DNA of 64,000 nt from the NCBI GenBank assembly GCA_963841915.1, contig CAWJEN010000006.1, forward strand, positions 1,280,001-1,344,000, in the 5' to 3' direction. Each line of letters begins with the position of its first letter. Positions within the stretch are counted from its first letter, which is position 1. The DNA comes from an uncultured Planctomycetota bacterium. GTDB taxonomy: Bacteria; Planctomycetota; Phycisphaerae; Tepidisphaerales; Tepidisphaeraceae. Below are positions 1 to 64,000 of the stretch, in pieces. The translations under genes and the position numbers were made by a program. The notes under the pieces are model-generated. The model did not search any database and had not been told where the DNA came from. It saw only the letters and a list, made by a program, of their open reading frames with translations.

Positions 1-40
1 CCCCCTGACCGGCATCGCCCGGTCGCCAGGAGAACCCACC

Positions 41-1084
41 ATGAAGCACACTGCTTCCCCCACACGTAGCCGTCGCTTCGGCTTCACGCTCGTCGAGCTG
101 CTCGTTGTCATCGGCATCATCGCGCTGCTGATCTCGATCCTGCTGCCGTCGCTGAACCGTGCCCGTGAGTCGGCCAACCGTGTCAAGTGCGCCAGCAACC
201 TGCGGCAAATTGGCCAGGCGATGCGTCAGTACGCCATCGACGACATCCGCTCGGCTTCGTACCCGCGGACGATTTACATCCCGCAGGTCGCCGAGAAGGG
301 CTTCAACCGTGGCACCGCCGCGGCGCTGGCCGGTTCAGGCGCTGGTGTTCTCGAGTCGGCAACGACGACGGCCGATCCGTTCCGGACTCCCGCCAACGCG
401 AATCCGACCACGAATGCCATGGGCACGAATGCCAACGTGCTGGCGAACGATGTCTCGGCCGCCATGTGGCACCTGATCCGCAACAGCGACATCGTTCCGG
501 CGGTGTTCCTCTGCCCGAGCAGCAACGCCACCGAGGTTGATCTGGCCGACGGTCGGACCGTCAGCAACTACGCGAACTGGGCTGACTTCAACAACAACAG
601 CAGCTACAGCTTCCAGGTCATGTACGCCGACCCAGCCTCGGTCGGCCGTGGCTTCAAGTGGACTGACGCCCTCGGGCCGTCAGTCGCTATTGCCTCGGAC
701 AAGAATCCGGGCATCACCGCCAGCGTCGACATGGTGACCTTCGGTGGCGGCGACACTGCTCTTCCGGCCGTTGCCAACGCTGCTGACAACGCCTCGAGCA
801 AGCAGCTCGAGCGGGCCAACAGCAACAACCACGGCAAGGACGGACAGAACGTCCTCTTTGCCGATGGCAGCGTCCGCTTCGAGCAGACTGCCTTCTGTGG
901 TGCGAGTGACGACAACATCTTCACCCGCCAGGTTGCTCCGGCCGCCGGTGATGCGGTGAATCGGAGCCAGAACGGTCAGCTCGCATCTGACACGGCAAGC
1001 TACGCCGATCAGACCGGCCCGACGACCTTCCAATTCAACCCCTACGACGAGCTCGACAGCCTCCTGCTGCCGACCGACGACTGA
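41..1084 (+). CDS. Prepilin-type N-terminal cleavage/methylation protein, DUF1559 / H-X9-DG family
   Basis: [26 protein letters not shown]-terminus, [14 protein letters not shown] and C-terminal [16 protein letters not shown] (H-X9-DG); AGGAG RBS upstream. Confidence 0.93.
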
Positions 1085-1121
1085 TCTTCGGTCTGCCTGC
1101 TAGCAGGTTGACCCCATAGTC

Positions 1122-1153
1122 GAACCGCCCGCCTCTTCGGAGGCGGGCGGTTC
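1122..1153. terminator. Hairpin between convergent genes (probable bidirectional terminator)
   Basis: GAACCGCCCGCCTC-TTCG-GAGGCGGGCGGTTC: perfect 14-bp stem with UUCG loop. Confidence 0.8.
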
Positions 1154-1181
1154 TCGTATGGCACAAGACGTGGCTTCTCGG

Positions 1182-2321
1182 CTACTTCTGTTTCCGCGGC
1201 ACCAGCGGCAACTCGTCGAGCCCCAGGTCGTCGAGAAACGAGCGTCGTGGCAGCAGCTCGCCCGCGTGCCGCACAATGGCTGCCGATCGTGGCGCGACGA
1301 TGTCGAACCGACGCAGCTTTGCCAGCATGACCCGAGCGCCACCAAGGTCTTTGCCTGGCAGCCCGAGCGTCCCACCTGGTGCAATGGTCGCGCCGATGTC
1401 CAGCGGCTCGAATGCCTCCCGCTCCGCGGACGTCACCAGCACTGCCTCAGTGCCCACGTTCGTGATGGTGATTCTGCCATCGGCGAACCCTGCCGTAACG
1501 GCCACATCGTCTTGCCGAACCGGCTCGCCGGCGTCACGTGGCAGGTCGAGTTCGAACGTCTGACCGAGTTCGTGCTGCACGTTGAAGACGGCCACGAAGT
1601 CGGCCGTGTATTCCGCCAGATATCCTGCAAACCCCATGGCCGGTGCGTCACCTGGCCGCTTGAGGTCGACAATCACTGGCTTACCAATGTGTCGTTCGAG
1701 CAACGGTTCGTAGGCGTTGGCCGCCAGGCCTCTGGTGACGAGCGTGTCGCCGATTTGCGTCACACTGCCTTGCTGCGTTGCCAGCATCTGACTATCGGGT
1801 CGAGCCTTGACGACTTGCCCGACGACAAGGTTGACCGCTTTGGAAAACGCGTCGCGCAGCGTATTGACGAAGATCCGGACCTTCCGCCAGACGCGGCGGA
1901 ACAGGCCTGGGTTGAAGCTTCGCTCCACCTGCCGGTCGCGCTCGCGGCGTCCTTGTTCTGTCATCGTTTCGTGCGCCCGCAACAGGCCCAGCGTTTTGCC
2001 GGTAAGTTCGGCGGGATAAATCATGACGCTAGACCGACGCCTGCCGAGTCGGTCCACGCCTGGGGTCGTGAACCGCACCTCCACGCCCTCACTCAGCACA
2101 TCGAGCGTGCCCCAGACGACGGCCCCGTCGCTCCGCTCGATTGTCACGCGGTCGCCGTTGAGGAGCTTCAAGCACTTGTCGCGGGACCAGCGTGTCAGCA
2201 GTGCCGTCACGATCGCTCCGCCGAAGACGAAGACGAGTGTCAGGAAGAAAAGAGAATCGAAACCGAACCAACCGCCACTGGGCGTGGGCGGCGTGGCTTG
2301 GGCGAGCATCACGATCGTCAT
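1182..2321 (-). CDS. Hypothetical membrane-anchored protein
   Basis: Long ORF with typical composition and one N-terminal TM helix (LFFLTLVFVFGGAIVTALL); start placed at MTIVMLAQ. Confidence 0.7.
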   Translation of the reverse strand: MTIVMLAQATPPTPSGGWFGFDSLFFLTLVFVFGGAIVTALLTRWSRDKCLKLLNGDRVTIERSDGAVVWGTLDVLSEGVEVRFTTPGVDRLGRRRSSVMIYPAELTGKTLGLLRAHETMTEQGRRERDRQVERSFNPGLFRRVWRKVRIFVNTLRDAFSKAVNLVVGQVVKARPDSQMLATQQGSVTQIGDTLVTRGLAANAYEPLLERHIGKPVIVDLKRPGDAPAMGFAGYLAEYTADFVAVFNVQHELGQTFELDLPRDAGEPVRQDDVAVTAGFADGRITITNVGTEAVLVTSAEREAFEPLDIGATIAPGGTLGLPGKDLGGARVMLAKLRRFDIVAPRSAAIVRHAGELLPRRSFLDDLGLDELPLVPRKQK

Positions 2322-2396
2322 GGCCACAGTCTTGCCGCGATAAGCAGGCCACGCGCGATCATCCATCGCAGCCACCGTTTCGCGTACGATGGCTGT

Positions 2397-4553
2397 ATGC
2401 CCGCGGGACGTTGCACGTTGATGTTCATCACCGCATGCCTGGGCGTTGCTGCCTTGGCATGGGCCCGTCCAGAAGACGCTGTTAGCCGATTGGCCTCGGC
2501 CGACGCTCGGGATCGGCAGGCGGCCGAGCAGGAACTCATCGACGCCGGCATGGATGCCCGACCGGCACTCGAGGCAGCCGAAGAAGATCCGTCACCCGCC
2601 GTCCGGCAGGCGGCGGCCATCCTGTTGCTGCGACTCGACGCCGGAGTCAACGAGATGCCCCTGCCTCTCGTCGACACGCTCGGCCCGCTGGCCGTGCAGG
2701 CTGTCACTGGGAACATCCAGGCGCAGTCGCAACTCCTGCGCTGGCCTGCGGCATCGTCACCTGCACTGGCCAGGGTGGTGCAGAACGGTCTTGTCACGGA
2801 CGACCGTCGTCTCGGTGCCGCGGCGGCCGTGCTGCTTCAACGCAGCCGCGACTTCTTCAGGCTAGCCCACGGCCGCACCGCCATCAGTCAGGTCGACCGA
2901 ACCGCGTTTGTCGGGGCGATGGCTCGGCTTGACCCCTCCGGATCGCTCGTGATCCGGTGGCTGGAGGCGGCGCTGGAACGCGAGCATGTGCAGCACGGCA
3001 ATGAACGCACGGACGCCATCAAGCGTGCACTTGCCGCCTCCGACAAGGCGAGCGACTTGTGGCGATGGATCGACGGCGACATCGACGCGCCGACGCCGCC
3101 GGACCTGGCCTTCATGTCGCCGGATGATCAGGCGATTACGGAGGCCGCTCGGGCGATTTTGTTCGGCCGCGAGCCGACGAACCGCCCGGCAGACGAACTC
3201 GCCGACGCCGCCGTCGGGCGAGCGGTGGCGCTCGTGGCCGACGACGAGGCGAAGCTGCTCCAGGCGACCGACCGACTGGCTGCGGTCGGCACGCGGATGT
3301 CCTCGCCGCAGGCATTGGCACTGGCTGGGAAGCCTGACGAGGCGCTGCGTTTTGCTGCCATTCATGACCCGGTCGACCATCTCGGGTTGCAATGGCTTAC
3401 CGGTGATCTGGCAGCGGTTTCGGATTTTGGTGCCGCCGCCGGCGTGGGGAACCGCCAGGACCCTGAGGCGGTGCAACAGGCCCGGTACCGGCTTGTCCAG
3501 ATGCTCAGGCAAGCACACGGCCGCTCGCGGGAACCGGTCGAGCCGTTCCACACGCAGATTGCCGATGCCGCGTCGGCCGCCCTTGCGGGTGAGTCGGTGG
3601 TGCAGGACATCAAGGTGCTCCGCCGCAATGACCCCACCCAGGCGGGTTGGTCTGCCGTGGAGGCCGACCTGACAGATAACGCGGCCTTGGCCAAAGTCGC
3701 ATGGCTGATGCCGCTCGACGACGCCGTCGCTCGGCTCGACGCGGCCGACCTGCGACTGGCCTTTGCCGAGGATGCCGTCACGCGAGCGGCGGCCATCGAT
3801 GACGTCATCGACGCCGTGCTGTTTCACCTCATCACGCCACCCGACGAGAATCGCGACTACCCGACCGGGGCCATGTTGTACGAGGTTCGGCGTGCGATGC
3901 GGCTTGCCGAAGAAGCGGGCGACGACGAGACGGCGCTTCGCCTGTCGGCCGTTGTGGCGTTGTTGCCGTTTCGCAGCGATGTCTACAAGGCGATGAGTCA
4001 CGAGGGCATTCTGTGGGCCCCGGCCCGGCCGGCGTCGAACGTGCTCGGGTCGGTCGCCGAGGTGCATCGCTATCGCCTGCGTCGGGCACAACGCGATGGC
4101 AATGACGCCGCGGCACAACGTGAGTACAAGCTTGCGTACGACCTGGCACCAATGGATGTAGCGGCGACCATTGATCGCGTGCGACACCTCGACGCTACCG
4201 ACCGCCGCGACGAGGCGGGCACTGTGTTCAACGAGGCGTTTGCTCGCGTGCAGGAACGGGTCGTCCAGTATGGCCAGTCGGCCACGATGCACAATCAGGC
4301 ATCGTGGCTGGCGGCGCGGGTGGGCAGGCGGCCGGATCTGGCCCGCAGCTATGCCGCGACGGCGACGGCGCTCCTGCCGCACTCGCCGGCGTACCTGGAC
4401 ACGCTCGCTGAGGCCTTTGCCGCCGATGGCCAGCGACCGCAAATGGAACAGACGATGCGGGAAGTGTTGCTCATCAGCCGCGACGCCGAGCTGCCGTTGT
4501 ACATCAGACGCCTGCGGGAGATGCGGCAGTCGCTGGATGAGCGGGCGAAGTAG
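2397..4553 (+). CDS. Exported alpha-helical repeat (HEAT/TPR-like) protein
   Basis: Signal-like N-terminus, HEAT-like RLASADARDRQAAEQELIDAG, C-terminal TPR-like HNQASWLAA...AYLDTLAEA; the ORF-track extension to 1158 is antisense shadow. Confidence 0.75.
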   Translation: MPAGRCTLMFITACLGVAALAWARPEDAVSRLASADARDRQAAEQELIDAGMDARPALEAAEEDPSPAVRQAAAILLLRLDAGVNEMPLPLVDTLGPLAVQAVTGNIQAQSQLLRWPAASSPALARVVQNGLVTDDRRLGAAAAVLLQRSRDFFRLAHGRTAISQVDRTAFVGAMARLDPSGSLVIRWLEAALEREHVQHGNERTDAIKRALAASDKASDLWRWIDGDIDAPTPPDLAFMSPDDQAITEAARAILFGREPTNRPADELADAAVGRAVALVADDEAKLLQATDRLAAVGTRMSSPQALALAGKPDEALRFAAIHDPVDHLGLQWLTGDLAAVSDFGAAAGVGNRQDPEAVQQARYRLVQMLRQAHGRSREPVEPFHTQIADAASAALAGESVVQDIKVLRRNDPTQAGWSAVEADLTDNAALAKVAWLMPLDDAVARLDAADLRLAFAEDAVTRAAAIDDVIDAVLFHLITPPDENRDYPTGAMLYEVRRAMRLAEEAGDDETALRLSAVVALLPFRSDVYKAMSHEGILWAPARPASNVLGSVAEVHRYRLRRAQRDGNDAAAQREYKLAYDLAPMDVAATIDRVRHLDATDRRDEAGTVFNEAFARVQERVVQYGQSATMHNQASWLAARVGRRPDLARSYAATATALLPHSPAYLDTLAEAFAADGQRPQMEQTMREVLLISRDAELPLYIRRLREMRQSLDERAK

Positions 4554-4576
4554 ACACGTGTCTCCTAGCATGCCAG

Positions 4577-5131
4577 ATGCCTCGCACCCTCACCAAACTC
4601 GTCGTCGGCGTCGCGTTGTTGGCCGGTCTCGCCCACGCCGCCCCGTCAACGCGTCCGGCACTGGATGTCGCCCCACTGAGTTGGGCACCGCACGGCGAAC
4701 CGACTGCCACGCCGGAGGTGCTGGAGAACGAGTTTGTCACGATCGAGCAGGTGCTGGCCGACCCGGCGAAGCTCGCCGATGAAGAGGTGACGGTCGTCGG
4801 CCGCATCTCGGACGTCTGCAGCAAGGCCGGCTGCTGGATCAAGCTTCAGCCGCTTGACGCAGACGTGCATGCACCGACGGCCAAAGGGCTCGATACGAAG
4901 AGCGTCTTCGTGAAGCTGGTCTGTCAGAGCGACGGCTTCCTCGTGCCCGTCGAAAGCAAGGGCCAGGTCGCTTTTGCCCGCGGCAAGGTGGTTGTCGAGC
5001 AGGTCGACGAAGCGACGGCCCGTCACTATGCCGAAGACGCCGGTGCGAGCGATGAAGACGTCGCGGCCATCGTCGGTGAGCAGACGACGATCCGCCTCAT
5101 GACGCCCGGCGTGCACGTGGCCGAGCAGTAA
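4577..5131 (+). CDS. DUF4920-like exported OB-fold protein
   Basis: Signal peptide; V-x-G-x-I-x-DVCSKAGCWI motif; ARHYAEDAG. Confidence 0.75.
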   Translation: MPRTLTKLVVGVALLAGLAHAAPSTRPALDVAPLSWAPHGEPTATPEVLENEFVTIEQVLADPAKLADEEVTVVGRISDVCSKAGCWIKLQPLDADVHAPTAKGLDTKSVFVKLVCQSDGFLVPVESKGQVAFARGKVVVEQVDEATARHYAEDAGASDEDVAAIVGEQTTIRLMTPGVHVAEQ

Positions 5132-5152
5132 GTAGAAGTCTTCCGACGAGCG

Positions 5153-6124
5153 TCAGGTGCTCGGCATGGCTGCGAGCCAGACTGCGTCGGCTGATGCTTC
5201 GACATCGCGTGCTTCACAGGCAGCCGGAACGAGCAGCGTGGTGCCCACGCTCGCGGCGACGCCGCCGACGGTCGCGTTGCCCTGCACGACCATGCAGACG
5301 ACGCAACCAGCCGGTAGCGTGCCAGAGCCGGTCGTGCGGGTCAATTTGAATTGCGGTGCGGACGTGATGACGCCATCACCGGTAGCCGGCGGAGGAGCCT
5401 GCGGGCCTGTGCCTGCAAAGTCGATGCACTGCATCGCCTGATCGACGTGCAGCTCCCGTTCTTCGCCGGTTTTGGGGTCTTTGCGTTTGAAGTCGTAAAC
5501 GCGGTACGTCGTGTCGCTGGGCGTTTGTACCTCTGCCACGAGGATGCCACCGCCAAGAGCGTGGACGGTGCCGCTGGGCAGATAGTGGCACGACCCCAGC
5601 TCAGGCGGGACGGCGTTGATGAGGTTTTCGACGGTGCCATTTTCGATGCTCGCGGCGAACTGTTCCTTCGTGACGCCGGGCTTGAGGCCTTTGAGCAGCC
5701 GCTTATTCGGCTCGGTCTGCAGGACGTACCACGTCTCGTTCTTGAGGTGAGCGTCCGCGTGAGCAGAGGCGTAGGCGTCGTCGGGGTGGACCTGCACGCT
5801 CAGGTCATCGCCTGCGTCGAGGAACTTGATCAGCAGCGGAAACTGCGGACCGTGCGGCGTGGCGACGGGCTTCGCGTCGCCGAGCAGCTTGGCACGCGTC
5901 GCGTCGTCGGCCATAAGGTCGTGGAGCGTTGTGCCGTCTGACGTGGCGGCGCTCGACCATGCTTCTTTGTCGACGACGCCGGGCGGGAAGTCGAAAAGTT
6001 CCCAAGATTCGCCGATGGGCTCATCGGCCGGCAGGTCTTTGCCGAACTGCTTGAGCCGACGGCCGCCCCACATTTTGGGGACAAGGCGTGGCTGAAAATA
6101 AAGGGGGCGTGACAGATCGGGCAT
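5153..6124 (-). CDS. manA: Mannose-6-phosphate isomerase, class I (cupin)
   Basis: KMWGGRRL, IGESWE, FPLLIKFLDAGDDLSVQVHPDD, GTVHALG, EVQTPSDTTYRVYD. Confidence 0.92.
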   Translation of the reverse strand: MPDLSRPLYFQPRLVPKMWGGRRLKQFGKDLPADEPIGESWELFDFPPGVVDKEAWSSAATSDGTTLHDLMADDATRAKLLGDAKPVATPHGPQFPLLIKFLDAGDDLSVQVHPDDAYASAHADAHLKNETWYVLQTEPNKRLLKGLKPGVTKEQFAASIENGTVENLINAVPPELGSCHYLPSGTVHALGGGILVAEVQTPSDTTYRVYDFKRKDPKTGEERELHVDQAMQCIDFAGTGPQAPPPATGDGVITSAPQFKLTRTTGSGTLPAGCVVCMVVQGNATVGGVAASVGTTLLVPAACEARDVEASADAVWLAAMPST

Positions 6125-6213
6125 AGCGAGTTGATGCGAGAGGTGGCAATGGAAGCGTTTGGGGCGGATACTAGAAGTCGACTCGCCCGGCCCTTTCCGC
6201 TGACGCCTACCTG

Positions 6214-7593
6214 ATGTCCGTCGCCAAGACATTTGTTATCGATACCAACGTGCTCTTGCACGACCCCAAAGCCCTGTTCGTCTTCGACGAGCACGACGTG
6301 GTCATCCCGTTCGAGGTGATCGAGGAGCTCGACACCTTCAAGACCCGCACCGACGAAGTCGGCCGGGCCGCCCGCGAGACGATCCGGCACCTCGATGCAT
6401 TCCGCAAGCGCGGCGTGCTGGCAGAGGGCGTGCGGGTCATTCATCCCGACACCGCTCACGAAGGTGGCTGCCTGACGGTCGTGCTCGACACCAACGGCAT
6501 CGAGGTGCCGGGCCTGCGGGCTCCGACGGTCGACAATCACATCATCCGATGTGCCATCAAGCTGCAACGCGAAGGCAAGAACGTCGTCTTCGTCTCGAAG
6601 GACATTGCCGCCCGAATCAAGGCGCACGCGATGGGCGTCTTCGTCGAAGATTACGAGAACAAGAAGGTCAACTTCGACGGCCTTTACCCCGGCCATCGCG
6701 ACCACGAGGCCGACAGCGAGCAGATCAACGATATCTTCCACGGCGACGGCCAAGTCGCGTTAGAGACGCTCGGGCTCGACGACCTCAACGGCAACGAGTT
6801 CGTCCTGCTCCGCAACAAGGATAACCCGACCCACACCGCCCTTGCCCGGGCGACGCCCGACGCACAATCGGTCCGTCCGGTCAAGCCGCTCAAGCGTCAC
6901 GTGTACGGCGTGATGCCGCGCAACCTGCAGCAGCAGATGGCCTTTGATCTGCTGCTCGACGACGATGTGAAACTCGTCACGCTCATCGGTCAGGCAGGCA
7001 CGGGTAAGACGCTGCTCGCCCTGGCGGCGGGCATGCAGAAAACAGTCAGCGACGGCTTGTATGCCAAGCTCCTCGTCGCCCGGCCGATCATGCCGATGGG
7101 GCGTGACATCGGGTACCTGCCCGGAGACAAAGACGAAAAGCTCGGGGCTTGGATGCAGCCGATCTTCGACAACCTGACCTACCTGCTCGGCCAACGCCTC
7201 AACGGGCACGGCGACGACAAGAGCGAAGATCAAAAGCAACAGATGCGCGGCATCGAGGGCAAAATTGAATCGCTCATGCAAAGCGGCATCGTCGTTCTCG
7301 AACCGCTGACCTATATCCGCGGCAGGAGCATTCCAGACCAGTTCATGGTTGTCGACGAGGCTCAGAACCTCACGCCGCACGAGATCAAGACGATCGCCAG
7401 CCGCGTCGGCGAAGGGACCAAGCTCATCTTCACCGGTGACCCGACGCAGATCGACAATCCTTACCTCGACGCCAGCAGCAACGGCCTGACGTACCTCGTC
7501 GAGCGACTCAAGGGTAAAGACCTGGTCGGCCACGTCACACTCGCCAAGGCCGAACGAAGTGCACTGGCGACCTTGGCGGCAGAGGCTCTATAA
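6214..7593 (+). CDS. PIN-domain PhoH family protein (PhoH2/YlaK-like)
   Basis: PIN FVIDTNVLLHDP; Walker A GQAGTGKT; IGYLPG, YIRGRS, VDEAQN, GDPTQID. Confidence 0.93.
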   Translation: MSVAKTFVIDTNVLLHDPKALFVFDEHDVVIPFEVIEELDTFKTRTDEVGRAARETIRHLDAFRKRGVLAEGVRVIHPDTAHEGGCLTVVLDTNGIEVPGLRAPTVDNHIIRCAIKLQREGKNVVFVSKDIAARIKAHAMGVFVEDYENKKVNFDGLYPGHRDHEADSEQINDIFHGDGQVALETLGLDDLNGNEFVLLRNKDNPTHTALARATPDAQSVRPVKPLKRHVYGVMPRNLQQQMAFDLLLDDDVKLVTLIGQAGTGKTLLALAAGMQKTVSDGLYAKLLVARPIMPMGRDIGYLPGDKDEKLGAWMQPIFDNLTYLLGQRLNGHGDDKSEDQKQQMRGIEGKIESLMQSGIVVLEPLTYIRGRSIPDQFMVVDEAQNLTPHEIKTIASRVGEGTKLIFTGDPTQIDNPYLDASSNGLTYLVERLKGKDLVGHVTLAKAERSALATLAAEAL

Positions 7594-7815
7594 CCGGCAC
7601 AGGCTGCACGGCCTGATGCAGGATAATCCGCCCGCCTTGACTAGATCGGACGTCGGATCGGGATCTTCTGGCGCATCGTGACCGGCGTTCCGTGCCATCG
7701 TGGTGCGATGGGCCTGAGTGGCTCAAAGATTCTCTCTTTTAACGGCGTCCTACCCGTGAATCTGCTTGTCGTCGGCCCCGCCACCCGTTAGGTTCTGATT
7801 GTCCGGAGACACCCA

Positions 7816-9207
7816 ATGCAACGCATCCTCTACACGTCCGTTCTTGTCGTGCCGGTGCTGTCGGCCGCGTCCACGGTGTCGGCTGATGTCGTGCTTGATT
7901 GGAACGCGATGGCCTGCAACATCATGGTCGCCGACACGGATCTGCAAAATCCAGGCATGGCGTCGCGGTCGATGGCGATGGTCAACCTTGCCCTGCACGA
8001 CGGCGTCGCATTGACGACTCCCGGCTTCGGCGACTCCTTCTACGGCTACGGCACGACAGCTCAGTCGCTCGGCCAGTCAGCCGACCGAAACGTCGCCGCC
8101 GCCGTCGCGGCGCACACGGTGTTCATGGCCAATTACCCGGGCCAGAGCACGATGCTCAACGGCCTGCTGAACCAGACGCTCGGCAGCGTCGCCGACGGCC
8201 CCGCCAAGCAAAGCGGCCTGGCCCTGGGCCAGCTCATCGGCAGCAACATCGTCGCTAACCGGGCCAAAGACGGCTGGGACAGCTCCGTTCAGTACACGCA
8301 CACCAACGAGCCGGGGCACTGGCAGCCCGACCCGCTCAACCCGGATCAGCAGGCGTGGGGCCCGGCGTGGGGCAACGTGCAGACATTCGCCCTGCAAACG
8401 CCGAGCGACTTCGCCCCGCCCGAGATGCCGGCGCTGACGAGTCAGGCTTACGCCGACGCCTTCAACGAGGTCAAATCTCTCGGCAGCGTCGAATCGACCG
8501 CACGCACGAGCGAGCAGACGGAGATTGGACTGTTCTGGGCCTACGACCGCGAGGGCATGGGCACGCCGATGCGGCTGTACAACCAGGCCCTTTCGACCGT
8601 CGCCCAGCAGCAAGGCAACACGCTGGAGGACAACGCCAAGCTGTTCGCCAAAGCCGCCGTCGCGACGGCCGATGCGGGCGTCGTGGCATGGCAGAGCAAG
8701 TTTGAGCACGACTTCTGGCGGCCCGTCACCGGGATCCGCGAAGCCGACACCGACGGTAATCCATTGACCGAGGCCGACCCTAACTGGACGCCGCTCGGTG
8801 CGCCCGATGGCCAAGGCGGTGTCGGCTTTACGCCGCCCTTCCCGACGTACCTGTCCGGCCACGCCACGTTCGGCGGCGCGATCTTCGGGGCGCTTCAGGC
8901 CTTCTACGGCACCGACGACATCACCTTCACGCTGCAAAGCGAAGAACTGGTCGACCTCGTCGCCGCCGGTGTCTTCGACGACGACCTACGCACGTTCGAC
9001 AGCTTCAGCGAGGCCATGGCCGAGAACGGGCGTAGCCGCGTCTATCTCGGCATTCACTGGAACTTCGACGACACCGAAGCACAAATCGTCGGCAGCAACA
9101 TCGCCGACAGCGTCTTTGCCAACGCCTTTGTCGCGGTGCCTGAGCCGGGCACGGCAGGCCTGATTGCGATCGGCAGCCTGGTGCTGCTGCGTCGACGTCG
9201 TCATTGA
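7816..9207 (+). CDS. Vanadium-dependent haloperoxidase / PAP2-superfamily protein with PEP-CTERM sorting signal
   Basis: Signal peptide; K-x6-RP (SKFEHDFWRP), PTYLSGH, SRVYLGIHWNFD; C-terminal VPEPGTAGLIAIGSLVLLRRRRH. Confidence 0.88.
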   Translation: MQRILYTSVLVVPVLSAASTVSADVVLDWNAMACNIMVADTDLQNPGMASRSMAMVNLALHDGVALTTPGFGDSFYGYGTTAQSLGQSADRNVAAAVAAHTVFMANYPGQSTMLNGLLNQTLGSVADGPAKQSGLALGQLIGSNIVANRAKDGWDSSVQYTHTNEPGHWQPDPLNPDQQAWGPAWGNVQTFALQTPSDFAPPEMPALTSQAYADAFNEVKSLGSVESTARTSEQTEIGLFWAYDREGMGTPMRLYNQALSTVAQQQGNTLEDNAKLFAKAAVATADAGVVAWQSKFEHDFWRPVTGIREADTDGNPLTEADPNWTPLGAPDGQGGVGFTPPFPTYLSGHATFGGAIFGALQAFYGTDDITFTLQSEELVDLVAAGVFDDDLRTFDSFSEAMAENGRSRVYLGIHWNFDDTEAQIVGSNIADSVFANAFVAVPEPGTAGLIAIGSLVLLRRRRH

Positions 9208-9285
9208 CGCCACTGACGCTCGTCTTCTTCCGACCGCCGCCACCCGTCCCAACCGCCCGCCACCTGACAAGATGGCGATGCGGTT

Positions 9286-9594
9286 TCAATTCGCCGCAAC
9301 GACCTTCTCGACAAAGGCGACACGATCGACGAGGTGCGCCTCGATGCCGTCTCGCAGCGTCATGTCGCTGCTGGGGCAACCGACGCAGGCGCCTAAGAAG
9401 CGGATGGTCACGGTGCCGTCGACGACGCTGACGAGTTCGACGTCACCGCCGTCTTCGCGGACGGCCGGGCGGATGAGCTCCAGGGCGGCTTCAACTTCCC
9501 GTTCCCGCGGCCCGTTAGGCGCGACCGGCTGGACCGACGGGCCCTTCCGTTTTCGCGTCTTTCGTACCAGCGGGAGCGACGGCATCGCCTCCAT
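9286..9594 (-). CDS. NifU/NfuA-like Fe-S cluster carrier
   Basis: IRPAVREDGGDVELV...GACVGCPSSDMTLRDGIE. Confidence 0.88.
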   Translation of the reverse strand: MEAMPSLPLVRKTRKRKGPSVQPVAPNGPREREVEAALELIRPAVREDGGDVELVSVVDGTVTIRFLGACVGCPSSDMTLRDGIEAHLVDRVAFVEKVVAAN

Positions 9595-9693
9595 ACTACA
9601 CGCGCGGACACGATGCCAAGTATGGGACGCCACCACGTCGCCCGACATGTTATCGGCCGATGCGTCACGGCAAGGAGACACTACCGTGTCACC

Positions 9694-11106
9694 ATGCTGC
9701 TGCCCCTGCTTGCTGCGTCGGAGCCTTCAGTCGTTGCCGGTGATGCTGCCGGCCTGCCCGTCGGTCAGACGGCGGCGGCGTTGCTGGTGCTGACGGCCCT
9801 CTTCGCCTGGCTCAACGTCAAGTTCGTCAAACTGCCGACCACTATCGGCGTCATGGCGCTCGCACTGGCGGCCTCTCTGCTCGCTCTTGCCGCCCACGAA
9901 CTGTTCGGCCTCACGCTCGACGATCAGGCAGAACGCATCGTCGCCGGCATCGACTTCGAGGCCTTTGTGCTCGAAGGCGTGCTGGGTTTCCTGCTGTTCG
10001 CCGGCGCGTTGCACGTCGACCTCAATGACCTGCTTCGGCAAAAGTGGGTCATCACCGTGCTTGCGACCCTGGGCGTCGTTGCCAGCGTCTGCGTGGTCGG
10101 GTCGATGGCCTACTTCATCCTGCCGTTGATGGGATTCGAGCTGTCGATCGCACAGGCGTTGCTGCTGGGTGCCGTCGTAACACCGACAGATCCGATCGCG
10201 GTGCTCGGCCTCATGAAGTCGGCCGGTGTGCCCAAAGATCTCGAGACGAAGGTCACCGGCGAGTCGCTCTTCAACGATGGCGTCGGTGTCGTCGTCTTCC
10301 TGGCGCTGCTCGGCATCGCCTACCCGAGCCTGAGCCACAACGGCGGCGAAGCCGAGAGCACGACCAGCCTTATGGCCGACATCGGAGCGTTGTTCCTCGT
10401 CGAAGTCGGTGGCGGCATCCTGGCGGGCCTCGTCGCCGGCTATATCGCCTACCTCTTCATCAAGCGGATCGATCGGTACAGCGTCGAGGTGCTGATCACG
10501 CTCGCACTCGTCACAGCCGTCTATGTTTTCTGTGGCAGCGTCAACCTGTTGGGCCACCACCTCAGTGGTCCGCTCGCCGCCGTCGTCGCTGGCCTGCTCA
10601 TGGGCAACAAGGGCCGCGTCACAGGCATGAGCGACACGACACGCGAACACCTCGACGTCTTCTGGGAGCTGGTCGACGAGGTGCTGAACGCAGTGCTGTT
10701 CGTTCTGATCGGGCTCGAGGTGCTGATCCTGCAGTTCACGGGCAAAGCGCTGCTGGCGGGGCTGGTCATGATCCCTGTGGTGCTGATTGCCCGCTTCGTT
10801 GCCGTCGGCGGCGGTGTGGAGCTGCTCAAGCGGACGAAGCTGCGGACCTCCTTCACGCCCGGTGCCCGACGCGTTCTCGTCTGGGCGGGCCTTCGCGGCG
10901 GGATCAGCGTCGCACTCGCCCTGGCCATTCCTAGGGGTGTCGGTGAGGAGGCGGCCACCCGCGACGCCATCGTAACGGTCGCATATCTCGTTGTTGCCTT
11001 CAGTATCCTCGTGCAGGGGCCGACGGTCCCGCTGGTTGTGCGGCGGGCGGTTCCCAAGTCGCTCCTGGCCGGTCAGCGGGAGTATCCGCGCGAAGGTGAC
11101 AATTGA
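9694..11106 (+). CDS. Na+/H+ antiporter, CPA1 (NhaP-type)
   Basis: About 12 TM helices; [36 protein letters not shown]. Confidence 0.92.
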
Positions 11107-11159
11107 AAGACAGACCGGCCGGATCATGCCGCCGTGCCAACAACCCGATACGACGGGTG

Positions 11160-12224
11160 ATGTACGAAAAGCTCGTCTCAGCCTCCGACGCCATCAGCAC
11201 GACCGCCCGCGACTCGCTCAGCGAGATCGAAGCCGTGACGCGTGCGACGAAGATGCTCGCCATCAACGCCCTCATCGAGGCCGCGCACGCCGGTGAGCGC
11301 GGTAAGGGGTTTGCCGTCGTCGCCGAAGAGGTCGGGCGCATCAGCGACTCGGTCCGCACCATCACCGGCAACCTCCGCGGCCGGCTCGACACGCAGTTCG
11401 AGGAGTTGGCGACCCTCAGCAGCTCGCTACGCACCGACGTCAACGGCACCCGCATGGCCGACTTGGCGTTGATGATCATTGACGTGATCGACCGCAACCT
11501 GTTCGAGCGTTCATGTGACGTGCGATGGTGGGCGACCGACGGTGCCGTGGTCGATGTGCTGGAGAAGCCTTCACCTGCCGCCGCCGCTCATGCGTCGTCG
11601 CGTCTGGGCGTCATTCTCGACAGCTACACCGTCTACCTCGACCTGTGGATTGCCGACGCAAGCGGCCGCGTCGTCGCCAACGGTCGGCCCGACAAGTACC
11701 CCGGCGTCGTCGGTACGAACGTGACCGACTCGTCGTGGTTCCGCGAGTCGATGCAGCTTCGCAGCGGCGAGGATTACGCCGTCGACGACGTGGCCGAATC
11801 GCCACACCTCGGCGGAAGTGAAGTCGCCACCTATGCCACCGCCATCCGAGCAGGCGGCGTCAGCAACGGCAAAGCCCTTGGGGCGATGGGCATCTTCTTC
11901 GACTGGGGCGACCAGTCGCAGGACGTCGTCTCGAAGGTGCGGCTCAGCGACGAAGAACGCGACCGCAGCCGTGCCATGATCGTCGACCGCGACGGCCGCG
12001 TCATCGCCGACAGCACGGGCCAGGGTGGCAAGTTCGTCATCCAGCACGAGAACAAGAAGAGCGGCTTCTACGCTGAGCGAGACGGCACGCTCATCGGCTT
12101 TGCCGCCACACCGGGCTACGAAACGTACGAAGGCTTGGGCTGGTACGGCGTTATCGCCCAGAAGCCGGCAGGCAAGGCCGCTGCCACCGCGTCGGCGACG
12201 CCGACTATGCGACTCGCCGCATAA
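11160..12224 (+). CDS. Soluble methyl-accepting chemotaxis-like protein (short N-terminal MCP signal domain, C-terminal Cache-like domain)
   Basis: [29 protein letters not shown] hairpin; [22 protein letters not shown]; no TM segment. Confidence 0.85.
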
Positions 12225-12253
12225 CGAACCGGGCCGGGCACTACCGTCGCCTC

Positions 12254-13132
12254 ATGCCCGCCAACCCGCTTAAACTCGCCAGCCAGGCTCGTGGCGACCT
12301 ACGGTCGGCGGCCACGGCAGCACGCGACGGTCGCTTCGACGCACTCTCTGTCGACATCGCCACGCTGGCCGCAACCCGCAATTCCGAGTCGGCCAAACGT
12401 GAAGTCAGGGCCCTGCTCAGCCGCCACGGCCTGGCGCCGGCGGCGCTGCGGTGCAAACTGCCGGGCAAAGGCCTCAGCAGCGACGCCGACGGCGATCGCG
12501 TATTTGACGAGCTTTGCCGTGCGATGAAGTTGTGCCGCGGCGTCGGATTTGCCCTCGTGTCGTGTGACTTAGGTGCGGTGCCACGGTCGGTCCAGCCCAA
12601 AGCCAAGGCTAAGGCAATTGATCCCGGCCTGCTCGGCGCGCTCATCTTGCCGACGAGCGACGACGTGGCTTCGCTCATCGGCGGAAACGAGGACGCGGCC
12701 AGCGAGCCGCTGACGGCTAAGGAGCGCGAGCACGCTGCTCTTGCGACCGACGTGCTGCGCGAAGTGGGCGACGCGGCAGATCGACTCGGCATCGCAGTCG
12801 CCTTCGATGCGACGCTGGCCTCGTCGCAGGATTTGGGTGCCTTGCTGAAGGCGGCGGACTGCGGGCTCTTCTTTCGCGAACTCGATACGGCTGCGTCTGT
12901 GACGGAGCTTGCCGCCGATGTCTCGGCCGTCGTCGGGTCGTCGCCGGCGATTCTGCACGTACGGGCTGCCGACGCTCAATCGGCCGGCGGGCGGACGCGG
13001 CAGATTGCGATGGGCAAGGGCGATGTGCCCTTTGCGACCCTGCTGGAAGCACTCGAGGAGGCCGACTTTGCAGGGTTTGTCACGCTGCCACCGGACGTGT
13101 CGCGTCGGGCGTGGCAGGCAGCGACCGCCTGA
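12254..13132 (+). CDS. Sugar-phosphate isomerase/epimerase-like TIM-barrel protein (divergent)
   Basis: C-terminal ILHVRAADA...MGKGDVPFATLLEALEEADFAG. Confidence 0.65.
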   Translation: MPANPLKLASQARGDLRSAATAARDGRFDALSVDIATLAATRNSESAKREVRALLSRHGLAPAALRCKLPGKGLSSDADGDRVFDELCRAMKLCRGVGFALVSCDLGAVPRSVQPKAKAKAIDPGLLGALILPTSDDVASLIGGNEDAASEPLTAKEREHAALATDVLREVGDAADRLGIAVAFDATLASSQDLGALLKAADCGLFFRELDTAASVTELAADVSAVVGSSPAILHVRAADAQSAGGRTRQIAMGKGDVPFATLLEALEEADFAGFVTLPPDVSRRAWQAATA

Positions 13133-13135
13133 TCA

Positions 13136-14077
13136 TCACGCCGCCGCAGCCAGGACACGTTGATCGACGAAGAGCGCCAGCAACTCGCCGCGTGAGCTGA
13201 CGTCGAACTCGGTGTAGAGGCGTTTGACGTGCGTGTGGACGGTGTGCGTCGAGACGCCGAGGTCGTTGGCCACTTCTTTTTCGCTGTACCCTCGAAGCAG
13301 GAGCAGCAGGACATCGCGTTGACGGTCCGAGAGTTCGTGGTCGCTCATCGGGTTATGGAACGCCTCGGTTGGCCCACCACCGGGCTGTTGTGTCGGCATG
13401 GACAGAATCGCCCCGCTGCCGAACAGCTCGCGGTACAGCATGGGTGCCGCCGCCCGAAGCACGAGCGAGGCGAGTCGTCGATCCGCCTGCGAGAAGGCGG
13501 GCCGATCCGGGCGGCCGTAGGTCGTCATGCCGATCATGCTGTCGGGCCCGCTGGCCCAGACGGCGACCATGAGGTCGTTCCAGCCGTGCTGTGCGAGGTG
13601 CTTTTCGACGATTTCCCGCTTGTACCAGCCGCTGTAGGTGACTGGCAGATCCTGACTGACGACGAACACACGCGGCTCGCGCAGGTTCTGCAGGACGTCA
13701 GGCATGATCATGCGGACGGCCGGCGCGGCGGCATCGATGAAGGCCTGCACGTCGGCATCAGGTCGCGGCTCGATCTTCTCGAGTATCGGGCCGACCGTCA
13801 CCCGTTCAACGATCCGTGGGCCTGCCTTGCGGCTCAGGTCGTCGTGGAGGATCAATTGGACGTCGTGATTGTGATCGATGAGTCGCTGATACTCACGCAG
13901 CAACGCCTCGATCTTTTGCCGCGGTGGTACGCCGAGGTCGATGACGCGGTTGATCGCGTCGACGAGTGCTTCGGCAGTGCGCAGCGGCTCGACGAGCGGG
14001 TGGTAAGGCGGACGATGCGACTTCATCGCAGCGCTTGATGACGCGTCGGGCGAATGGCGTGGCAGGATTCGTTGCAT
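13136..14077 (-). CDS. LuxR-family transcriptional regulator with N-terminal sensor domain
   Basis: C-terminal LSDRQRDVLLLLLRGYSEKEVANDLGVSTHTVHTHVKRLY HTH. Confidence 0.9.
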   Translation of the reverse strand: MQRILPRHSPDASSSAAMKSHRPPYHPLVEPLRTAEALVDAINRVIDLGVPPRQKIEALLREYQRLIDHNHDVQLILHDDLSRKAGPRIVERVTVGPILEKIEPRPDADVQAFIDAAAPAVRMIMPDVLQNLREPRVFVVSQDLPVTYSGWYKREIVEKHLAQHGWNDLMVAVWASGPDSMIGMTTYGRPDRPAFSQADRRLASLVLRAAAPMLYRELFGSGAILSMPTQQPGGGPTEAFHNPMSDHELSDRQRDVLLLLLRGYSEKEVANDLGVSTHTVHTHVKRLYTEFDVSSRGELLALFVDQRVLAAAA

Positions 14078-14163
14078 GACAGTGCCTCCGTCTCCAAGGC
14101 CGTTCCCCTGACCTCTCGATCATCTCAGGACGTGCACGTTACTCTACCCACAATAGGGGGTCT

Positions 14164-15003
14164 TTGCCCATAATTCCGTGGAACAAGCGGCACGTTTCCC
14201 CCAATCTACCCTTCATCATGCGTCCAGCTGATCGGTACTGTGCCATAGTGCGGCAGGCGGCTTTAGGCGGTCGGCCAGCGACCGCTCGGACAGGTTTGCG
14301 CAGCGGGCTTCTTCTGTGTGACGCCCTCGATGCCGAACCGGCAGCGGAGATGGATCCGACCAGCGGCGACAACGACGGCGGCGGACACAGGCGGCCCTAC
14401 TACCGGCACCTCGCTCGCTACGCCGCCGCGTTGGCCAGGCGAATCGATCCATCGCTGCCGATGCTCGGCGAGATGGTCACGACGCGGGCAGCAATCCCGA
14501 CGAATGAGCAACCACCCGCCCGTGTCGCCGCAGAAGTCTGCGTCGCCGCCTGGAGCGAGCTGGCCGATGTCGCCGCCGGAAACGCCACCGCCTCGGCGAC
14601 GCTCGACAGTCTTGCCTCCACGCAGTCTGCCGACGGGCCGCTGTTCGCGTTCGACAAGTTCAATGGCGACAACCCCGAACCGTGGTGGTATCACGAACTC
14701 GTCGCCCTGCACGCCCTGACGTCGTACGGCCGACTGACCCATACCGCACTGGCGACCCATTCGGCCCAGCGTGCCGCAGCGTTTCACCACGCCGAGACGC
14801 AACCCGATCACGCCACCGGACAACCCTGGGCAATCCACGCCTTCGCCGGCGAGGTCGAAATGATCCCGACCGCCGAGCTGCTGCTGCTCGCCTGCGGCAT
14901 CGGTCGGCCGGGTGGTGTGGACATCGTCAGCCGCTTGCTGCTGGCCGATGCCTGCGTCTGGCTAGACGGCGGGCCCGACAAGGTTGCTAAGGTGCAGCCA
15001 TGA
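14164..15003 (+). CDS. Hypothetical protein (start uncertain)
   Basis: ORF overlapping next gene (ATGA); motif-like [12 protein letters not shown] and [20 protein letters not shown]. Confidence 0.6.
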
Positions 15004-15245
15004 GCGATACCACGGTTCAGACGATCAGCGACGATCTGCTCGACTTGCTCCGCTGCCCGCTAACGCTGAGCCCACTGAGCCGCGACGGAGACAGCCTTGT
15101 CGCCGAGGTCGGAGGCCTGCGTTACCCGGTCCGCGACGGCATTCCCCAGATGCTTGCCGATGAGGCCGAGCTGCCCGAAGGCGTTGCATCGCTTGAGGAG
15201 CTTAAGACGAAGCTCCGCGGCGAAGGCCACACCGTTCGCGACTAA
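15000..15245 (+). CDS. Trm112-family protein
   Basis: [14 protein letters not shown]...[15 protein letters not shown]. Confidence 0.88.
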
Positions 15246-15246
15246 G

Positions 15247-15870
15247 TCACCGCCACCGCATCTTGGCAATGACGCGGCCGGTTTGGCCGCCGAGTTCGTA
15301 AGCATGCGTCGTGCACGAGGCGCGTTCCTTGCGGATGATGAAGCGGGCGTCGTGCAGCTCTTCGTCGACCTTGGGGCCCTTCATTGCCAAGAGCGTGCCG
15401 CCGCGTCGCACGAGCGGGCGTGTCCATTCGAGCAGCTTTACGAGCGGAGCCACAGCCCGGGCGGTGACGACATCGAACTGCCCGTCGAGCCCCATCCGCT
15501 CGGCCCGACCATTGAAGACGGTCACGTTCTTTAGCCCGAGATCAGCCGCCGTTTCTTCGAGAAACGTCGCCTTCTTGCCCGTCGATTCGACAAGCGTCAC
15601 CGCCGCGTTGGGTCGCATGACCGCCAGCACGATGCCCGGTACGCCACCGCCACTGCCGACGTCGACAAGATCGAATTGCCCCGCCGCCGCCGTCGGCAGG
15701 TGCGGCAGGAGCTGCAACGCATCGCCGACGTGAAACACCTCGGCATCAGCGCGGTCGACAATCCGCGTCAGGTTGAAGTTCGTGTTGGCCTCGATGAGCA
15801 GATCGAGATACCGATGCAACTTCGCTTGCTGATCGGCTGGGAGATCGCTGAGTTTGGGTGCGTCAGGCAT
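15247..15870 (-). CDS. rsmG: 16S rRNA m7G527 methyltransferase
   Basis: NFNLTRI, DVGSGGGVPG, VESTGKKATFL, FDVVTARAV, AMKG. Confidence 0.93.
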   Translation of the reverse strand: MPDAPKLSDLPADQQAKLHRYLDLLIEANTNFNLTRIVDRADAEVFHVGDALQLLPHLPTAAAGQFDLVDVGSGGGVPGIVLAVMRPNAAVTLVESTGKKATFLEETAADLGLKNVTVFNGRAERMGLDGQFDVVTARAVAPLVKLLEWTRPLVRRGGTLLAMKGPKVDEELHDARFIIRKERASCTTHAYELGGQTGRVIAKMRWR

Positions 15871-15873
15871 TAA

Positions 15874-17439
15874 TCATTCCCACTCAATTGTTGCTGGTGG
15901 CTTGCTGCTGATGTCGTAGACGACCCGGCCGACGCCGCGGACTTCGTTGATGATCCGCGTGCTCATGCGGCCAAGCACCTCGTATGGCAGCCGCGCCCAG
16001 TCGGCGGTCATGAAGTCACGCGACTCCACCGCGCGGACGGCGATCACGTGGTCGTAGCTGCGGCCGTCGCCCATCACCCCGACGGTGCCGACCGGCAACA
16101 GCACCGCAAAGACCTGGGCCGTTTTCCGGTACAAGTCGGCTGAAACAAGTTCGTCGAGCACGATCTCGTCGGCCTCGCGGAGGATCGATAGACGCTCCTC
16201 GGTGACGTCGCCGATGACGCGGACGGCCAGGCCAGGCCCCGGGAACGGGTGCCGCCAGACCAGGCGTTCGGGCAGCCCCAGCACCTCACCGGCGGCGCGA
16301 ACCTCGTCCTTGAAGAGCTCGCGCAGCGGCTCGACGAGGTCGAACCCCAGCTCCGCCGGCAGGCCGCCAACGTTGTGGTGGAGCTTGATGTTGGCCGCGT
16401 GCCCGCTGTGGCCGTGACCGCTTTCGATCACGTCTGGGTAGAGCGTGCCCTGGGCGAGGAATCTGGCGTTGTCGATGGTGGCCGACTCGCGTTTGAAGGC
16501 TTCGATGAACTCACGGCCGATGATCTTGCGCTTCTCCTGAGGATCGCTGACACCCTTCAGCTCCGTCAGAAACCGCTCGCCTGCATCGACGGTGCGTAGA
16601 TCGATTTTGAAGTGCTCGCCGAACGTTCGCTCGACAAGGTTGCGTTCGCCCTTACGCAAGAGGCCGTTGTCGACAAAGATGCACTTGAGCTGACTGCCGA
16701 TCGCTTTGTGGAGCAAAGCCGCGGTCACGCTCGAGTCGACACCGCCGCTGAGGCCGCAGATGACATTGGCATCGCCAACCTGCTCGCGCACTTTCGCGAC
16801 GGTCTGGTCGACAAAGTCACCCATCCGCCACGTACCCGAGCATTTGCAGATGCCGTCGAGGAAGTTGGCGAAAATCGTCTCGCCCTTGGGCGTGTGCGTC
16901 ACTTCCGGGTGAAACTGCAGGCCCCAGAACCGAGCTGATTGATGTCGCGTCGCCGCGAACGGGCACGTCGGCGTCTTGGCGAGTGGCACGAACTCTTCCG
17001 GCAGACTCATGATCTGGTCGCCGTGACTCATCCACACGTGCGTCTCGCTCGGCAGACCGCTCAGCAAGCCGCCGTCATCAACGACGCTCAGCTTCGTCCT
17101 GCCGTACTCGCGTGCCTCTGCCGACTTAACGTCGGCCCCGAGCAGATTGCACGCGACTTGCATGCCGTAGCAGATTCCCAGCACAGGAACGTCATTGGCC
17201 ATCGCCCAGTCGAGTAGTTCGGCATGCGGCCTGGGAGCGCCTTCGACATAAACACTTGAAGGCCCGCCGCTGAGGATCAGGCCCTTGATCGTTCCGAGCT
17301 TCTCGATCTCTTCCGGCGACGCGTCGGGCCGGAGCAGCTCGCTGTAGACGCCCGCCTCGCGGACCCGCCTGCACAGGAGCTGAGCATACTGGCTGCCGAA
17401 GTCGAGCACGGGCACGACTTCCTGATGAACGTCCTTCAT
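15874..17439 (-). CDS. guaA: GMP synthase (glutamine-hydrolysing)
   Basis: [56 protein letters not shown]. Confidence 0.97.
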
Positions 17440-17461
17440 CCGGCCAATGTAGGGTCTTCGG

Positions 17462-17920
17462 ATGAATGATCCATTTCTACAGGCCGCTATCGACGAAGCC
17501 AAGGCCGGATTGGCCGAGGGCGGGCTGCCGATCGGCAGCGTGCTTGTCCGTAATAACGCCATCATCGGCCGCGGGCACAACCGACGTGTCCAAGGCGGCG
17601 GGCCGATGATCCACGCCGAGATCGACTGCCTCAACCAGGCCGGTCGCCAGACGACGTACAAGGACACGATCCTCTACTCGACGCTCATGCCCTGTTTCCT
17701 CTGCAGCGGCGCTGCCGTGCAATTCGGCATACGAAAGGTCGTTGTCGGGGAAAGCGTCACCTTCCCAGGCGGCGAAGGCCAAGGTGGCACGTCGCCCGCG
17801 TTCCTCCAGAGCCACGGCATCGAGGTGGTTGATCTCGGCGACGAGACCTGCATCCAGATGATGCGCGAATTTATAGCCGGTAATCCCGAGCTTTGGAACG
17901 AAGACATCGGCGTCGACTAA
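17462..17920 (+). CDS. Zn-dependent nucleoside/cytosine deaminase
   Basis: HAE and PCFLC motifs; GHNRRVQ and WNEDIG typical of FCY1-like cytosine deaminases. Confidence 0.88.
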
Positions 17921-17930
17921 ACGAGCAAAG

Positions 17931-20477
17931 TCAGTCAGCTTGTCCCAATGCAGCCGCGACGGCCGCTGCGTGATCCGTCTTGAGGTGCACATCCCGCTGC
18001 GGGAACGGAATCTCCACACCCGCCGCGTTGAGGCGGTCGTAGATCGCCAAGTGCAGTGCGTGCATCGTCGGCAGACGGTCAGCAAGGGTGGCCACAAACG
18101 CCCTTATTTCGAAATTGAGGGAGCTGTCACCCAAGCCGATGAACAGTACGCTCGATGCAGGCTCGTTCAGCACGGCCGGGACGCTGCGCACGGCCTCGAC
18201 CATAATCTTCTGCGTACTCACGATGTCGCTGCCGTACGCGACGCCGACGGGAATGAGCAGACGCGTCACCGGATTGCTCAACGTCCAGTTGACGACGCGG
18301 TCGGTGATGAAGCTCTTGTTCGGGACGAGCACTTCTTTGTTGTCGAAGTCGGTGATGGTCGTCGCGCGGATCTGCAGGCGACTGACGGTGCCGCTGACAT
18401 CGCCGACGGTGACGACATCGCCCACCCGCACCGGCCGCTCGAACAGGATGATCAGGCCGCTGACGAAGTTAGCCACGATCTCCTGAAGACCAAAGCCGAG
18501 GCCAACGCCCAGTGCTGCCACGATCCATTGCGCCCTGCCCCACTCGATGCCGATGAGGTTCGACACGATCAGGATGCCGATCGCGATGACGAGGTAGCGG
18601 ACGAGCGTGGTTGCCGCGTAGCGGGTGCCGGCGTCGAGCGGGAACCGTTGCAGCACCGCCAACTCCAGCACCGCCGGCAGGTTCTTGGCAGCAATGAAGG
18701 CAAGCGTGGCGGCGAACGCGCCCAGCAGTAGTGACCAGAGTGTAACCGCAGAGACAATGACAACCCCGTCCGAATCGACCGTCGCCGGTGCCAGCACCAC
18801 CCGTTGCAGGATGGCGAGTGCCGGCAGAACGTCTTGCCAGACGCCCCACAAGGCGCCCAGAATCAAGGCACCAACGGCCGTCCGCACGAGCTTGAGCGTC
18901 TGCAGGCTGGCTGCATCAACATCGACGTCTCCCATATCCAGCTCAGGCGTCGCCTCACCCGACGCCGCCTTGGCGTCGGCTTCTTCCCTGCGATCGCGGG
19001 CGTCTCGCTGATCGGCCAGCCTCTGCCGTGCCTGGCTCAAGACGATTCGACGTCGAGCTACGAGCAGCCACCGCGCTAGCAGGCTGTAGACGACGATCCC
19101 GCTGAGCACGACGACGCCCGTCGTAAAGAAGCGACTGAGCACTTCGGTTGCGGTGAAAAAGTATCCGACAGCCGCGGCCACCGTGAGCGAGGCCGGAAGG
19201 AAGACAAGACCAAAGTACCAGAACCTGCGAAGCCGCCACGCCCATCCGTCACGGTCCATCAACTCGCCGAAGACACCGTTGGCCGGTCGAAATACGCGGG
19301 CGACGAACAGCGTGAGCGCGATCGAGGCCACCATAAACGCAAGCCGTCCAAGCCCTTGCCGCAGGTGCTCGTCATTTCCGGCGTCGCACATGGCGGCAAT
19401 GAACGCTGCTGGCACGACGATCGGTGTCAGCCACGCCAGATTTCGTGACAACGTTCTGCGGGTTCGCTCGTTCCAGCGGAAGTGCTTGTGCGCAAGCCCG
19501 CCGCCTCGGCAGACGCCGCGGGCGAGATTCAGCAGCAGATACGTCGCCCCCGCCGCCAGACAGCCACGACCGACAGCCTTGGCGAACAGATCGCTGTTCT
19601 GCGTCGCTAGCAGACCGGCCATGCCGAACAGGATCAAGGGCATCGGTGCCGCCAGCAGCACCGTCTGCACAAGCGCCCTGGCCGTCAGCAAGAACGAGTC
19701 GCTGGCAAAGCGACTCGTCTCCCCGCCGAGCTCGACCAGCTTCCGCCGAAGCGGTAACCGCAGCAAGAGGAGCGTCCCAACCGCCATGACCACGAGGCCC
19801 GCTCGCACCGGCACACCCGCCAACCGGTCGAGCGTCGTTCGGCCGACCCACCACCAGCCCAGGGGCGATAGCAACCACTGCCCGCCCTGGGCAACCCGGC
19901 CGACCCATTCCCGGCCGATCGGCGGCGCGCTGCCGATCCACAGCAGGCGGCCGTCGAGCAGTTCGACCAATGTCGCAGACGCCAGTGCCAGATCACGCTC
20001 TGCCACGAGTGCGTCCTCGACCGCCTTCTGCAGCGTGACCTGCGTCTGCAAGTCGACGAGCAGCCGAGCCTGCTCCGCCGTGTCGTCGCTCAGACGCCGC
20101 TGCTCGAGGAGTCGGACGCGTAATAGCTTGACCTCTACGAGCTGACGCTCTCGCAAAGCGACACGTCGCTGCGTCTCCGACGGCTCCGGGGCACGCCGCC
20201 TCGCCTCACGCAGCATCTCACCGACTTCTGCACTGGCGTAGTCAAGATCCAGCACCTGCCGAACTGCGGACAGACTGGCTCTGACTTGCTCGACCCGTTC
20301 TTCTGCCAGTCGCTGCGCCTCTTGTGCTTCCCGCGTCTTTTGCTCTGCCTCAGGTGTCGGCGCAACGACATCAACAGCCGGTGCTACATCAGCCTGGGCA
20401 AGCGAAGGCGAAGCAGCGATGCAACACGCCAGCACCGTTGTGAGCCACCCGATGATGCTGAGCCGTATATGTCGCAA
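17931..20477 (-). CDS. Mechanosensitive channel, MscK-like (MscS family)
   Basis: Signal peptide, multi-TM region, GVGLGFGLQEIVANFVSGLIILFERPVRVGD, EIPFPQRDVH. Confidence 0.92.
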   Translation of the reverse strand: MRHIRLSIIGWLTTVLACCIAASPSLAQADVAPAVDVVAPTPEAEQKTREAQEAQRLAEERVEQVRASLSAVRQVLDLDYASAEVGEMLREARRRAPEPSETQRRVALRERQLVEVKLLRVRLLEQRRLSDDTAEQARLLVDLQTQVTLQKAVEDALVAERDLALASATLVELLDGRLLWIGSAPPIGREWVGRVAQGGQWLLSPLGWWWVGRTTLDRLAGVPVRAGLVVMAVGTLLLLRLPLRRKLVELGGETSRFASDSFLLTARALVQTVLLAAPMPLILFGMAGLLATQNSDLFAKAVGRGCLAAGATYLLLNLARGVCRGGGLAHKHFRWNERTRRTLSRNLAWLTPIVVPAAFIAAMCDAGNDEHLRQGLGRLAFMVASIALTLFVARVFRPANGVFGELMDRDGWAWRLRRFWYFGLVFLPASLTVAAAVGYFFTATEVLSRFFTTGVVVLSGIVVYSLLARWLLVARRRIVLSQARQRLADQRDARDRREEADAKAASGEATPELDMGDVDVDAASLQTLKLVRTAVGALILGALWGVWQDVLPALAILQRVVLAPATVDSDGVVIVSAVTLWSLLLGAFAATLAFIAAKNLPAVLELAVLQRFPLDAGTRYAATTLVRYLVIAIGILIVSNLIGIEWGRAQWIVAALGVGLGFGLQEIVANFVSGLIILFERPVRVGDVVTVGDVSGTVSRLQIRATTITDFDNKEVLVPNKSFITDRVVNWTLSNPVTRLLIPVGVAYGSDIVSTQKIMVEAVRSVPAVLNEPASSVLFIGLGDSSLNFEIRAFVATLADRLPTMHALHLAIYDRLNAAGVEIPFPQRDVHLKTDHAAAVAAALGQAD

Positions 20478-20531
20478 CGTGGAGACAACCTAGGGACGAC
20501 CGCCGACTCGTGCCGTAGCATCCACCCGCAC

Positions 20532-20605
<74 letters not shown>

Positions 20606-20619
20606 TCAGGCAGTGCTTT

Positions 20620-22854
20620 TCAGTCGAAGCGGTCGAGGTTCATGACCTTGTTCCAGGCCTTGACGAAGTCGTTCACGAACTTCTCGCCCGCGTCGTCGCT
20701 GGCGTAGACCTCGCTCAGTGCACGCAGCTGCGAATCGTGGCCGAAGATCAGGTCGACGCCGCTGCCCATCCACGCCATGACGCCCGTCGAGCGGTCGACG
20801 CCTTCGAAGAAGTGTTCACACTTGTCGCTTTTGGCCCACTCGTACTTCATGTCGAGCAGGTTGACGAAGAAGTCGTTTGTCAGCGTGCCGGGCCTGTCGG
20901 TAAATTGGCCCAGCCGCTTGTCGCCCAGCACACGCAGACCGCCGATGAGGACGGTCATCTCCGGCGCGGTCAGGTTCAGGAGGTGCGCCCGATCGATCAG
21001 CAGTTCATGGTCCTTCTTGCTGTGATCTGGTGAGATGTAGTTGCGGAACGCGTCGGCTGTAACTTCGAGGTGGCCGAAGGACTCGACGTCCGTTTGGTCC
21101 TGCGTCGCGTCCGTCCGCCCGGGGCGGAACGGCACCGTGATGTCGTGCCCCGCCGCCTTGGCCGCCGATTCGATGGCGGCACAACCGCCAAGCACGACGA
21201 CGTCGGCGAATGAGACGGTCCACCCGGTGGCCGTCTTGAAGTCACCGGCAATCTTCTCGAGCACCGGCAGGACCTTCTCAAGTTCCTCGGGCTGGTTGAT
21301 CGTCCATGAGCGTTGCGGCTCGAGACGAATGCGTCCGCCGTTGGCACCGCCGCGCTTGTCGGTCCCGCGGAAACACGACGCCGCCGCCCATGCGGTCGAG
21401 ACGAGCTGCGACACGCTCAGGCCGCTCTCCATGATCTTGGTCTTGAGCAGAGCGACATCGTGCTCGGTGACGAGTTCACCCTCGACCGCCGGCACCGGGT
21501 CCTGCCACAACTGCGGCTCGGCCACCTCGCTGCCGAGCAACCGCTCGTGCGGCCCCATGTCACGGTGCGTCAGCTTGTACCAGGCCCGCGCGAACGCGTC
21601 GGCGAATTCGTCAGGATTCTCCTGGAAATGCTTGGCTATCGGCAGGTAGGCCGGGTCTTCCTTCAGCGAAAGATCCGTCGTGAACATCATCGGCAAGTGC
21701 TTCTTACTCGCGTCGTGCGCGTCGGGCACGAGGTCCGCCTCGTCGACGTCGCCTTCCGGAATCCACTGCACCGCGCCGCCGGGGCTCTTGACCTGCTTCC
21801 ATTCGTACTTGAAGAGCTTGTCGAGGTAATCGTTGTCCCACTTGGCCGGCTCGCTCGTCCATGCGCCTTCGAGCTCGCTCGTTATCGCGTCGGCACCTTT
21901 GCCACTACCAAACGAGTTCCGCCAGCCGAAGCCCTGCTGTTCGATAGGTGATCCCTCGGGCTCTGGTCCGACGTAGTCCGCCGCGACTGCTGCACCGTGG
22001 GCCTTGCCGAACGTGTGCCCGCCAGCGACAAGGGCGACGGTCTCGTAGTCGTTCATCGCCATACGGCCGAATGTTTCGCGGATGTCGTGGGCGCTGCCCT
22101 TGGGGTCGTGCTCGCCGTTGCTGCCCTGCGGATTGACATAGATCAGCCCCATCTGCACCGCACCCAAAGGCGTCTCGAGCATGCGATTCTCTGCGTCCCC
22201 ATACCGCTCGTCGGCGAGCCACTTCTGCTCCGGACCCCAGTAGATGCCGTCATCAGGCTCCCACTTGTCCCGCCGCCCTCCTCCGAAGCCGAAGGTCGGC
22301 AGTCCCATCGACTCGATCGCGACGTTTCCCGTCAAAATCATGAGGTCGCCCCACGACAACGCTCGCCCGTACTTCTGCTTCACCGGCCAGATCAGCCGAC
22401 GGGCTTTGTCCAGATTCGCATTGTCCGGCCACGAGTTGAGCGGCGCGAAGCGAAGCATGCCCGAGCCACTGCCGCCGCGTCCGTCGGTCTGCCGATACGT
22501 TCCCGCCGCGTGCCACGCCATACGGACCATGAACGGCCCGTAGTGCCCGAAATCGGCCGGCCACCAGTCGACGCTCGTCGTCAGGACCTTCTCGATGTCC
22601 GCTTTCACCGCCGTCAGATCGAGCGACTTGAACGCCGCCTCATAATCGAAGTCTGCGCCCATCGGGTCCGCCTTCTCCGAGTGCTGATGGAGAATGCCGA
22701 CGTTGAGCTGATCCGGCCACCAGTCCTTGTTGCGGTGCCCATTCTTGCCCATCGCCAGTCCAGGAATGCCCATGACCGGGCAGGCACCGTTGGAGGAGCG
22801 GGCAGCCGACATATCAGCCGAGGGTCGCGATTGCGTTACATCTGTGGTCGCCAT
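20620..22854 (-). CDS. katG: Catalase-peroxidase
   Basis: [10 protein letters not shown] (distal R/W/H), [25 protein letters not shown]-terminal KVMNLDRFD. Confidence 0.97.
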
Positions 22855-22897
22855 AGGACCCGAAGCATATTCCCCCCGTATAGACGCCTGCCGAATC

Positions 22898-24089
22898 TTA
22901 CGCCGCCAGCTGCTCCTGACCCTCGATCACCGGCATCGGCAACACAGGCGCATCCGTTGCAACAGCAAGCTCCCGCCGACCCACGTCGTACTTCGCCGCC
23001 GTCGGCAGCAACAACCCTGCGTCGTTGACGTGACGCAGCCAACGGTCCCGCAAATCCCGCGCCGCATTCGCCAATCGCGGGTCGTGCTTGCGCTTCACCC
23101 GCTTGGCCTTCTTCCGCTTCCTCGGCAACGGTCGCGGCAGTTCCTTCACCAGCTTCGTCCCCGGCAACTTCATGAACAGGCCGCCCGGATACGTCCCCTG
23201 CTCCCGCCGCATCATGTCCGCCGTCATCAGACGCTTCTTCCCTTCGTACAGCCCGTCCTCACGCTCCTCGATGCCGTCGGTCCATTGCTTCTTGCCCACG
23301 AGCTCCTCATCCGGCACCGCCGGGTCGTTCGTCTCGATCGCATCCTTCTCGATCGCCGCATCCTGAGCCGTCGCCGGCAGCTCCGGCAACACCTGCGGCC
23401 GCGTCTCGCCCCAGTGCTGTCCTTCGGGAATCGGCAACACCACCCGATCCTCCCGCATCACGCCCGCCCCCGTGACCGACGGATACCACCAAGCCGTCTC
23501 GACATCCCCGCGATGCACCCGCTTCTGCCAGAAGATGTGCACGCGGGCCTCGCCCGTCTTCTTGTCCGCCGCCCCCGCCCGGTACGCCAAAGGCACGAAC
23601 CCCATCGCCTCCCAGTACCGGTTGGCCGCCAGATCCTGAGCACACCACGCACAGCACAGCCGCGTCCCCCAAGGCCACGCGTCGAACAATGTGCTGCAAC
23701 AACACCCCGCCCACGTTCCGCCTCCGAAACGCCGGCATGACCGCCATCTGATAGACGACGCCCACTTCCTCCCGCTTGAAGTAGGTATCACTGCCGATCA
23801 CATACCCCGCAAACTCGGCAGGGCGTGCATGCGTCGGGGTCGTCTCCGCCACGAACAACTCGCGGTTCTCCACCTTCCCCTCCAGCGCCTTCCACTGCAA
23901 AAACCCTAGCTCGTCGCCATGCGCCTTCTGCAACGCATCGACGGCTGATCCAGATCATTGAGATCCCCCGGCCGAACGCGCAGGTCGTCCCCCACAACAC
24001 ACCGGCACCACGAGCGGCCCATCCCGCCGAACCACAAGGCCGGTGTCCATCACTTCACGCCCGTCCTCATCGATGATGATCTCGTCCAT
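22898..24089 (-). CDS. GNAT-family acetyltransferase with long C-terminal extension (frameshifted in this assembly)
   Basis: Pieces in three frames: [10 protein letters not shown]..., ELGFLQW...[19 protein letters not shown] (motif A), [16 protein letters not shown] (motif B)...EQLAA. Confidence 0.7.
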
Positions 24090-24305
24090 CGTTCGCCCTT
24101 GCTGATGTCGTGATCCGATCCCGCGCCCGACCACCCACGGCCGACCGTTCGCCCTCAAGATCGACCGATCCGCCGCCACAACACCACGAAGCCGGTCGTC
24201 CAACTCCCTTGTCGGCCGCAGCCCCGCCCTGATTACACGCGCAGCAACGCCAACTAGCCGCCCCACCACGCCGATCACGCCGTCAACGGAGCCAACCCGC
24301 CGCCC

Positions 24306-24620
24306 ATTGGGGCTGTTCTTGCGAGTAATGAGGCTGTTCTCCGCGCATTGGGGCTGTTCTTGCGCATTGGGGCTGTTCTTGCGCAATGGGGCTGTTCTTG
24401 GGCGCAATGGGGCTGTTCTTGGGCGCAATGGGGCTGTTCTTGGCGCGATGGGGCTGTTCTTCGGCGCGATGAGGCTGTTCTTGGGCGCAATGGGGCTGTT
24501 CTTCGGCGCGATGAGGCTGTTCTTCGGCGCAATGGGGCTGATTCGCGGGGTGATACGGCTGATCGACCTGCGGCTGGGGCTGTTTGAGGTCAACTGCCGG
24601 CTGTTGCCCGGCCAATCCAT
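24306..24620. repeat. Tandem array of ~21-bp units, consensus ATGGGGCTGTTCTTSGGCGCR
   Basis: 11 near-identical GGCTGTTCT-containing units (19-22 bp) plus about 4 degenerate units that keep the 21-bp register. Confidence 0.92.
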
Positions 24621-24807
24621 GCGCGTTGGGAACGCAGTCTGGCTGCGAGATGTTTGGAAGCATCTAGCGACCGCCTTTGTCATACAGATTTGCTTCGTCG
24701 CGTCGAGTACTGGCTTTGACTGACCCGTCATTGTCGGCCTGATTCTGCTATCGCCGAGCCACATGCGTTCGGTCGCGTCGACTCGATGCCCTTACCGTCA
24801 AGAGAAC

Positions 24808-25608
24808 ATGGCGACGCTCCACACGAAGAAGGCGGGCCAGTGGGTGAAGTCGACTGCCTGGAAGCAGCTCGAACGCGAGCTGATCGTCGGCCTCGTCGCA
24901 CTCATGCTCGTGATCTTCCTGTCCGGCTTCGCCGTCGGCTTCGGCCGTGGCTCTTCGCTCTGGGCGTGGATCCTGGCCATGGTGGGTGTACTGGTGGTCA
25001 CCCTGCTCATCGCATGGTTGATGAAGCGTGCCGAGCGCCGGTGGGAAGTGCCTCAACAGGAACGCATCCGCCGCCTCCGCGGGGCACACGCCGAAGCGCT
25101 CGTCGCGTACGTGCTCCAGACGCAACTCATCGCCGAACCCAAGGGCCTGAACGGCACCGGCGGCTGGCACATCTGGTGCAACGTCCCGCTGGGCGACCTC
25201 GGCGACGCCGACGTCGTCGTGATCGGGCCGGGCGGCTGTTTCGTCGTCAGCGTCAAGAGCCACCTCGGCCTGCTCACGGTCGGCGGCAACGCCCTGTCGC
25301 TGAACAACCGCCCCACGTCCGACCCATGGGCCGCCGACGCCGTCAAGCAGGCCCTCCGCCTCCGCGACCGCATCAACGCGGCGGACGGCCAAGCCCCACC
25401 CTTCGTCCGCGGCGTCCTGTGTGTTCCTCATGCCGCGCTGGAACCAAACGTCACGCCCCTCTGGTGCGGCAACACTCTGGTCTGCAATGAGCGGACGCTG
25501 ATCGAAACGCTCGAGAGTCACGGCAACCCAATCGACCGATCAATCGTCCTCCGCCTCAAGGCCGCCGTCGCCACACTGAGCAACACGCCCGAGGTCAACG
25601 GCAAGTAG
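24808..25608 (+). CDS. Membrane-anchored NERD (nuclease-related domain) protein
   Basis: Two N-terminal TM helices; GAHAEALV...NVPLGDLGDADVVVIGPGGCFVVSVKS...QALRL. Confidence 0.8.
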   Translation: MATLHTKKAGQWVKSTAWKQLERELIVGLVALMLVIFLSGFAVGFGRGSSLWAWILAMVGVLVVTLLIAWLMKRAERRWEVPQQERIRRLRGAHAEALVAYVLQTQLIAEPKGLNGTGGWHIWCNVPLGDLGDADVVVIGPGGCFVVSVKSHLGLLTVGGNALSLNNRPTSDPWAADAVKQALRLRDRINAADGQAPPFVRGVLCVPHAALEPNVTPLWCGNTLVCNERTLIETLESHGNPIDRSIVLRLKAAVATLSNTPEVNGK

Positions 25609-25731
25609 AGCAGCCAGTCGACGTGACAAGCGGGAAACGAACGATGCCCCCGTTTCCGCGCCCAGTGGGACGCCCCTTCGCCGTATGAGACCTTGCATTG
25701 CCTGACGCAACAATGCATCATCCTGGCCGCT

Positions 25732-26340
25732 ATGGGGTCGGCCGTCGACGATGTATCGATCTCAGGCACGACGGCGACATCCGACGCGTTGACGAGTGCC
25801 TTGGCCGACGCACACGCCGACTCGGCCGCACGCGAACGCCTGTTCGACCTCGCGGCCGAACGGATGCGGACGATGGCACGAACACACCTGAATCGCTTTC
25901 CCCGCCTCCGCCGGTGGTCGCGGAGCGACGACGTGATGCAGGAGGGCATCGTCCGCCTGCTGGCGGCGTTGGAGCAGTCGTTTCCGCGGACGCCGGTTCA
26001 CTTTTATCGCCTGTTTGCCCTGCAGCTTCGGCGGCTTCTTGTTGATCTGCACCGAACCTCGTACGGGCCGGAGGGTCGACATCGGCATCACGATTCACCG
26101 AGTGACGACGCTCGCACGGTCGATGCGGTCTGCACGCGTGATCCAGCCGAAGGGCTCGACGTCGAGGCCCTCCACGAAGCTGTTGATCGACTACCGGACG
26201 AGCTTCGGCAACTCGTCGAGCTTCACTCTTACAGCGGCCTGACGGGAACGGAAACGGCCGCGTTGCTGGGCATCTCGGACCGCCACTTCTGGCGACAGTG
26301 GGGCGAAATCAAAGCCCGACTGGCCAACGACCTCTGCTGA
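25732..26340 (+). CDS. ECF-type RNA polymerase sigma factor (planctomycete kinase-associated type)
   Basis: Region 2 RWSRSDDVMQEGIVRL...LRRLLVDLHR; region 4 LHEAVDRLPDELRQLVELHSYSGLTGTETAALLGIS. Confidence 0.85.
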   Translation: MGSAVDDVSISGTTATSDALTSALADAHADSAARERLFDLAAERMRTMARTHLNRFPRLRRWSRSDDVMQEGIVRLLAALEQSFPRTPVHFYRLFALQLRRLLVDLHRTSYGPEGRHRHHDSPSDDARTVDAVCTRDPAEGLDVEALHEAVDRLPDELRQLVELHSYSGLTGTETAALLGISDRHFWRQWGEIKARLANDLC

Positions 26341-26397
26341 GGAGAAATTTGATGGTTCGTGTCAGTCCGACGGCTCGGCTGCCGCAGACGTGGGGGA

Positions 26398-27510
26398 ATG
26401 GACGGTATTCCCGACGACATCCTCGACAGTTACGAGGCGTACGGCTGTCGCGTCAATGCGATCGAGGTCGACGAGCTCTTTGACCGCTACGCGACGGCCG
26501 GATTTCTGTACCCGGCGAAGCTCGCACGGTTGAAGCCGTTTCTGCCGATCATCAAGAAGAATTGGGAGACGGCACAACGCGCAGGAGAAGACCTCATGTG
26601 GACGAGCGTCTTCAGCGACGCGTCGTCCTGGGGGACCGTGACATCATGGAGAAGTAGCGGGCAAGGTTGGTTGTCTCAGCATCTCGTGTCGACGGGTGAG
26701 GTCGGCGGTTCGGCGGCGGTTCAACTCTCGGGGCAAGCCGTCAAAATCCGTCGCGCGGAAGGTGCGGCCGAGCAAAATTGGTTCCGCCCGACGAACCGAT
26801 TCCCGATGAAGGTCTTCGGCTCGATGGCCCAGAAGCTGGGCCCGGACGTCGCCAGTTGTGCCGTCCACACCCTCCTGTCGATCGACGCCGGGTCCATATT
26901 GAAGGACGAGTCAGGGAAAATCGTCGTCGAGGCGTCGGATGATGCCGATGCGGTGGCGGGCGTCGCCGAGAAGACGCGCGGCTCTGTCTTCGTGCAGGCC
27001 GAGGAGTTGAAACAAGACCTGCGGCTCGAAGCCGTCGACGCCCTCTACCAAAGTGTCGGCCTGAGCCGGACGCGAACCCCCATCCTGGCCCGCCGACGTA
27101 GTGACGGTCGACCCCTCGGTGTTGCCCTGGCGTACCGCGGGCCGCTCGGGCTCAACTTCTCGTTCTTGGAAAATCGGTGCGATGTGCTCGTCGCCCCGGA
27201 CCTGGACGACGCCGCCCGGCGGGCTGTTGCGTTGGCGTTGCTGCGGGAAGCCGCCGCCCGTCTACGCGTCTTTCGAGCCGGGGGCTTTCCCCGCCGTCAC
27301 GGACCCACGTACGGCCGCACTTCTCGCACAGGCGGGCGGAGTCGAGGTCGTCCGTGAGTATGCCCAGAGTATCTGGCTGCGTGACGGATTCATCGGTTGG
27401 TACCGACACGTCGAGGGTTTCTACGACCGCATCCGCAAAGCCGGTCGCGACGTGGACTGGCCGGCCGCAAGGCCGTCGAACCCGCCGATCTCGCGGCGAC
27501 TGCACCATGA
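26398..27510 (+). CDS. Hypothetical enzyme-like protein, possibly acyltransferase fold (frameshift ~27260; end approximate)
   Basis: Continuous coding signal MDGIPDD...GLNFSFLENRCD, continuing in another frame as YASFEPGAF...GWYRHVEGFY. Confidence 0.6.
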
Positions 27511-28331
27511 ACAACGCGAAGAACAGCTCGACATACTTGATGCACGACCCGCGCGAGGCGGCCCGTCTGGCCGGAAAGGTCGACGCGGCCGACTGGGTCG
27601 ACCAGCACGTGGCGCAGCTCCTCGACCGCACCGCGGGCGACGTTCTTGACGTGGGGTGCGGCCCCGGTGTTCTGGCGGCCGAGGCGGCACGCCGTTTGAA
27701 CGATGACGGTCACGTCACGGGCGTCGACCTTCACGCGGACCGCTTCGCGAGCAGTTCGGCCGGCATGATGGGATCGGGCCGATTGCCGCAGAACCTCACC
27801 CTGCGCGTCGGTAAAGCCGAAGACCTTCCTTTCGAAGACGGCACGTTCGGCCTGGCGTGGTGCCGGTTCTTGCTGGAGTACCTGCCCGACAAGCCGCGAG
27901 CTCTGGCCGAGATGGTCCGGGTTCTGAGGCCGGGCGGTCGCCTGCTGTTGCAGGACCTGGACGGGCAATTGCTCTGGCACGATCCGCCAGACCCGGAGCT
28001 CGAAGCGACCCTGAGCCGTGTTATGCCGGCCCTTGCCCGAGGCGGATTCGATCCGTTCGTAGGTCGCAAGCTCCGCGGGCTCGCGCTGGCCGCGGGGCTG
28101 GAGGTCGAGCGGGTCGAGGTTGCCCCGTACCACCTCTACGCAGGCCGCATTGACGAGATCAACGATCGGCTGTGGCAGGCGAAACTGGCGATCGCGCAGC
28201 CGGCCGTCGCCGCCGTCATTGGCGACAAAGAGTCCGAGCGGCTGTGTGCGCGATTTATGGACTATCTGAGGGACGACGCGACACTGACGTATTCGGTGCT
28301 CTTTACAGTGCTGGCACGCAAACCCGCATGA
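27507..28331 (+). CDS. Class I SAM-dependent methyltransferase
   Basis: VLDVGCGPG, VTGVD, AEDLPFEDGTF, LAEMVRVLRPGG, DPFVGRKL. Confidence 0.9.
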   Translation: MNNAKNSSTYLMHDPREAARLAGKVDAADWVDQHVAQLLDRTAGDVLDVGCGPGVLAAEAARRLNDDGHVTGVDLHADRFASSSAGMMGSGRLPQNLTLRVGKAEDLPFEDGTFGLAWCRFLLEYLPDKPRALAEMVRVLRPGGRLLLQDLDGQLLWHDPPDPELEATLSRVMPALARGGFDPFVGRKLRGLALAAGLEVERVEVAPYHLYAGRIDEINDRLWQAKLAIAQPAVAAVIGDKESERLCARFMDYLRDDATLTYSVLFTVLARKPA

Positions 28332-28376
28332 CCTACGCCGGAGGCGGCTGTCGGTCGATTGGAGAAAGGAGGAAGC

Positions 28377-30748
28377 ATGAGTAGCCTTGTCGGTCGCGTC
28401 CTTTCGCCCGGTGACGACTCGGAAGTGCTCCGCCGCCTGACGCGGTGGCACCTCGCCGACAGCCGCGACCCGCCAGAGGACGTTTTTCAGGACCGCCCGG
28501 GAACTCGTCGAACCCCTTCGGCGTCGCATGGACCGACTGAGGCAGGTCTCGAGCGGCGATCGACGTCCTGGACGATGCCGAGGCGATGGGGAAGACGCCT
28601 GCGTCGGTCGGGCTGTACCGCATCGTTTGTCGTGTAGGCGAAGGTGCCAACGGCGTCGTTTATGAGGCGATCCACAGCGTCACGAGCAAGCGCGTGGCCT
28701 TGAAGCTGCTCGTCGGCCTGCGGCACGCTTCCGACCACGCCCGCCGACGCTTCGCCCGCGAAGCGGAGTTAGCCAGCCAGCTCGACCACCCGAACACGGC
28801 CACCGTGTTCGACGCAGGCGACGTCGACGGCGTGCCTTTCCTGGCAATGGCTTTTATCGACGGCGAGCCCTTGAGCAGAGACGAGCGTGGTGCAGGGTCC
28901 AGCCGGTCTTCATCTTCGCGGGAGACGGTTGCTCTCTTCATTCAAGCCTGTCGCGGGGTCGAGCACGCTCACGCCAAGGGCTTGATCCATCGCGACCTTG
29001 AAGCCGACGAACATCCTCGTCGGCCGGAACGGGCGACCCGTCATCGTCGACTTCGGCTTGGCGAAACAGGCGAATGAGACTACGTCGTCCCTCAGCCTTG
29101 ATGCACGGTTCGAGGCACAGTCACCTTTGCCAGCCCGGAGCAGTGCCGCGACGAATCAGGCGACGTGCGGAGCAACATCTATTCGCTGGGCGTCGTGCTG
29201 TTCGGCCTGCTTGTACCGAACGCGCACCCGCACAACCTCGACGGCACGGAATGGCAGTTCACGAGCGGATCGCCTTCGAACGACGCCCGGCTTCTGCGGC
29301 ATGTCGATCGCAGGATCGACCGCGACCTTGATGCCGTCGTCGCCAAGGCATCGAACGCGAGCCGAACCGCAGGTATGCGACAACATCGGCATTGATCGAC
29401 GACCTCGAACGCTGGCTGAATGGCCGGCCGGTACAGGCGAGGCCGGCGTCTCTCGGATACGTCGCCCGGAAGTGGATCGGCCGACATCGGGGGCGCATGG
29501 CCGTCATCGCCACCGTTGCCCTGCTGATCGTCACCGTCGCGGCTGCGGCGTCATGGCGTGTGGTCTGCACAACGGGACGGCGAGCTGTTCGGGCGGCTGC
29601 CGAGACGGCCGAAGCCGTGAACGCGTTTCTTGAAGACCTGCTATCCGCCGCCGATCCATTTGGCGGGGGGACACACGACTTGACCGTCGCCGAGGTACTT
29701 GCCGCTGCGGACGAGCGTGTCGCAGCCGAGTTCGCGGACCGGCCGCTGATCGAGGCCCGGCTACGTCGCGTGATCGGACGAACCCTCCTCGAACTCGACC
29801 GACCCGCCGAAGCCGAACCGCACCTGCACGGGCCGTCGAGCTTCTCACACGATACGTCGGTCCGGACGATGCCCGGACCCTCGAAGCCCAACTGGCCCTC
29901 TGCCGCTTCCTTTTGGCGACATGGCAGAACGACGAAGCGGAGCCAATCCTTCGACGTTGTTCGCCGGTCGACAAACCAACTCGGCACAGTGCCGCCAACA
30001 GACCTTCGACGCACGCCGACGCCTTTATCTCATGTTAAGTGAGACCGGCCAGACCGCCGAAGCCGCGGAGGGACTGGAAGCACTTTATAACGACGTCACA
30101 CTCGTGAGGCCTGAGTCCCATCCGCAATTTATCTGGTCGCTGGGGGCGATCGCCATCTGTCAAAGCACGCACGGGAGCTTGGGAGGCTGCACTACCGGTT
30201 GCACGCCGGACGCTGAAGCTCGCAGAATTGCACGTCGGCCCTGATCATGCAGGCACGTTGAGTTGGGTGATGAACGTCGCGGAAATGGGGGGAAAGGGCC
30301 AAACGGGCGATTTTGATGAAGCCATCCGGCTGCACCGAGAAAATGTCGCCCGCCGGACTGGCACGTGTGGCGAGAACCACAATGCGACATGGTTCGGCCG
30401 ACAAAACCTCGCGTAATCGTTGTTGCTTCGTGGTGCTCCTAGCGACGTCGAGGAGGCGGCAAACATCCTGCAGGACCTTCGTCGACGCCAGCCGGCCGAA
30501 CCGACTGGCTGCCGACCCGGCTGGATGCGGACCTGATGCTGGTCGAGGCCCTGCACACGCTGGGCCGCGACGCCGAAGCCGAATCCGTTCTGGCCGAAAA
30601 CGAAGCATGGGCAGAACAGATCCTGACGCTCGACCGCCCGTCCGTCGCCTGGCTCGTCCGATGGTCCCGCCACCTCGCTACCGCAAAGGCGACCACACCC
30701 GATGGCACATCGCCGCATCAGCCGCTGTCGCAGGTTCGTACGGCCTAG
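28377..30748 (+). CDS. Ser/Thr protein kinase with TM helix and TPR region (multiple frameshifts)
   Basis: AAGGAGG RBS; VGEGANGVVY, VALK, RFARE, IHRDL/KPTNIL, VDFGLAK, IYSLGVVL, DDLERWLNGRPV, TM, FLEDLLSAADP. Confidence 0.8.
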
Positions 30749-30892
30749 ACGCACCTCAGACTCAGCGGTTTCATCGCACCCACGTGTTCGAATCAAGGAA
30801 CCGAAGATTTTTGGCATAGGGCGACATCGGCTCCCGCAAGACCACGTAGCGGCGTCGCGACGGGCGGCCTGCCCAACCACCCACGGGAGCAC

Positions 30893-31488
30893 ATCCAGTT
30901 CCATCGCTTCAACCTCATCCTCGGCGGCCTCGCCCTCTCAGTCGCCGGCACGGCCTCCGCCGACGTCCTGGGCGGCCCGGTCGATCCCACCAACGGCCAC
31001 AGCTACTATCTCCTGGAGCAGGACACTTGGACCAACAGCGAAGCCTTTGCTGTCTGGGCGGCCACCTTGTGACGATGATGACGCGGAGGAGGATGAGTAG
31101 GTCTACGACACCTTCGCCAGCTTCGGCAACGTCGATCGGAACCTCTGATAGGTTTCAACGATGTGGCGGACGAAGGCACCTTCGTCTGGTCAGTGGTGAG
31201 ACGCCCGGTTACACCAATTGGGCAATCAACAAACCGGACGGCCCGGACGGTGCAGACTACGGGCACATCATAAGTCCGGCTGGCAGCTCTCCCGGCCAGG
31301 TGTGGGATGACCTTTCCGACGTCATTGAAGACGGGCGGAGCCCAATCAACCCAAATCATGGTGTTGTCGAGGTAGTCCCCGAGCCCGCCGCCGCCGGCCT
31401 GCTGGGTGCGGGACTCCTCGTCACGCTCCTCCGCCGGCGTCACACTCCGAATCTGAGCTGCGCTCTCGCGATGCCTCTCCGTGCATAA
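30893..31488 (+). CDS. C-type lectin domain PEP-CTERM protein (frameshifted; apparent ATC start)
   Basis: Signal QFHRFNLILGGLALSVAGTASA, NGHSYYLL..TWTNSEA, LGGHLVT, YTNWA..KPD, WDD, VPEPAAAGLLGAGLLVTLLRRR. Confidence 0.72.
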
Positions 31489-31570
31489 GTCTGGAAGACC
31501 GTTCGCCGAGGCAAACGCGGAATAACTACTAACTCTTCAGACATCCTTCGAGCTCAACACCCTAAATCAG

Positions 31571-32075
31571 ATGATCTTTCCACGCTTGATTTTTGCTGCC
31601 GTTCTCACGCCTTTCCTCTTGCTTACGGTGGGGACTTGGTCAACGCAATGTCGCCTCAACAGCCTGCGTTGGCGGAGGCGGCGGCGACGAGTTTCGATGG
31701 GTCATTCCTGAGGGCGGTCGGATCACCGGCGTGCAGCCGATCGGCGACAAGCGAATAGATGGCCTACGTATCTACTATGTCGATAAGAACGGTGATAAGC
31801 ATCACACCGGCTGGAACGACGATGAGAATGGAGGTGGAATGTGGCTTGAGTATTTCGACATCCCGACCGGTACCTTCCTAGTCGGCATCTCGGGACGCAC
31901 CGGAAGAAGGGTTGATCAACTTAAGTTTCACCTCAACAACGGAGACGCGAGCATTAGCTACGGCGGGAACGGAGGAAATGCATTCGAATTGATGACCAAT
32001 AGGAAAGAAGTCGTTGGCTTCCACGGCCGCGAGGGCGACGAAATTGATTGCATCGGATTAACGTACATCGAATAA
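31571..32075 (+). CDS. Jacalin-like lectin domain protein, probably exported (frameshift after signal peptide)
   Basis: GGGGGDEF, IDGL, LVGISGRTG..VDQLKF, YGGNGG, VVGFHGREG..IDCIG; signal MIFPRLIFAAVLTPFLLL in an upstream frame; lower GC. Confidence 0.78.
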
Positions 32076-32127
32076 CGAAGCGGAAACGTGTAAGGGGGAA
32101 GAAACGGGGACATCGCTCGTGTCTCGT

Positions 32128-32857
32128 TCATGGGCGGCCTTCAACCACCGTGCTCAGCATCGCGTGCGGGTTGCGGTCGTTGTAGAGCTTCAGCAGCGAC
32201 TCGACGTACGCGGCCTCCGTCAGCTCCTGCTCGATGTCGCGTCCATCAGCCGTACCCAAGGTTCTGCACCGTCGGCGGTGGCCGGTTGGAAGAGCATCAT
32301 CGTGACGTTCTCGAACTTCTCGCCGGGGCCGGTGTAGTCGTCGCGGCCGGAGAGGGTGGCGAGCAGCTTCGTGGCACGGGCGAAGGTGCTGCCGGTCGAT
32401 TCGCCCCCGCGTCCTCGTCCGCCGCGGCGGGCATGGCGAAGAGGCAGCAGACGACGCTGTACGGGAACCGCATGTGCAGCGTGATCGCCTCCGTGCACAG
32501 GTCGCCGAAGCGGTTCTTGAGGTTCTTCGACCACGTCTCGCCGACGATCTCCTTCTTCGCGTTCCGCACGGGGGACGGGGAGGCGATCGACTTGATGCTG
32601 AGGGCGAACTGGAGGCCGTGGCGGTCGTCGCTGTAGTGACGTCGACCCGCTTCGGGGCCGAGGCCGCCTTGGAACTCCTTCTCCTTCTTGCCGCCGGCGT
32701 CGGGCTTGATGGTCTTCATGCCCCGCTCGCGGAGGGCGGCGGCGATCTGCGGGGCCAGCGCGTGGGACAGCTTCTCGGCGTACCGCTTCTTCTCGCTCTG
32801 CGTGGCGTCGGCCGACGGGTACGGGCCGGCCTCGATGACGGCGTCGACCAGACTCAT
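32128..32857 (-). CDS. Putative type II restriction endonuclease, PD-(D/E)XK (frameshifted)
   Basis: Directly downstream of MTase; reconstructed GGLGPK-RVDV...ALSIKS...SKNLKNRFGDLCTEAITLHMRFP, reminiscent of XhoI/PaeR7I-type catalytic layout. Confidence 0.62.
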
Positions 32858-34531
32858 CGCTTGCTCCCTTTCCCCACCTTGCCCGCGGCATATCGACGCT
32901 CCATCAGGTCGTCGCGGCGGAGCGGAGGCGGCGGCAGTCGGCGGCAGTCAGGCCGAGGCCGTCGATCAGGAGGGCGCGGTCGACCCGGTCGGCGACGGCG
33001 TCAGACTGGCCGGTGCGGGCGAGGGCGTCGAGTTCGTCGAGGTCGAGGCGTTCGCTGCTGGCCAGGGGGGGCAAGGCGATGCGTTCGGCTTCGCCGGGTT
33101 CGAGCTTGAGCATGCCGCCGCCCATGGCGTGGCCTTCGAGCTCGACGCTCAGGCGGGTCAGGGCCGACGGCCAGGCGGTGGCGAGCATGTCGGCGGTGGC
33201 CTGAACACCGTCGCGGAGGCGGACGACGTGCAGGTTGTTCGGGGCGACAACGTCTCCGCTGTTGACGACGAACCGCGGGACGCGGCCGCTCATGTAGGTC
33301 AGGAAGGCGTCGGCACGGTGCACGTGGGGCACGCTGTACCACGGCGTGCGGACGCGGCACTTGTACGCCCGGTGGACGCCGGCGGCCTCGCCCTCGTCGA
33401 GGTAGTCTCGCAGCGGCGGGGGACGCTGCCGTTGAGCAGGGGCGGCGGGACCTGGAGCAGGTAGGCGGCGTCGCCGGTGGCTTCGGCGGCGTGCCAGTCG
33501 TCGGTCGTGAAGCGGAGGCCGACGAGGGCCCGGCCCTTGCGGACGGCGGGCGTGAGGTAGTCGGCGGGGATGCCGCGACGCTCGGCGTCGGCGGCGGAGA
33601 GGTGGAAGAAGTCGTTGTTGCCGCTGACGTAGCCGATGCCGACGCGGGCGACGTCGCCGAGGCGACGGACGGCCTCGTGGTCCAGCAACTCGCGGTAGAG
33701 GTCGCGGGCGGGCTTGGAAACGAACTGCTCGATGAGGCGTCGGCCGTCGCCGAGGGCGTCGGCGTCGAGGCGGCGTGACCGCGGGAAGATGACCCCGTTG
33801 GGGTGCGAACCCGCAAGGTCGGCCGGGCCGTCGAGGTCGCGCCAGTAGATCGAAGCGTCGGCCGCACGAGCGACGTTGAAGCCGTCGGCAAGAACGAGGA
33901 CACAGTCCTGCGAGAGCTTGGGGAAGAGGCGGTTCTTGAAGGTGAGCACCTGGAGCGTGGCGAAATGCCCGCTGAGGTGACGCAGTACGGGTCGGCCGTA
34001 GGCGGCGTGGAAGGCTTCCATCGGCAGGACCATCGCGAGCCTGCCGCCTTCTTTGAGCATGGCGGTGCCGTGGATGACGAAGGGTGCCCACAGACTGGCA
34101 AGCTTCGGCAGCGACAACCCCTGATCGGCGACGCGTCGCATGGCGGTGTCGCGGGCAACGCCGTTGAACGACTGATAGCGGACGAACGGCGGATTGCCGA
34201 CGACGGCGTCGTAGGTGGGCTCGCCGTCTATCGCGAAGAAGTCGGCCCGCGTCAGGTGATCGGGTGCGACGTCAGGGGCGAGGCGACGGACGACCTCCCG
34301 ATGCACGTCGGGATCGAGCTCCACGCCGTGGACCGACATGGCCGGATCGCCGTTGAGGTCGCAGATGCGGGCGGCGGCGGCTTCGAGGAAGACGCCGCCG
34401 CCGAAGCTGGGGTCGATGACGCGGTCCGTCGGCTCACGAACGGCCCAGCGGACGAGAAAGTCGGCGACCGCGTCGGCGGTGTAGTACGCGCCGGTCCGCT
34501 TGAGATTGGGCGAGGCGACCCCCAGCGACAT
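32854..34531 (-). CDS. N6-adenine DNA methyltransferase, gamma class (frameshifted ~33420)
   Basis: GAYYT, VIDPSFGGGVFL (motif I), VVGNPPFVRY (motif IV), C-terminal GHAMGGGMLKLEPGEAERI. Confidence 0.9.
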
Positions 34532-34724
34532 CGTTGGTGAGTCTAACGCCGACCCTTACCCGATGCGAACATCGCTTGTGCGCGACGCGACTTGCGGGGA
34601 TGCCGCTGCAGCCTTAGCTGCTGTGCGGCACCGATCATGCATGGAAGCTGAGACGCCTAGTGGAAACGTCGCGCGGATCGGTGGTGGCGGAAGTGCTGAT
34701 AATCCACTAAGGACGCCCGTCGCA

Positions 34725-34752
34725 TCAACACAGCGGCGAGGTCGGCCGATAG
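34725..34752 (+). promoter_or_regulatory. Sigma-28-like promoter candidate
   Basis: TCAA-N16-GCCGATAG upstream of the 34835 gene. Confidence 0.35.
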
Positions 34753-34834
34753 AGGGGCCAGACGGGCAGGTCGTGGCCAGGGTGGCGGCGTCAGATTCCC
34801 GTTCTTCACCCAAAGACCCCTTGAAACAACAGCC

Positions 34835-35524
34835 ATGCCAAGCCGAACCAACTACCTCCCGACGCGAATCGCCGACCTGATCGAATGGGCGGTTTCCTTC
34901 CACCGCAACGCGACACTGCTCCAGGGCGAGATCGGCCTGAGCGAGCAGGCGGTCACCGACCTGTCGACGACGCTCGATCGGGCGAAGGCGTCGGTCGACG
35001 CCGCTTCGGACCCCCTGACCCGCACGCGGATTTCGGTCGAACGCCAACGGGAAGATCTGGACACGCTCAAGCGGAGCCTGCGCAGCCTCGTCAAGCAGGT
35101 GCAGGCCCATCCGCAGACGACGGACGATCAGCGGCGGCAGCTGGATATCACCGTGCCCGACCGCACAAGAAGTGACCGACCTGCCCCCGGCGAGGAGCCC
35201 GTCGTGACGATCACGAAGGTGCAGCGGCACATGGTGGCGATCAAGATCCGCCGCGAGGACGGCCGGGCCGGCAAGCCGGCGGGCATCAGTGGCATGAACG
35301 TCTACTACGCGGTCAGCGAGACCATGCCGTCGCACATCGGCGGCTGGACGCACGCCGGGCAGGCGACGCGGATGAGCCACGTCATCGCGATGCCCGAGTC
35401 GATCGCGCCCGGGGCGACCATCTGGATCACGGCCAACTACTACAACGGCCGCGGCGAGACCGGCCCGCTGGCGGACGCGATCAGCACGAACCTGCCCGGC
35501 GGGCAGGCCCGGCTGGCGGCGTAA
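34835..35524 (+). CDS. Uncharacterised protein, helical N-domain plus beta-sandwich-like C-domain; paralogue of 59458-60174
   Basis: Intact ORF; shares AAxDPxTR, TxDQRxxL, KP, TxWITAxxxNxxGxxGP, SxNLP with the 59458 protein. Confidence 0.85.
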   Translation: MPSRTNYLPTRIADLIEWAVSFHRNATLLQGEIGLSEQAVTDLSTTLDRAKASVDAASDPLTRTRISVERQREDLDTLKRSLRSLVKQVQAHPQTTDDQRRQLDITVPDRTRSDRPAPGEEPVVTITKVQRHMVAIKIRREDGRAGKPAGISGMNVYYAVSETMPSHIGGWTHAGQATRMSHVIAMPESIAPGATIWITANYYNGRGETGPLADAISTNLPGGQARLAA

Positions 35525-35545
35525 CGAAGCATGTTAAAGCATGAC

Positions 35546-35581
35546 ACACAGCCCGCCCGGCCAATGCCGGGCGGGCTGTGT
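35546..35581. terminator. Intrinsic terminator between convergent genes
   Basis: ACACAGCCCGCCCGGC-CAAT-GCCGGGCGGGCTGTGT: 16-bp stem. Confidence 0.82.
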
Positions 35582-35634
35582 TTGCAGGCTTGCGTGGTCC
35601 AGATCCGGCTGCCCTTGCATCGTTCCGCTTTATG

Positions 35635-36639
35635 CTACTTCTGCGGCTCCACCGTTGCGAGGCTTGGCTCGAACATCTTTGCCGCCAGCAGACGCCGCCA
35701 TGCTTCGATGAACGGGAGCTGGTTGTAGCGATCCGGGAACTTCTCACGCAGCTTGTCGCTGACGAGCGGGTAGAACCGCGAGTCCATGCCCGGGAACAGG
35801 TGGTGCTCGGTGTGGTACGAGAAGTTGAAGTGCAACGCGTCGACCCAGCGCGGGACGATGACCGACGTGCTCGAGCCGACTGGATCGCTTTCGTCGTGAA
35901 TCGGATGCAGGAAGTGGTTCGTGAAGACATACGCCATGACGACGGCCGAGGCGACGACCCACGGGAACGGGCCAATGAGCAGGTATCGGATCGGGTCGAA
36001 CCCGACGATGGCGAAAGCAGCGACCTGGATCAAGACGATCACGCCCAGCTCGAGGGCGATGGCGCGGCGTTGCTTGGCGTCGTACTCCGGGGCGGCGGGC
36101 AGCGTGCCCCAGTGGCCGCCGCTGAGGGCGGCGATGATGTTCCGCATCACGTAACCCACAAATTGCAACGGCACGAGCGGGCTGAACCGCAACCAGCCCT
36201 TTTGCGGGTGGAACGCCGCCGAGATGGCTGTGTTCCGCTTGTTGGCCTCATCGGTCATCCACCGACGGTCAGGGTCGCCGGGCGTGTTGGTGTTGCCGTG
36301 GTGGGTGATGTTGTGCACCTCGTGCCACATCGTCGGCGGGATGCCGAGCAACCCCATGAAGCCGGTTTCGATGATCTGCTTGAGCTTGCCTCGCTTGAGG
36401 ATCGAGTTGTGGCTGAGCTCGTGGGCGAGAAAGGCGAGGCACGCCAAACTGTGCCCTGCGAGGAGGCCGAGCAGCGGCCAAGCCCACCACGCGAGGTAGC
36501 GTGCAGCCACCCAGCACGTGACGACGATGGCGACGTGCGCGAAAGCAGGAATGATCTTCCGCGGGCTACGACGGAACGCCTCCGCCGGCAAGAGCGGGCG
36601 AATCGCGGTGGAATAGGTGCGGTGCGGGTTACTGCTCAA
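35635..36639 (-). CDS. Membrane fatty acid desaturase family protein
   Basis: Three His boxes HELSH, HNITHH, HTEHH plus TM segments; TTG start approximate. Confidence 0.9.
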   Translation of the reverse strand: MSSNPHRTYSTAIRPLLPAEAFRRSPRKIIPAFAHVAIVVTCWVAARYLAWWAWPLLGLLAGHSLACLAFLAHELSHNSILKRGKLKQIIETGFMGLLGIPPTMWHEVHNITHHGNTNTPGDPDRRWMTDEANKRNTAISAAFHPQKGWLRFSPLVPLQFVGYVMRNIIAALSGGHWGTLPAAPEYDAKQRRAIALELGVIVLIQVAAFAIVGFDPIRYLLIGPFPWVVASAVVMAYVFTNHFLHPIHDESDPVGSSTSVIVPRWVDALHFNFSYHTEHHLFPGMDSRFYPLVSDKLREKFPDRYNQLPFIEAWRRLLAAKMFEPSLATVEPQK

Positions 36640-36771
36640 ATCGATATCCGTTGGTAAGTGTCGGGCCTTGCACGTGATCGTACTGCCGAACGGTGCTCGA
36701 AGATCGCTGCTGTTTTCAGATCGACGGTGTTGGTTTTGCAGAGCGGCGACGCAAGCCGCCGTACAGTTCGT

Positions 36772-38155
36772 TTGTTGCGTCGCATCCTGCTGAACCTCTT
36801 CCTCCCGCTTTGCGCAGCAGCGGCAGGCGGGTGTGCGGCCGTACACGGAAGTCGAGGCTGGAGTCGTCGTCGTTCCCGCCGACTTCTCCAGGACCGGCGA
36901 ACCGGCGATGCCGTTGAAGTGGTGGACGACGTTCCAAAGCAACGCACTGAACGGCCATGTCGATCGAGCGCTTTCCAACAACCTGTCGCTGGCCAGTGCA
37001 CGGGCACGACTCGACGAGGCCGCGGCCCTTGTCCGGCGGCAGCGGTCGGAGCTGTTCCCGCAGGTCGACGGCATCGCCGAGGGGCGACGAATCGAGACCG
37101 ACGGCGACGACCAGACCGACCTGAGCCTTGGCTTGGCCGCCTCTTACGAGGTTGATCTGTGGGGCCGCATCCGTGCCGACGTTGCCGCCGAGCGGTTGCA
37201 GGCAATGGCGACGGCGAGCGATCTGCAGACTGCAGCCGTGACGCTGTCGGCACAGGTGGCCGAAGTATGGTTCTCGCTCGTGGTCGCACGGCAGCAGCTT
37301 GACCTGCTGGCGTCACAGCTCGAGACGAACACCACGGTGCTAACGGTGCTCGAACGACGCTTCGCCGCCGGGCAATCGGGCAGTGCAGACGTCCTGCGGC
37401 AACGGCAGCTTGTCGAGGCGTCGCGCGGGCAGATCGTTGTCGCCGAGTCGCAGGTGGCGGTGCTGGAGCATCAGCTGGCGGTGCTGGAAGGCGACGCACC
37501 GTCGCGACAGATGGAGGTGCCGGACAACTTGCCGACCGTACCGCCGTTGCCGGCGACGGGTGTGCCGGCAGCGTTGCTACAGCGTCGGCCGGACCTGCTT
37601 GCGGCACGGCAGCGGCTCGCCAGCACTGACCGCTCGCTCGCCGCGGCCGTGCGGGATCAGTATCCGCGGCTGGATTTGACCGCCTCGCTCACCACCGCCG
37701 CCGAGCGTCCAGCGGATCTCTTCGAGGAGTGGCTCGCCTCGGTTGCCGCCGGTCTTGTCGCCCCGCTCATCGACGGCGGCCTTCGCCGGGCTGAAGTCGA
37801 ACGCACTGAAGCCGTCCGCCGACAGCTCCTGTACGACTACGGGCAAAGCGTGCTGATCGCTCTGCAGGATGTCGAAGACGCGCTCGTGCTCGAAGCGGCG
37901 CAGGTTCGCCTCATCGACAGCCTCACGGTGCAGCGCGACCTCGCCGAGTCGACGTACGACCAACTCCGCAACCAGTATCTCAACGGTGCTGCCGACTTTC
38001 TGGCGGTCTTGTCTGCGTTGCAGGCGCAACAGCAGATCGAGCGCGATCTTTTGGAAGCTGTCCGGCAGCGGGTGATCTTTCGCATCGGCCTCTACCGTGC
38101 TTTGGCCGGAGGATTCGAGTTGCCGCCGTACGTAGAGGAGTCGAGTCGTGAGTGA
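36772..38155 (+). CDS. Efflux outer-membrane lipoprotein, TolC/NodT family (frameshift just after lipobox)
   Basis: Lipoprotein signal LRRILLNLFLPLCAAAAGGC; WWTTF, SYEVDLWGRIR, LLQRRPDL, LYRALAGG. Confidence 0.9.
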
Positions 38156-39359
38156 AGACGTTGTCGAACCTGCTGAGGAGGACGCCCCCGGCACGTGGCT
38201 GCGCGTGGCGGTTACGGTCGTCGCCTGCCTCGTCCTTGTCGCCGCGGCAGGCGGTGCGACGTACTGGATCTACACCAACGAACCCGAAGCTCAGCGCGAA
38301 ACGCAAACCCGCCGCTCCGCCGCCCCGGTCGAGACGATGACCGTCACCCGCGGCGACTATCAGCCGCGACTCCGCGTGCTCGGCACGGTCGAGCCGGCAC
38401 GTGACATCATGCTGAGTCCGCGGGTCGGCGGACAGATCGTCGACGTCTCGCCCGACTTCGAGCCCGGCGGCATCATTATGGCCGGCGACCCGATCGTGCG
38501 GCTCGACCCGGCCGACTACGAGCAGGCGCTTCGTGCCAGGCAAAGCGAGCTCGACCAAGCCGAGGCGGAGCTGGCCATCGAAGAAGGCATGCAGGCTGTC
38601 GCACGACAGGAGTTCGAGCTGCTCGGCGGTGACATCGCACCCGGTGACGCGTCGCTGGCCCTTCGCGAGCCGCAGATCCGCTCGATCCGCGCCCGCGTCG
38701 ACGCCGCCCAGGCTGCCGTGGCACAGGCACAGCTGGCCCTCGACCGCGTCAACGTCGTCGCACCGTTCGACGCCAAAGTTCTCGACCGTGAAGCCAATCT
38801 CGGTTCACAGGTCGCACCCGGCCAAGCCATCGGTCGCATCGTCGGCATCGACCACTACTGGGTCACGGCCGGCGTGCCGTTGCGCGATCTGCAGTCGATC
38901 GACTTCGCCGCCGAGACCGGTGACGACGGCTCTCCCGTGCAGGTTCGTCAAACCACCGCATGGCCCGAAGGCGTTTACCGCGAAGGGCGTGTCAGTCGGC
39001 TCGTCGGCCGCGTCGACGAGATGTCGCGACTCGCCCGCGTGCTCGTTCGCGTGCCTGACCCGCTGGCCCGCAACACCGACGGCCCGCAACTGGTTCTCGG
39101 CACGATCGTCGAACTGTCCATCGCCGCCCGGCCGTTGACGAACGTCGTCCGCCTCGACCGCCAGTACCTTCGGCAGAACGACACCGTCTGGGTACTCGCA
39201 GATGGCAAACTCGACGTCCGCCCCGTGACCGTCTCCTTCGAAGAGCAAGAGATCGTCTTCATCAGCGACGGTCTTGAGGACGGCGACGAGGTCATCACCA
39301 CGTCCCTCGCCACCGTCACGGCCGGCGTCGAGCTTCGCCGCATCGAGGAGACGCCATGA
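38148..39359 (+). CDS. RND efflux periplasmic adaptor subunit
   Basis: N-terminal [33 protein letters not shown]. Confidence 0.92.
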
Positions 39360-42300
39360 GCGACAACAACGCCTTCGGCGACGCGGCCGGCAGCGACACC
39401 CGTGTCGGGCCGATCGCCTGGATGGCCCGCAATCCCATTGCGGCCAACCTGCTCATGGTCATCTTGCTCCTCGGCGGCTTTTGGGCGGCCGTCGGTGTGC
39501 AGAAAGAGGTCTTCCCGTCGGCCGAACTCGATGTCGTCGAAGTCCGCGTCGGCTACCCAGGTGCCGCCCCGACCGAGGTCGAGCAAGGAATTCTCCGCCC
39601 TGTCGAAGAAGCCATCCGCGGCGTCGACGGCGTGCGCGACGTCATCTCCAACGCACGCGAAGGCTCCGGCAGTGTCGACGTCGAACTCGTCAGCGGCGTC
39701 GACCGCATCAAGGTTTTCCAGGACATCGACGCCGCCGTCAGTCGCATCCGCACGTTCCCCGACGACATCGAGCAGCCCGAGGTCCGTCTTCGAGCGCGGC
39801 AGCAAGAGGTCATGTCCGTCGTGCTCTACGGCCCGGTCGACACGTGGACGCTCCGCGGCCTGGCAGAGCGACTGCGCGACGAACTCGTCGCCAGTGAATC
39901 GATCAGCCAGGTTGAGCTCGGCCGCGTCTCCGACTACGTCACGCACGTCGAGATCCCACGCGACCGCCTGCGCGAGTTCGGACTGACGCTCGGCGACGTC
40001 GCCCGCAAGATCGAGGTCGCCAGCAACGACGTCGCCGCCGGCGCGGTCGAGACGAATAGCGGCGAAATCCTCCTGCGGGTCAAAGCACGCAAGCAGTTCG
40101 CCGAGCAGTTCGAAGACGTCGAGATCGTCGCCGAACCCGGCGGCGCGGTCGTCACACTCGGCGACATCGGCACTGTCCGCGACGGCTTCGCCGAAGAAGA
40201 CTTTCCGTCGCAATTCAACCAGACGCCGTCGGTCGAGTTGGAGGTGTATCGCGTCGGTGAGCAATCACCGCTGGACGTGGCCGAGGCGGTCGAGGCGACG
40301 CTGGCGAACTTCGAGCAGGTCCTGCCGCCGGGCGTGGCGTGGCGGACCGACTCGAACGCCGCCGAAGACTTCAGCCGTCGGCTGACGCTCGTCACGTCCA
40401 ACGGCTTGATGGCCGTCGTGATCGTGCTGCTGATTTTGTCGCTGTTTCTGGAGTTTCGCCTGGCGTTCTGGGTGATGCTCGGCATGTCGATCAGCTTCAT
40501 CGGCGGCCTGCTGTTCCTGCCGGTGACGGGCGTGAGCATCAACATGATCAGCCTCTTCGGCTTTCTGATCGTCCTCGGCATCGTCGTCGACGACGCCGTG
40601 GTCGTCGGCGAGAACGTCTACGAACGTCGACAATCCGGCGAGTCGGCCATGACCGCCGCCATCCGCGGCACGCGAGAGATCAGCGGGCCGGTCGTCTTCA
40701 GCATCCTGACGAACATCGTCGCCTTCGTGCCGTTGATGTTCATCCCCGGCGAAACGGGGCAGTTCTGGAAGCCGCTGCCGATCATCGTCATCATCATCCT
40801 GCTCGTCTCGCTGCTCGAGGCGCTCTTCATCCTGCCGGCCCACCTGGCCCACCTCAAGCAGGCCCGGCCCACGACGCGTCGCGGCATCCGCGGCCGACTG
40901 CACGCGGCACAGCAAGGCTTTTCGAAGCTCTTTTCCCGCGGCGTCGAGAGGCTCTACCGCCCGGTGCTGGCGTTGGCCCTGCGGTTCCGCTACATCACGG
41001 CGACGGCTGCCTTGTCGCTGCTCTTCGTCGTCGGCGGATACGCGACCAGCGCCCACATGGGCATGATCCTCATGCCCGAGGTCAGTGCCGACGAAATCGA
41101 AGCCGGCGTGCGGCTGCCCGGCGGCACGACACCCGAGCAGGCCGCCAAAGTCGCCGCCGACGTCACCGCCGCCAGCCTTCGGATGTTCGAGGAGCACGAC
41201 CTTGATCGCGTCGCCGAGGGCATCAAGACCAACGTCCGCGGCGGTGGCAGCTTCGTCGACGTCGAGATCGTCATGCGTCCGCCCGACGAACGCGATATGA
41301 CCGCCTCGCAAGTCATCGACCTGTGGCGCGACTCCATCGGCGACCTGCCGGGCGTCGACCAGATCACCTTCGAAGCCGAACGCGGCCCCGGCGGCTGGCG
41401 ACGAGACATCGCCATCGCCCTGTCTCACAGCGACACCGCCACACTCGAGCGCGCCGCTAAAGCACTCGTCGCCCGCTGTGAGGAGTTCGCCAACGTCGTC
41501 GATGTCAACGACTCCAACGACCGCGGCAAGACACAGTTCGACTTCCGCCTCCTGCCCGAAGGCCAGGCACTGGGCCTGACGCCGGCCGACGTCGGCCAGC
41601 AGGTTCGCGGCTCGTTCGTCGGCTCGCTCGCCCTTCGCCTGCTCCGCGGCACGAACGAGATCGAGGTCCGCGTCCGCCTGCCGGAAAACGAGCGCGAAGA
41701 CCTCTTCGCCCTGCGCGACCTGATGCTCCGCACGCCCGACGGCGTCGAGGTGCCGCTCTACGACGTCGTCGAAGTCACCGAGGGACAGGCCTACAGCAGC
41801 ATCTCCCGCCGCAACGGCCGACGCGTCGTCAACGTCTCGATGAATGTCGAGCCCAAACGAGCCGTCGGCCAGGTGCTCGACGCCATCCAGGCCGACGTGC
41901 TCCCGAGCCTGCGCAACGACTTCCCCGGCCTGACGTGGACGTTCGTCGGCAGCAACGCCGAGATGCGCAAGGCCACCGGCACGCTCTACAACGGCTTCGC
42001 CCTGGCGATGCTCATCATCTACGCCCTGCTCGCCGTCGCATTCCGTAGCTACCTCCAGCCGCTGATCGTGCTCGTCGCGATCCCGTTCGGCGTCGTCGGT
42101 GCGGTGCTCGGCCACATGCTGCTCGGCTACGACCTGTCGCTCATCAGCCTCATGGGCGTCATCGCTCTGTCAGGCGTCGTCGTCAACGACGCGCTGATCA
42201 TGATCGACTACGCCAATGGCCAACGGGCGACGATGCCCGCTTTCGACGCGATGCTCAAGGCCGGCGTCCGTCGCTTCCGCCCGATCTTCCTGACGACGGC

Positions 42301-42490
42301 CACCACCTTCTGCGGCCTGACGCCGATCATCTTCGAGGACTCGCTGCAGGCCCAGTACATCGTCCCCATGGCGATCAGCCTCGGCTTCGGCATCGTCTTC
42401 GCCACCGCGATCATCCTGCTGCTGGTGCCGTGCCTGTACCTGATGCTCGAAGATCTCTTCGGTTTGAAGCGTCGCCTCCTGGGGGCGTAG
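39356..42490 (+). CDS. RND efflux permease (AcrB family)
   Basis: 1044 aa; [28 protein letters not shown]. Confidence 0.95.
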
Positions 42491-42594
42491 CCGTAGCACA
42501 CAACAGGCTCAGGTGAAAGTTTGACTCTCAGCCGACGTTACCACCGTCCCGGGCTGCTGGAACTGTCGGCGCCGATCTGGCGGATGATGATGAC

Positions 42595-45500
42595 TCAGCG
42601 ACGCCGACGCAGCATCATGCCGCTTGCAAGAAGGAGCGACATCGACGCCTGCTCCGGAACGGTGGCGGCCCAGGCATCCATCAGTGCCAGCTGACCCGCC
42701 GGTGCAGCAGCGAAGCTTCCTCCGAGCGTGCTGCCGAAGTTCGCACGGAGAATGGCAAAGTCGAGAATGGAGATCGTGCCGTCGCCGTTGAAGTCAGCAC
42801 CGCTGCGGCCGGTCGTGCCGAAGTCGCCGCGCAGGATGGCGAAGTCGAGAATGCTGACCGTGCCGTCGAAGTTAGCGTCGCCGTCGAGCAGGCGGACCGG
42901 CAACAGCGTGGTGACGGCGTTGCCATACACCACATTGTAAGCGAGGCCGATCAGCGAGCCGCCGGCAACGATGTCTGCAAACGTGCCCGTGGACGAGGCA
43001 TGAGTTGCGATGTCGAACAGGTCGCCGGGCAGCGGCTGGAAGTTATCGATGGCAACGACGTTCAGGGAGCCGTCGAGGAGCAAATCGCCCAAGATCTCCA
43101 GACGATCGAATGCACCGAACGCGAGGCCACCGAGTTCGATTTCGAGGATGTTCGTTTCGGCGAAGACGACGTCGCCTTCGAACCTGATGATGCCGGGGCT
43201 GTTGCCGGGCGCGTACCCGCCAGCGAAGATGGCGGCGCCGGGTCCGAACAGGAAGCCGGGGCCGCTGACGAGATCGTTGAACCGCGTAGAGCCGATGTAG
43301 GTCGAATCTCCAATCAATTCGACAGGTCCGGAAACCTGCCTGGTGCCGTTTGGTGAGATAAAGACAATGTCGCTGAACGCCTCAACGACCGTCCGACCGG
43401 CGCTGTAACCGCCGATGATCGTCAGTTCGGCACCCGGCTGAACAATGACGACGTTGGTGACCTCCAGAGTTTGATCCTGCGTGAAGGTCGCGGTCGGGCC
43501 GAACAGGCCGTTCGTGCCGATGACAAGGTCGCTATCGGTCAGAGCGAACGTGCCGCGGTCGAAGTCGACGTTGCCGAGGCTTCGTCGCGTTGATCCGTCC
43601 GACTTCGAACCGCCCGCCGTCGACTCGAAAGTAGAGTTGAAAGCATGGCGAGTTCATGGATAGTCGAGCGTCTGACCGTCGGTGAGCGTGCGTTCGTTGC
43701 CGACGACGAGATCGAGAGTGGCGGGCGTCAGCGTCTGCCCGGCGGGGTTGGCGAAGCGGACGGTGCCGGCGTTGAAGTTGAAGGTGCCGCCGGCGAGGGT
43801 GAGGTCGCCGAGCTCGATCGTCCCGCCGTTGACGTTGATGGTGCCGTTCTGGCGAAGGCTGAGCAGGCCATCGGTGTCGACGGTGCCGTTGTCTTCGATG
43901 TTGAGGATGCCGAAGCCACTAGCAGTGCCGGGGCCGATGAAGAGCGCGTGTCGATATCCCATCGCGCCGGCAGGCCGGGCCCGCCGATGGTGGCCTCGCC
44001 GCGGTCGTTGTTGAAGCGTCCGACGAAGCCGAGGTTGCCGGTCTCGACGCGTCCGCCGTCGCGGACGAAGAGGTCGCCCTGACCGTTGACCGAGCCTGTG
44101 GCGGCGACGGAGAAGTCACCGCCGGTCTGGAAGAGTGAGCCGGCGTCTTCGACCGTCAGGCTGCCGTTGCCGGAGTTCTCTGCACCGATTTCGGCGAAAA
44201 CGTCGAGCAGGATCTGCCCGCCGTTGCGAACCGTGACATCGGCGACCGTGCCGAGGTAGACGGCGACGTTCATCTCCTTACCTTGCACGATGCCGCCGTC
44301 GACCATGAGCGTTGCGTGACTGTTGACTTGCTCTGCGATGCTGATGCGTTGGGTGGTCGTCAGAAGCCCACCATCCGAGACGGTGACCGTCGTCGAGTAC
44401 GGCGCTGCTCCCGCCGAAGTGGCCGAGGATCATCCGGCCCATTCCTTTGATAGTCGAGCGTGCTGCCGGAACCGGTGACGGTGAGGCTCGATCCATCGCT
44501 GGTACTTTCGTCTGCGACGACGAAGCTGTACCGCCACCAACATTGATGTCGTCGACAAGCGCACCGTCGGAGACTGTACAGGCTGCCGACGCCGGTATCG
44601 CCGACGAGGAAGGTGCCGTTGATATCGGCCGTGGTGTCGGTGCCGGCGACGGTCATCGTGCCGCTGCTGCCGTAGCCCAGGAGGATGCCATTGGAGGTGA
44701 AGTCGGAGCCGTTGGTCACATTGACCGTGCCGGTGCCACCGAAGCCGACGAGCGTGAGATCAGCGGTCGTGCTGAACGTGGCGTCGTCGACGTTGATCGT
44801 GCCGATGGCGTTGGCTCCGTCGCCGAACAGCACGTCCGGCGGTGCTCAAGCTGGCACCCGAGTTGACGTTGATCGTGCCGGTGCCGGCCGTGTCGTTGCT
44901 CGATCCGCCGATCCAGACCTCCGCCGTTCCGGTGGTCGCAAATCTCCACCGTCGTGATGTCCAGCGTCGCCTCACTGCCGGGGTCGTCGCCGAGCGTGAC
45001 GGCGACGCCCGTCGGCTGATCGAAGGTGGCACTTGCCACGTTGCTCACCGTCATGAACGCGACGCTGCCGGCACCGCCGTTGTTGTTGCCGGCGAAGAGT
45101 TCGGTGCCAGTTAGCGTCGTGCCTGCACCATCAATGAGGACGGTGCCGGCACCGCCTTCAAGCAGGCTGATCTGCAGGTCTTCCAATTCGACGGTGCTTC
45201 CGCTCGTTGAGAATCTGGAGGCTTCCCTGGCTTTCGACGCCGACCGCGATGTTGTTCGCGTTTAGGGTGACCTCGTTGAGGACGTCGAGCTCGCCCTTGG
45301 CCCCTTGGCCGACGAAGATGTTGGCAGAGCTTGCCGTGGCGGACGCACAGGCGACGACCATGCGGTTGTGGAGCGTGTTGGCGACGTTTCGGCCGATGGT
45401 GATGTCGCCGTCGAGGACAGCCGACCGGTGCAGCCTGTTGCCGGCGAGGTCTTGGCCGATGCGGAGGGTGCCGCGCCCGACGTCGCCGACGAAGAGGTTG

Positions 45501-46587
45501 TCGTCGACGATGAGGGACGAGGCGTCCGCCCCGCTGCCGAAGACCGCGACGCTGCCGTCGCCGGTGGTGCCGACGCCGATGACGACGTCGCCGTTGAGTG
45601 TGCCAGAATTAACCGCGCCGACAGGCCGCCCGCCTCGACCGAAAGCGTGCAGTTGCACGCTCGAGACCGACATGCAGGCCGACGCAAACGCCGCTGCAAA
45701 CCGTCGCCGTTGACGACGGCGGTGCCGGTGGATCCGGCCTGGACGGCGATGATCCCGTCCGGCGAGCTGCCGATGTCGGCGTTGAGGGAGCCGCCGTTGG
45801 TGATGTTGAGACCGCGCACTCCGAACCCGACGAAGTGGTCCTCAGCCCGGACAATCGAGCCGACGCCGTCGACGCTGAGCGTGCCCGAAGGACCTGCCGG
45901 CGTTGACGCCGAGCTCGATGTCGGGGACGCCGATCGCGTTGTTGATCGTCGGATTCACCTGGGCGAACCCGCCGTTGGTGACGTTGAGCGTGCCGGTGCC
46001 CTCGCGGCCGATGAAGATGCCTTCGCCGTTGGAGCTGCCGTCGGCGAAGAGCAGGCTGCCGACGCCGTCGACGTCGATGACGCCTTCTGAGCCGACCGCT
46101 TCGCCGATGACGACGTTGAGCCCGCGGAACGTCGAGCCTCCCGTGAGCGACAGCGTGCCGCGGCCCTGGTTGCCGACGGTCATCGAGCCGACGCTGTCCC
46201 ACGCGACGCCGCTCGTCAGCGACAGATTCGCCCCGCTCGTGAGATTCAGCGCCGTCGCGTCGTCGATGAGCACGACGCCCTCGGTGTCGAGAACCGACCC
46301 GCCGATGCCGGTGAAGTCCCAGTTTCCGCCGAGAAGGCTGACGTTGTTGGCGTTGCTGGGCGCGCCGATGATGACGGTCGTCAGCGTGCCAGTTGCCGCG
46401 TCGAAGAAGACGTTGTCGAGTCGGTGGGCGTTTGATTCGGATCCCAGTTGCCCGCCGTGTTCCACGGCAGGAACGCCCCGCCCGTCCGCCGTCCCACGTC
46501 AGGTCCTGCGCAGTACGTGGGCGGAGCTTGGCCACAAGCGGCACCGCCACCGCGACGGCGGCGGCAAGGAGATGACGGGTTCGACAT
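42595..46587 (-). CDS. Large secreted beta-repeat protein with dockerin-like duplication and PEP-CTERM-like tail (many frameshifts)
   Basis: Signal ...HLLAAAVAVAV, LTWDGG..WNTAGNWDPN; recurring IG..G.GTL.V..GG repeats; APGNSPG; GDANFDGTVSILDF x2; VPEQASMSLLLASGMMLRRRR. Confidence 0.8.
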
Positions 46588-47213
46588 CGATCGGCGACAG
46601 GTGATGCATGGCAGCGGGTGGAGTTCGGTGGTTTCAACAACAACAACGCGTGTGGTTCGCGTTCCGCCTCCTTTTAAACAAGTCGCAATCATACAACGCG
46701 CAGGGGTTTGCTGCGGGAGCTGACGCAATGTTTGGGCTGTGTCGGGCGAGAGTATGGGCTGGCCCGGCGCACGCAGCCCGCCAAGCACCTGATTTGCCGT
46801 GCGGCCTTTCCAGTGAGCTTGTTGAAATGCTTCAGGTGCGTTGCCTTCTGGATGACAATCGACTCATCAGCACCATCATTTTGCCTGCACGTCAGCCGAC
46901 CGCGACGTCGCCATCAAGCTCGACCCGCCGATGTTCCTCATGCAGGGCACCGACGCCGCATCCCCTGCCCTCGCCTGGCCGTTCCGCACCATCAACGCAA
47001 CGCTTGCCGACACGGGCGACTTCTCCGATCGCCACGACGACCAGCTGTACCCCACCGTGGTCTGCGTCGGCTTCCGTTGCTGGTGCACGACGTCGCTCGT
47101 TTCCGCGTCCATGGCCCACACGTCGGCGGAGGGTCGGCGTCACTTGAACGCGGGCCGCGGACCGGGCCAGTTCCGATACAAAGGGCGGGTTTCCAGACAG
47201 ACAACGATCCCAG

Positions 47214-47472
47214 GGAATCCCTGGAAACTTTCCCGGATACCTTTGGAAGTTCCAAAGGCATGTTTCCAACTTCAAAGGCATGTTTAGAAGTTCCCAGGGC
47301 ATGTTTGGAAGTTCCCCGGGGCATGTTTCCAAGACGTAAGGGCATGTTTCCAAAGCTCAAGGGCATCTTTGAAAGCCGTCAGGGCATGTTTTGAAGTTAA
47401 GGGCATGACGTCAGAGGCTCAAGGGCATCTTTGGAAGTCTTACGGGCATCCCAGAACCGTTCAGGGGCATGC
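47214..47472. repeat. Degenerate tandem array of ~21-bp period with conserved GGCAT(G/C)TTT core
   Basis: GGCAT at 47257, 47277, 47298, 47320, 47341, 47362, 47383, 47402, 47424, 47445, 47466, plus two decayed units on the left. Confidence 0.88.
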
Positions 47473-50400
47473 GAGACGGGCCGCCGGGCAGTCGCAGGAC
47501 GGCGTCGTAACGCCGGGACGACGGCTGCTACGACGCCACGACGTAGACCGGCTGCAGCGAAATTGATGAGCAGGTCGATCAAGGCCTAGATGTTTCGTGC
47601 GAGGAAAAACGCCAAGAAGCGGGCTGAGATTCGTCACGACCTTGTACCTGGCCGGGTTCTCGACGCCGTTGCCGATCGCCGCGAAGTGGGCGCAGGCCGC
47701 ACTTGATCTTCCAGGTTCTCTCGGCCGCACAGATCGCGATCGAAGAAGGCCGCCCTTCGTCTCGGCCACGAAGTAGAGCCGCTCCTCCCCCTCGTGCTCC
47801 ACGACGACCAGCCAGTCCGGCTCGTAGCGACCCAGCGGCGTGGGCACCCAAAACGTCTTGGGCGGCGCGTAGAGCTTTACTTGGCGGTCGGCCGCCTTGA
47901 GCTCCGCCAGGAACGACCGCTCGACGTCGCTGTCGGACGCGCACCCGAGTACAGTTTTACACAACGGTCGTCCGCCTGCACGAGCTGCTTCAGGTCGGCC
48001 TCGTCCTCCTTGCTCAGCAGGTCCTGCACCACATCGAGCCCGTCCGCTCGTACTGAATGCCGCTCACCATCAGCTTCTGCTTCTGTTCCTCAATCGTGTC
48101 GCCGACGAGCTTGATCACCGCCTGCGGGTTGTACTCCAGCTTGCCCGCCATCTTGCTCTGAATGATCACGTCGGCCACCGTCCGCCGCGTCCGTCCGCTC
48201 CTGCAGCAGGCCCAGTACGTCCGGCACCGCCGCCGCCCACTACGTAACTGGAATCGTCCGCACCTCGCGTTCATCTTCCCCTCGGCGTATTGCCGCCGCT
48301 CATGCCGATGCGGTTCCGTCTCCCAGATGATCCGCGCCGCTTCGACGTCGCGGTTCGCCAGCGACGCCACGCACTTCTTGACGAGCTGGTCGGAGTCAGG
48401 AAGAAGTCGACGCGGTACGTCGTCCGGTCCCGCACCCGCTCCCACAGCGACCGAAACGCCTCCGTGTCGATGACGGCCCGCTGCGGCCGGATCGCCTGCG
48501 GCTTTGTGTCGGCGTTGCGCACCTCGAGGTGACGCCCCGCCCGCTCGCGCAGGAACGCGACCACCCTCGCTGCGTCGACGTCGTGCCCCTCGGGCACCGT
48601 CACGACGTCGTTGTTCAGGTCGTCCTTCAGCTTGTCGGTCACGTCGCCCTTGCCGTCGAGGTAGCCGGCGGCCTGCAGATCGGCCCACAGCGACTCGCTC
48701 GCCGCCTGCCCGATCATGTCGCCGGCGGCGTTCTCCAGACGGGCGAACTCGTGCGACTCGACGCGCTGGAAGACGACGCCCGTGCCCTCCTCGGGGTGCT
48801 CGTACTCGCCCTGCAGCCGCGTCGCGAACTGCTCGTAGCTCTCGCCCGCGATCACCGTCAGCACGTTCACGGTCCTCGTCGCGCACGCGGTCGCCGTCCT
48901 CGTCGACGCACATCCGCAGACCGCGACCGAGGGTCTGGCGCGCGCTGTCGCTCGGTGCCCATCGCGCGGAGGCTACAGATCTGGAAGACGTTGGGGTTGT
49001 CCCACCCCTCGCGAAGGGCAGAGTGACTGAAGATGAATTTCAGCGGCTCGTCCGCAGGCCCAGCAGCCCCTCCTTCGCCTCCATGATCAGGTCGTACGCC
49101 TCCTTCTCGCCTCGCGGGGCTTCGCTGCTTTGCGGCTTGCCGCTGTTCGGCGGAAAATCGTCGTAGAGGCCGCGCCCTTCGCGTCCGTCTTGGCCTTGTC
49201 GGGGGCGAAGTACCCGTCGTGCACCGCCTCCGCCGCCGTCTCGCGGGATGCCCTCGAAGAGCGTCTGGTACTTGGGGTCCTGCTTCTTCCGCGTCGGTAG
49301 ATCTTCTCGAACATCGTCGACCGGCCCGGTATCGGGTTGCCGTTCTCGGCCGTACTCCCGGTAGTCGCCCACGCTGTCCAGGAAGAACAGCGACAGGACC
49401 TTGATCCCCATCGGGCGTCGGATCAGCTCCTTGTCCAGGTGGGCCGTCACGGCCCGTTCGATGAGCTCCCGGTGAAGCTGTTCGGGTCGATCCCGCCGTG
49501 CGTTTCGCCACGCCGAAGCCAGGCCTCGTCTGGCCCGGCGGCCCGTAGCTCGACCAGTCTGCTCGGCCGCCTTGCCGCCGCGGATCTCGCCAAGGCGAAC
49601 GTCCCGGTAAACGTCCCGGCCGGTCGTTTGTTCGAGGTTCTCGTTGCCGGTGAGGATCTTCTCGCTCTCGCCTGACGCCACCCCCCGGCCGCGCCACCTC
49701 CAGCTCCAACGTCGCCCGCGGGCCGCTGCCCTTCGCGTCTGGACCTTCACCAGCTTCACGTACGGCTTGTTGTGCGCCGCCTTGGCCACCGCCGCGGCGA
49801 CTTCGATCCGCTTGACCAGCCGACGCTGGAACGCATCGACGGCATCAAGCCGGTACACCTCGTGAACCTTCCGCAGGTGCGTCGCCGAGTACCTCAGAAC
49901 CGCCAGCGGGTTCAGCCCCCGGATCGCCTTGGCACCGACGCCGTCCTCGCCGCCCTCGACGCTTTGCGGCTCGTCGACGATCACAACCGGGTTCGTCCCC
50001 GGATCAGGTCGATCGGCCGGTCGCCCCCGGTCTTTTCGTGCTCCTGGTACGCAACCCGGCTCGGGTCCGGGTAGATCGACTGGACCGTCGTCACCAGGAT
50101 CCGCACGTTCCGGCTGACCGCAAAGTCGCGCACCCGCGACAGGTCGGCCCCGTCGTACTCGTGGTGCTCCATCGCCACGCCGTCGTAGAGCGAGCGGAAG
50201 TGGTCCCGCGTGATCTGAAGGCTCTTGAGCACGCCTTGCTTGATCGCCACCGACGGCACGACGATCACGAACTTCGTCCACCCGTATCGCTTGTGCAGCT
50301 CCAACGCCGTCCGCAGGTACACGTACGTTTTGCCCGTGCCGGTCTCCATCTCCACGGCGAAGTCCATCGCGTCGAGCCGGTCGTCCTGCCTTAGACCGTT

Positions 50401-50634
50401 GCGGAGCTGAACGGCCCGCAGGTTCTCCAGCAGCTCCTCAACGGGCAGCCGAAGCACGTTGGCGTAGCCGCTGTCGGGCGTGTCGAACATCCGCCCCTGC
50501 GCCGCCTCCACGCCCACCTTCGGTGCCGCCACCGTGAACAGCGACTCACCCACCTCCTGACCCGTGAACAGGTCGCACACCGCGTTGATCGCGTCCTGCT
50601 GGTAGTCGAGATTCGGCTCGAACTGCAACTTCAT
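47461..50634 (-). CDS. res: Type III restriction endonuclease Res subunit (multiple frameshifts; true 3' end probably nearer 47600)
   Basis: [64 protein letters not shown]...YFVAETKG. Confidence 0.93.
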
Positions 50635-50684
50635 GATAATTCCCGTTCTACCAGAGCTCGCAAAGTAGTTGCAACTTGACCACC

Positions 50685-51218
50685 TTACCTGCCGGATTCG
50701 TCTCGCTTTGGGAACAACCAGCGGGCGACGACGACGAACAGACCGACAACCGTAGCGGTGGTTTGAACCAGTAAGGCCACCATCACCGTGTCAGACACCT
50801 CCAGATCGAGATGCCACTGTGTGTGGTCACTTTTCCAACGCACCGGGGGTATTGACGCAATGATCAGAATGATGGCGACGAAAATGAGCCAGTTCTTGAC
50901 GAAGTTGTAGAGCTTCGGGACATACTCTTTGCGAAGCTCAAAATCGTGCTGCACCGCCTTGAGCACTTGGCCACGCCGCTCGGCCAGGTACTCGTCTTGC
51001 GACTTCTGTAAAAAACCCTGCACTTCATCTTCGGCGCCAGGTCTCGGGACGGCCGCCAGCGGCTCGTCGATGATCTCCTCGAAGTCGTCGTACGAATCGT
51101 GGATGGGAACGATGACCTGGTCGAGCCACGGGTCTTCAGGAGGCGGCACATCGTCAACGTCGCCCGGGACATCCGGCACAGCGTCAGGTCCGGGTTGAGG
51201 TACTTTCGAATCGTCCAT
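50685..51218 (-). CDS. Two-TM membrane protein with acidic N-terminus; candidate toxin paired with Panacea antitoxin
   Basis: 11 bp downstream of the Panacea gene; ELRKEY..TM..VSDTVMVALLVQTTATVVGLFVVVARWLFP. Confidence 0.7.
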   Translation of the reverse strand: MDDSKVPQPGPDAVPDVPGDVDDVPPPEDPWLDQVIVPIHDSYDDFEEIIDEPLAAVPRPGAEDEVQGFLQKSQDEYLAERRGQVLKAVQHDFELRKEYVPKLYNFVKNWLIFVAIILIIASIPPVRWKSDHTQWHLDLEVSDTVMVALLVQTTATVVGLFVVVARWLFPKRDESGR

Positions 51219-51229
51219 CTACTCCGCAT

Positions 51230-51767
51230 CTACGCCGTCGGCTTCAAGCTCGCCTCTTCCTTAGCTTGACGGCTCTCGAAGTTGACGCGAGCCTTCTGCT
51301 CGTAGTACTGCCGGATCATGTCGTTGTCGATGACAAGCGGCGTTCCGTGACGGGCGCTGTGGCGCAGGTTTCTTGCCACGGCGAACCCTCTTGATGCGTC
51401 AGGCTGATGAACTCGCCCCGGAGTACTTCCGGTAGTTGTGCCATACTGCGGCCAGCAACTTCTTCTGCCGATGATCGCCTTCAAAAGCCGGCACAATCCT
51501 GCCGGCAGCGGGCCCGATGTCATCACGGGCTCGATCCGTAATCGGACTTCTCCCGTACTTGCGAAATGTGCGGTACAAGCTCCGGATGACAGGCCCATGC
51601 TTCCACGCCTCGACGGGTTCCTCCAGCAGCGGATCCTGAAGAAGTCCGAGGTGCCAACCGTGGGCGATGTAGACCAGCTTAATGACGTCGAGCATCGTCA
51701 GCGACCGACCCTCGCGGTCGGCCGCGTAGAGAAACCAGTTCGCTAATTCAAGGCTCCGTCGCACCAT
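51230..51767 (-). CDS. Panacea / SocA-like (DUF4065) antitoxin (frameshifted ~51400)
   Basis: LANWFL, LTMLDVIKLVYIAHGWHL, EAWKHGPVIRSLYRTFRKYG, C-terminal IDNDMIRQYY. Confidence 0.88.
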
Positions 51768-51827
51768 GGCCGCGTCTCCGTGTGAGCCTAGGCGACAGGT
51801 TGTCCACCATCCGCCGCGTGTGCTCGA

Positions 51828-53825
51828 TCAGAGGCTCAGCACGCGCACGTCGTTGGTCTCGCCGTCCGCCCGCTTCTCGCGGGCGAGGGCTTGGCGGAGG
51901 TTTTCGACAAGGTTCACCTTCGCCGCGTCGCTCCCGGCAAAGGCGGCGTCCAGCAGGAGCACGGTGACGGTGCCGGCGGGCTGCCACTTACCGATCAGGT
52001 CGGCCAAGCCCGTGGCCAGCGTCTCGCCGCTTTGCAGGGTGATCGTCGTGTCATCGAAGGAAGCGACCACTGAGCCGCCGCCCGCAACGAACGTGCGCCG
52101 TCCGTCGATCTGACGCTCGTCAACGCGGCCGTCGAGGGGGAGGCCGAGGTTGACGAGCGCCGCCCCACAAGAGGTCCTCGGGCGAGCGGTCGGGCTTGAC
52201 GGCGTCGACGTGGTCCTCGATCAGCCGCTGGCCGTCGCCGGGTTGAAGTTCGTCGGTGGTCGGCGGGTCCCACGCCTTGACGTTGGCCGAGTCGAGCTTG
52301 AAGACGCGGAAGCCGGTGTCGAGCGGCGTGTCCCGGCCGATCAACGTTCCCTCGTGCTCCTTCTTGATCTTCGCCCCCGCCCGCCGCAGACGTTCCTTCG
52401 TGAGGTCGGCGATGGTCGGGTATTCCTCGCGTCCGGTCTTCTCGGGGAGCTGCACGAGCATGTACCGACGGTTCCCGCCGTCAGCGGCATTCTGCTCCAT
52501 CACCGCGTGGCCCGTGGTGCCCGAGCCGGCGAAGAAGTCGGACTGGCGCATTCTTATCATCGTCCTTGACCGCGTTGATGCAATCAACCACAGTCCACAG
52601 ACTCTTTGGAAAGTCAAAGGGCGAATCTGGCACTAAGTCCTTGACGACCTTGGTGCCGTAGACGTTTGCGTCGTATCGCGTTCCAATCCAAACGGTCTTT
52701 TGCGTCGCGAAGTTCTTACCAATTTCTATCGAAAGAAGGTCATCCTCCGACTTCACGCGGAGAAGGTACAATCTCCTCGACAGACTGTCGGGCATATCGC
52801 CACTTCCGTTCAACGCCGTTCCTATCGATTGGGTAGATATGCGTAACGCCATCGACTACTTCATTCGATTTTGGGTGGTTCGCGTCCGGCTCAACTTTCC
52901 CAAACCCAATGATCTCACCGTTCTTGACCAATATCGGATAAAAGCAGTTTTTTGCATCGCCGCGTTCAGACTCCGTTCCCCAGTTTCGGAAACTAGACCA
53001 CGAGATTTCGTCCGAGCTAAGAAGCCTCGGCGATATGCGTCGCTCACCTCGCCGATAAACGAAGTATGCGTATTCGTGCGTCGCAGAGAAATTTGTGCCC
53101 TGCACTCCTCGCGGGTTATGAACTACGGTGACACACGAATGCTCGTAACCACCTTCGTCAAAGACGTCTTTCAGTAGCGCCCGAGATTAACTTGCTCGTT
53201 GTCATCGATCGCACAAATGAGCACGCCGTCCTCGGTAAGAAGCTCACGCGCAAGAAGCAGCCGCGCGTACATCATGTTCAACCATGTGGTGTGATGCCTT
53301 CCGCTTCTCTTCGGATTGGATACGAGTGATGCCTCACCTTCTCGCTGCCCGGTAGCTTCCAGATATGACTTCAGGTTGTCGCTGTAGTTATTCGGATAAA
53401 GCAGGTCGTTTCCAGTGTTATAGGGCGGGTCGATATACACTATCTTGACACGCCCGGCGTAGCTTCTTCTGTAGCAGCTTCAGCACTTCAAGATTGTCGC
53501 CCTCAATAAAGACATTCTTCGCCCGATCCCAATTTACCGACTCATCATGTGCCGGTCGTAGCGATCCAGCTGAAGGAGTCAACGCGAGCCTACGGGATGC
53601 GCTCTTACCATGCCAACTCAAGCCGAAGCCCTCTCGCCCATGCTCGCTGACAGGACTACCGATAAGATCGGCGAGAACCTTCGTGTCAATAACGGGCCCA
53701 TCGCTACTCTCGGACAGCACACCAGGGAAAAACTCCGCAAGCTTTCTGCGGAACTCTGCCTGCAGCTCCGCGCTTCTCGCCAAGCCAGAAGCACCATCTA
53801 CTTTCTCAATATGATCGTCCATCAT
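51828..53825 (-). CDS. mod: Type III RM methyltransferase Mod subunit (multiple frameshifts)
   Basis: FGLSWHGK, FIEGDNLEVLKLLQ, YIDPPYNTG, FDFPK, DFFAGSGTTGHAV, DTGFRVFKL. Confidence 0.92.
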
Positions 53826-53832
53826 GACTGTC

Positions 53833-54321
53833 TCAAGGAAGCGTGTGCGCCAGAAGTTTGAGCGTGCGCTCGATTACCGTGTTCCTCTCGCCCCCTGCCT
53901 GCTGACTGCCACCGTAGTTCGTTCGCAGATAGGTCTGTGCGATGTTCGCAGCTGAAACTGGCGAGTTAACCTTCGTACCCGGGGGAGTGAGCACGTCGGC
54001 ACCAGACGTCGCAAGTAGCTGAATCATACCTGTCTTCACTCCATCCCAGACGCCATCTCTTGCCTCAGCACTGTGCTTGTCCATGTCTGTTCCGAGACTT
54101 GTCGCTTGCCTAATCAGGGCAAGCTGGTTTGGTTGCTGCCGTATGAACCATATCGCGAGAGGAATCAATGAACGATGGTGGCCATTTAAGTTGTGCCACC
54201 CCAGCCCGCGATCAACGAGTGCTTGGGCGTCTGGAACGTTCTGTTGCGCCAGTCTATCGATGATCAAATGGGTTGCATCGACGAGGGCGTTGTAACGAGG
54301 GTCTTGAGTTAGGTCTGCCAT
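53833..54321 (-). CDS. Hypothetical protein (low-GC orphan inside RM operon)
   Basis: 162-aa ORF tightly packed between DUF4391 and mod. Confidence 0.75.
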   Translation of the reverse strand: MADLTQDPRYNALVDATHLIIDRLAQQNVPDAQALVDRGLGWHNLNGHHRSLIPLAIWFIRQQPNQLALIRQATSLGTDMDKHSAEARDGVWDGVKTGMIQLLATSGADVLTPPGTKVNSPVSAANIAQTYLRTNYGGSQQAGGERNTVIERTLKLLAHTLP

Positions 54322-54342
54322 GTTGGTGTGCCATTTACAAAG

Positions 54343-55053
54343 CTACACGGCGTCGGCGGCAGCGCGACGCTGGCGGCGGGCCTCCTGGAGGCGTTCGTTG
54401 AGCTCGGCCCGCCGACCCGCCTGCCGCTCCCGCTTCGCGGCGGCGGTCAATCTAGCGATCTCCTTGTCCAACGCAACTACGCGTGTCAGTGCATCGCGAC
54501 GCTCGGCCGACGCTTCGGGTGTGCCGGCCCCGTCGCGTGCGGGCACTCGCCCCGTCGCGTGCCACGCGATCACGCCGAGTACCGCGTCGGCCCATCGCCG
54601 GTGCAGATCGCCCAGCGACGTTGCCCGGTCGACCGCCAGCAGCGCGACGACCTCCGGCGGCAGGGACTCGGGCACCTCGCACGCGAGAACCTCCCCGAGG
54701 CCGGGCTTGATGCTGAGGGTCACGGCTTCGGGATGATCGACGTGGTCGACCGCCAGGAGCAGCGGCGCGGGCACCACGCGGTGCAGCAGCGCGAGCAACC
54801 GGGGCGGCGGCGCGGGCGGTCCGTCACGCGTGGTGAGTCTTGCGACGACCAGAGAGGGCGTGCCGTCAGCGGGTAGTCCGGTGGTGCCGGCGTTGAGGGT
54901 GGCATGCCAGAGGAGCGACTCGACCCGTTCGTTGACGAGGCGTCGGTCGGCCGCCTTGTCGAGTTGGTCGACCAGCGCGGTTTTGGGGACGCGCTCCCGC
55001 TGCACCGCCGCGGCGGGCAGGCCGAGGCCGTCGAGCAGGTCACCGGTCTTCAA
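54343..55053 (-). CDS. DUF4391 family protein
   Basis: LGLP..RVPK, LLHRVVPAPLLL, C-terminal coiled coil EIARLTAAAKRERQAGRRAELN; position between helicase and mod. Confidence 0.8.
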   Translation of the reverse strand: MKTGDLLDGLGLPAAAVQRERVPKTALVDQLDKAADRRLVNERVESLLWHATLNAGTTGLPADGTPSLVVARLTTRDGPPAPPPRLLALLHRVVPAPLLLAVDHVDHPEAVTLSIKPGLGEVLACEVPESLPPEVVALLAVDRATSLGDLHRRWADAVLGVIAWHATGRVPARDGAGTPEASAERRDALTRVVALDKEIARLTAAAKRERQAGRRAELNERLQEARRQRRAAADAV

Positions 55054-58000
55054 GCCGCGGCCTCCCCGCCCGCGTGATTCGCCTCCGCGTCGCGGTGGTC
55101 GGGGGGCAACACGGCGAGGTAGGCCAGGACCTCGAAGTCGCCGCCGGGGCGGGCGTCTCGTCGGCCGGTGTGAGCGGACGCCGCGGCCAGGGCGGCGGCG
55201 TTGAACAGCCCCTTGGCCCGTTGCTCGTCGCTCTTGCCGCGGACGGCAGCGGTGGCGGTCGCCAGGGCGCGGGTCACGGGCGTCATGTCACGGCCCTTCT
55301 TCGTTAGCTTCTCGAAGGCGGCCACGGCGGCGGGGTCGACGACGTCGCCGCGGCGGACGCGAGCCGCAGCACGTCGAAGATGGCGCGGGTGCGCGTGTGG
55401 GGGCTCAGGACGGTCGTGCCGTCGAAGGAGACGTGAACGGCGTAGTGGGGGGCGAGCGGGTAGTCGGCCGTGTGATGCGTTTCATCCGGGTCCTCGTCAC
55501 TTCGGAGGCAGAAGACGAAGCCGGGCGGGACGTGCTCGGTGGCGAAGCAGGCGGCAAAGGTGCCGGGCGGCTCTGCGGCGAGGCGATCGGGGTTGGCCCG
55601 CTCGAAATCGCCGAGGTCGACGCGGAAGTCGCTCAGCGTGAGGTCGGCGATGCTCACGCCCGCTGAGAGGTCTTCGAGGTCCACGACGCTGTCCTGAAGC
55701 TTGAGGAGCTGTCGTCGGCGATACGGCAGGTCGTTCATCGCGTTGTCGGTCGTGGTGCTGAAGAGGTCTTCTTCGCCGGTTGCCGAGACGTCGAGCAGGG
55801 TCATGCGGCCCGAGACGCGGGATTCGAGGTCGAGGTACTGCTCGATCTGCATGTTGGGCCAGAAGTTGGCCAGCTGGATCTGCGTGTTGGGGCTGCCCAG
55901 ACGGTCGATGCGGCCGAACCGCTGGATGATGCGGACAGGGTTCCAGTGGATGTCGTAGTTGACGAGCCAGTCGCAGTCTTGGAGGTTCTGCCCCTCGCTG
56001 ACGCAGTCGGTGGCGATGAGCAGGTCGAGTTCCCCCTCGCCGGCGTCCTCGGGCGAGCGCTGCTTGGCTCGTGGGGCGAAGGCGGCGAGGATGTCGGCCT
56101 GCTTGGTGCGGCCCTGTCCGAGGGTGGAGCGGTTGTCGTTGCCGCCGGTCAGCAGGCCGGTCTCGACGCCCTGCTGCTTCGCCCAGGCGTGCAAGTGGTC
56201 GTAGAGGTAGACGGCCGTTTCGGCGAAGGCGGTAAAGACGATGACCTTGCGGTTGGGCTTGCCGTCGACGTGGTTGATGGGCTCGTCGTACTTGCGCTGG
56301 AGCATCGCCGCAGGTCGGCGAGTTTGGCGTCGCGGGCAGGTGCGACCTTTTGTGCGGCCGCAAGGAGACGGCGTAGGCGGTCACGATCATCCTTGAGCTC
56401 GCCGGCCCCACTTGATGAGGTCCATGTCCTTCAGGAGGACCTTGACGCCCTTGCCGACGGCAAGCTGCTCGACGAGCGGGTCGTCGAGTTCGAGGTCGGC
56501 GATGTCGGGCGAGTCGACATCCTCCTCAGCGTTGTGGCTTTCGATCTTCGAGAGCAAGGCCTCGACGTCGGCGAGCTGGCGGCCCAAGGTGAGCTGGAAG
56601 CTGTGGACGCTGCTTTCAAGCCGTTTGAGGACATTCACCCGCATCAGCGAGGTGAGAGAGGTTTCGCGGTCGAGCTGGTTCCAGATCGTGCCGCGGCTGG
56701 TCTCGGTGGCGTATTTCTTCTCATAATCGTCCACCTTGCCGGGCAGCAGGTATTTAAGAGGAGCGAACGCGGCGAGGTTGAGCAGCGTGATGTCGCGGTT
56801 GAGCTCCACGACGCTCGCCATACCTCCCTGGGCGGTGGGTACGGCGTCGAGCTCGGGCCTGCGGTTGATGGGCGGCAGGCGGTCGGGGAACTCGCCGGTC
56901 TCGACGGTGCCGTAGTAGCGCTCGACGTGCCGGCGACTGCGGGCAATGGTGAGCAGGTCGAGGAGCTGGAAGTAGCTGAACCCGAGCATGTCGACGAGCT
57001 TGCCCGGCGTGCGTTCGGCATCGTCGAGGGCGAGCCAGCCGTTGAACTGCTGCTGGGCGTGTCGCGTCGCCGCCTTGATGCTGGGGATGCCCTCGGCGGC
57101 GAGCGCGTCATCTTCACCGCTGACGGCGAACGCGACCTGATTGCGCAGGTCGGCGAGGCGGTTGTTGACCGGCGTCGCACTGAGCATCAGCACCCGCGTC
57201 TTGACGCCCGCCTTGACCACGTCGTCGAGCAGGTGGTCGTATCGGGTGGGCTGGCCCTTGCGCGGCGACTTCTTGTTGCGGAAGTTGTGGGACTCGTCGA
57301 TGACAACAAGGTCGTAGTTGGACCAGTTGAGGTGCTTGAGGTCGATGCCGCCCGACTCACCGCGGTTGCGGGAGAGGTCGGTGTGGTGCAGGACCGTGTA
57401 GTTGAAGCGATCGTCGAGCAGGCTGTTTCGGCGGTCATTGAGCGTGTGGATCGTCCAGTTCTCACGCAACCGTTTGGGGCACAGGACCATCACGCGATCA
57501 TTCCGCAGCTCGTGGTACTTGATGACCGCGAGCGCTTCGAAGGTCTTTCCGAGGCCGACGCTGTCAGCGAGGATGCATCCACCGTGTCGGGCAAGCTTGT
57601 CGCACACGCCGACGACGCCGTCCCGCTGGAAGCGGTAGAGCATCTGCCAGACCTTTGTATTTTTGATACCGGTTCCTGCGTCGACAATGCGGTCCTCGTC
57701 GAGGCCGCCGTCGCCCGTGGCGAGTAGGTGGTGCAGAAACAGCGCATAAACGTTGCGGGGCGGGCGCGGCGATACGAGCGACGCCGCCGTGTCGGCCAGC
57801 GCCGCGGCGGCGGTCGGGGCCGGAGGGTGTGCGAACCACTGTTCCTCGAACCACGCCGCATACTGCGCTGCGGCTTCGCCTTCAAATGCCTGCACCATGC
57901 CGAGCGGGTTACCGCGAGCGAGGCCGAGGCCGGCGGTCGAAAGCGAGAGGCTACCGATGATTGCAGACTGAGCGATACCTTCCGAGTCGCGGATGATGAC

Positions 58001-58321
58001 TGTGCCCTGCGGGATGGCCGTTGCCGTACGCCGGACTTCGACGCCGCCGCTGCGAAGCCAAGCGGATAGCCGGAGCGAAAGCCGCTGCCCGGAGAGCGTG
58101 GATCTCAAGGCTTGATCCCTCTCATCCCCCAGCAGCGCAAGGTCCGAGTCTTCGGGAGGCAGCAGGAGTCTTACCCGCTTTACCGATGTCATCGCCTCAA
58201 TCGCGTCGAGACCGAACACCGAGGCGGACGCTGTGATAATGTCAACGCTCCCCGCTGCCGGCAGCAACTCGCTGAGCCGTTTAGCAACCGTGTCGTCGCC
58301 GCTATTTTTTAGTAGCCTCAC
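55050..58321 (-). CDS. SNF2-family helicase with N-terminal PLD-like domain (frameshifts ~56390-56310 and ~55330)
   Basis: LYRFQRDG, ILADSVGLGKT, VVIDESHNFRN, MLSATPVNN, LLIATDCVSEGQNLQD, NYDIHWNPVRIIQRFGRIDRLGS. Confidence 0.9.
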
Positions 58322-58390
58322 TATGGGCAGCGACTGTATCGGCAGCGGCTTGCAATGCACATCGCCAAGTGCGTCCACCGCATATGGATT

Positions 58391-58465
58391 GTCGCTTGAG
58401 CCGCCGTTGAACCGTGGGTGGGGGCGGCGGCGGGACCGTCTGCAGGAGGTCGCGTCCCTGCAGGC
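58391..58465 (+). repeat. Imperfect direct repeat of 59189-59254 (3' part of GIY-YIG gene)
   Basis: GTCGCTTGAGCCGCCGTTGAACCG[9-bp insert]GCGGCGGCGGGACCGTCTGCAGGAGGTCGCGTCCCTGCAGGC vs GTCGCTGGAGCCGCCGTTGAACCGGCGGCGGGGGGACCGTCTGCAGGAAGTCGGGTCCCTTCAGGC. Confidence 0.88.
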
Positions 58466-58526
58466 AAGTTGTTTCGAGTACGGGGACCGAAAAGCGTCAA
58501 CGGGCCCTGCCCGTACACTCGCATCG

Positions 58527-59318
58527 ATGAGTTATCAGCGGGAACTAACGTGGCGGGAAGCGATCCAGCGGGTGCTGCGGGAAGCCGGCGAGCCGATGCA
58601 CTACGCAGACGTCGGCGACGAGATCGCCAAGCAGCAGCTGCGGACCAACCTAGGGGCAACGCCGGCGAGTACGGTGACAGCAGTCGTTACGACGGACGTC
58701 AAAACACACGGCACCGCATCGACGTTCCAGCGATTCGGGCCGGGGATGATCGGCTTGCGGGAGATCGTCGAGCAATCGACGCCGGAGGCAGCGGCGGAAG
58801 CGACCGCCGATGACACGACCACCGCAGAGCGGGCCGGCATCGTCCAGGCCCTCGGCATGTTCTGGCGACGCGACCGCGTCGAGTGGAAGGCGACGCCTTC
58901 GCTGATGGGACAGCAGCAGACCGGCAGCACGCCCGTTAACTTCGCCGACCAACGCGGCGTCTACCTCCTTCACGACGGCCGCGAGACGGTCTACGTCGGC
59001 CGCAGCGTTGATCGGCCCCTCGGCCGGCGGCTCTTCGAGCACACGATCGATCGGCTCAACGGGCGGTGGGACCGTTTCTCCTGGTTCGGCCTGCTCGCCG
59101 TCGACGAGGACGGGAGCCTGCACGAAGTCGCGAACGACTGCTTCGGCGACGCACTGATTATCGAGGCGATGGAGGCAGTCCTGATCGAGTCGCTGGAGCC
59201 GCCGTTGAACCGGCGGCGGGGGGACCGTCTGCAGGAAGTCGGGTCCCTTCAGGCGGCCGATCCCGGGTACGAGCGGCGGCAACGCGAGCAGCTTGTCATG
59301 TCGCTGTTGCAGCGGTAA
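58527..59318 (+). CDS. HARE-type winged HTH fused to GIY-YIG nuclease
   Basis: LTWREAIQRVLREAGEPMHYADV...GATPASTV; GVYLLH...VYVGRS, RRLFEH, EAVLIESLEPPLN. Confidence 0.82.
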   Translation: MSYQRELTWREAIQRVLREAGEPMHYADVGDEIAKQQLRTNLGATPASTVTAVVTTDVKTHGTASTFQRFGPGMIGLREIVEQSTPEAAAEATADDTTTAERAGIVQALGMFWRRDRVEWKATPSLMGQQQTGSTPVNFADQRGVYLLHDGRETVYVGRSVDRPLGRRLFEHTIDRLNGRWDRFSWFGLLAVDEDGSLHEVANDCFGDALIIEAMEAVLIESLEPPLNRRRGDRLQEVGSLQAADPGYERRQREQLVMSLLQR

Positions 59319-59357
59319 CAGCGTGAGGTGAGGCCGCGGAAAAATCTTCACGTCGCC

Positions 59358-59385
59358 TGAAGGCTTGCTGCACGTCAGCCGTTAT
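59358..59385 (+). promoter_or_regulatory. Sigma-28-like promoter candidate
   Basis: TGAA-N16-GCCGTTAT upstream of the 59458 gene. Confidence 0.3.
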
Positions 59386-59457
59386 CTCGGCTGTCGGCGG
59401 TTTCAGCGGCAACGTGGCCGTGCTCCCGACGCATCCGTCTACGAAAAGCAGGAAGGC

Positions 59458-60174
59458 ATCCCTTCGAAAGACGTCGTCCCGACGACCGACCGGGAGCTTC
59501 GCGACTTCGCGGAAAACTTCTACAACGTGTGTGCCGCCAACGCAGCGGCCTTCAATCTCGCCGAGCCCGTCATGACCCAGCTCGACCTGCTTTCCAGCGG
59601 CTACGTCAGCAAGCTCACCGCCGCCGTCGACCCGCAAACCCGCGGCGTCCGCACCGTTTACGAGAAGGACCAAGCCCGCAAGGCGCTCGTCACGCTGATC
59701 CGGAAGGTCGCCAAACAGATCAACGGCCTCATGGATGTAACGAACGACCAGCGACAGGCGCTCGGCTTGAACATCGCCGACACGACCCCGACCCGAATCG
59801 ATCCGCCGACGACGGCCCCCTACGTCCGCGTGACGGGTGTGAAGAACGGCGAGATCTTCTTCGAGCTGCGCCAGAACGGCGACCTGCGGGCCAAGCCGAC
59901 GAACGTCGCCGATGCGCTCGTCTTCACCTACGCCGGCGACGCCAGGCCCACGAGCATCAACCAGTGGAACTACGCGATGACGACGGGCCGCACGAACCTG
60001 TCGATGCCCTTTCCCGAAGGTGCCGGCGGCCAGACGCTTTGGATCACTGCATTCTGGACCAATGCCAAGGGGCAGAGCGGCCCGAGCAGCGAGCCGGTCA
60101 GCGTGAACCTGCCGGCCATCAGCGCCCGGCCGTCGCAGATCGACCAGCAGTCGAATCTGCGGATCGCGGCGTGA
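59458..60174 (+). CDS. Uncharacterised protein, paralogue of 34835-35524 (apparent ATC start)
   Basis: (I/M)PSKDVVPT aligns with MPSRTNYLPT; shared motifs throughout; AGGAAGG just upstream. Confidence 0.8.
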   Translation: MPSKDVVPTTDRELRDFAENFYNVCAANAAAFNLAEPVMTQLDLLSSGYVSKLTAAVDPQTRGVRTVYEKDQARKALVTLIRKVAKQINGLMDVTNDQRQALGLNIADTTPTRIDPPTTAPYVRVTGVKNGEIFFELRQNGDLRAKPTNVADALVFTYAGDARPTSINQWNYAMTTGRTNLSMPFPEGAGGQTLWITAFWTNAKGQSGPSSEPVSVNLPAISARPSQIDQQSNLRIAA

Positions 60175-60197
60175 GTGTTTGACGACCCAAAACAAAG

Positions 60198-60231
60198 AAC
60201 CGCCCCGCGAGCGTTGGCTCGCGGGGCGGTT
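60198..60231. terminator. Intrinsic terminator between convergent genes
   Basis: AACCGCCCCGCGAGC-GTTG-GCTCGCGGGGCGGTT: 15-bp stem, with A-rich left flank giving a U-tract for ahcY. Confidence 0.85.
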
Positions 60232-60255
60232 TGCGTCGGCTTGCCGATCGATCGA

Positions 60256-61798
<1,543 letters not shown>

Positions 61799-61984
61799 GG
61801 TCAGTTGTTCAGGAAGAGAGAAGTCGAAGTACCGCTCTGCCAGCGAAGCCAATCGCGTAGGCCAGAGCGAATGCTGAGAGAATGCAGAGAACGAGCGAGA
61901 AAACCCACAGCAGGATGAACTGCCAAAGCGGAATCCGACGTCGGAGCCGATCGGCAGAGTGCAACGTCTTCGAGCGGTGCAAGG

Positions 61985-62927
61985 TCAAGCAGAGCCTCCG
62001 CTGGCAATGAACAGCGCCGGCCCCTTCGCATCCGCCTCAGGCGGGAGGGGGACGACGCGGAGGTCGACCAACCCGGCCATCAGGTCGCGGACGGCGTCGG
62101 GGGAGAAGCCGCGGTGGCGTTGGCCCATGCGGCGACGGAAGTCGTCGCGGTCGTGGGCGAGCACGTCGACGATCACCGCCCGGCCGCCGGGCTTCAGCAG
62201 GCGACGCATCTCAGCGACGACGGCGGCGGGATCTTCGGTGTAGCTCAGGGCCAAGACGCAGAACGCGGCGTCGCACGTCGCGTCGTCCAGCGGCACGCTC
62301 GACAGCTCGGCCTGCTTGAGCTTGACGTTGTCCAGCGGCCTCAGCCGACGCCGGGCGGCCTTGAGCATCTCGGGCGAGGCGTCGATGCCGACGACTTCGC
62401 CGGCGAAGCGGGCGAGCTTGTTCGGTGAATTGTCCCCCGCCGCAGCCGAGGTCGGCGACGACGCGTTCGCGGGCAACAGGGCCAGGCCGGCCATGGCCTC
62501 AAAGCGATCGGCCGTACTGCTCGTCGCGGATCGCCTGCCAGTCGCCGGCGACGCCCGCGAAGAAGCCGTCGGCAGTGCCGCGGGTGGCGACGAACTGGCG
62601 AAGCCGCAGCCGATCCTGGTCGGCGGTCGCCCACGTGTCGCTCGCACCCCGGGCGGCAAGCCACAGGTCGCGGCGGGCCGGGTCGAGCTCGTCAAGGACG
62701 AGTCGGCTGTAGCCGGCCGTGCCCTCGCGGCGGTGGATGAGCCACCCGCCGTCGAGCAGCGTCTTAAGGTGTCGGCTGACGGTCGACTGCGGCAGTTGCA
62801 GGACGTCGGTCAAGTCAGCGACGGTCAGCTCTTCCGTCTCCAGTATGCGCAGCAATCGAAGCCGAGTCGTGTCGGCCAAGGTCGACAAGTGGTCGACGAC
62901 GGAGTTGGTGTCGGTGATGAGGGGCAC
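61985..62927 (-). CDS. sahR: ArsR-family HTH fused to SAM-binding methyltransferase domain, SahR-like (frameshifted ~62440-62500)
   Basis: LADTTRLRLLRIL..EELTVADLTDVLQLPQSTVSRHLKTL; FFAGVAGDW; GIDASPEML, RLLKPGG; upstream of ahcY. Confidence 0.85.
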
Positions 62928-62944
62928 AGGTGTTGGTTCAACCG

Positions 62945-62966
62945 TTCATCCGGCTGGACGGATGAA
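62945..62966. promoter_or_regulatory. Palindromic operator candidate upstream of sahR-ahcY
   Basis: TTCATCCG-N6-CGGATGAA, 17 bp upstream of the GTG start. Confidence 0.65.
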
Positions 62967-63026
62967 TGTAGTGCATCGACACGTACTCGGCAAGGGCTTC
63001 ACGACAGTTCGAGTGAAAGCACGTTC

Positions 63027-64000
63027 CTAGATCGTGGTGCCAGACGAATCCGCTCCCGCCGGTTCCTGTACGAAGCTCAACAGCACCAACCCACCTAGCA
63101 GGAACGGTAACACGGCGAAGACCGCCAGCCGCGGGCCAAACATCGTGCCGACGCCGGCAAACAGCAAGGGGCCAAAGACGCTCATGGCCTTCGTGCCGAT
63201 CGCGTAGAAGCCGAAGGCTTCGTTCCGGATCTCGGGCGGCGTCAGCTTGCTCATGAGCGTGCGACTCGACGACTGCACCCCGCCGAGCACGAGGCCGATG
63301 AGCGAGCCGAGCATCGTGAACTGCAACGGCGTTTGCACGAAGTAGGTGCCGAACACGCCCACACACCACATGGCCAACGTCACCATGATGACGACTTTGC
63401 ACCCGAACCACTCGGCCACGTAGCCGCACACTGCGGCACCGACGAAGGCGACGACCTGCACGATCAGGAACATGATCGTCAGGTCCTTCACACCCATCAT
63501 CAGCACATCCTCGGCGAACGCGCTCGACAGGCTGATGACCGACTCGACGCCGTTGATGTAGACGAGGAACGCCAGGAGGAACAGGAACAGCATGCGGTAG
63601 CTCCGCAAATGCTTCAGCGTCCGTGAGACCTGAACGAACGGCCCGAACACACCCGGCGGCCTGGTGGCAGCGTCGGCGGCGGGTGGGACGGCGGGCATGG
63701 CCCAGAAGATCGGCAGGCTGAAGATCAACCACCACGCCCCCGCCGCGGCCAGGCCCAGGTGGTAGACGTAAGGGTCGTTGCCCAGAAGTAGCGGCATGAG
63801 CAACGCCGCGATGACGAGCATCACCGCCCCGCCGATGTAGCCGATCGCAAAGCCCCAGCCGCCCAGCTTGTTCTGACCCATAGCCCCGGCGACGACCGGC
63901 AGGTAAGCGTTGTAAAACGCGATTGACAAGCCAAACAAGTAGAAACTAAGGACATACAGCACCGCTGAGGCGACCCACGTGTACGCCCAGCCGGTCGGGA
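63027..64000 (-). CDS. MFS transporter, UMF1/ATG22-like (5' end outside the window)
   Basis: FYNAYLP, GWGFAIGYIGG, LGGVQSSSRTLMSKL.P, EAFGFY, GPLLF. Confidence 0.85.
   Translation of the reverse strand, partial: PTGWAYTWVASAVLYVLSFYLFGLSIAFYNAYLPVVAGAMGQNKLGGWGFAIGYIGGAVMLVIAALLMPLLLGNDPYVYHLGLAAAGAWWLIFSLPIFWAMPAVPPAADAATRPPGVFGPFVQVSRTLKHLRSYRMLFLFLLAFLVYINGVESVISLSSAFAEDVLMMGVKDLTIMFLIVQVVAFVGAAVCGYVAEWFGCKVVIMVTLAMWCVGVFGTYFVQTPLQFTMLGSLIGLVLGGVQSSSRTLMSKLTPPEIRNEAFGFYAIGTKAMSVFGPLLFAGVGTMFGPRLAVFAVLPFLLGGLVLLSFVQEPAGADSSGTTI

Follow-up and report, generated by a model that had tools for sequence, protein, structure and literature searches.

The whole stretch of DNA analysed here, referred to as the window, is 64,000 nt of contig CAWJEN010000006.1 (GCA_963841915.1, a metagenome assembly). 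Between positions 24306 and 60231 it holds two modules, each opening with a tandem array of 21-bp period and closing with a gene of one family and a hairpin. The initial annotation proposed a twice-repeated cassette acting as a defence hotspot, in which array and gene are fixed boundaries and the cargo between them turns over, and conceded that coincidence was possible. The question is whether array, gene and cargo belong together, and what kind of unit they form.

Boundaries of the two modules

Both arrays were found at the sites given in the initial annotation, with unrelated consensus sequences; the closing genes proved to be homologues, 27% identical across 226 aa (E 8e-27), and both modules do end in a perfect hairpin.

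22898..23954, minus: GNAT-family partner gene (Pfam GNAT), frameshifted, ends in -LAA
24308..24554, no strand: array 1, ~12 units, period 21, TRF score 312; kept in contig C2
34725..34752, plus: promoter-like bipartite motif of gene A
34835..35524, plus: gene A, helical bundle and Fn3 family, 229 aa, C-terminal -LAA
35546..35581, plus: hairpin after gene A, perfect 16-bp stem, terminator-like
47085..47213, no strand: conserved flank preceding array 2, present at C5 and G002 L090, partly at G003 L089
47214..47470 (approx.), no strand: array 2, ~12 units, period 21
59358..59385, plus: promoter-like motif of gene B
59391..59427, plus: leader segment of gene B, 37 bp, in C2 perfectly repeated on either side of 3.1 kb of cargo
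59458..60174, plus: gene B, helical bundle and Fn3 family, 238 aa, C-terminal -IAA
60198..60231, no strand: hairpin after gene B, perfect 15-bp stem, separating gene B from the convergent ahcY

Array 1 is non-coding, with a further degenerate unit at 24576. The start codon of gene B is ATC; its orthologues use ATG. The motif of gene A, which we take to be sigma-28-like, has counterparts in 18/61 upstream regions (background 8.6%; opposite strand 11/61), which does no more than suggest a promoter of the family genes. The GNAT gene is divergent and lies just beyond array 1. As in the initial annotation, no integrase or transposase was seen, here among 74 ORFs scanned out of the 178 window ORFs of at least 100 aa. 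An island integrated at a tRNA gene was rejected, the tRNA-Arg 3' end not being repeated at any module end and no tRNA lying within 2.6 kb of any array.

Cargo of the two modules

24763..25608, plus: NERD nuclease-domain membrane protein (Pfam/PADLOC match)
25693..32075, plus: non-defence block (ECF sigma, unknown, SAM methyltransferase, broken Ser/Thr kinase, PEP-CTERM protein, jacalin)
32220-32860, minus: putative endonuclease downstream of the methyltransferase (motif read by eye)
32904-34531, minus: type II-like (Eco57I-like) methyltransferase, frameshifted (PADLOC MTase_II, E 4e-62)
47530..47577, plus: remnant matching, at its 3' end, the Mrr gene situated next to the array of G002 L090
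47749..58057, minus: whole defence block of module 2, all genes frameshifted; replaced in C2
47749-50640, minus: type III Res (Pfam/PADLOC match)
within 47749..58057, minus: SocA/Panacea, type III Mod (to 53825), DUF4391, SNF2 helicase (the last three with Pfam/PADLOC matches)
58391..58465, plus: 70-bp imperfect direct repeat, copy 1, flanking the HARE-HTH gene
58527..59318, plus: HARE-HTH and putative GIY-YIG nuclease (HARE-HTH E 4e-13; GIY-YIG motif read by eye)
59189-59254: 70-bp imperfect direct repeat, copy 2

The cargo of module 1 is mostly non-defence (25.7-32.1 kb). Its restriction genes had been placed on the minus strand, which is correct for the methyltransferase but not for the NERD gene. 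In the proposed type II-like pair the methyltransferase was matched, while the putative endonuclease had no match in any library searched; for module 2 the type III Res and Mod were likewise recovered, and the GIY-YIG domain, unmatched in all libraries searched, is a motif reading. Many window ORFs are frameshifted; since homologous copies on C2 and C5 are intact, these frame breaks probably stem from read errors.

Linkage of array and gene

The array and the helical-Fn3 gene are one unit occurring in many copies per genome. The usual array has ~11 dyad-symmetric units of period 21, is non-coding and lies directly upstream of a family gene. At a score threshold of 0.22 this arrangement was seen for 42/62 genes in close relatives, 10/62 having no array; an upstream array was also present in 21/21 genes of another class and in 12/12 testable named records. 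The downstream control gave 1 array in 400 kb. This genome has 12 family loci, ten with an array at most 13 kb upstream and one with an array downstream; the random null for the ten had a mean of 0.77 and a maximum of 5 in 20,000 draws. Period 21 is specific here, with 19 arrays against 0-2 for periods 15, 18, 24 and 27. Mere coincidence, with arrays, paralogues and defence genes residing independently in one variable region, is scarcely credible: genes without arrays and orphan arrays do occur (~10 of the 20 arrays here lack a family gene), but the permutation and downstream controls contradict it, and gene B keeps the same array type, retained in its C2, G002 and G003 orthologues, across 8-14 kb of differing cargo.

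Unit spacing is exactly 21 in 636/720 cases, a figure that measures tightness only, the arrays having been detected by that period. Dyad symmetry reached p<0.05 in 35/73 arrays and exceeded the null median in 70/73; single-strand folding, computed for 36 of 73 arrays, had a median z of -2.6 on either strand. Strand bias is absent (G-T 352 vs A-C 359), on which ground strand-specific RNA hairpins were rejected, and Rfam gave no match for the arrays. Coding heptad repeats fail as a general reading, with codon-phase conservation in 3/73 arrays only and no open sense frame in 25/73; some arrays do have an open frame running to the gene start, and ORFs through arrays slightly exceed the shuffled expectation on either strand (1.1-1.4 vs 1.0). 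In unit conservation a 10.5-bp sub-period showed a slight excess only and was dropped. Arrays often abut the ribosome-binding site, without a terminator. Between loci period and length are conserved and sequence is not. Arrays may differ even between genes 72% identical, a pattern easier to explain by recognition of shape than of sequence. The family protein probably binds the array.

The protein family

Structure modelling of the closing-gene family gives a three-helix bundle and an Fn3 fold, with conserved basic residues and an -AA tail. The predicted Fn3 beta-sandwich covers residues 112-226 (Z 11.7, rmsd 2.0, 91 aligned); the best matches of the N-domain are generic helical bundles (Z up to 9.0). 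The family model matched no known DNA-binding fold, winged-helix Rep and ParR/ParB types not being among the listed fold matches, and the homodimer prediction scored 0.12. Lysine or arginine is conserved at positions 62, 70, 74, 82, 99, 144, 146, 178 and 204, and the median net charge is +5. The -AA C-terminus is present in 129/149 family proteins and in 13/388 background proteins, and may direct ClpX-type turnover. The family comprises 6358 representatives at 50% clustering, with no meaningful match in Pfam, PADLOC, NCBIfam or PDB sequences; in the Atlas it falls into 'hypothetical' clusters only, in one of which 18% of the members carry fn3. Spirochaetota and Bacteroidota also have members of the family. 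Its distribution is patchy (24/61 relatives, 11/201 in the phylum), with 1-20 matches per carrier genome at unrelated sites; relatives of this genome have up to 20.

Empty units and exchange of cargo

The empty unit, with the array directly next to the gene, which the initial annotation suggested seeking in relatives, does exist and is the usual state. Only three branches of the tree, with 16 loci in all, have cargo between array and gene (3 changes vs 14 when shuffled); they are two clades and one lone case, and one clade is loaded in 12/12 loci at several genomic sites. Loading is thus a trait of two clades and the lone case, which gives modules 1 and 2 separate origins and makes them no duplicates of a single cassette.

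The idea of fixed boundaries with changing cargo was upheld by a second haplotype and by orthologous slots, and it requires no integrase. In contig C2 of the same assembly both arrays and genes are kept and the cargo differs in both modules (as contigs of a metagenome assembly, C2 and C5 may combine several strains). The module-2 slot exists in four versions with four different restriction/defence loads, and orthologous slots of close genomes have conserved flanks and differing accessory content. Eight of the 16 loads are clearly defence (7 at E<1e-40), four of them in one orthologous slot. Around empty units defence genes are not in excess (2/79 neighbours vs 2/110 distant genes), and a general residence of these units in defence islands was not seen. 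The basic object is the array-gene unit rather than a defence hotspot; of the enrichments expected near homologues, that of arrays was found and that of defence genes was not seen at empty units. Genes with a homologue in G000 number 6/58 on the array side and 29/79 on the downstream side, accessory genes thus being concentrated on the array side only.

Cargo edges show short direct repeats and remnants, and cargo was likely exchanged by host recombination. The NERD gene is common to C2, a second locus on C5 and G004 L099, and the swap boundary of module 1 lies at its 3' end (25633-25657). The block at 25693..32075 is missing from C2 and has a second copy at C5 498711-490779; an 8-kb block beginning within array 1 recurs at another array locus. 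In module 2 the remnant at 47530..47577 is likely a fossil of former cargo, and C2 has one hybrid copy of the 70-bp repeat.

Homologues on rolling-circle elements

Family homologues are carried by three Rep_1 rolling-circle elements of 4.8-5.2 kb (L187-L189), and the two sets of proteins align with an HHalign probability of 100 (E 3e-56). This link is not visible from the window sequence alone. PF01446 (Rep_1) was above cut-off in 3/3 elements (E 1e-16 to 1e-18); L187 alone has a terminal repeat (55 bp), and it carries a CopG-type RHH gene. The element arrays are weak, with scores of 0.11, 0.16 and 0.20, all under threshold, and the top period-21 score of each element lies 270-300 bp upstream of the gene. 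The three element proteins have no -AA tail, and small Arg-rich partner proteins are encoded on the elements. The element partners, a GNAT and a small protein, recur beside chromosomal units (control 0 in 400 kb); the GNAT beyond array 1 is homologous to that of L189, and two chromosomal genes with the small protein next downstream fall into one group with those of the elements (support 97). The trees, quick or FastTree runs without a root, do not themselves give the direction of transfer, which we infer to be from element to chromosome. No Rep gene was found at chromosomal units in this genome or the fetched loci, nor, with one query, in the 61 genomes (0/61).

The element Rep weakly matches four records labelled Inovirus sp. 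(25-27%) and is not found in IMG/VR. The other element genes scanned had no Pfam match, the viral fold search gave generic Fn3 matches only, and plasmid, phage and IMG/VR collections had no match to the helical-Fn3 protein, the small Arg-rich proteins or the array. L187-L189 seemingly belong to an uncatalogued group of small rolling-circle elements.

Proposed origin and alternatives

The explanation we favour, with slightly more confidence than doubt, is that the array-gene unit derives from a rolling-circle element, lost its Rep, and in two clades had its cargo swapped by host recombination. The source would be a small rolling-circle element whose unit was kept in chromosomes without Rep. The array would be a phased binding site for the family protein, a putative nucleic-acid-coating protein, binding cooperatively at two-helical-turn spacing or onto hairpins in single-stranded DNA. 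Cargo would be replaced by RecA or microhomology, anchored at the array side and the gene leader, and the protein would undergo ClpX-type turnover via its -AA tail.

A host regulatory module, in which a short-lived nucleoid or stress protein has the array as its upstream promoter element, elements acquired the unit from hosts and cargo gathers passively where insertions are tolerated, is rather unlikely but carries real weight. The intact reading frames, the -AA tails missing from the element proteins, the promoter-like motif, the less regular element arrays, the absence of Rep from the 61 genomes and the lack of defence excess at empty units all agree with it; the patchy distribution, the multiple copies at unrelated sites and the element's GNAT and small-protein partners travelling with the unit do not. 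It is improbable that the unit is an active mover, whose protein would use the array as nucleation site and then coat or package neighbouring single-stranded DNA supplied by a helper Rep, the cargo passing between cells as with a miniature transducing agent or satellite. The coat-like design (basic helical domain and Fn3), the Arg-rich element partners, the fully loaded clade, the one-sided accessory genes and the recurring 8-kb block would suit it, but no Rep, nick site or packaging ATPase was seen at chromosomal loci and ordinary homology explains the junctions.

Lower still we place a toxin-antitoxin addiction or defence module with the GNAT as toxin and, as antitoxin, the degron-tagged family protein or a type III-like array RNA. 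A GNAT immediately follows the gene at 17 fetched loci and at 3 in this genome, a degron-like tail would suit an unstable antitoxin and the array precedes its cognate gene; yet the GNAT is limited to roughly one third of loci and missing from the other class, GNATs end in -AA too, the strand bias expected of an RNA is absent, arrays often run into the ribosome-binding site without a terminator, and Rfam and PADLOC gave no match. The domesticated rolling-circle unit has an extended form, which we consider distinctly doubtful: single-stranded DNA elements with a putative helical-Fn3 coat on a 21-nt-phased hairpin array, domesticated in 5-20 copies in several phyla, the loaded clade packaging and moving defence cargo between strains or intercepting related elements.

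Comparison with known systems

The elements resemble pC194-type (Rep_1) rolling-circle plasmids and small single-stranded DNA phages such as inoviruses in their Rep_1 HUH initiator, small size and, in L187, RHH gene and circular signature; unlike in these systems, their helical-Fn3 protein, Arg-rich proteins and array are unmatched, no packaging ATPase was noticed, and chromosomal copies are without Rep. Integrase-free variable hotspots, or defence islands, are renewed by homologous recombination. The present slots share conserved flanks, interchangeable defence cargo and the lack of an integrase, but where those have core-gene flanks, here the flanks are halves of a multi-copy unit and the slot recurs at several sites in one genome. 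For ANME-1 archaea, PMC13385816 describes variable hotspots with defence genes.

The phased repeats adjoin a cognate gene, as do P1 iterons and parC/ParR, where repeats at two-helical-turn spacing lie upstream of theirs. Here, however, the units are degenerate palindromes, the protein is by its model neither winged-helix nor RHH, and a chromosome has 12-20 unrelated arrays. Type III toxin-antitoxin systems (ToxIN, CptIN, TenpIN) also have a tandem array ahead of the cognate gene; the present arrays differ in their period of 21, lack of strand bias, usual lack of a terminator before the gene, and lack of a ToxN-like fold and of any match in Rfam, PADLOC or Pfam. In integrons and REP/RAYT palindromic repeats are tied to gene capture or to one cognate gene, a likeness shared here, but the chromosomal loci have no tyrosine recombinase or HUH enzyme and, unlike in integrons, the repeats are in tandem at one end with none between cassettes. 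CRISPR/TIGR-type guide arrays differ in that the 21-bp units are degenerate copies without unique spacers, and again Rfam has no match. No description of the array-gene unit was found among the titles and abstract openings of matching open full-text papers.

The unit brings to light a protein family, widespread but unnamed, and its cognate cis-array, in which period, length and symmetry are conserved and sequence is not; the many natural protein-array pairs would allow direct tests of binding and orthogonality. It is tied to a possible new group of single-stranded DNA viruses or plasmids, and the slots of the loaded clade, where known defence systems stand beside unannotated genes, may offer a handle for anti-phage gene discovery in Planctomycetota.

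Linkage of array and gene

The window spans positions 1280001-1344000 of contig C6 in genome G000, which named homologues would place in Planctomycetota, close to Tepidisphaeraceae. Arrays were scored as the period-21 autocorrelation minus that of other multiples of three; at a threshold of 0.25 G000 contains 19 period-21 arrays, as against 0-2 for periods 15, 18, 24 and 27. For 5/12 of its helical-Fn3 family loci (null 0.04) the 600 bp upstream contain an array, and for none the 600 bp downstream; within 13 kb the figures are 10/12 upstream (null 0.77, maximum 5) and one downstream. For six relatives, 60 regions selected among the stronger hits, each spanning about 17 kb of upstream and 2 kb of downstream sequence, yielded 62 distinct genes, with the array less than 600 bp away in 42 and 2.5-12.6 kb away in 10; no array above threshold was found for the other 10, five of which have a near-threshold signal. 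The downstream control, 20-kb stretches at 20 of the relatives' loci, held one array in 400 kb. The excess of 21-bp arrays near homologues that the initial annotation proposed to look for is present upstream, relative to both the random null and this control.

In another class (four genomes, 39-52% GC) the array lies within -42 to 168 bp of the gene in all 21 fetched genes. Named records from WOR-3, Stahlbacteria, Elusimicrobia, Brocadiia, Planctomycetota and unclassified sources gave 14 loci, one of them duplicating a locus already counted; all 12 with enough flank have an array. The pattern spans phyla, kin among the counted loci not being independent, and the array-gene unit is almost certainly real. 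Orphan 21-bp arrays occur in G000 at C3 162342, C5 553710, 866803 and 946813, and C6 651663 (L013, L015-L018); for three of them gene loss is suggested, as relatives have homologous flanking genes with a family gene close by.

Nature of the array

The median array has 11 units. Open frames run through arrays slightly more often than in the null, on both strands; a coding role is rejected as the general reading, given the rarity of codon-phase conservation (3/73 arrays) and the lack of an open sense frame in 25/73. The consensus units are imperfectly palindromic (35/73 at p<0.05, 70/73 above the null median); folding, examined in 36 arrays, is better on both strands than after column shuffling, and mismatches have no strand bias. 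From locus to locus the consensus units show no relationship (mean best match 9.98, against 9.82 after shuffling); array similarity starts to increase only once protein identity exceeds about 50%, and arrays are unrelated for some genes that share 72% identity. As period, length and symmetry are kept and sequence is not, the array may be a binding platform read by shape or spacing, and we lean slightly towards the prediction that the family protein binds it. A strong Shine-Dalgarno-like motif stands just 5' of the array in 8/32 low-GC loci (1.2 expected), including L133, L137, L139, L148, L178 and L184, with no consistent reading frame.

Protein family and small rolling-circle elements

The collection of paralogue homologues proposed in the initial annotation, made with a family HMM, gave 12 loci in G000 (two copies on contig C2 counted apart; two are fragments), matches in 24/61 relatives with at most 20 per genome, and presence in 11/201 genomes sampled from the phylum; 6358 representatives reach E<=0.001. 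The AlphaFold model (pLDDT 86) combines a helical N-domain, whose fold matches generic bundles only, with a beta-sandwich identified as Fn3 by fold comparison (Z 11.7). Lys/Arg is conserved at nine positions, and 129/149 members vs 13/388 background proteins end in -AA, which may act as a ClpX degron.

Many distant homologues are carried on contigs of 4.3-5.9 kb. Three of eight retrieved metagenome loci (L187-L189, 4803-5237 bp) encode a Rep_1 initiator and a small Arg-rich protein alongside the family gene. A GNAT is also present on L189, and on L187 an RHH gene together with a terminal repeat. Their family proteins are homologous to the chromosomal ones over the full length, and in 3/3 the best period-21 score, weak at 0.11-0.20, falls 270-300 bp 5' of the gene. 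An element-type GNAT is found just 3' of the family gene at 17 fetched and three own loci, and divergently just beyond the array at eight loci, all cargo-loaded; none occurs in the 400 kb control or at the other-class loci. Homologues of the small protein lie 3' of the gene in three loci, two of which group with element proteins in the tree. No Rep was found at any chromosomal locus examined, nor with one query in 61 genomes. Unit and elements very probably share ancestry. In a larger, incomplete tree the small-contig proteins fall mostly on their own branch and direction is not readable; transfer from element to host is the direction we moderately favour.

The gene set of L187-L189 and the P0167-P0212 contigs varies, with an RHH, GNAT or lipoprotein-like gene beside the core genes. 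One strand is C-rich in L188 and L189, the latter of which terminates in a 28-bp tandem array. No match to such elements was found in IMG/VR or the phage and plasmid collections searched, and these 4.8-5.2 kb elements are apparently uncatalogued.

Modules of the window and turnover of their cargo

The two arrays, closing genes A and B and two hairpins all lie where the initial annotation had placed them:

20532-20605: tRNA-Arg, 3.7 kb to the left of array 1; a search for att-like repeats found none
24306-35581: module 1, with NERD; an ECF sigma/methyltransferase/kinase/PEP-CTERM/jacalin block; a type II-like methyltransferase and a putative endonuclease without library match
35.6-47 kb: desaturase, RND pump and dockerin protein, between the modules and belonging to neither
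47214-60231: module 2, with type III Res/Mod, SocA, DUF4391, SNF2 helicase and a HARE-HTH protein with a GIY-YIG-like motif

The gene B start codon (59458-59460) is ATC in both haplotypes and ATG in orthologues, which may be a rare start or recent silencing. Frameshifts are dense at 42595-46498 and 47749-58057, where the C2 homologues are intact; from the sequence they are likely to be uncorrected long-read errors in strain-specific DNA.

That array and gene stay fixed while cargo turns over, as first proposed, is borne out by C2, most likely a second strain allele judging by its alignment: its two ends match the window almost completely, its middle matches at about 94%, and it keeps arrays and genes with different cargo in both modules (in module 2, PD-T4-3, DS11, DUF3800, a type IIG/ISP enzyme, PLD-helicase and PDC-S11). 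The gene B orthologues of two relatives (G002, G003) hold two different type I systems and keep the array type (similarity 0.49-0.58 vs 0.457, the 99th percentile of unrelated pairs). In C2, a 37-bp segment of the gene B leader is perfectly repeated on both sides of 3.1 kb of cargo; the HARE-HTH gene is bracketed by a 70-bp repeat, of which C2 has a hybrid copy; and a 3' remnant of Mrr adjoins array 2. These edge signatures fit homology-driven replacement, and cargo is probably swapped by recombination. Contig C5 repeats 8 kb of module-1 cargo, from inside array 1, behind two other arrays and with patchy NERD identity. This stretch (487938-499403, L014) reads as an array-2-like array, an array-1-like array and a cargo mosaic of both module-1 alleles; no family gene is present.

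Extent of the proposed defence hotspot

On a FastTree phylogeny of 60 chromosomal genes with arrays, whose selection was biased towards relatives of A and B and omitted a G000 fragment locus with a gap that contains housekeeping genes, the 16 cargo loci require three changes of state vs a shuffled mean of 14.2, and 0/500 shuffles reached as few. Loaded genes form a clade of 12 including gene B, all loaded (support 98), one of three with gene A (support 100), and one lone case. Clear defence cargo, kinase hits excluded, is present in 8/16, seven at E<1e-40; the others hold ECF-kinase, ImuB/DnaE2, metabolic or unknown genes. Neighbours of empty units have no defence excess (2/79 vs 2/110 distant genes). 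The term defence hotspot fits the loaded clade and not the family as a whole. In other genera, genes just beyond the array are mostly accessory, since only 6/58 within 2 kb have a G000 homologue, vs 29/79 downstream and about 35% far away.

Large unannotated genes in loaded slots (L001:1916-6718, L099:3660-6578, L069:4105-6282, L002:14493-15494) are candidate new defence genes. At L066:13372-16611 and at L050, L060, L064 and L097, unit arrays or genes have Cas9 and LRR or LRR-Roc-COR genes as immediate neighbours. Two family genes are followed (L006 after 4498, L007 after 1522) by short tracts of degenerate 8-9-bp repeats, which resemble tracts beside GxxExxY genes.

Origin of the unit

Systems to which the unit can be compared are iterons, type III toxin-antitoxin, integrons, REP/RAYT and inoviruses. 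No description of the unit itself was found in the open literature covered, which included passages of PMC13385816. The unit most likely comes from a rolling-circle element, as the array together with the coating protein that belongs to it, both kept and multiplied in chromosomes without Rep. In two clades a slot would have opened when DNA inserted between the array and the promoter; the retained ends of this slot, on the array side and the gene side, may anchor recombinational exchange of cargo.
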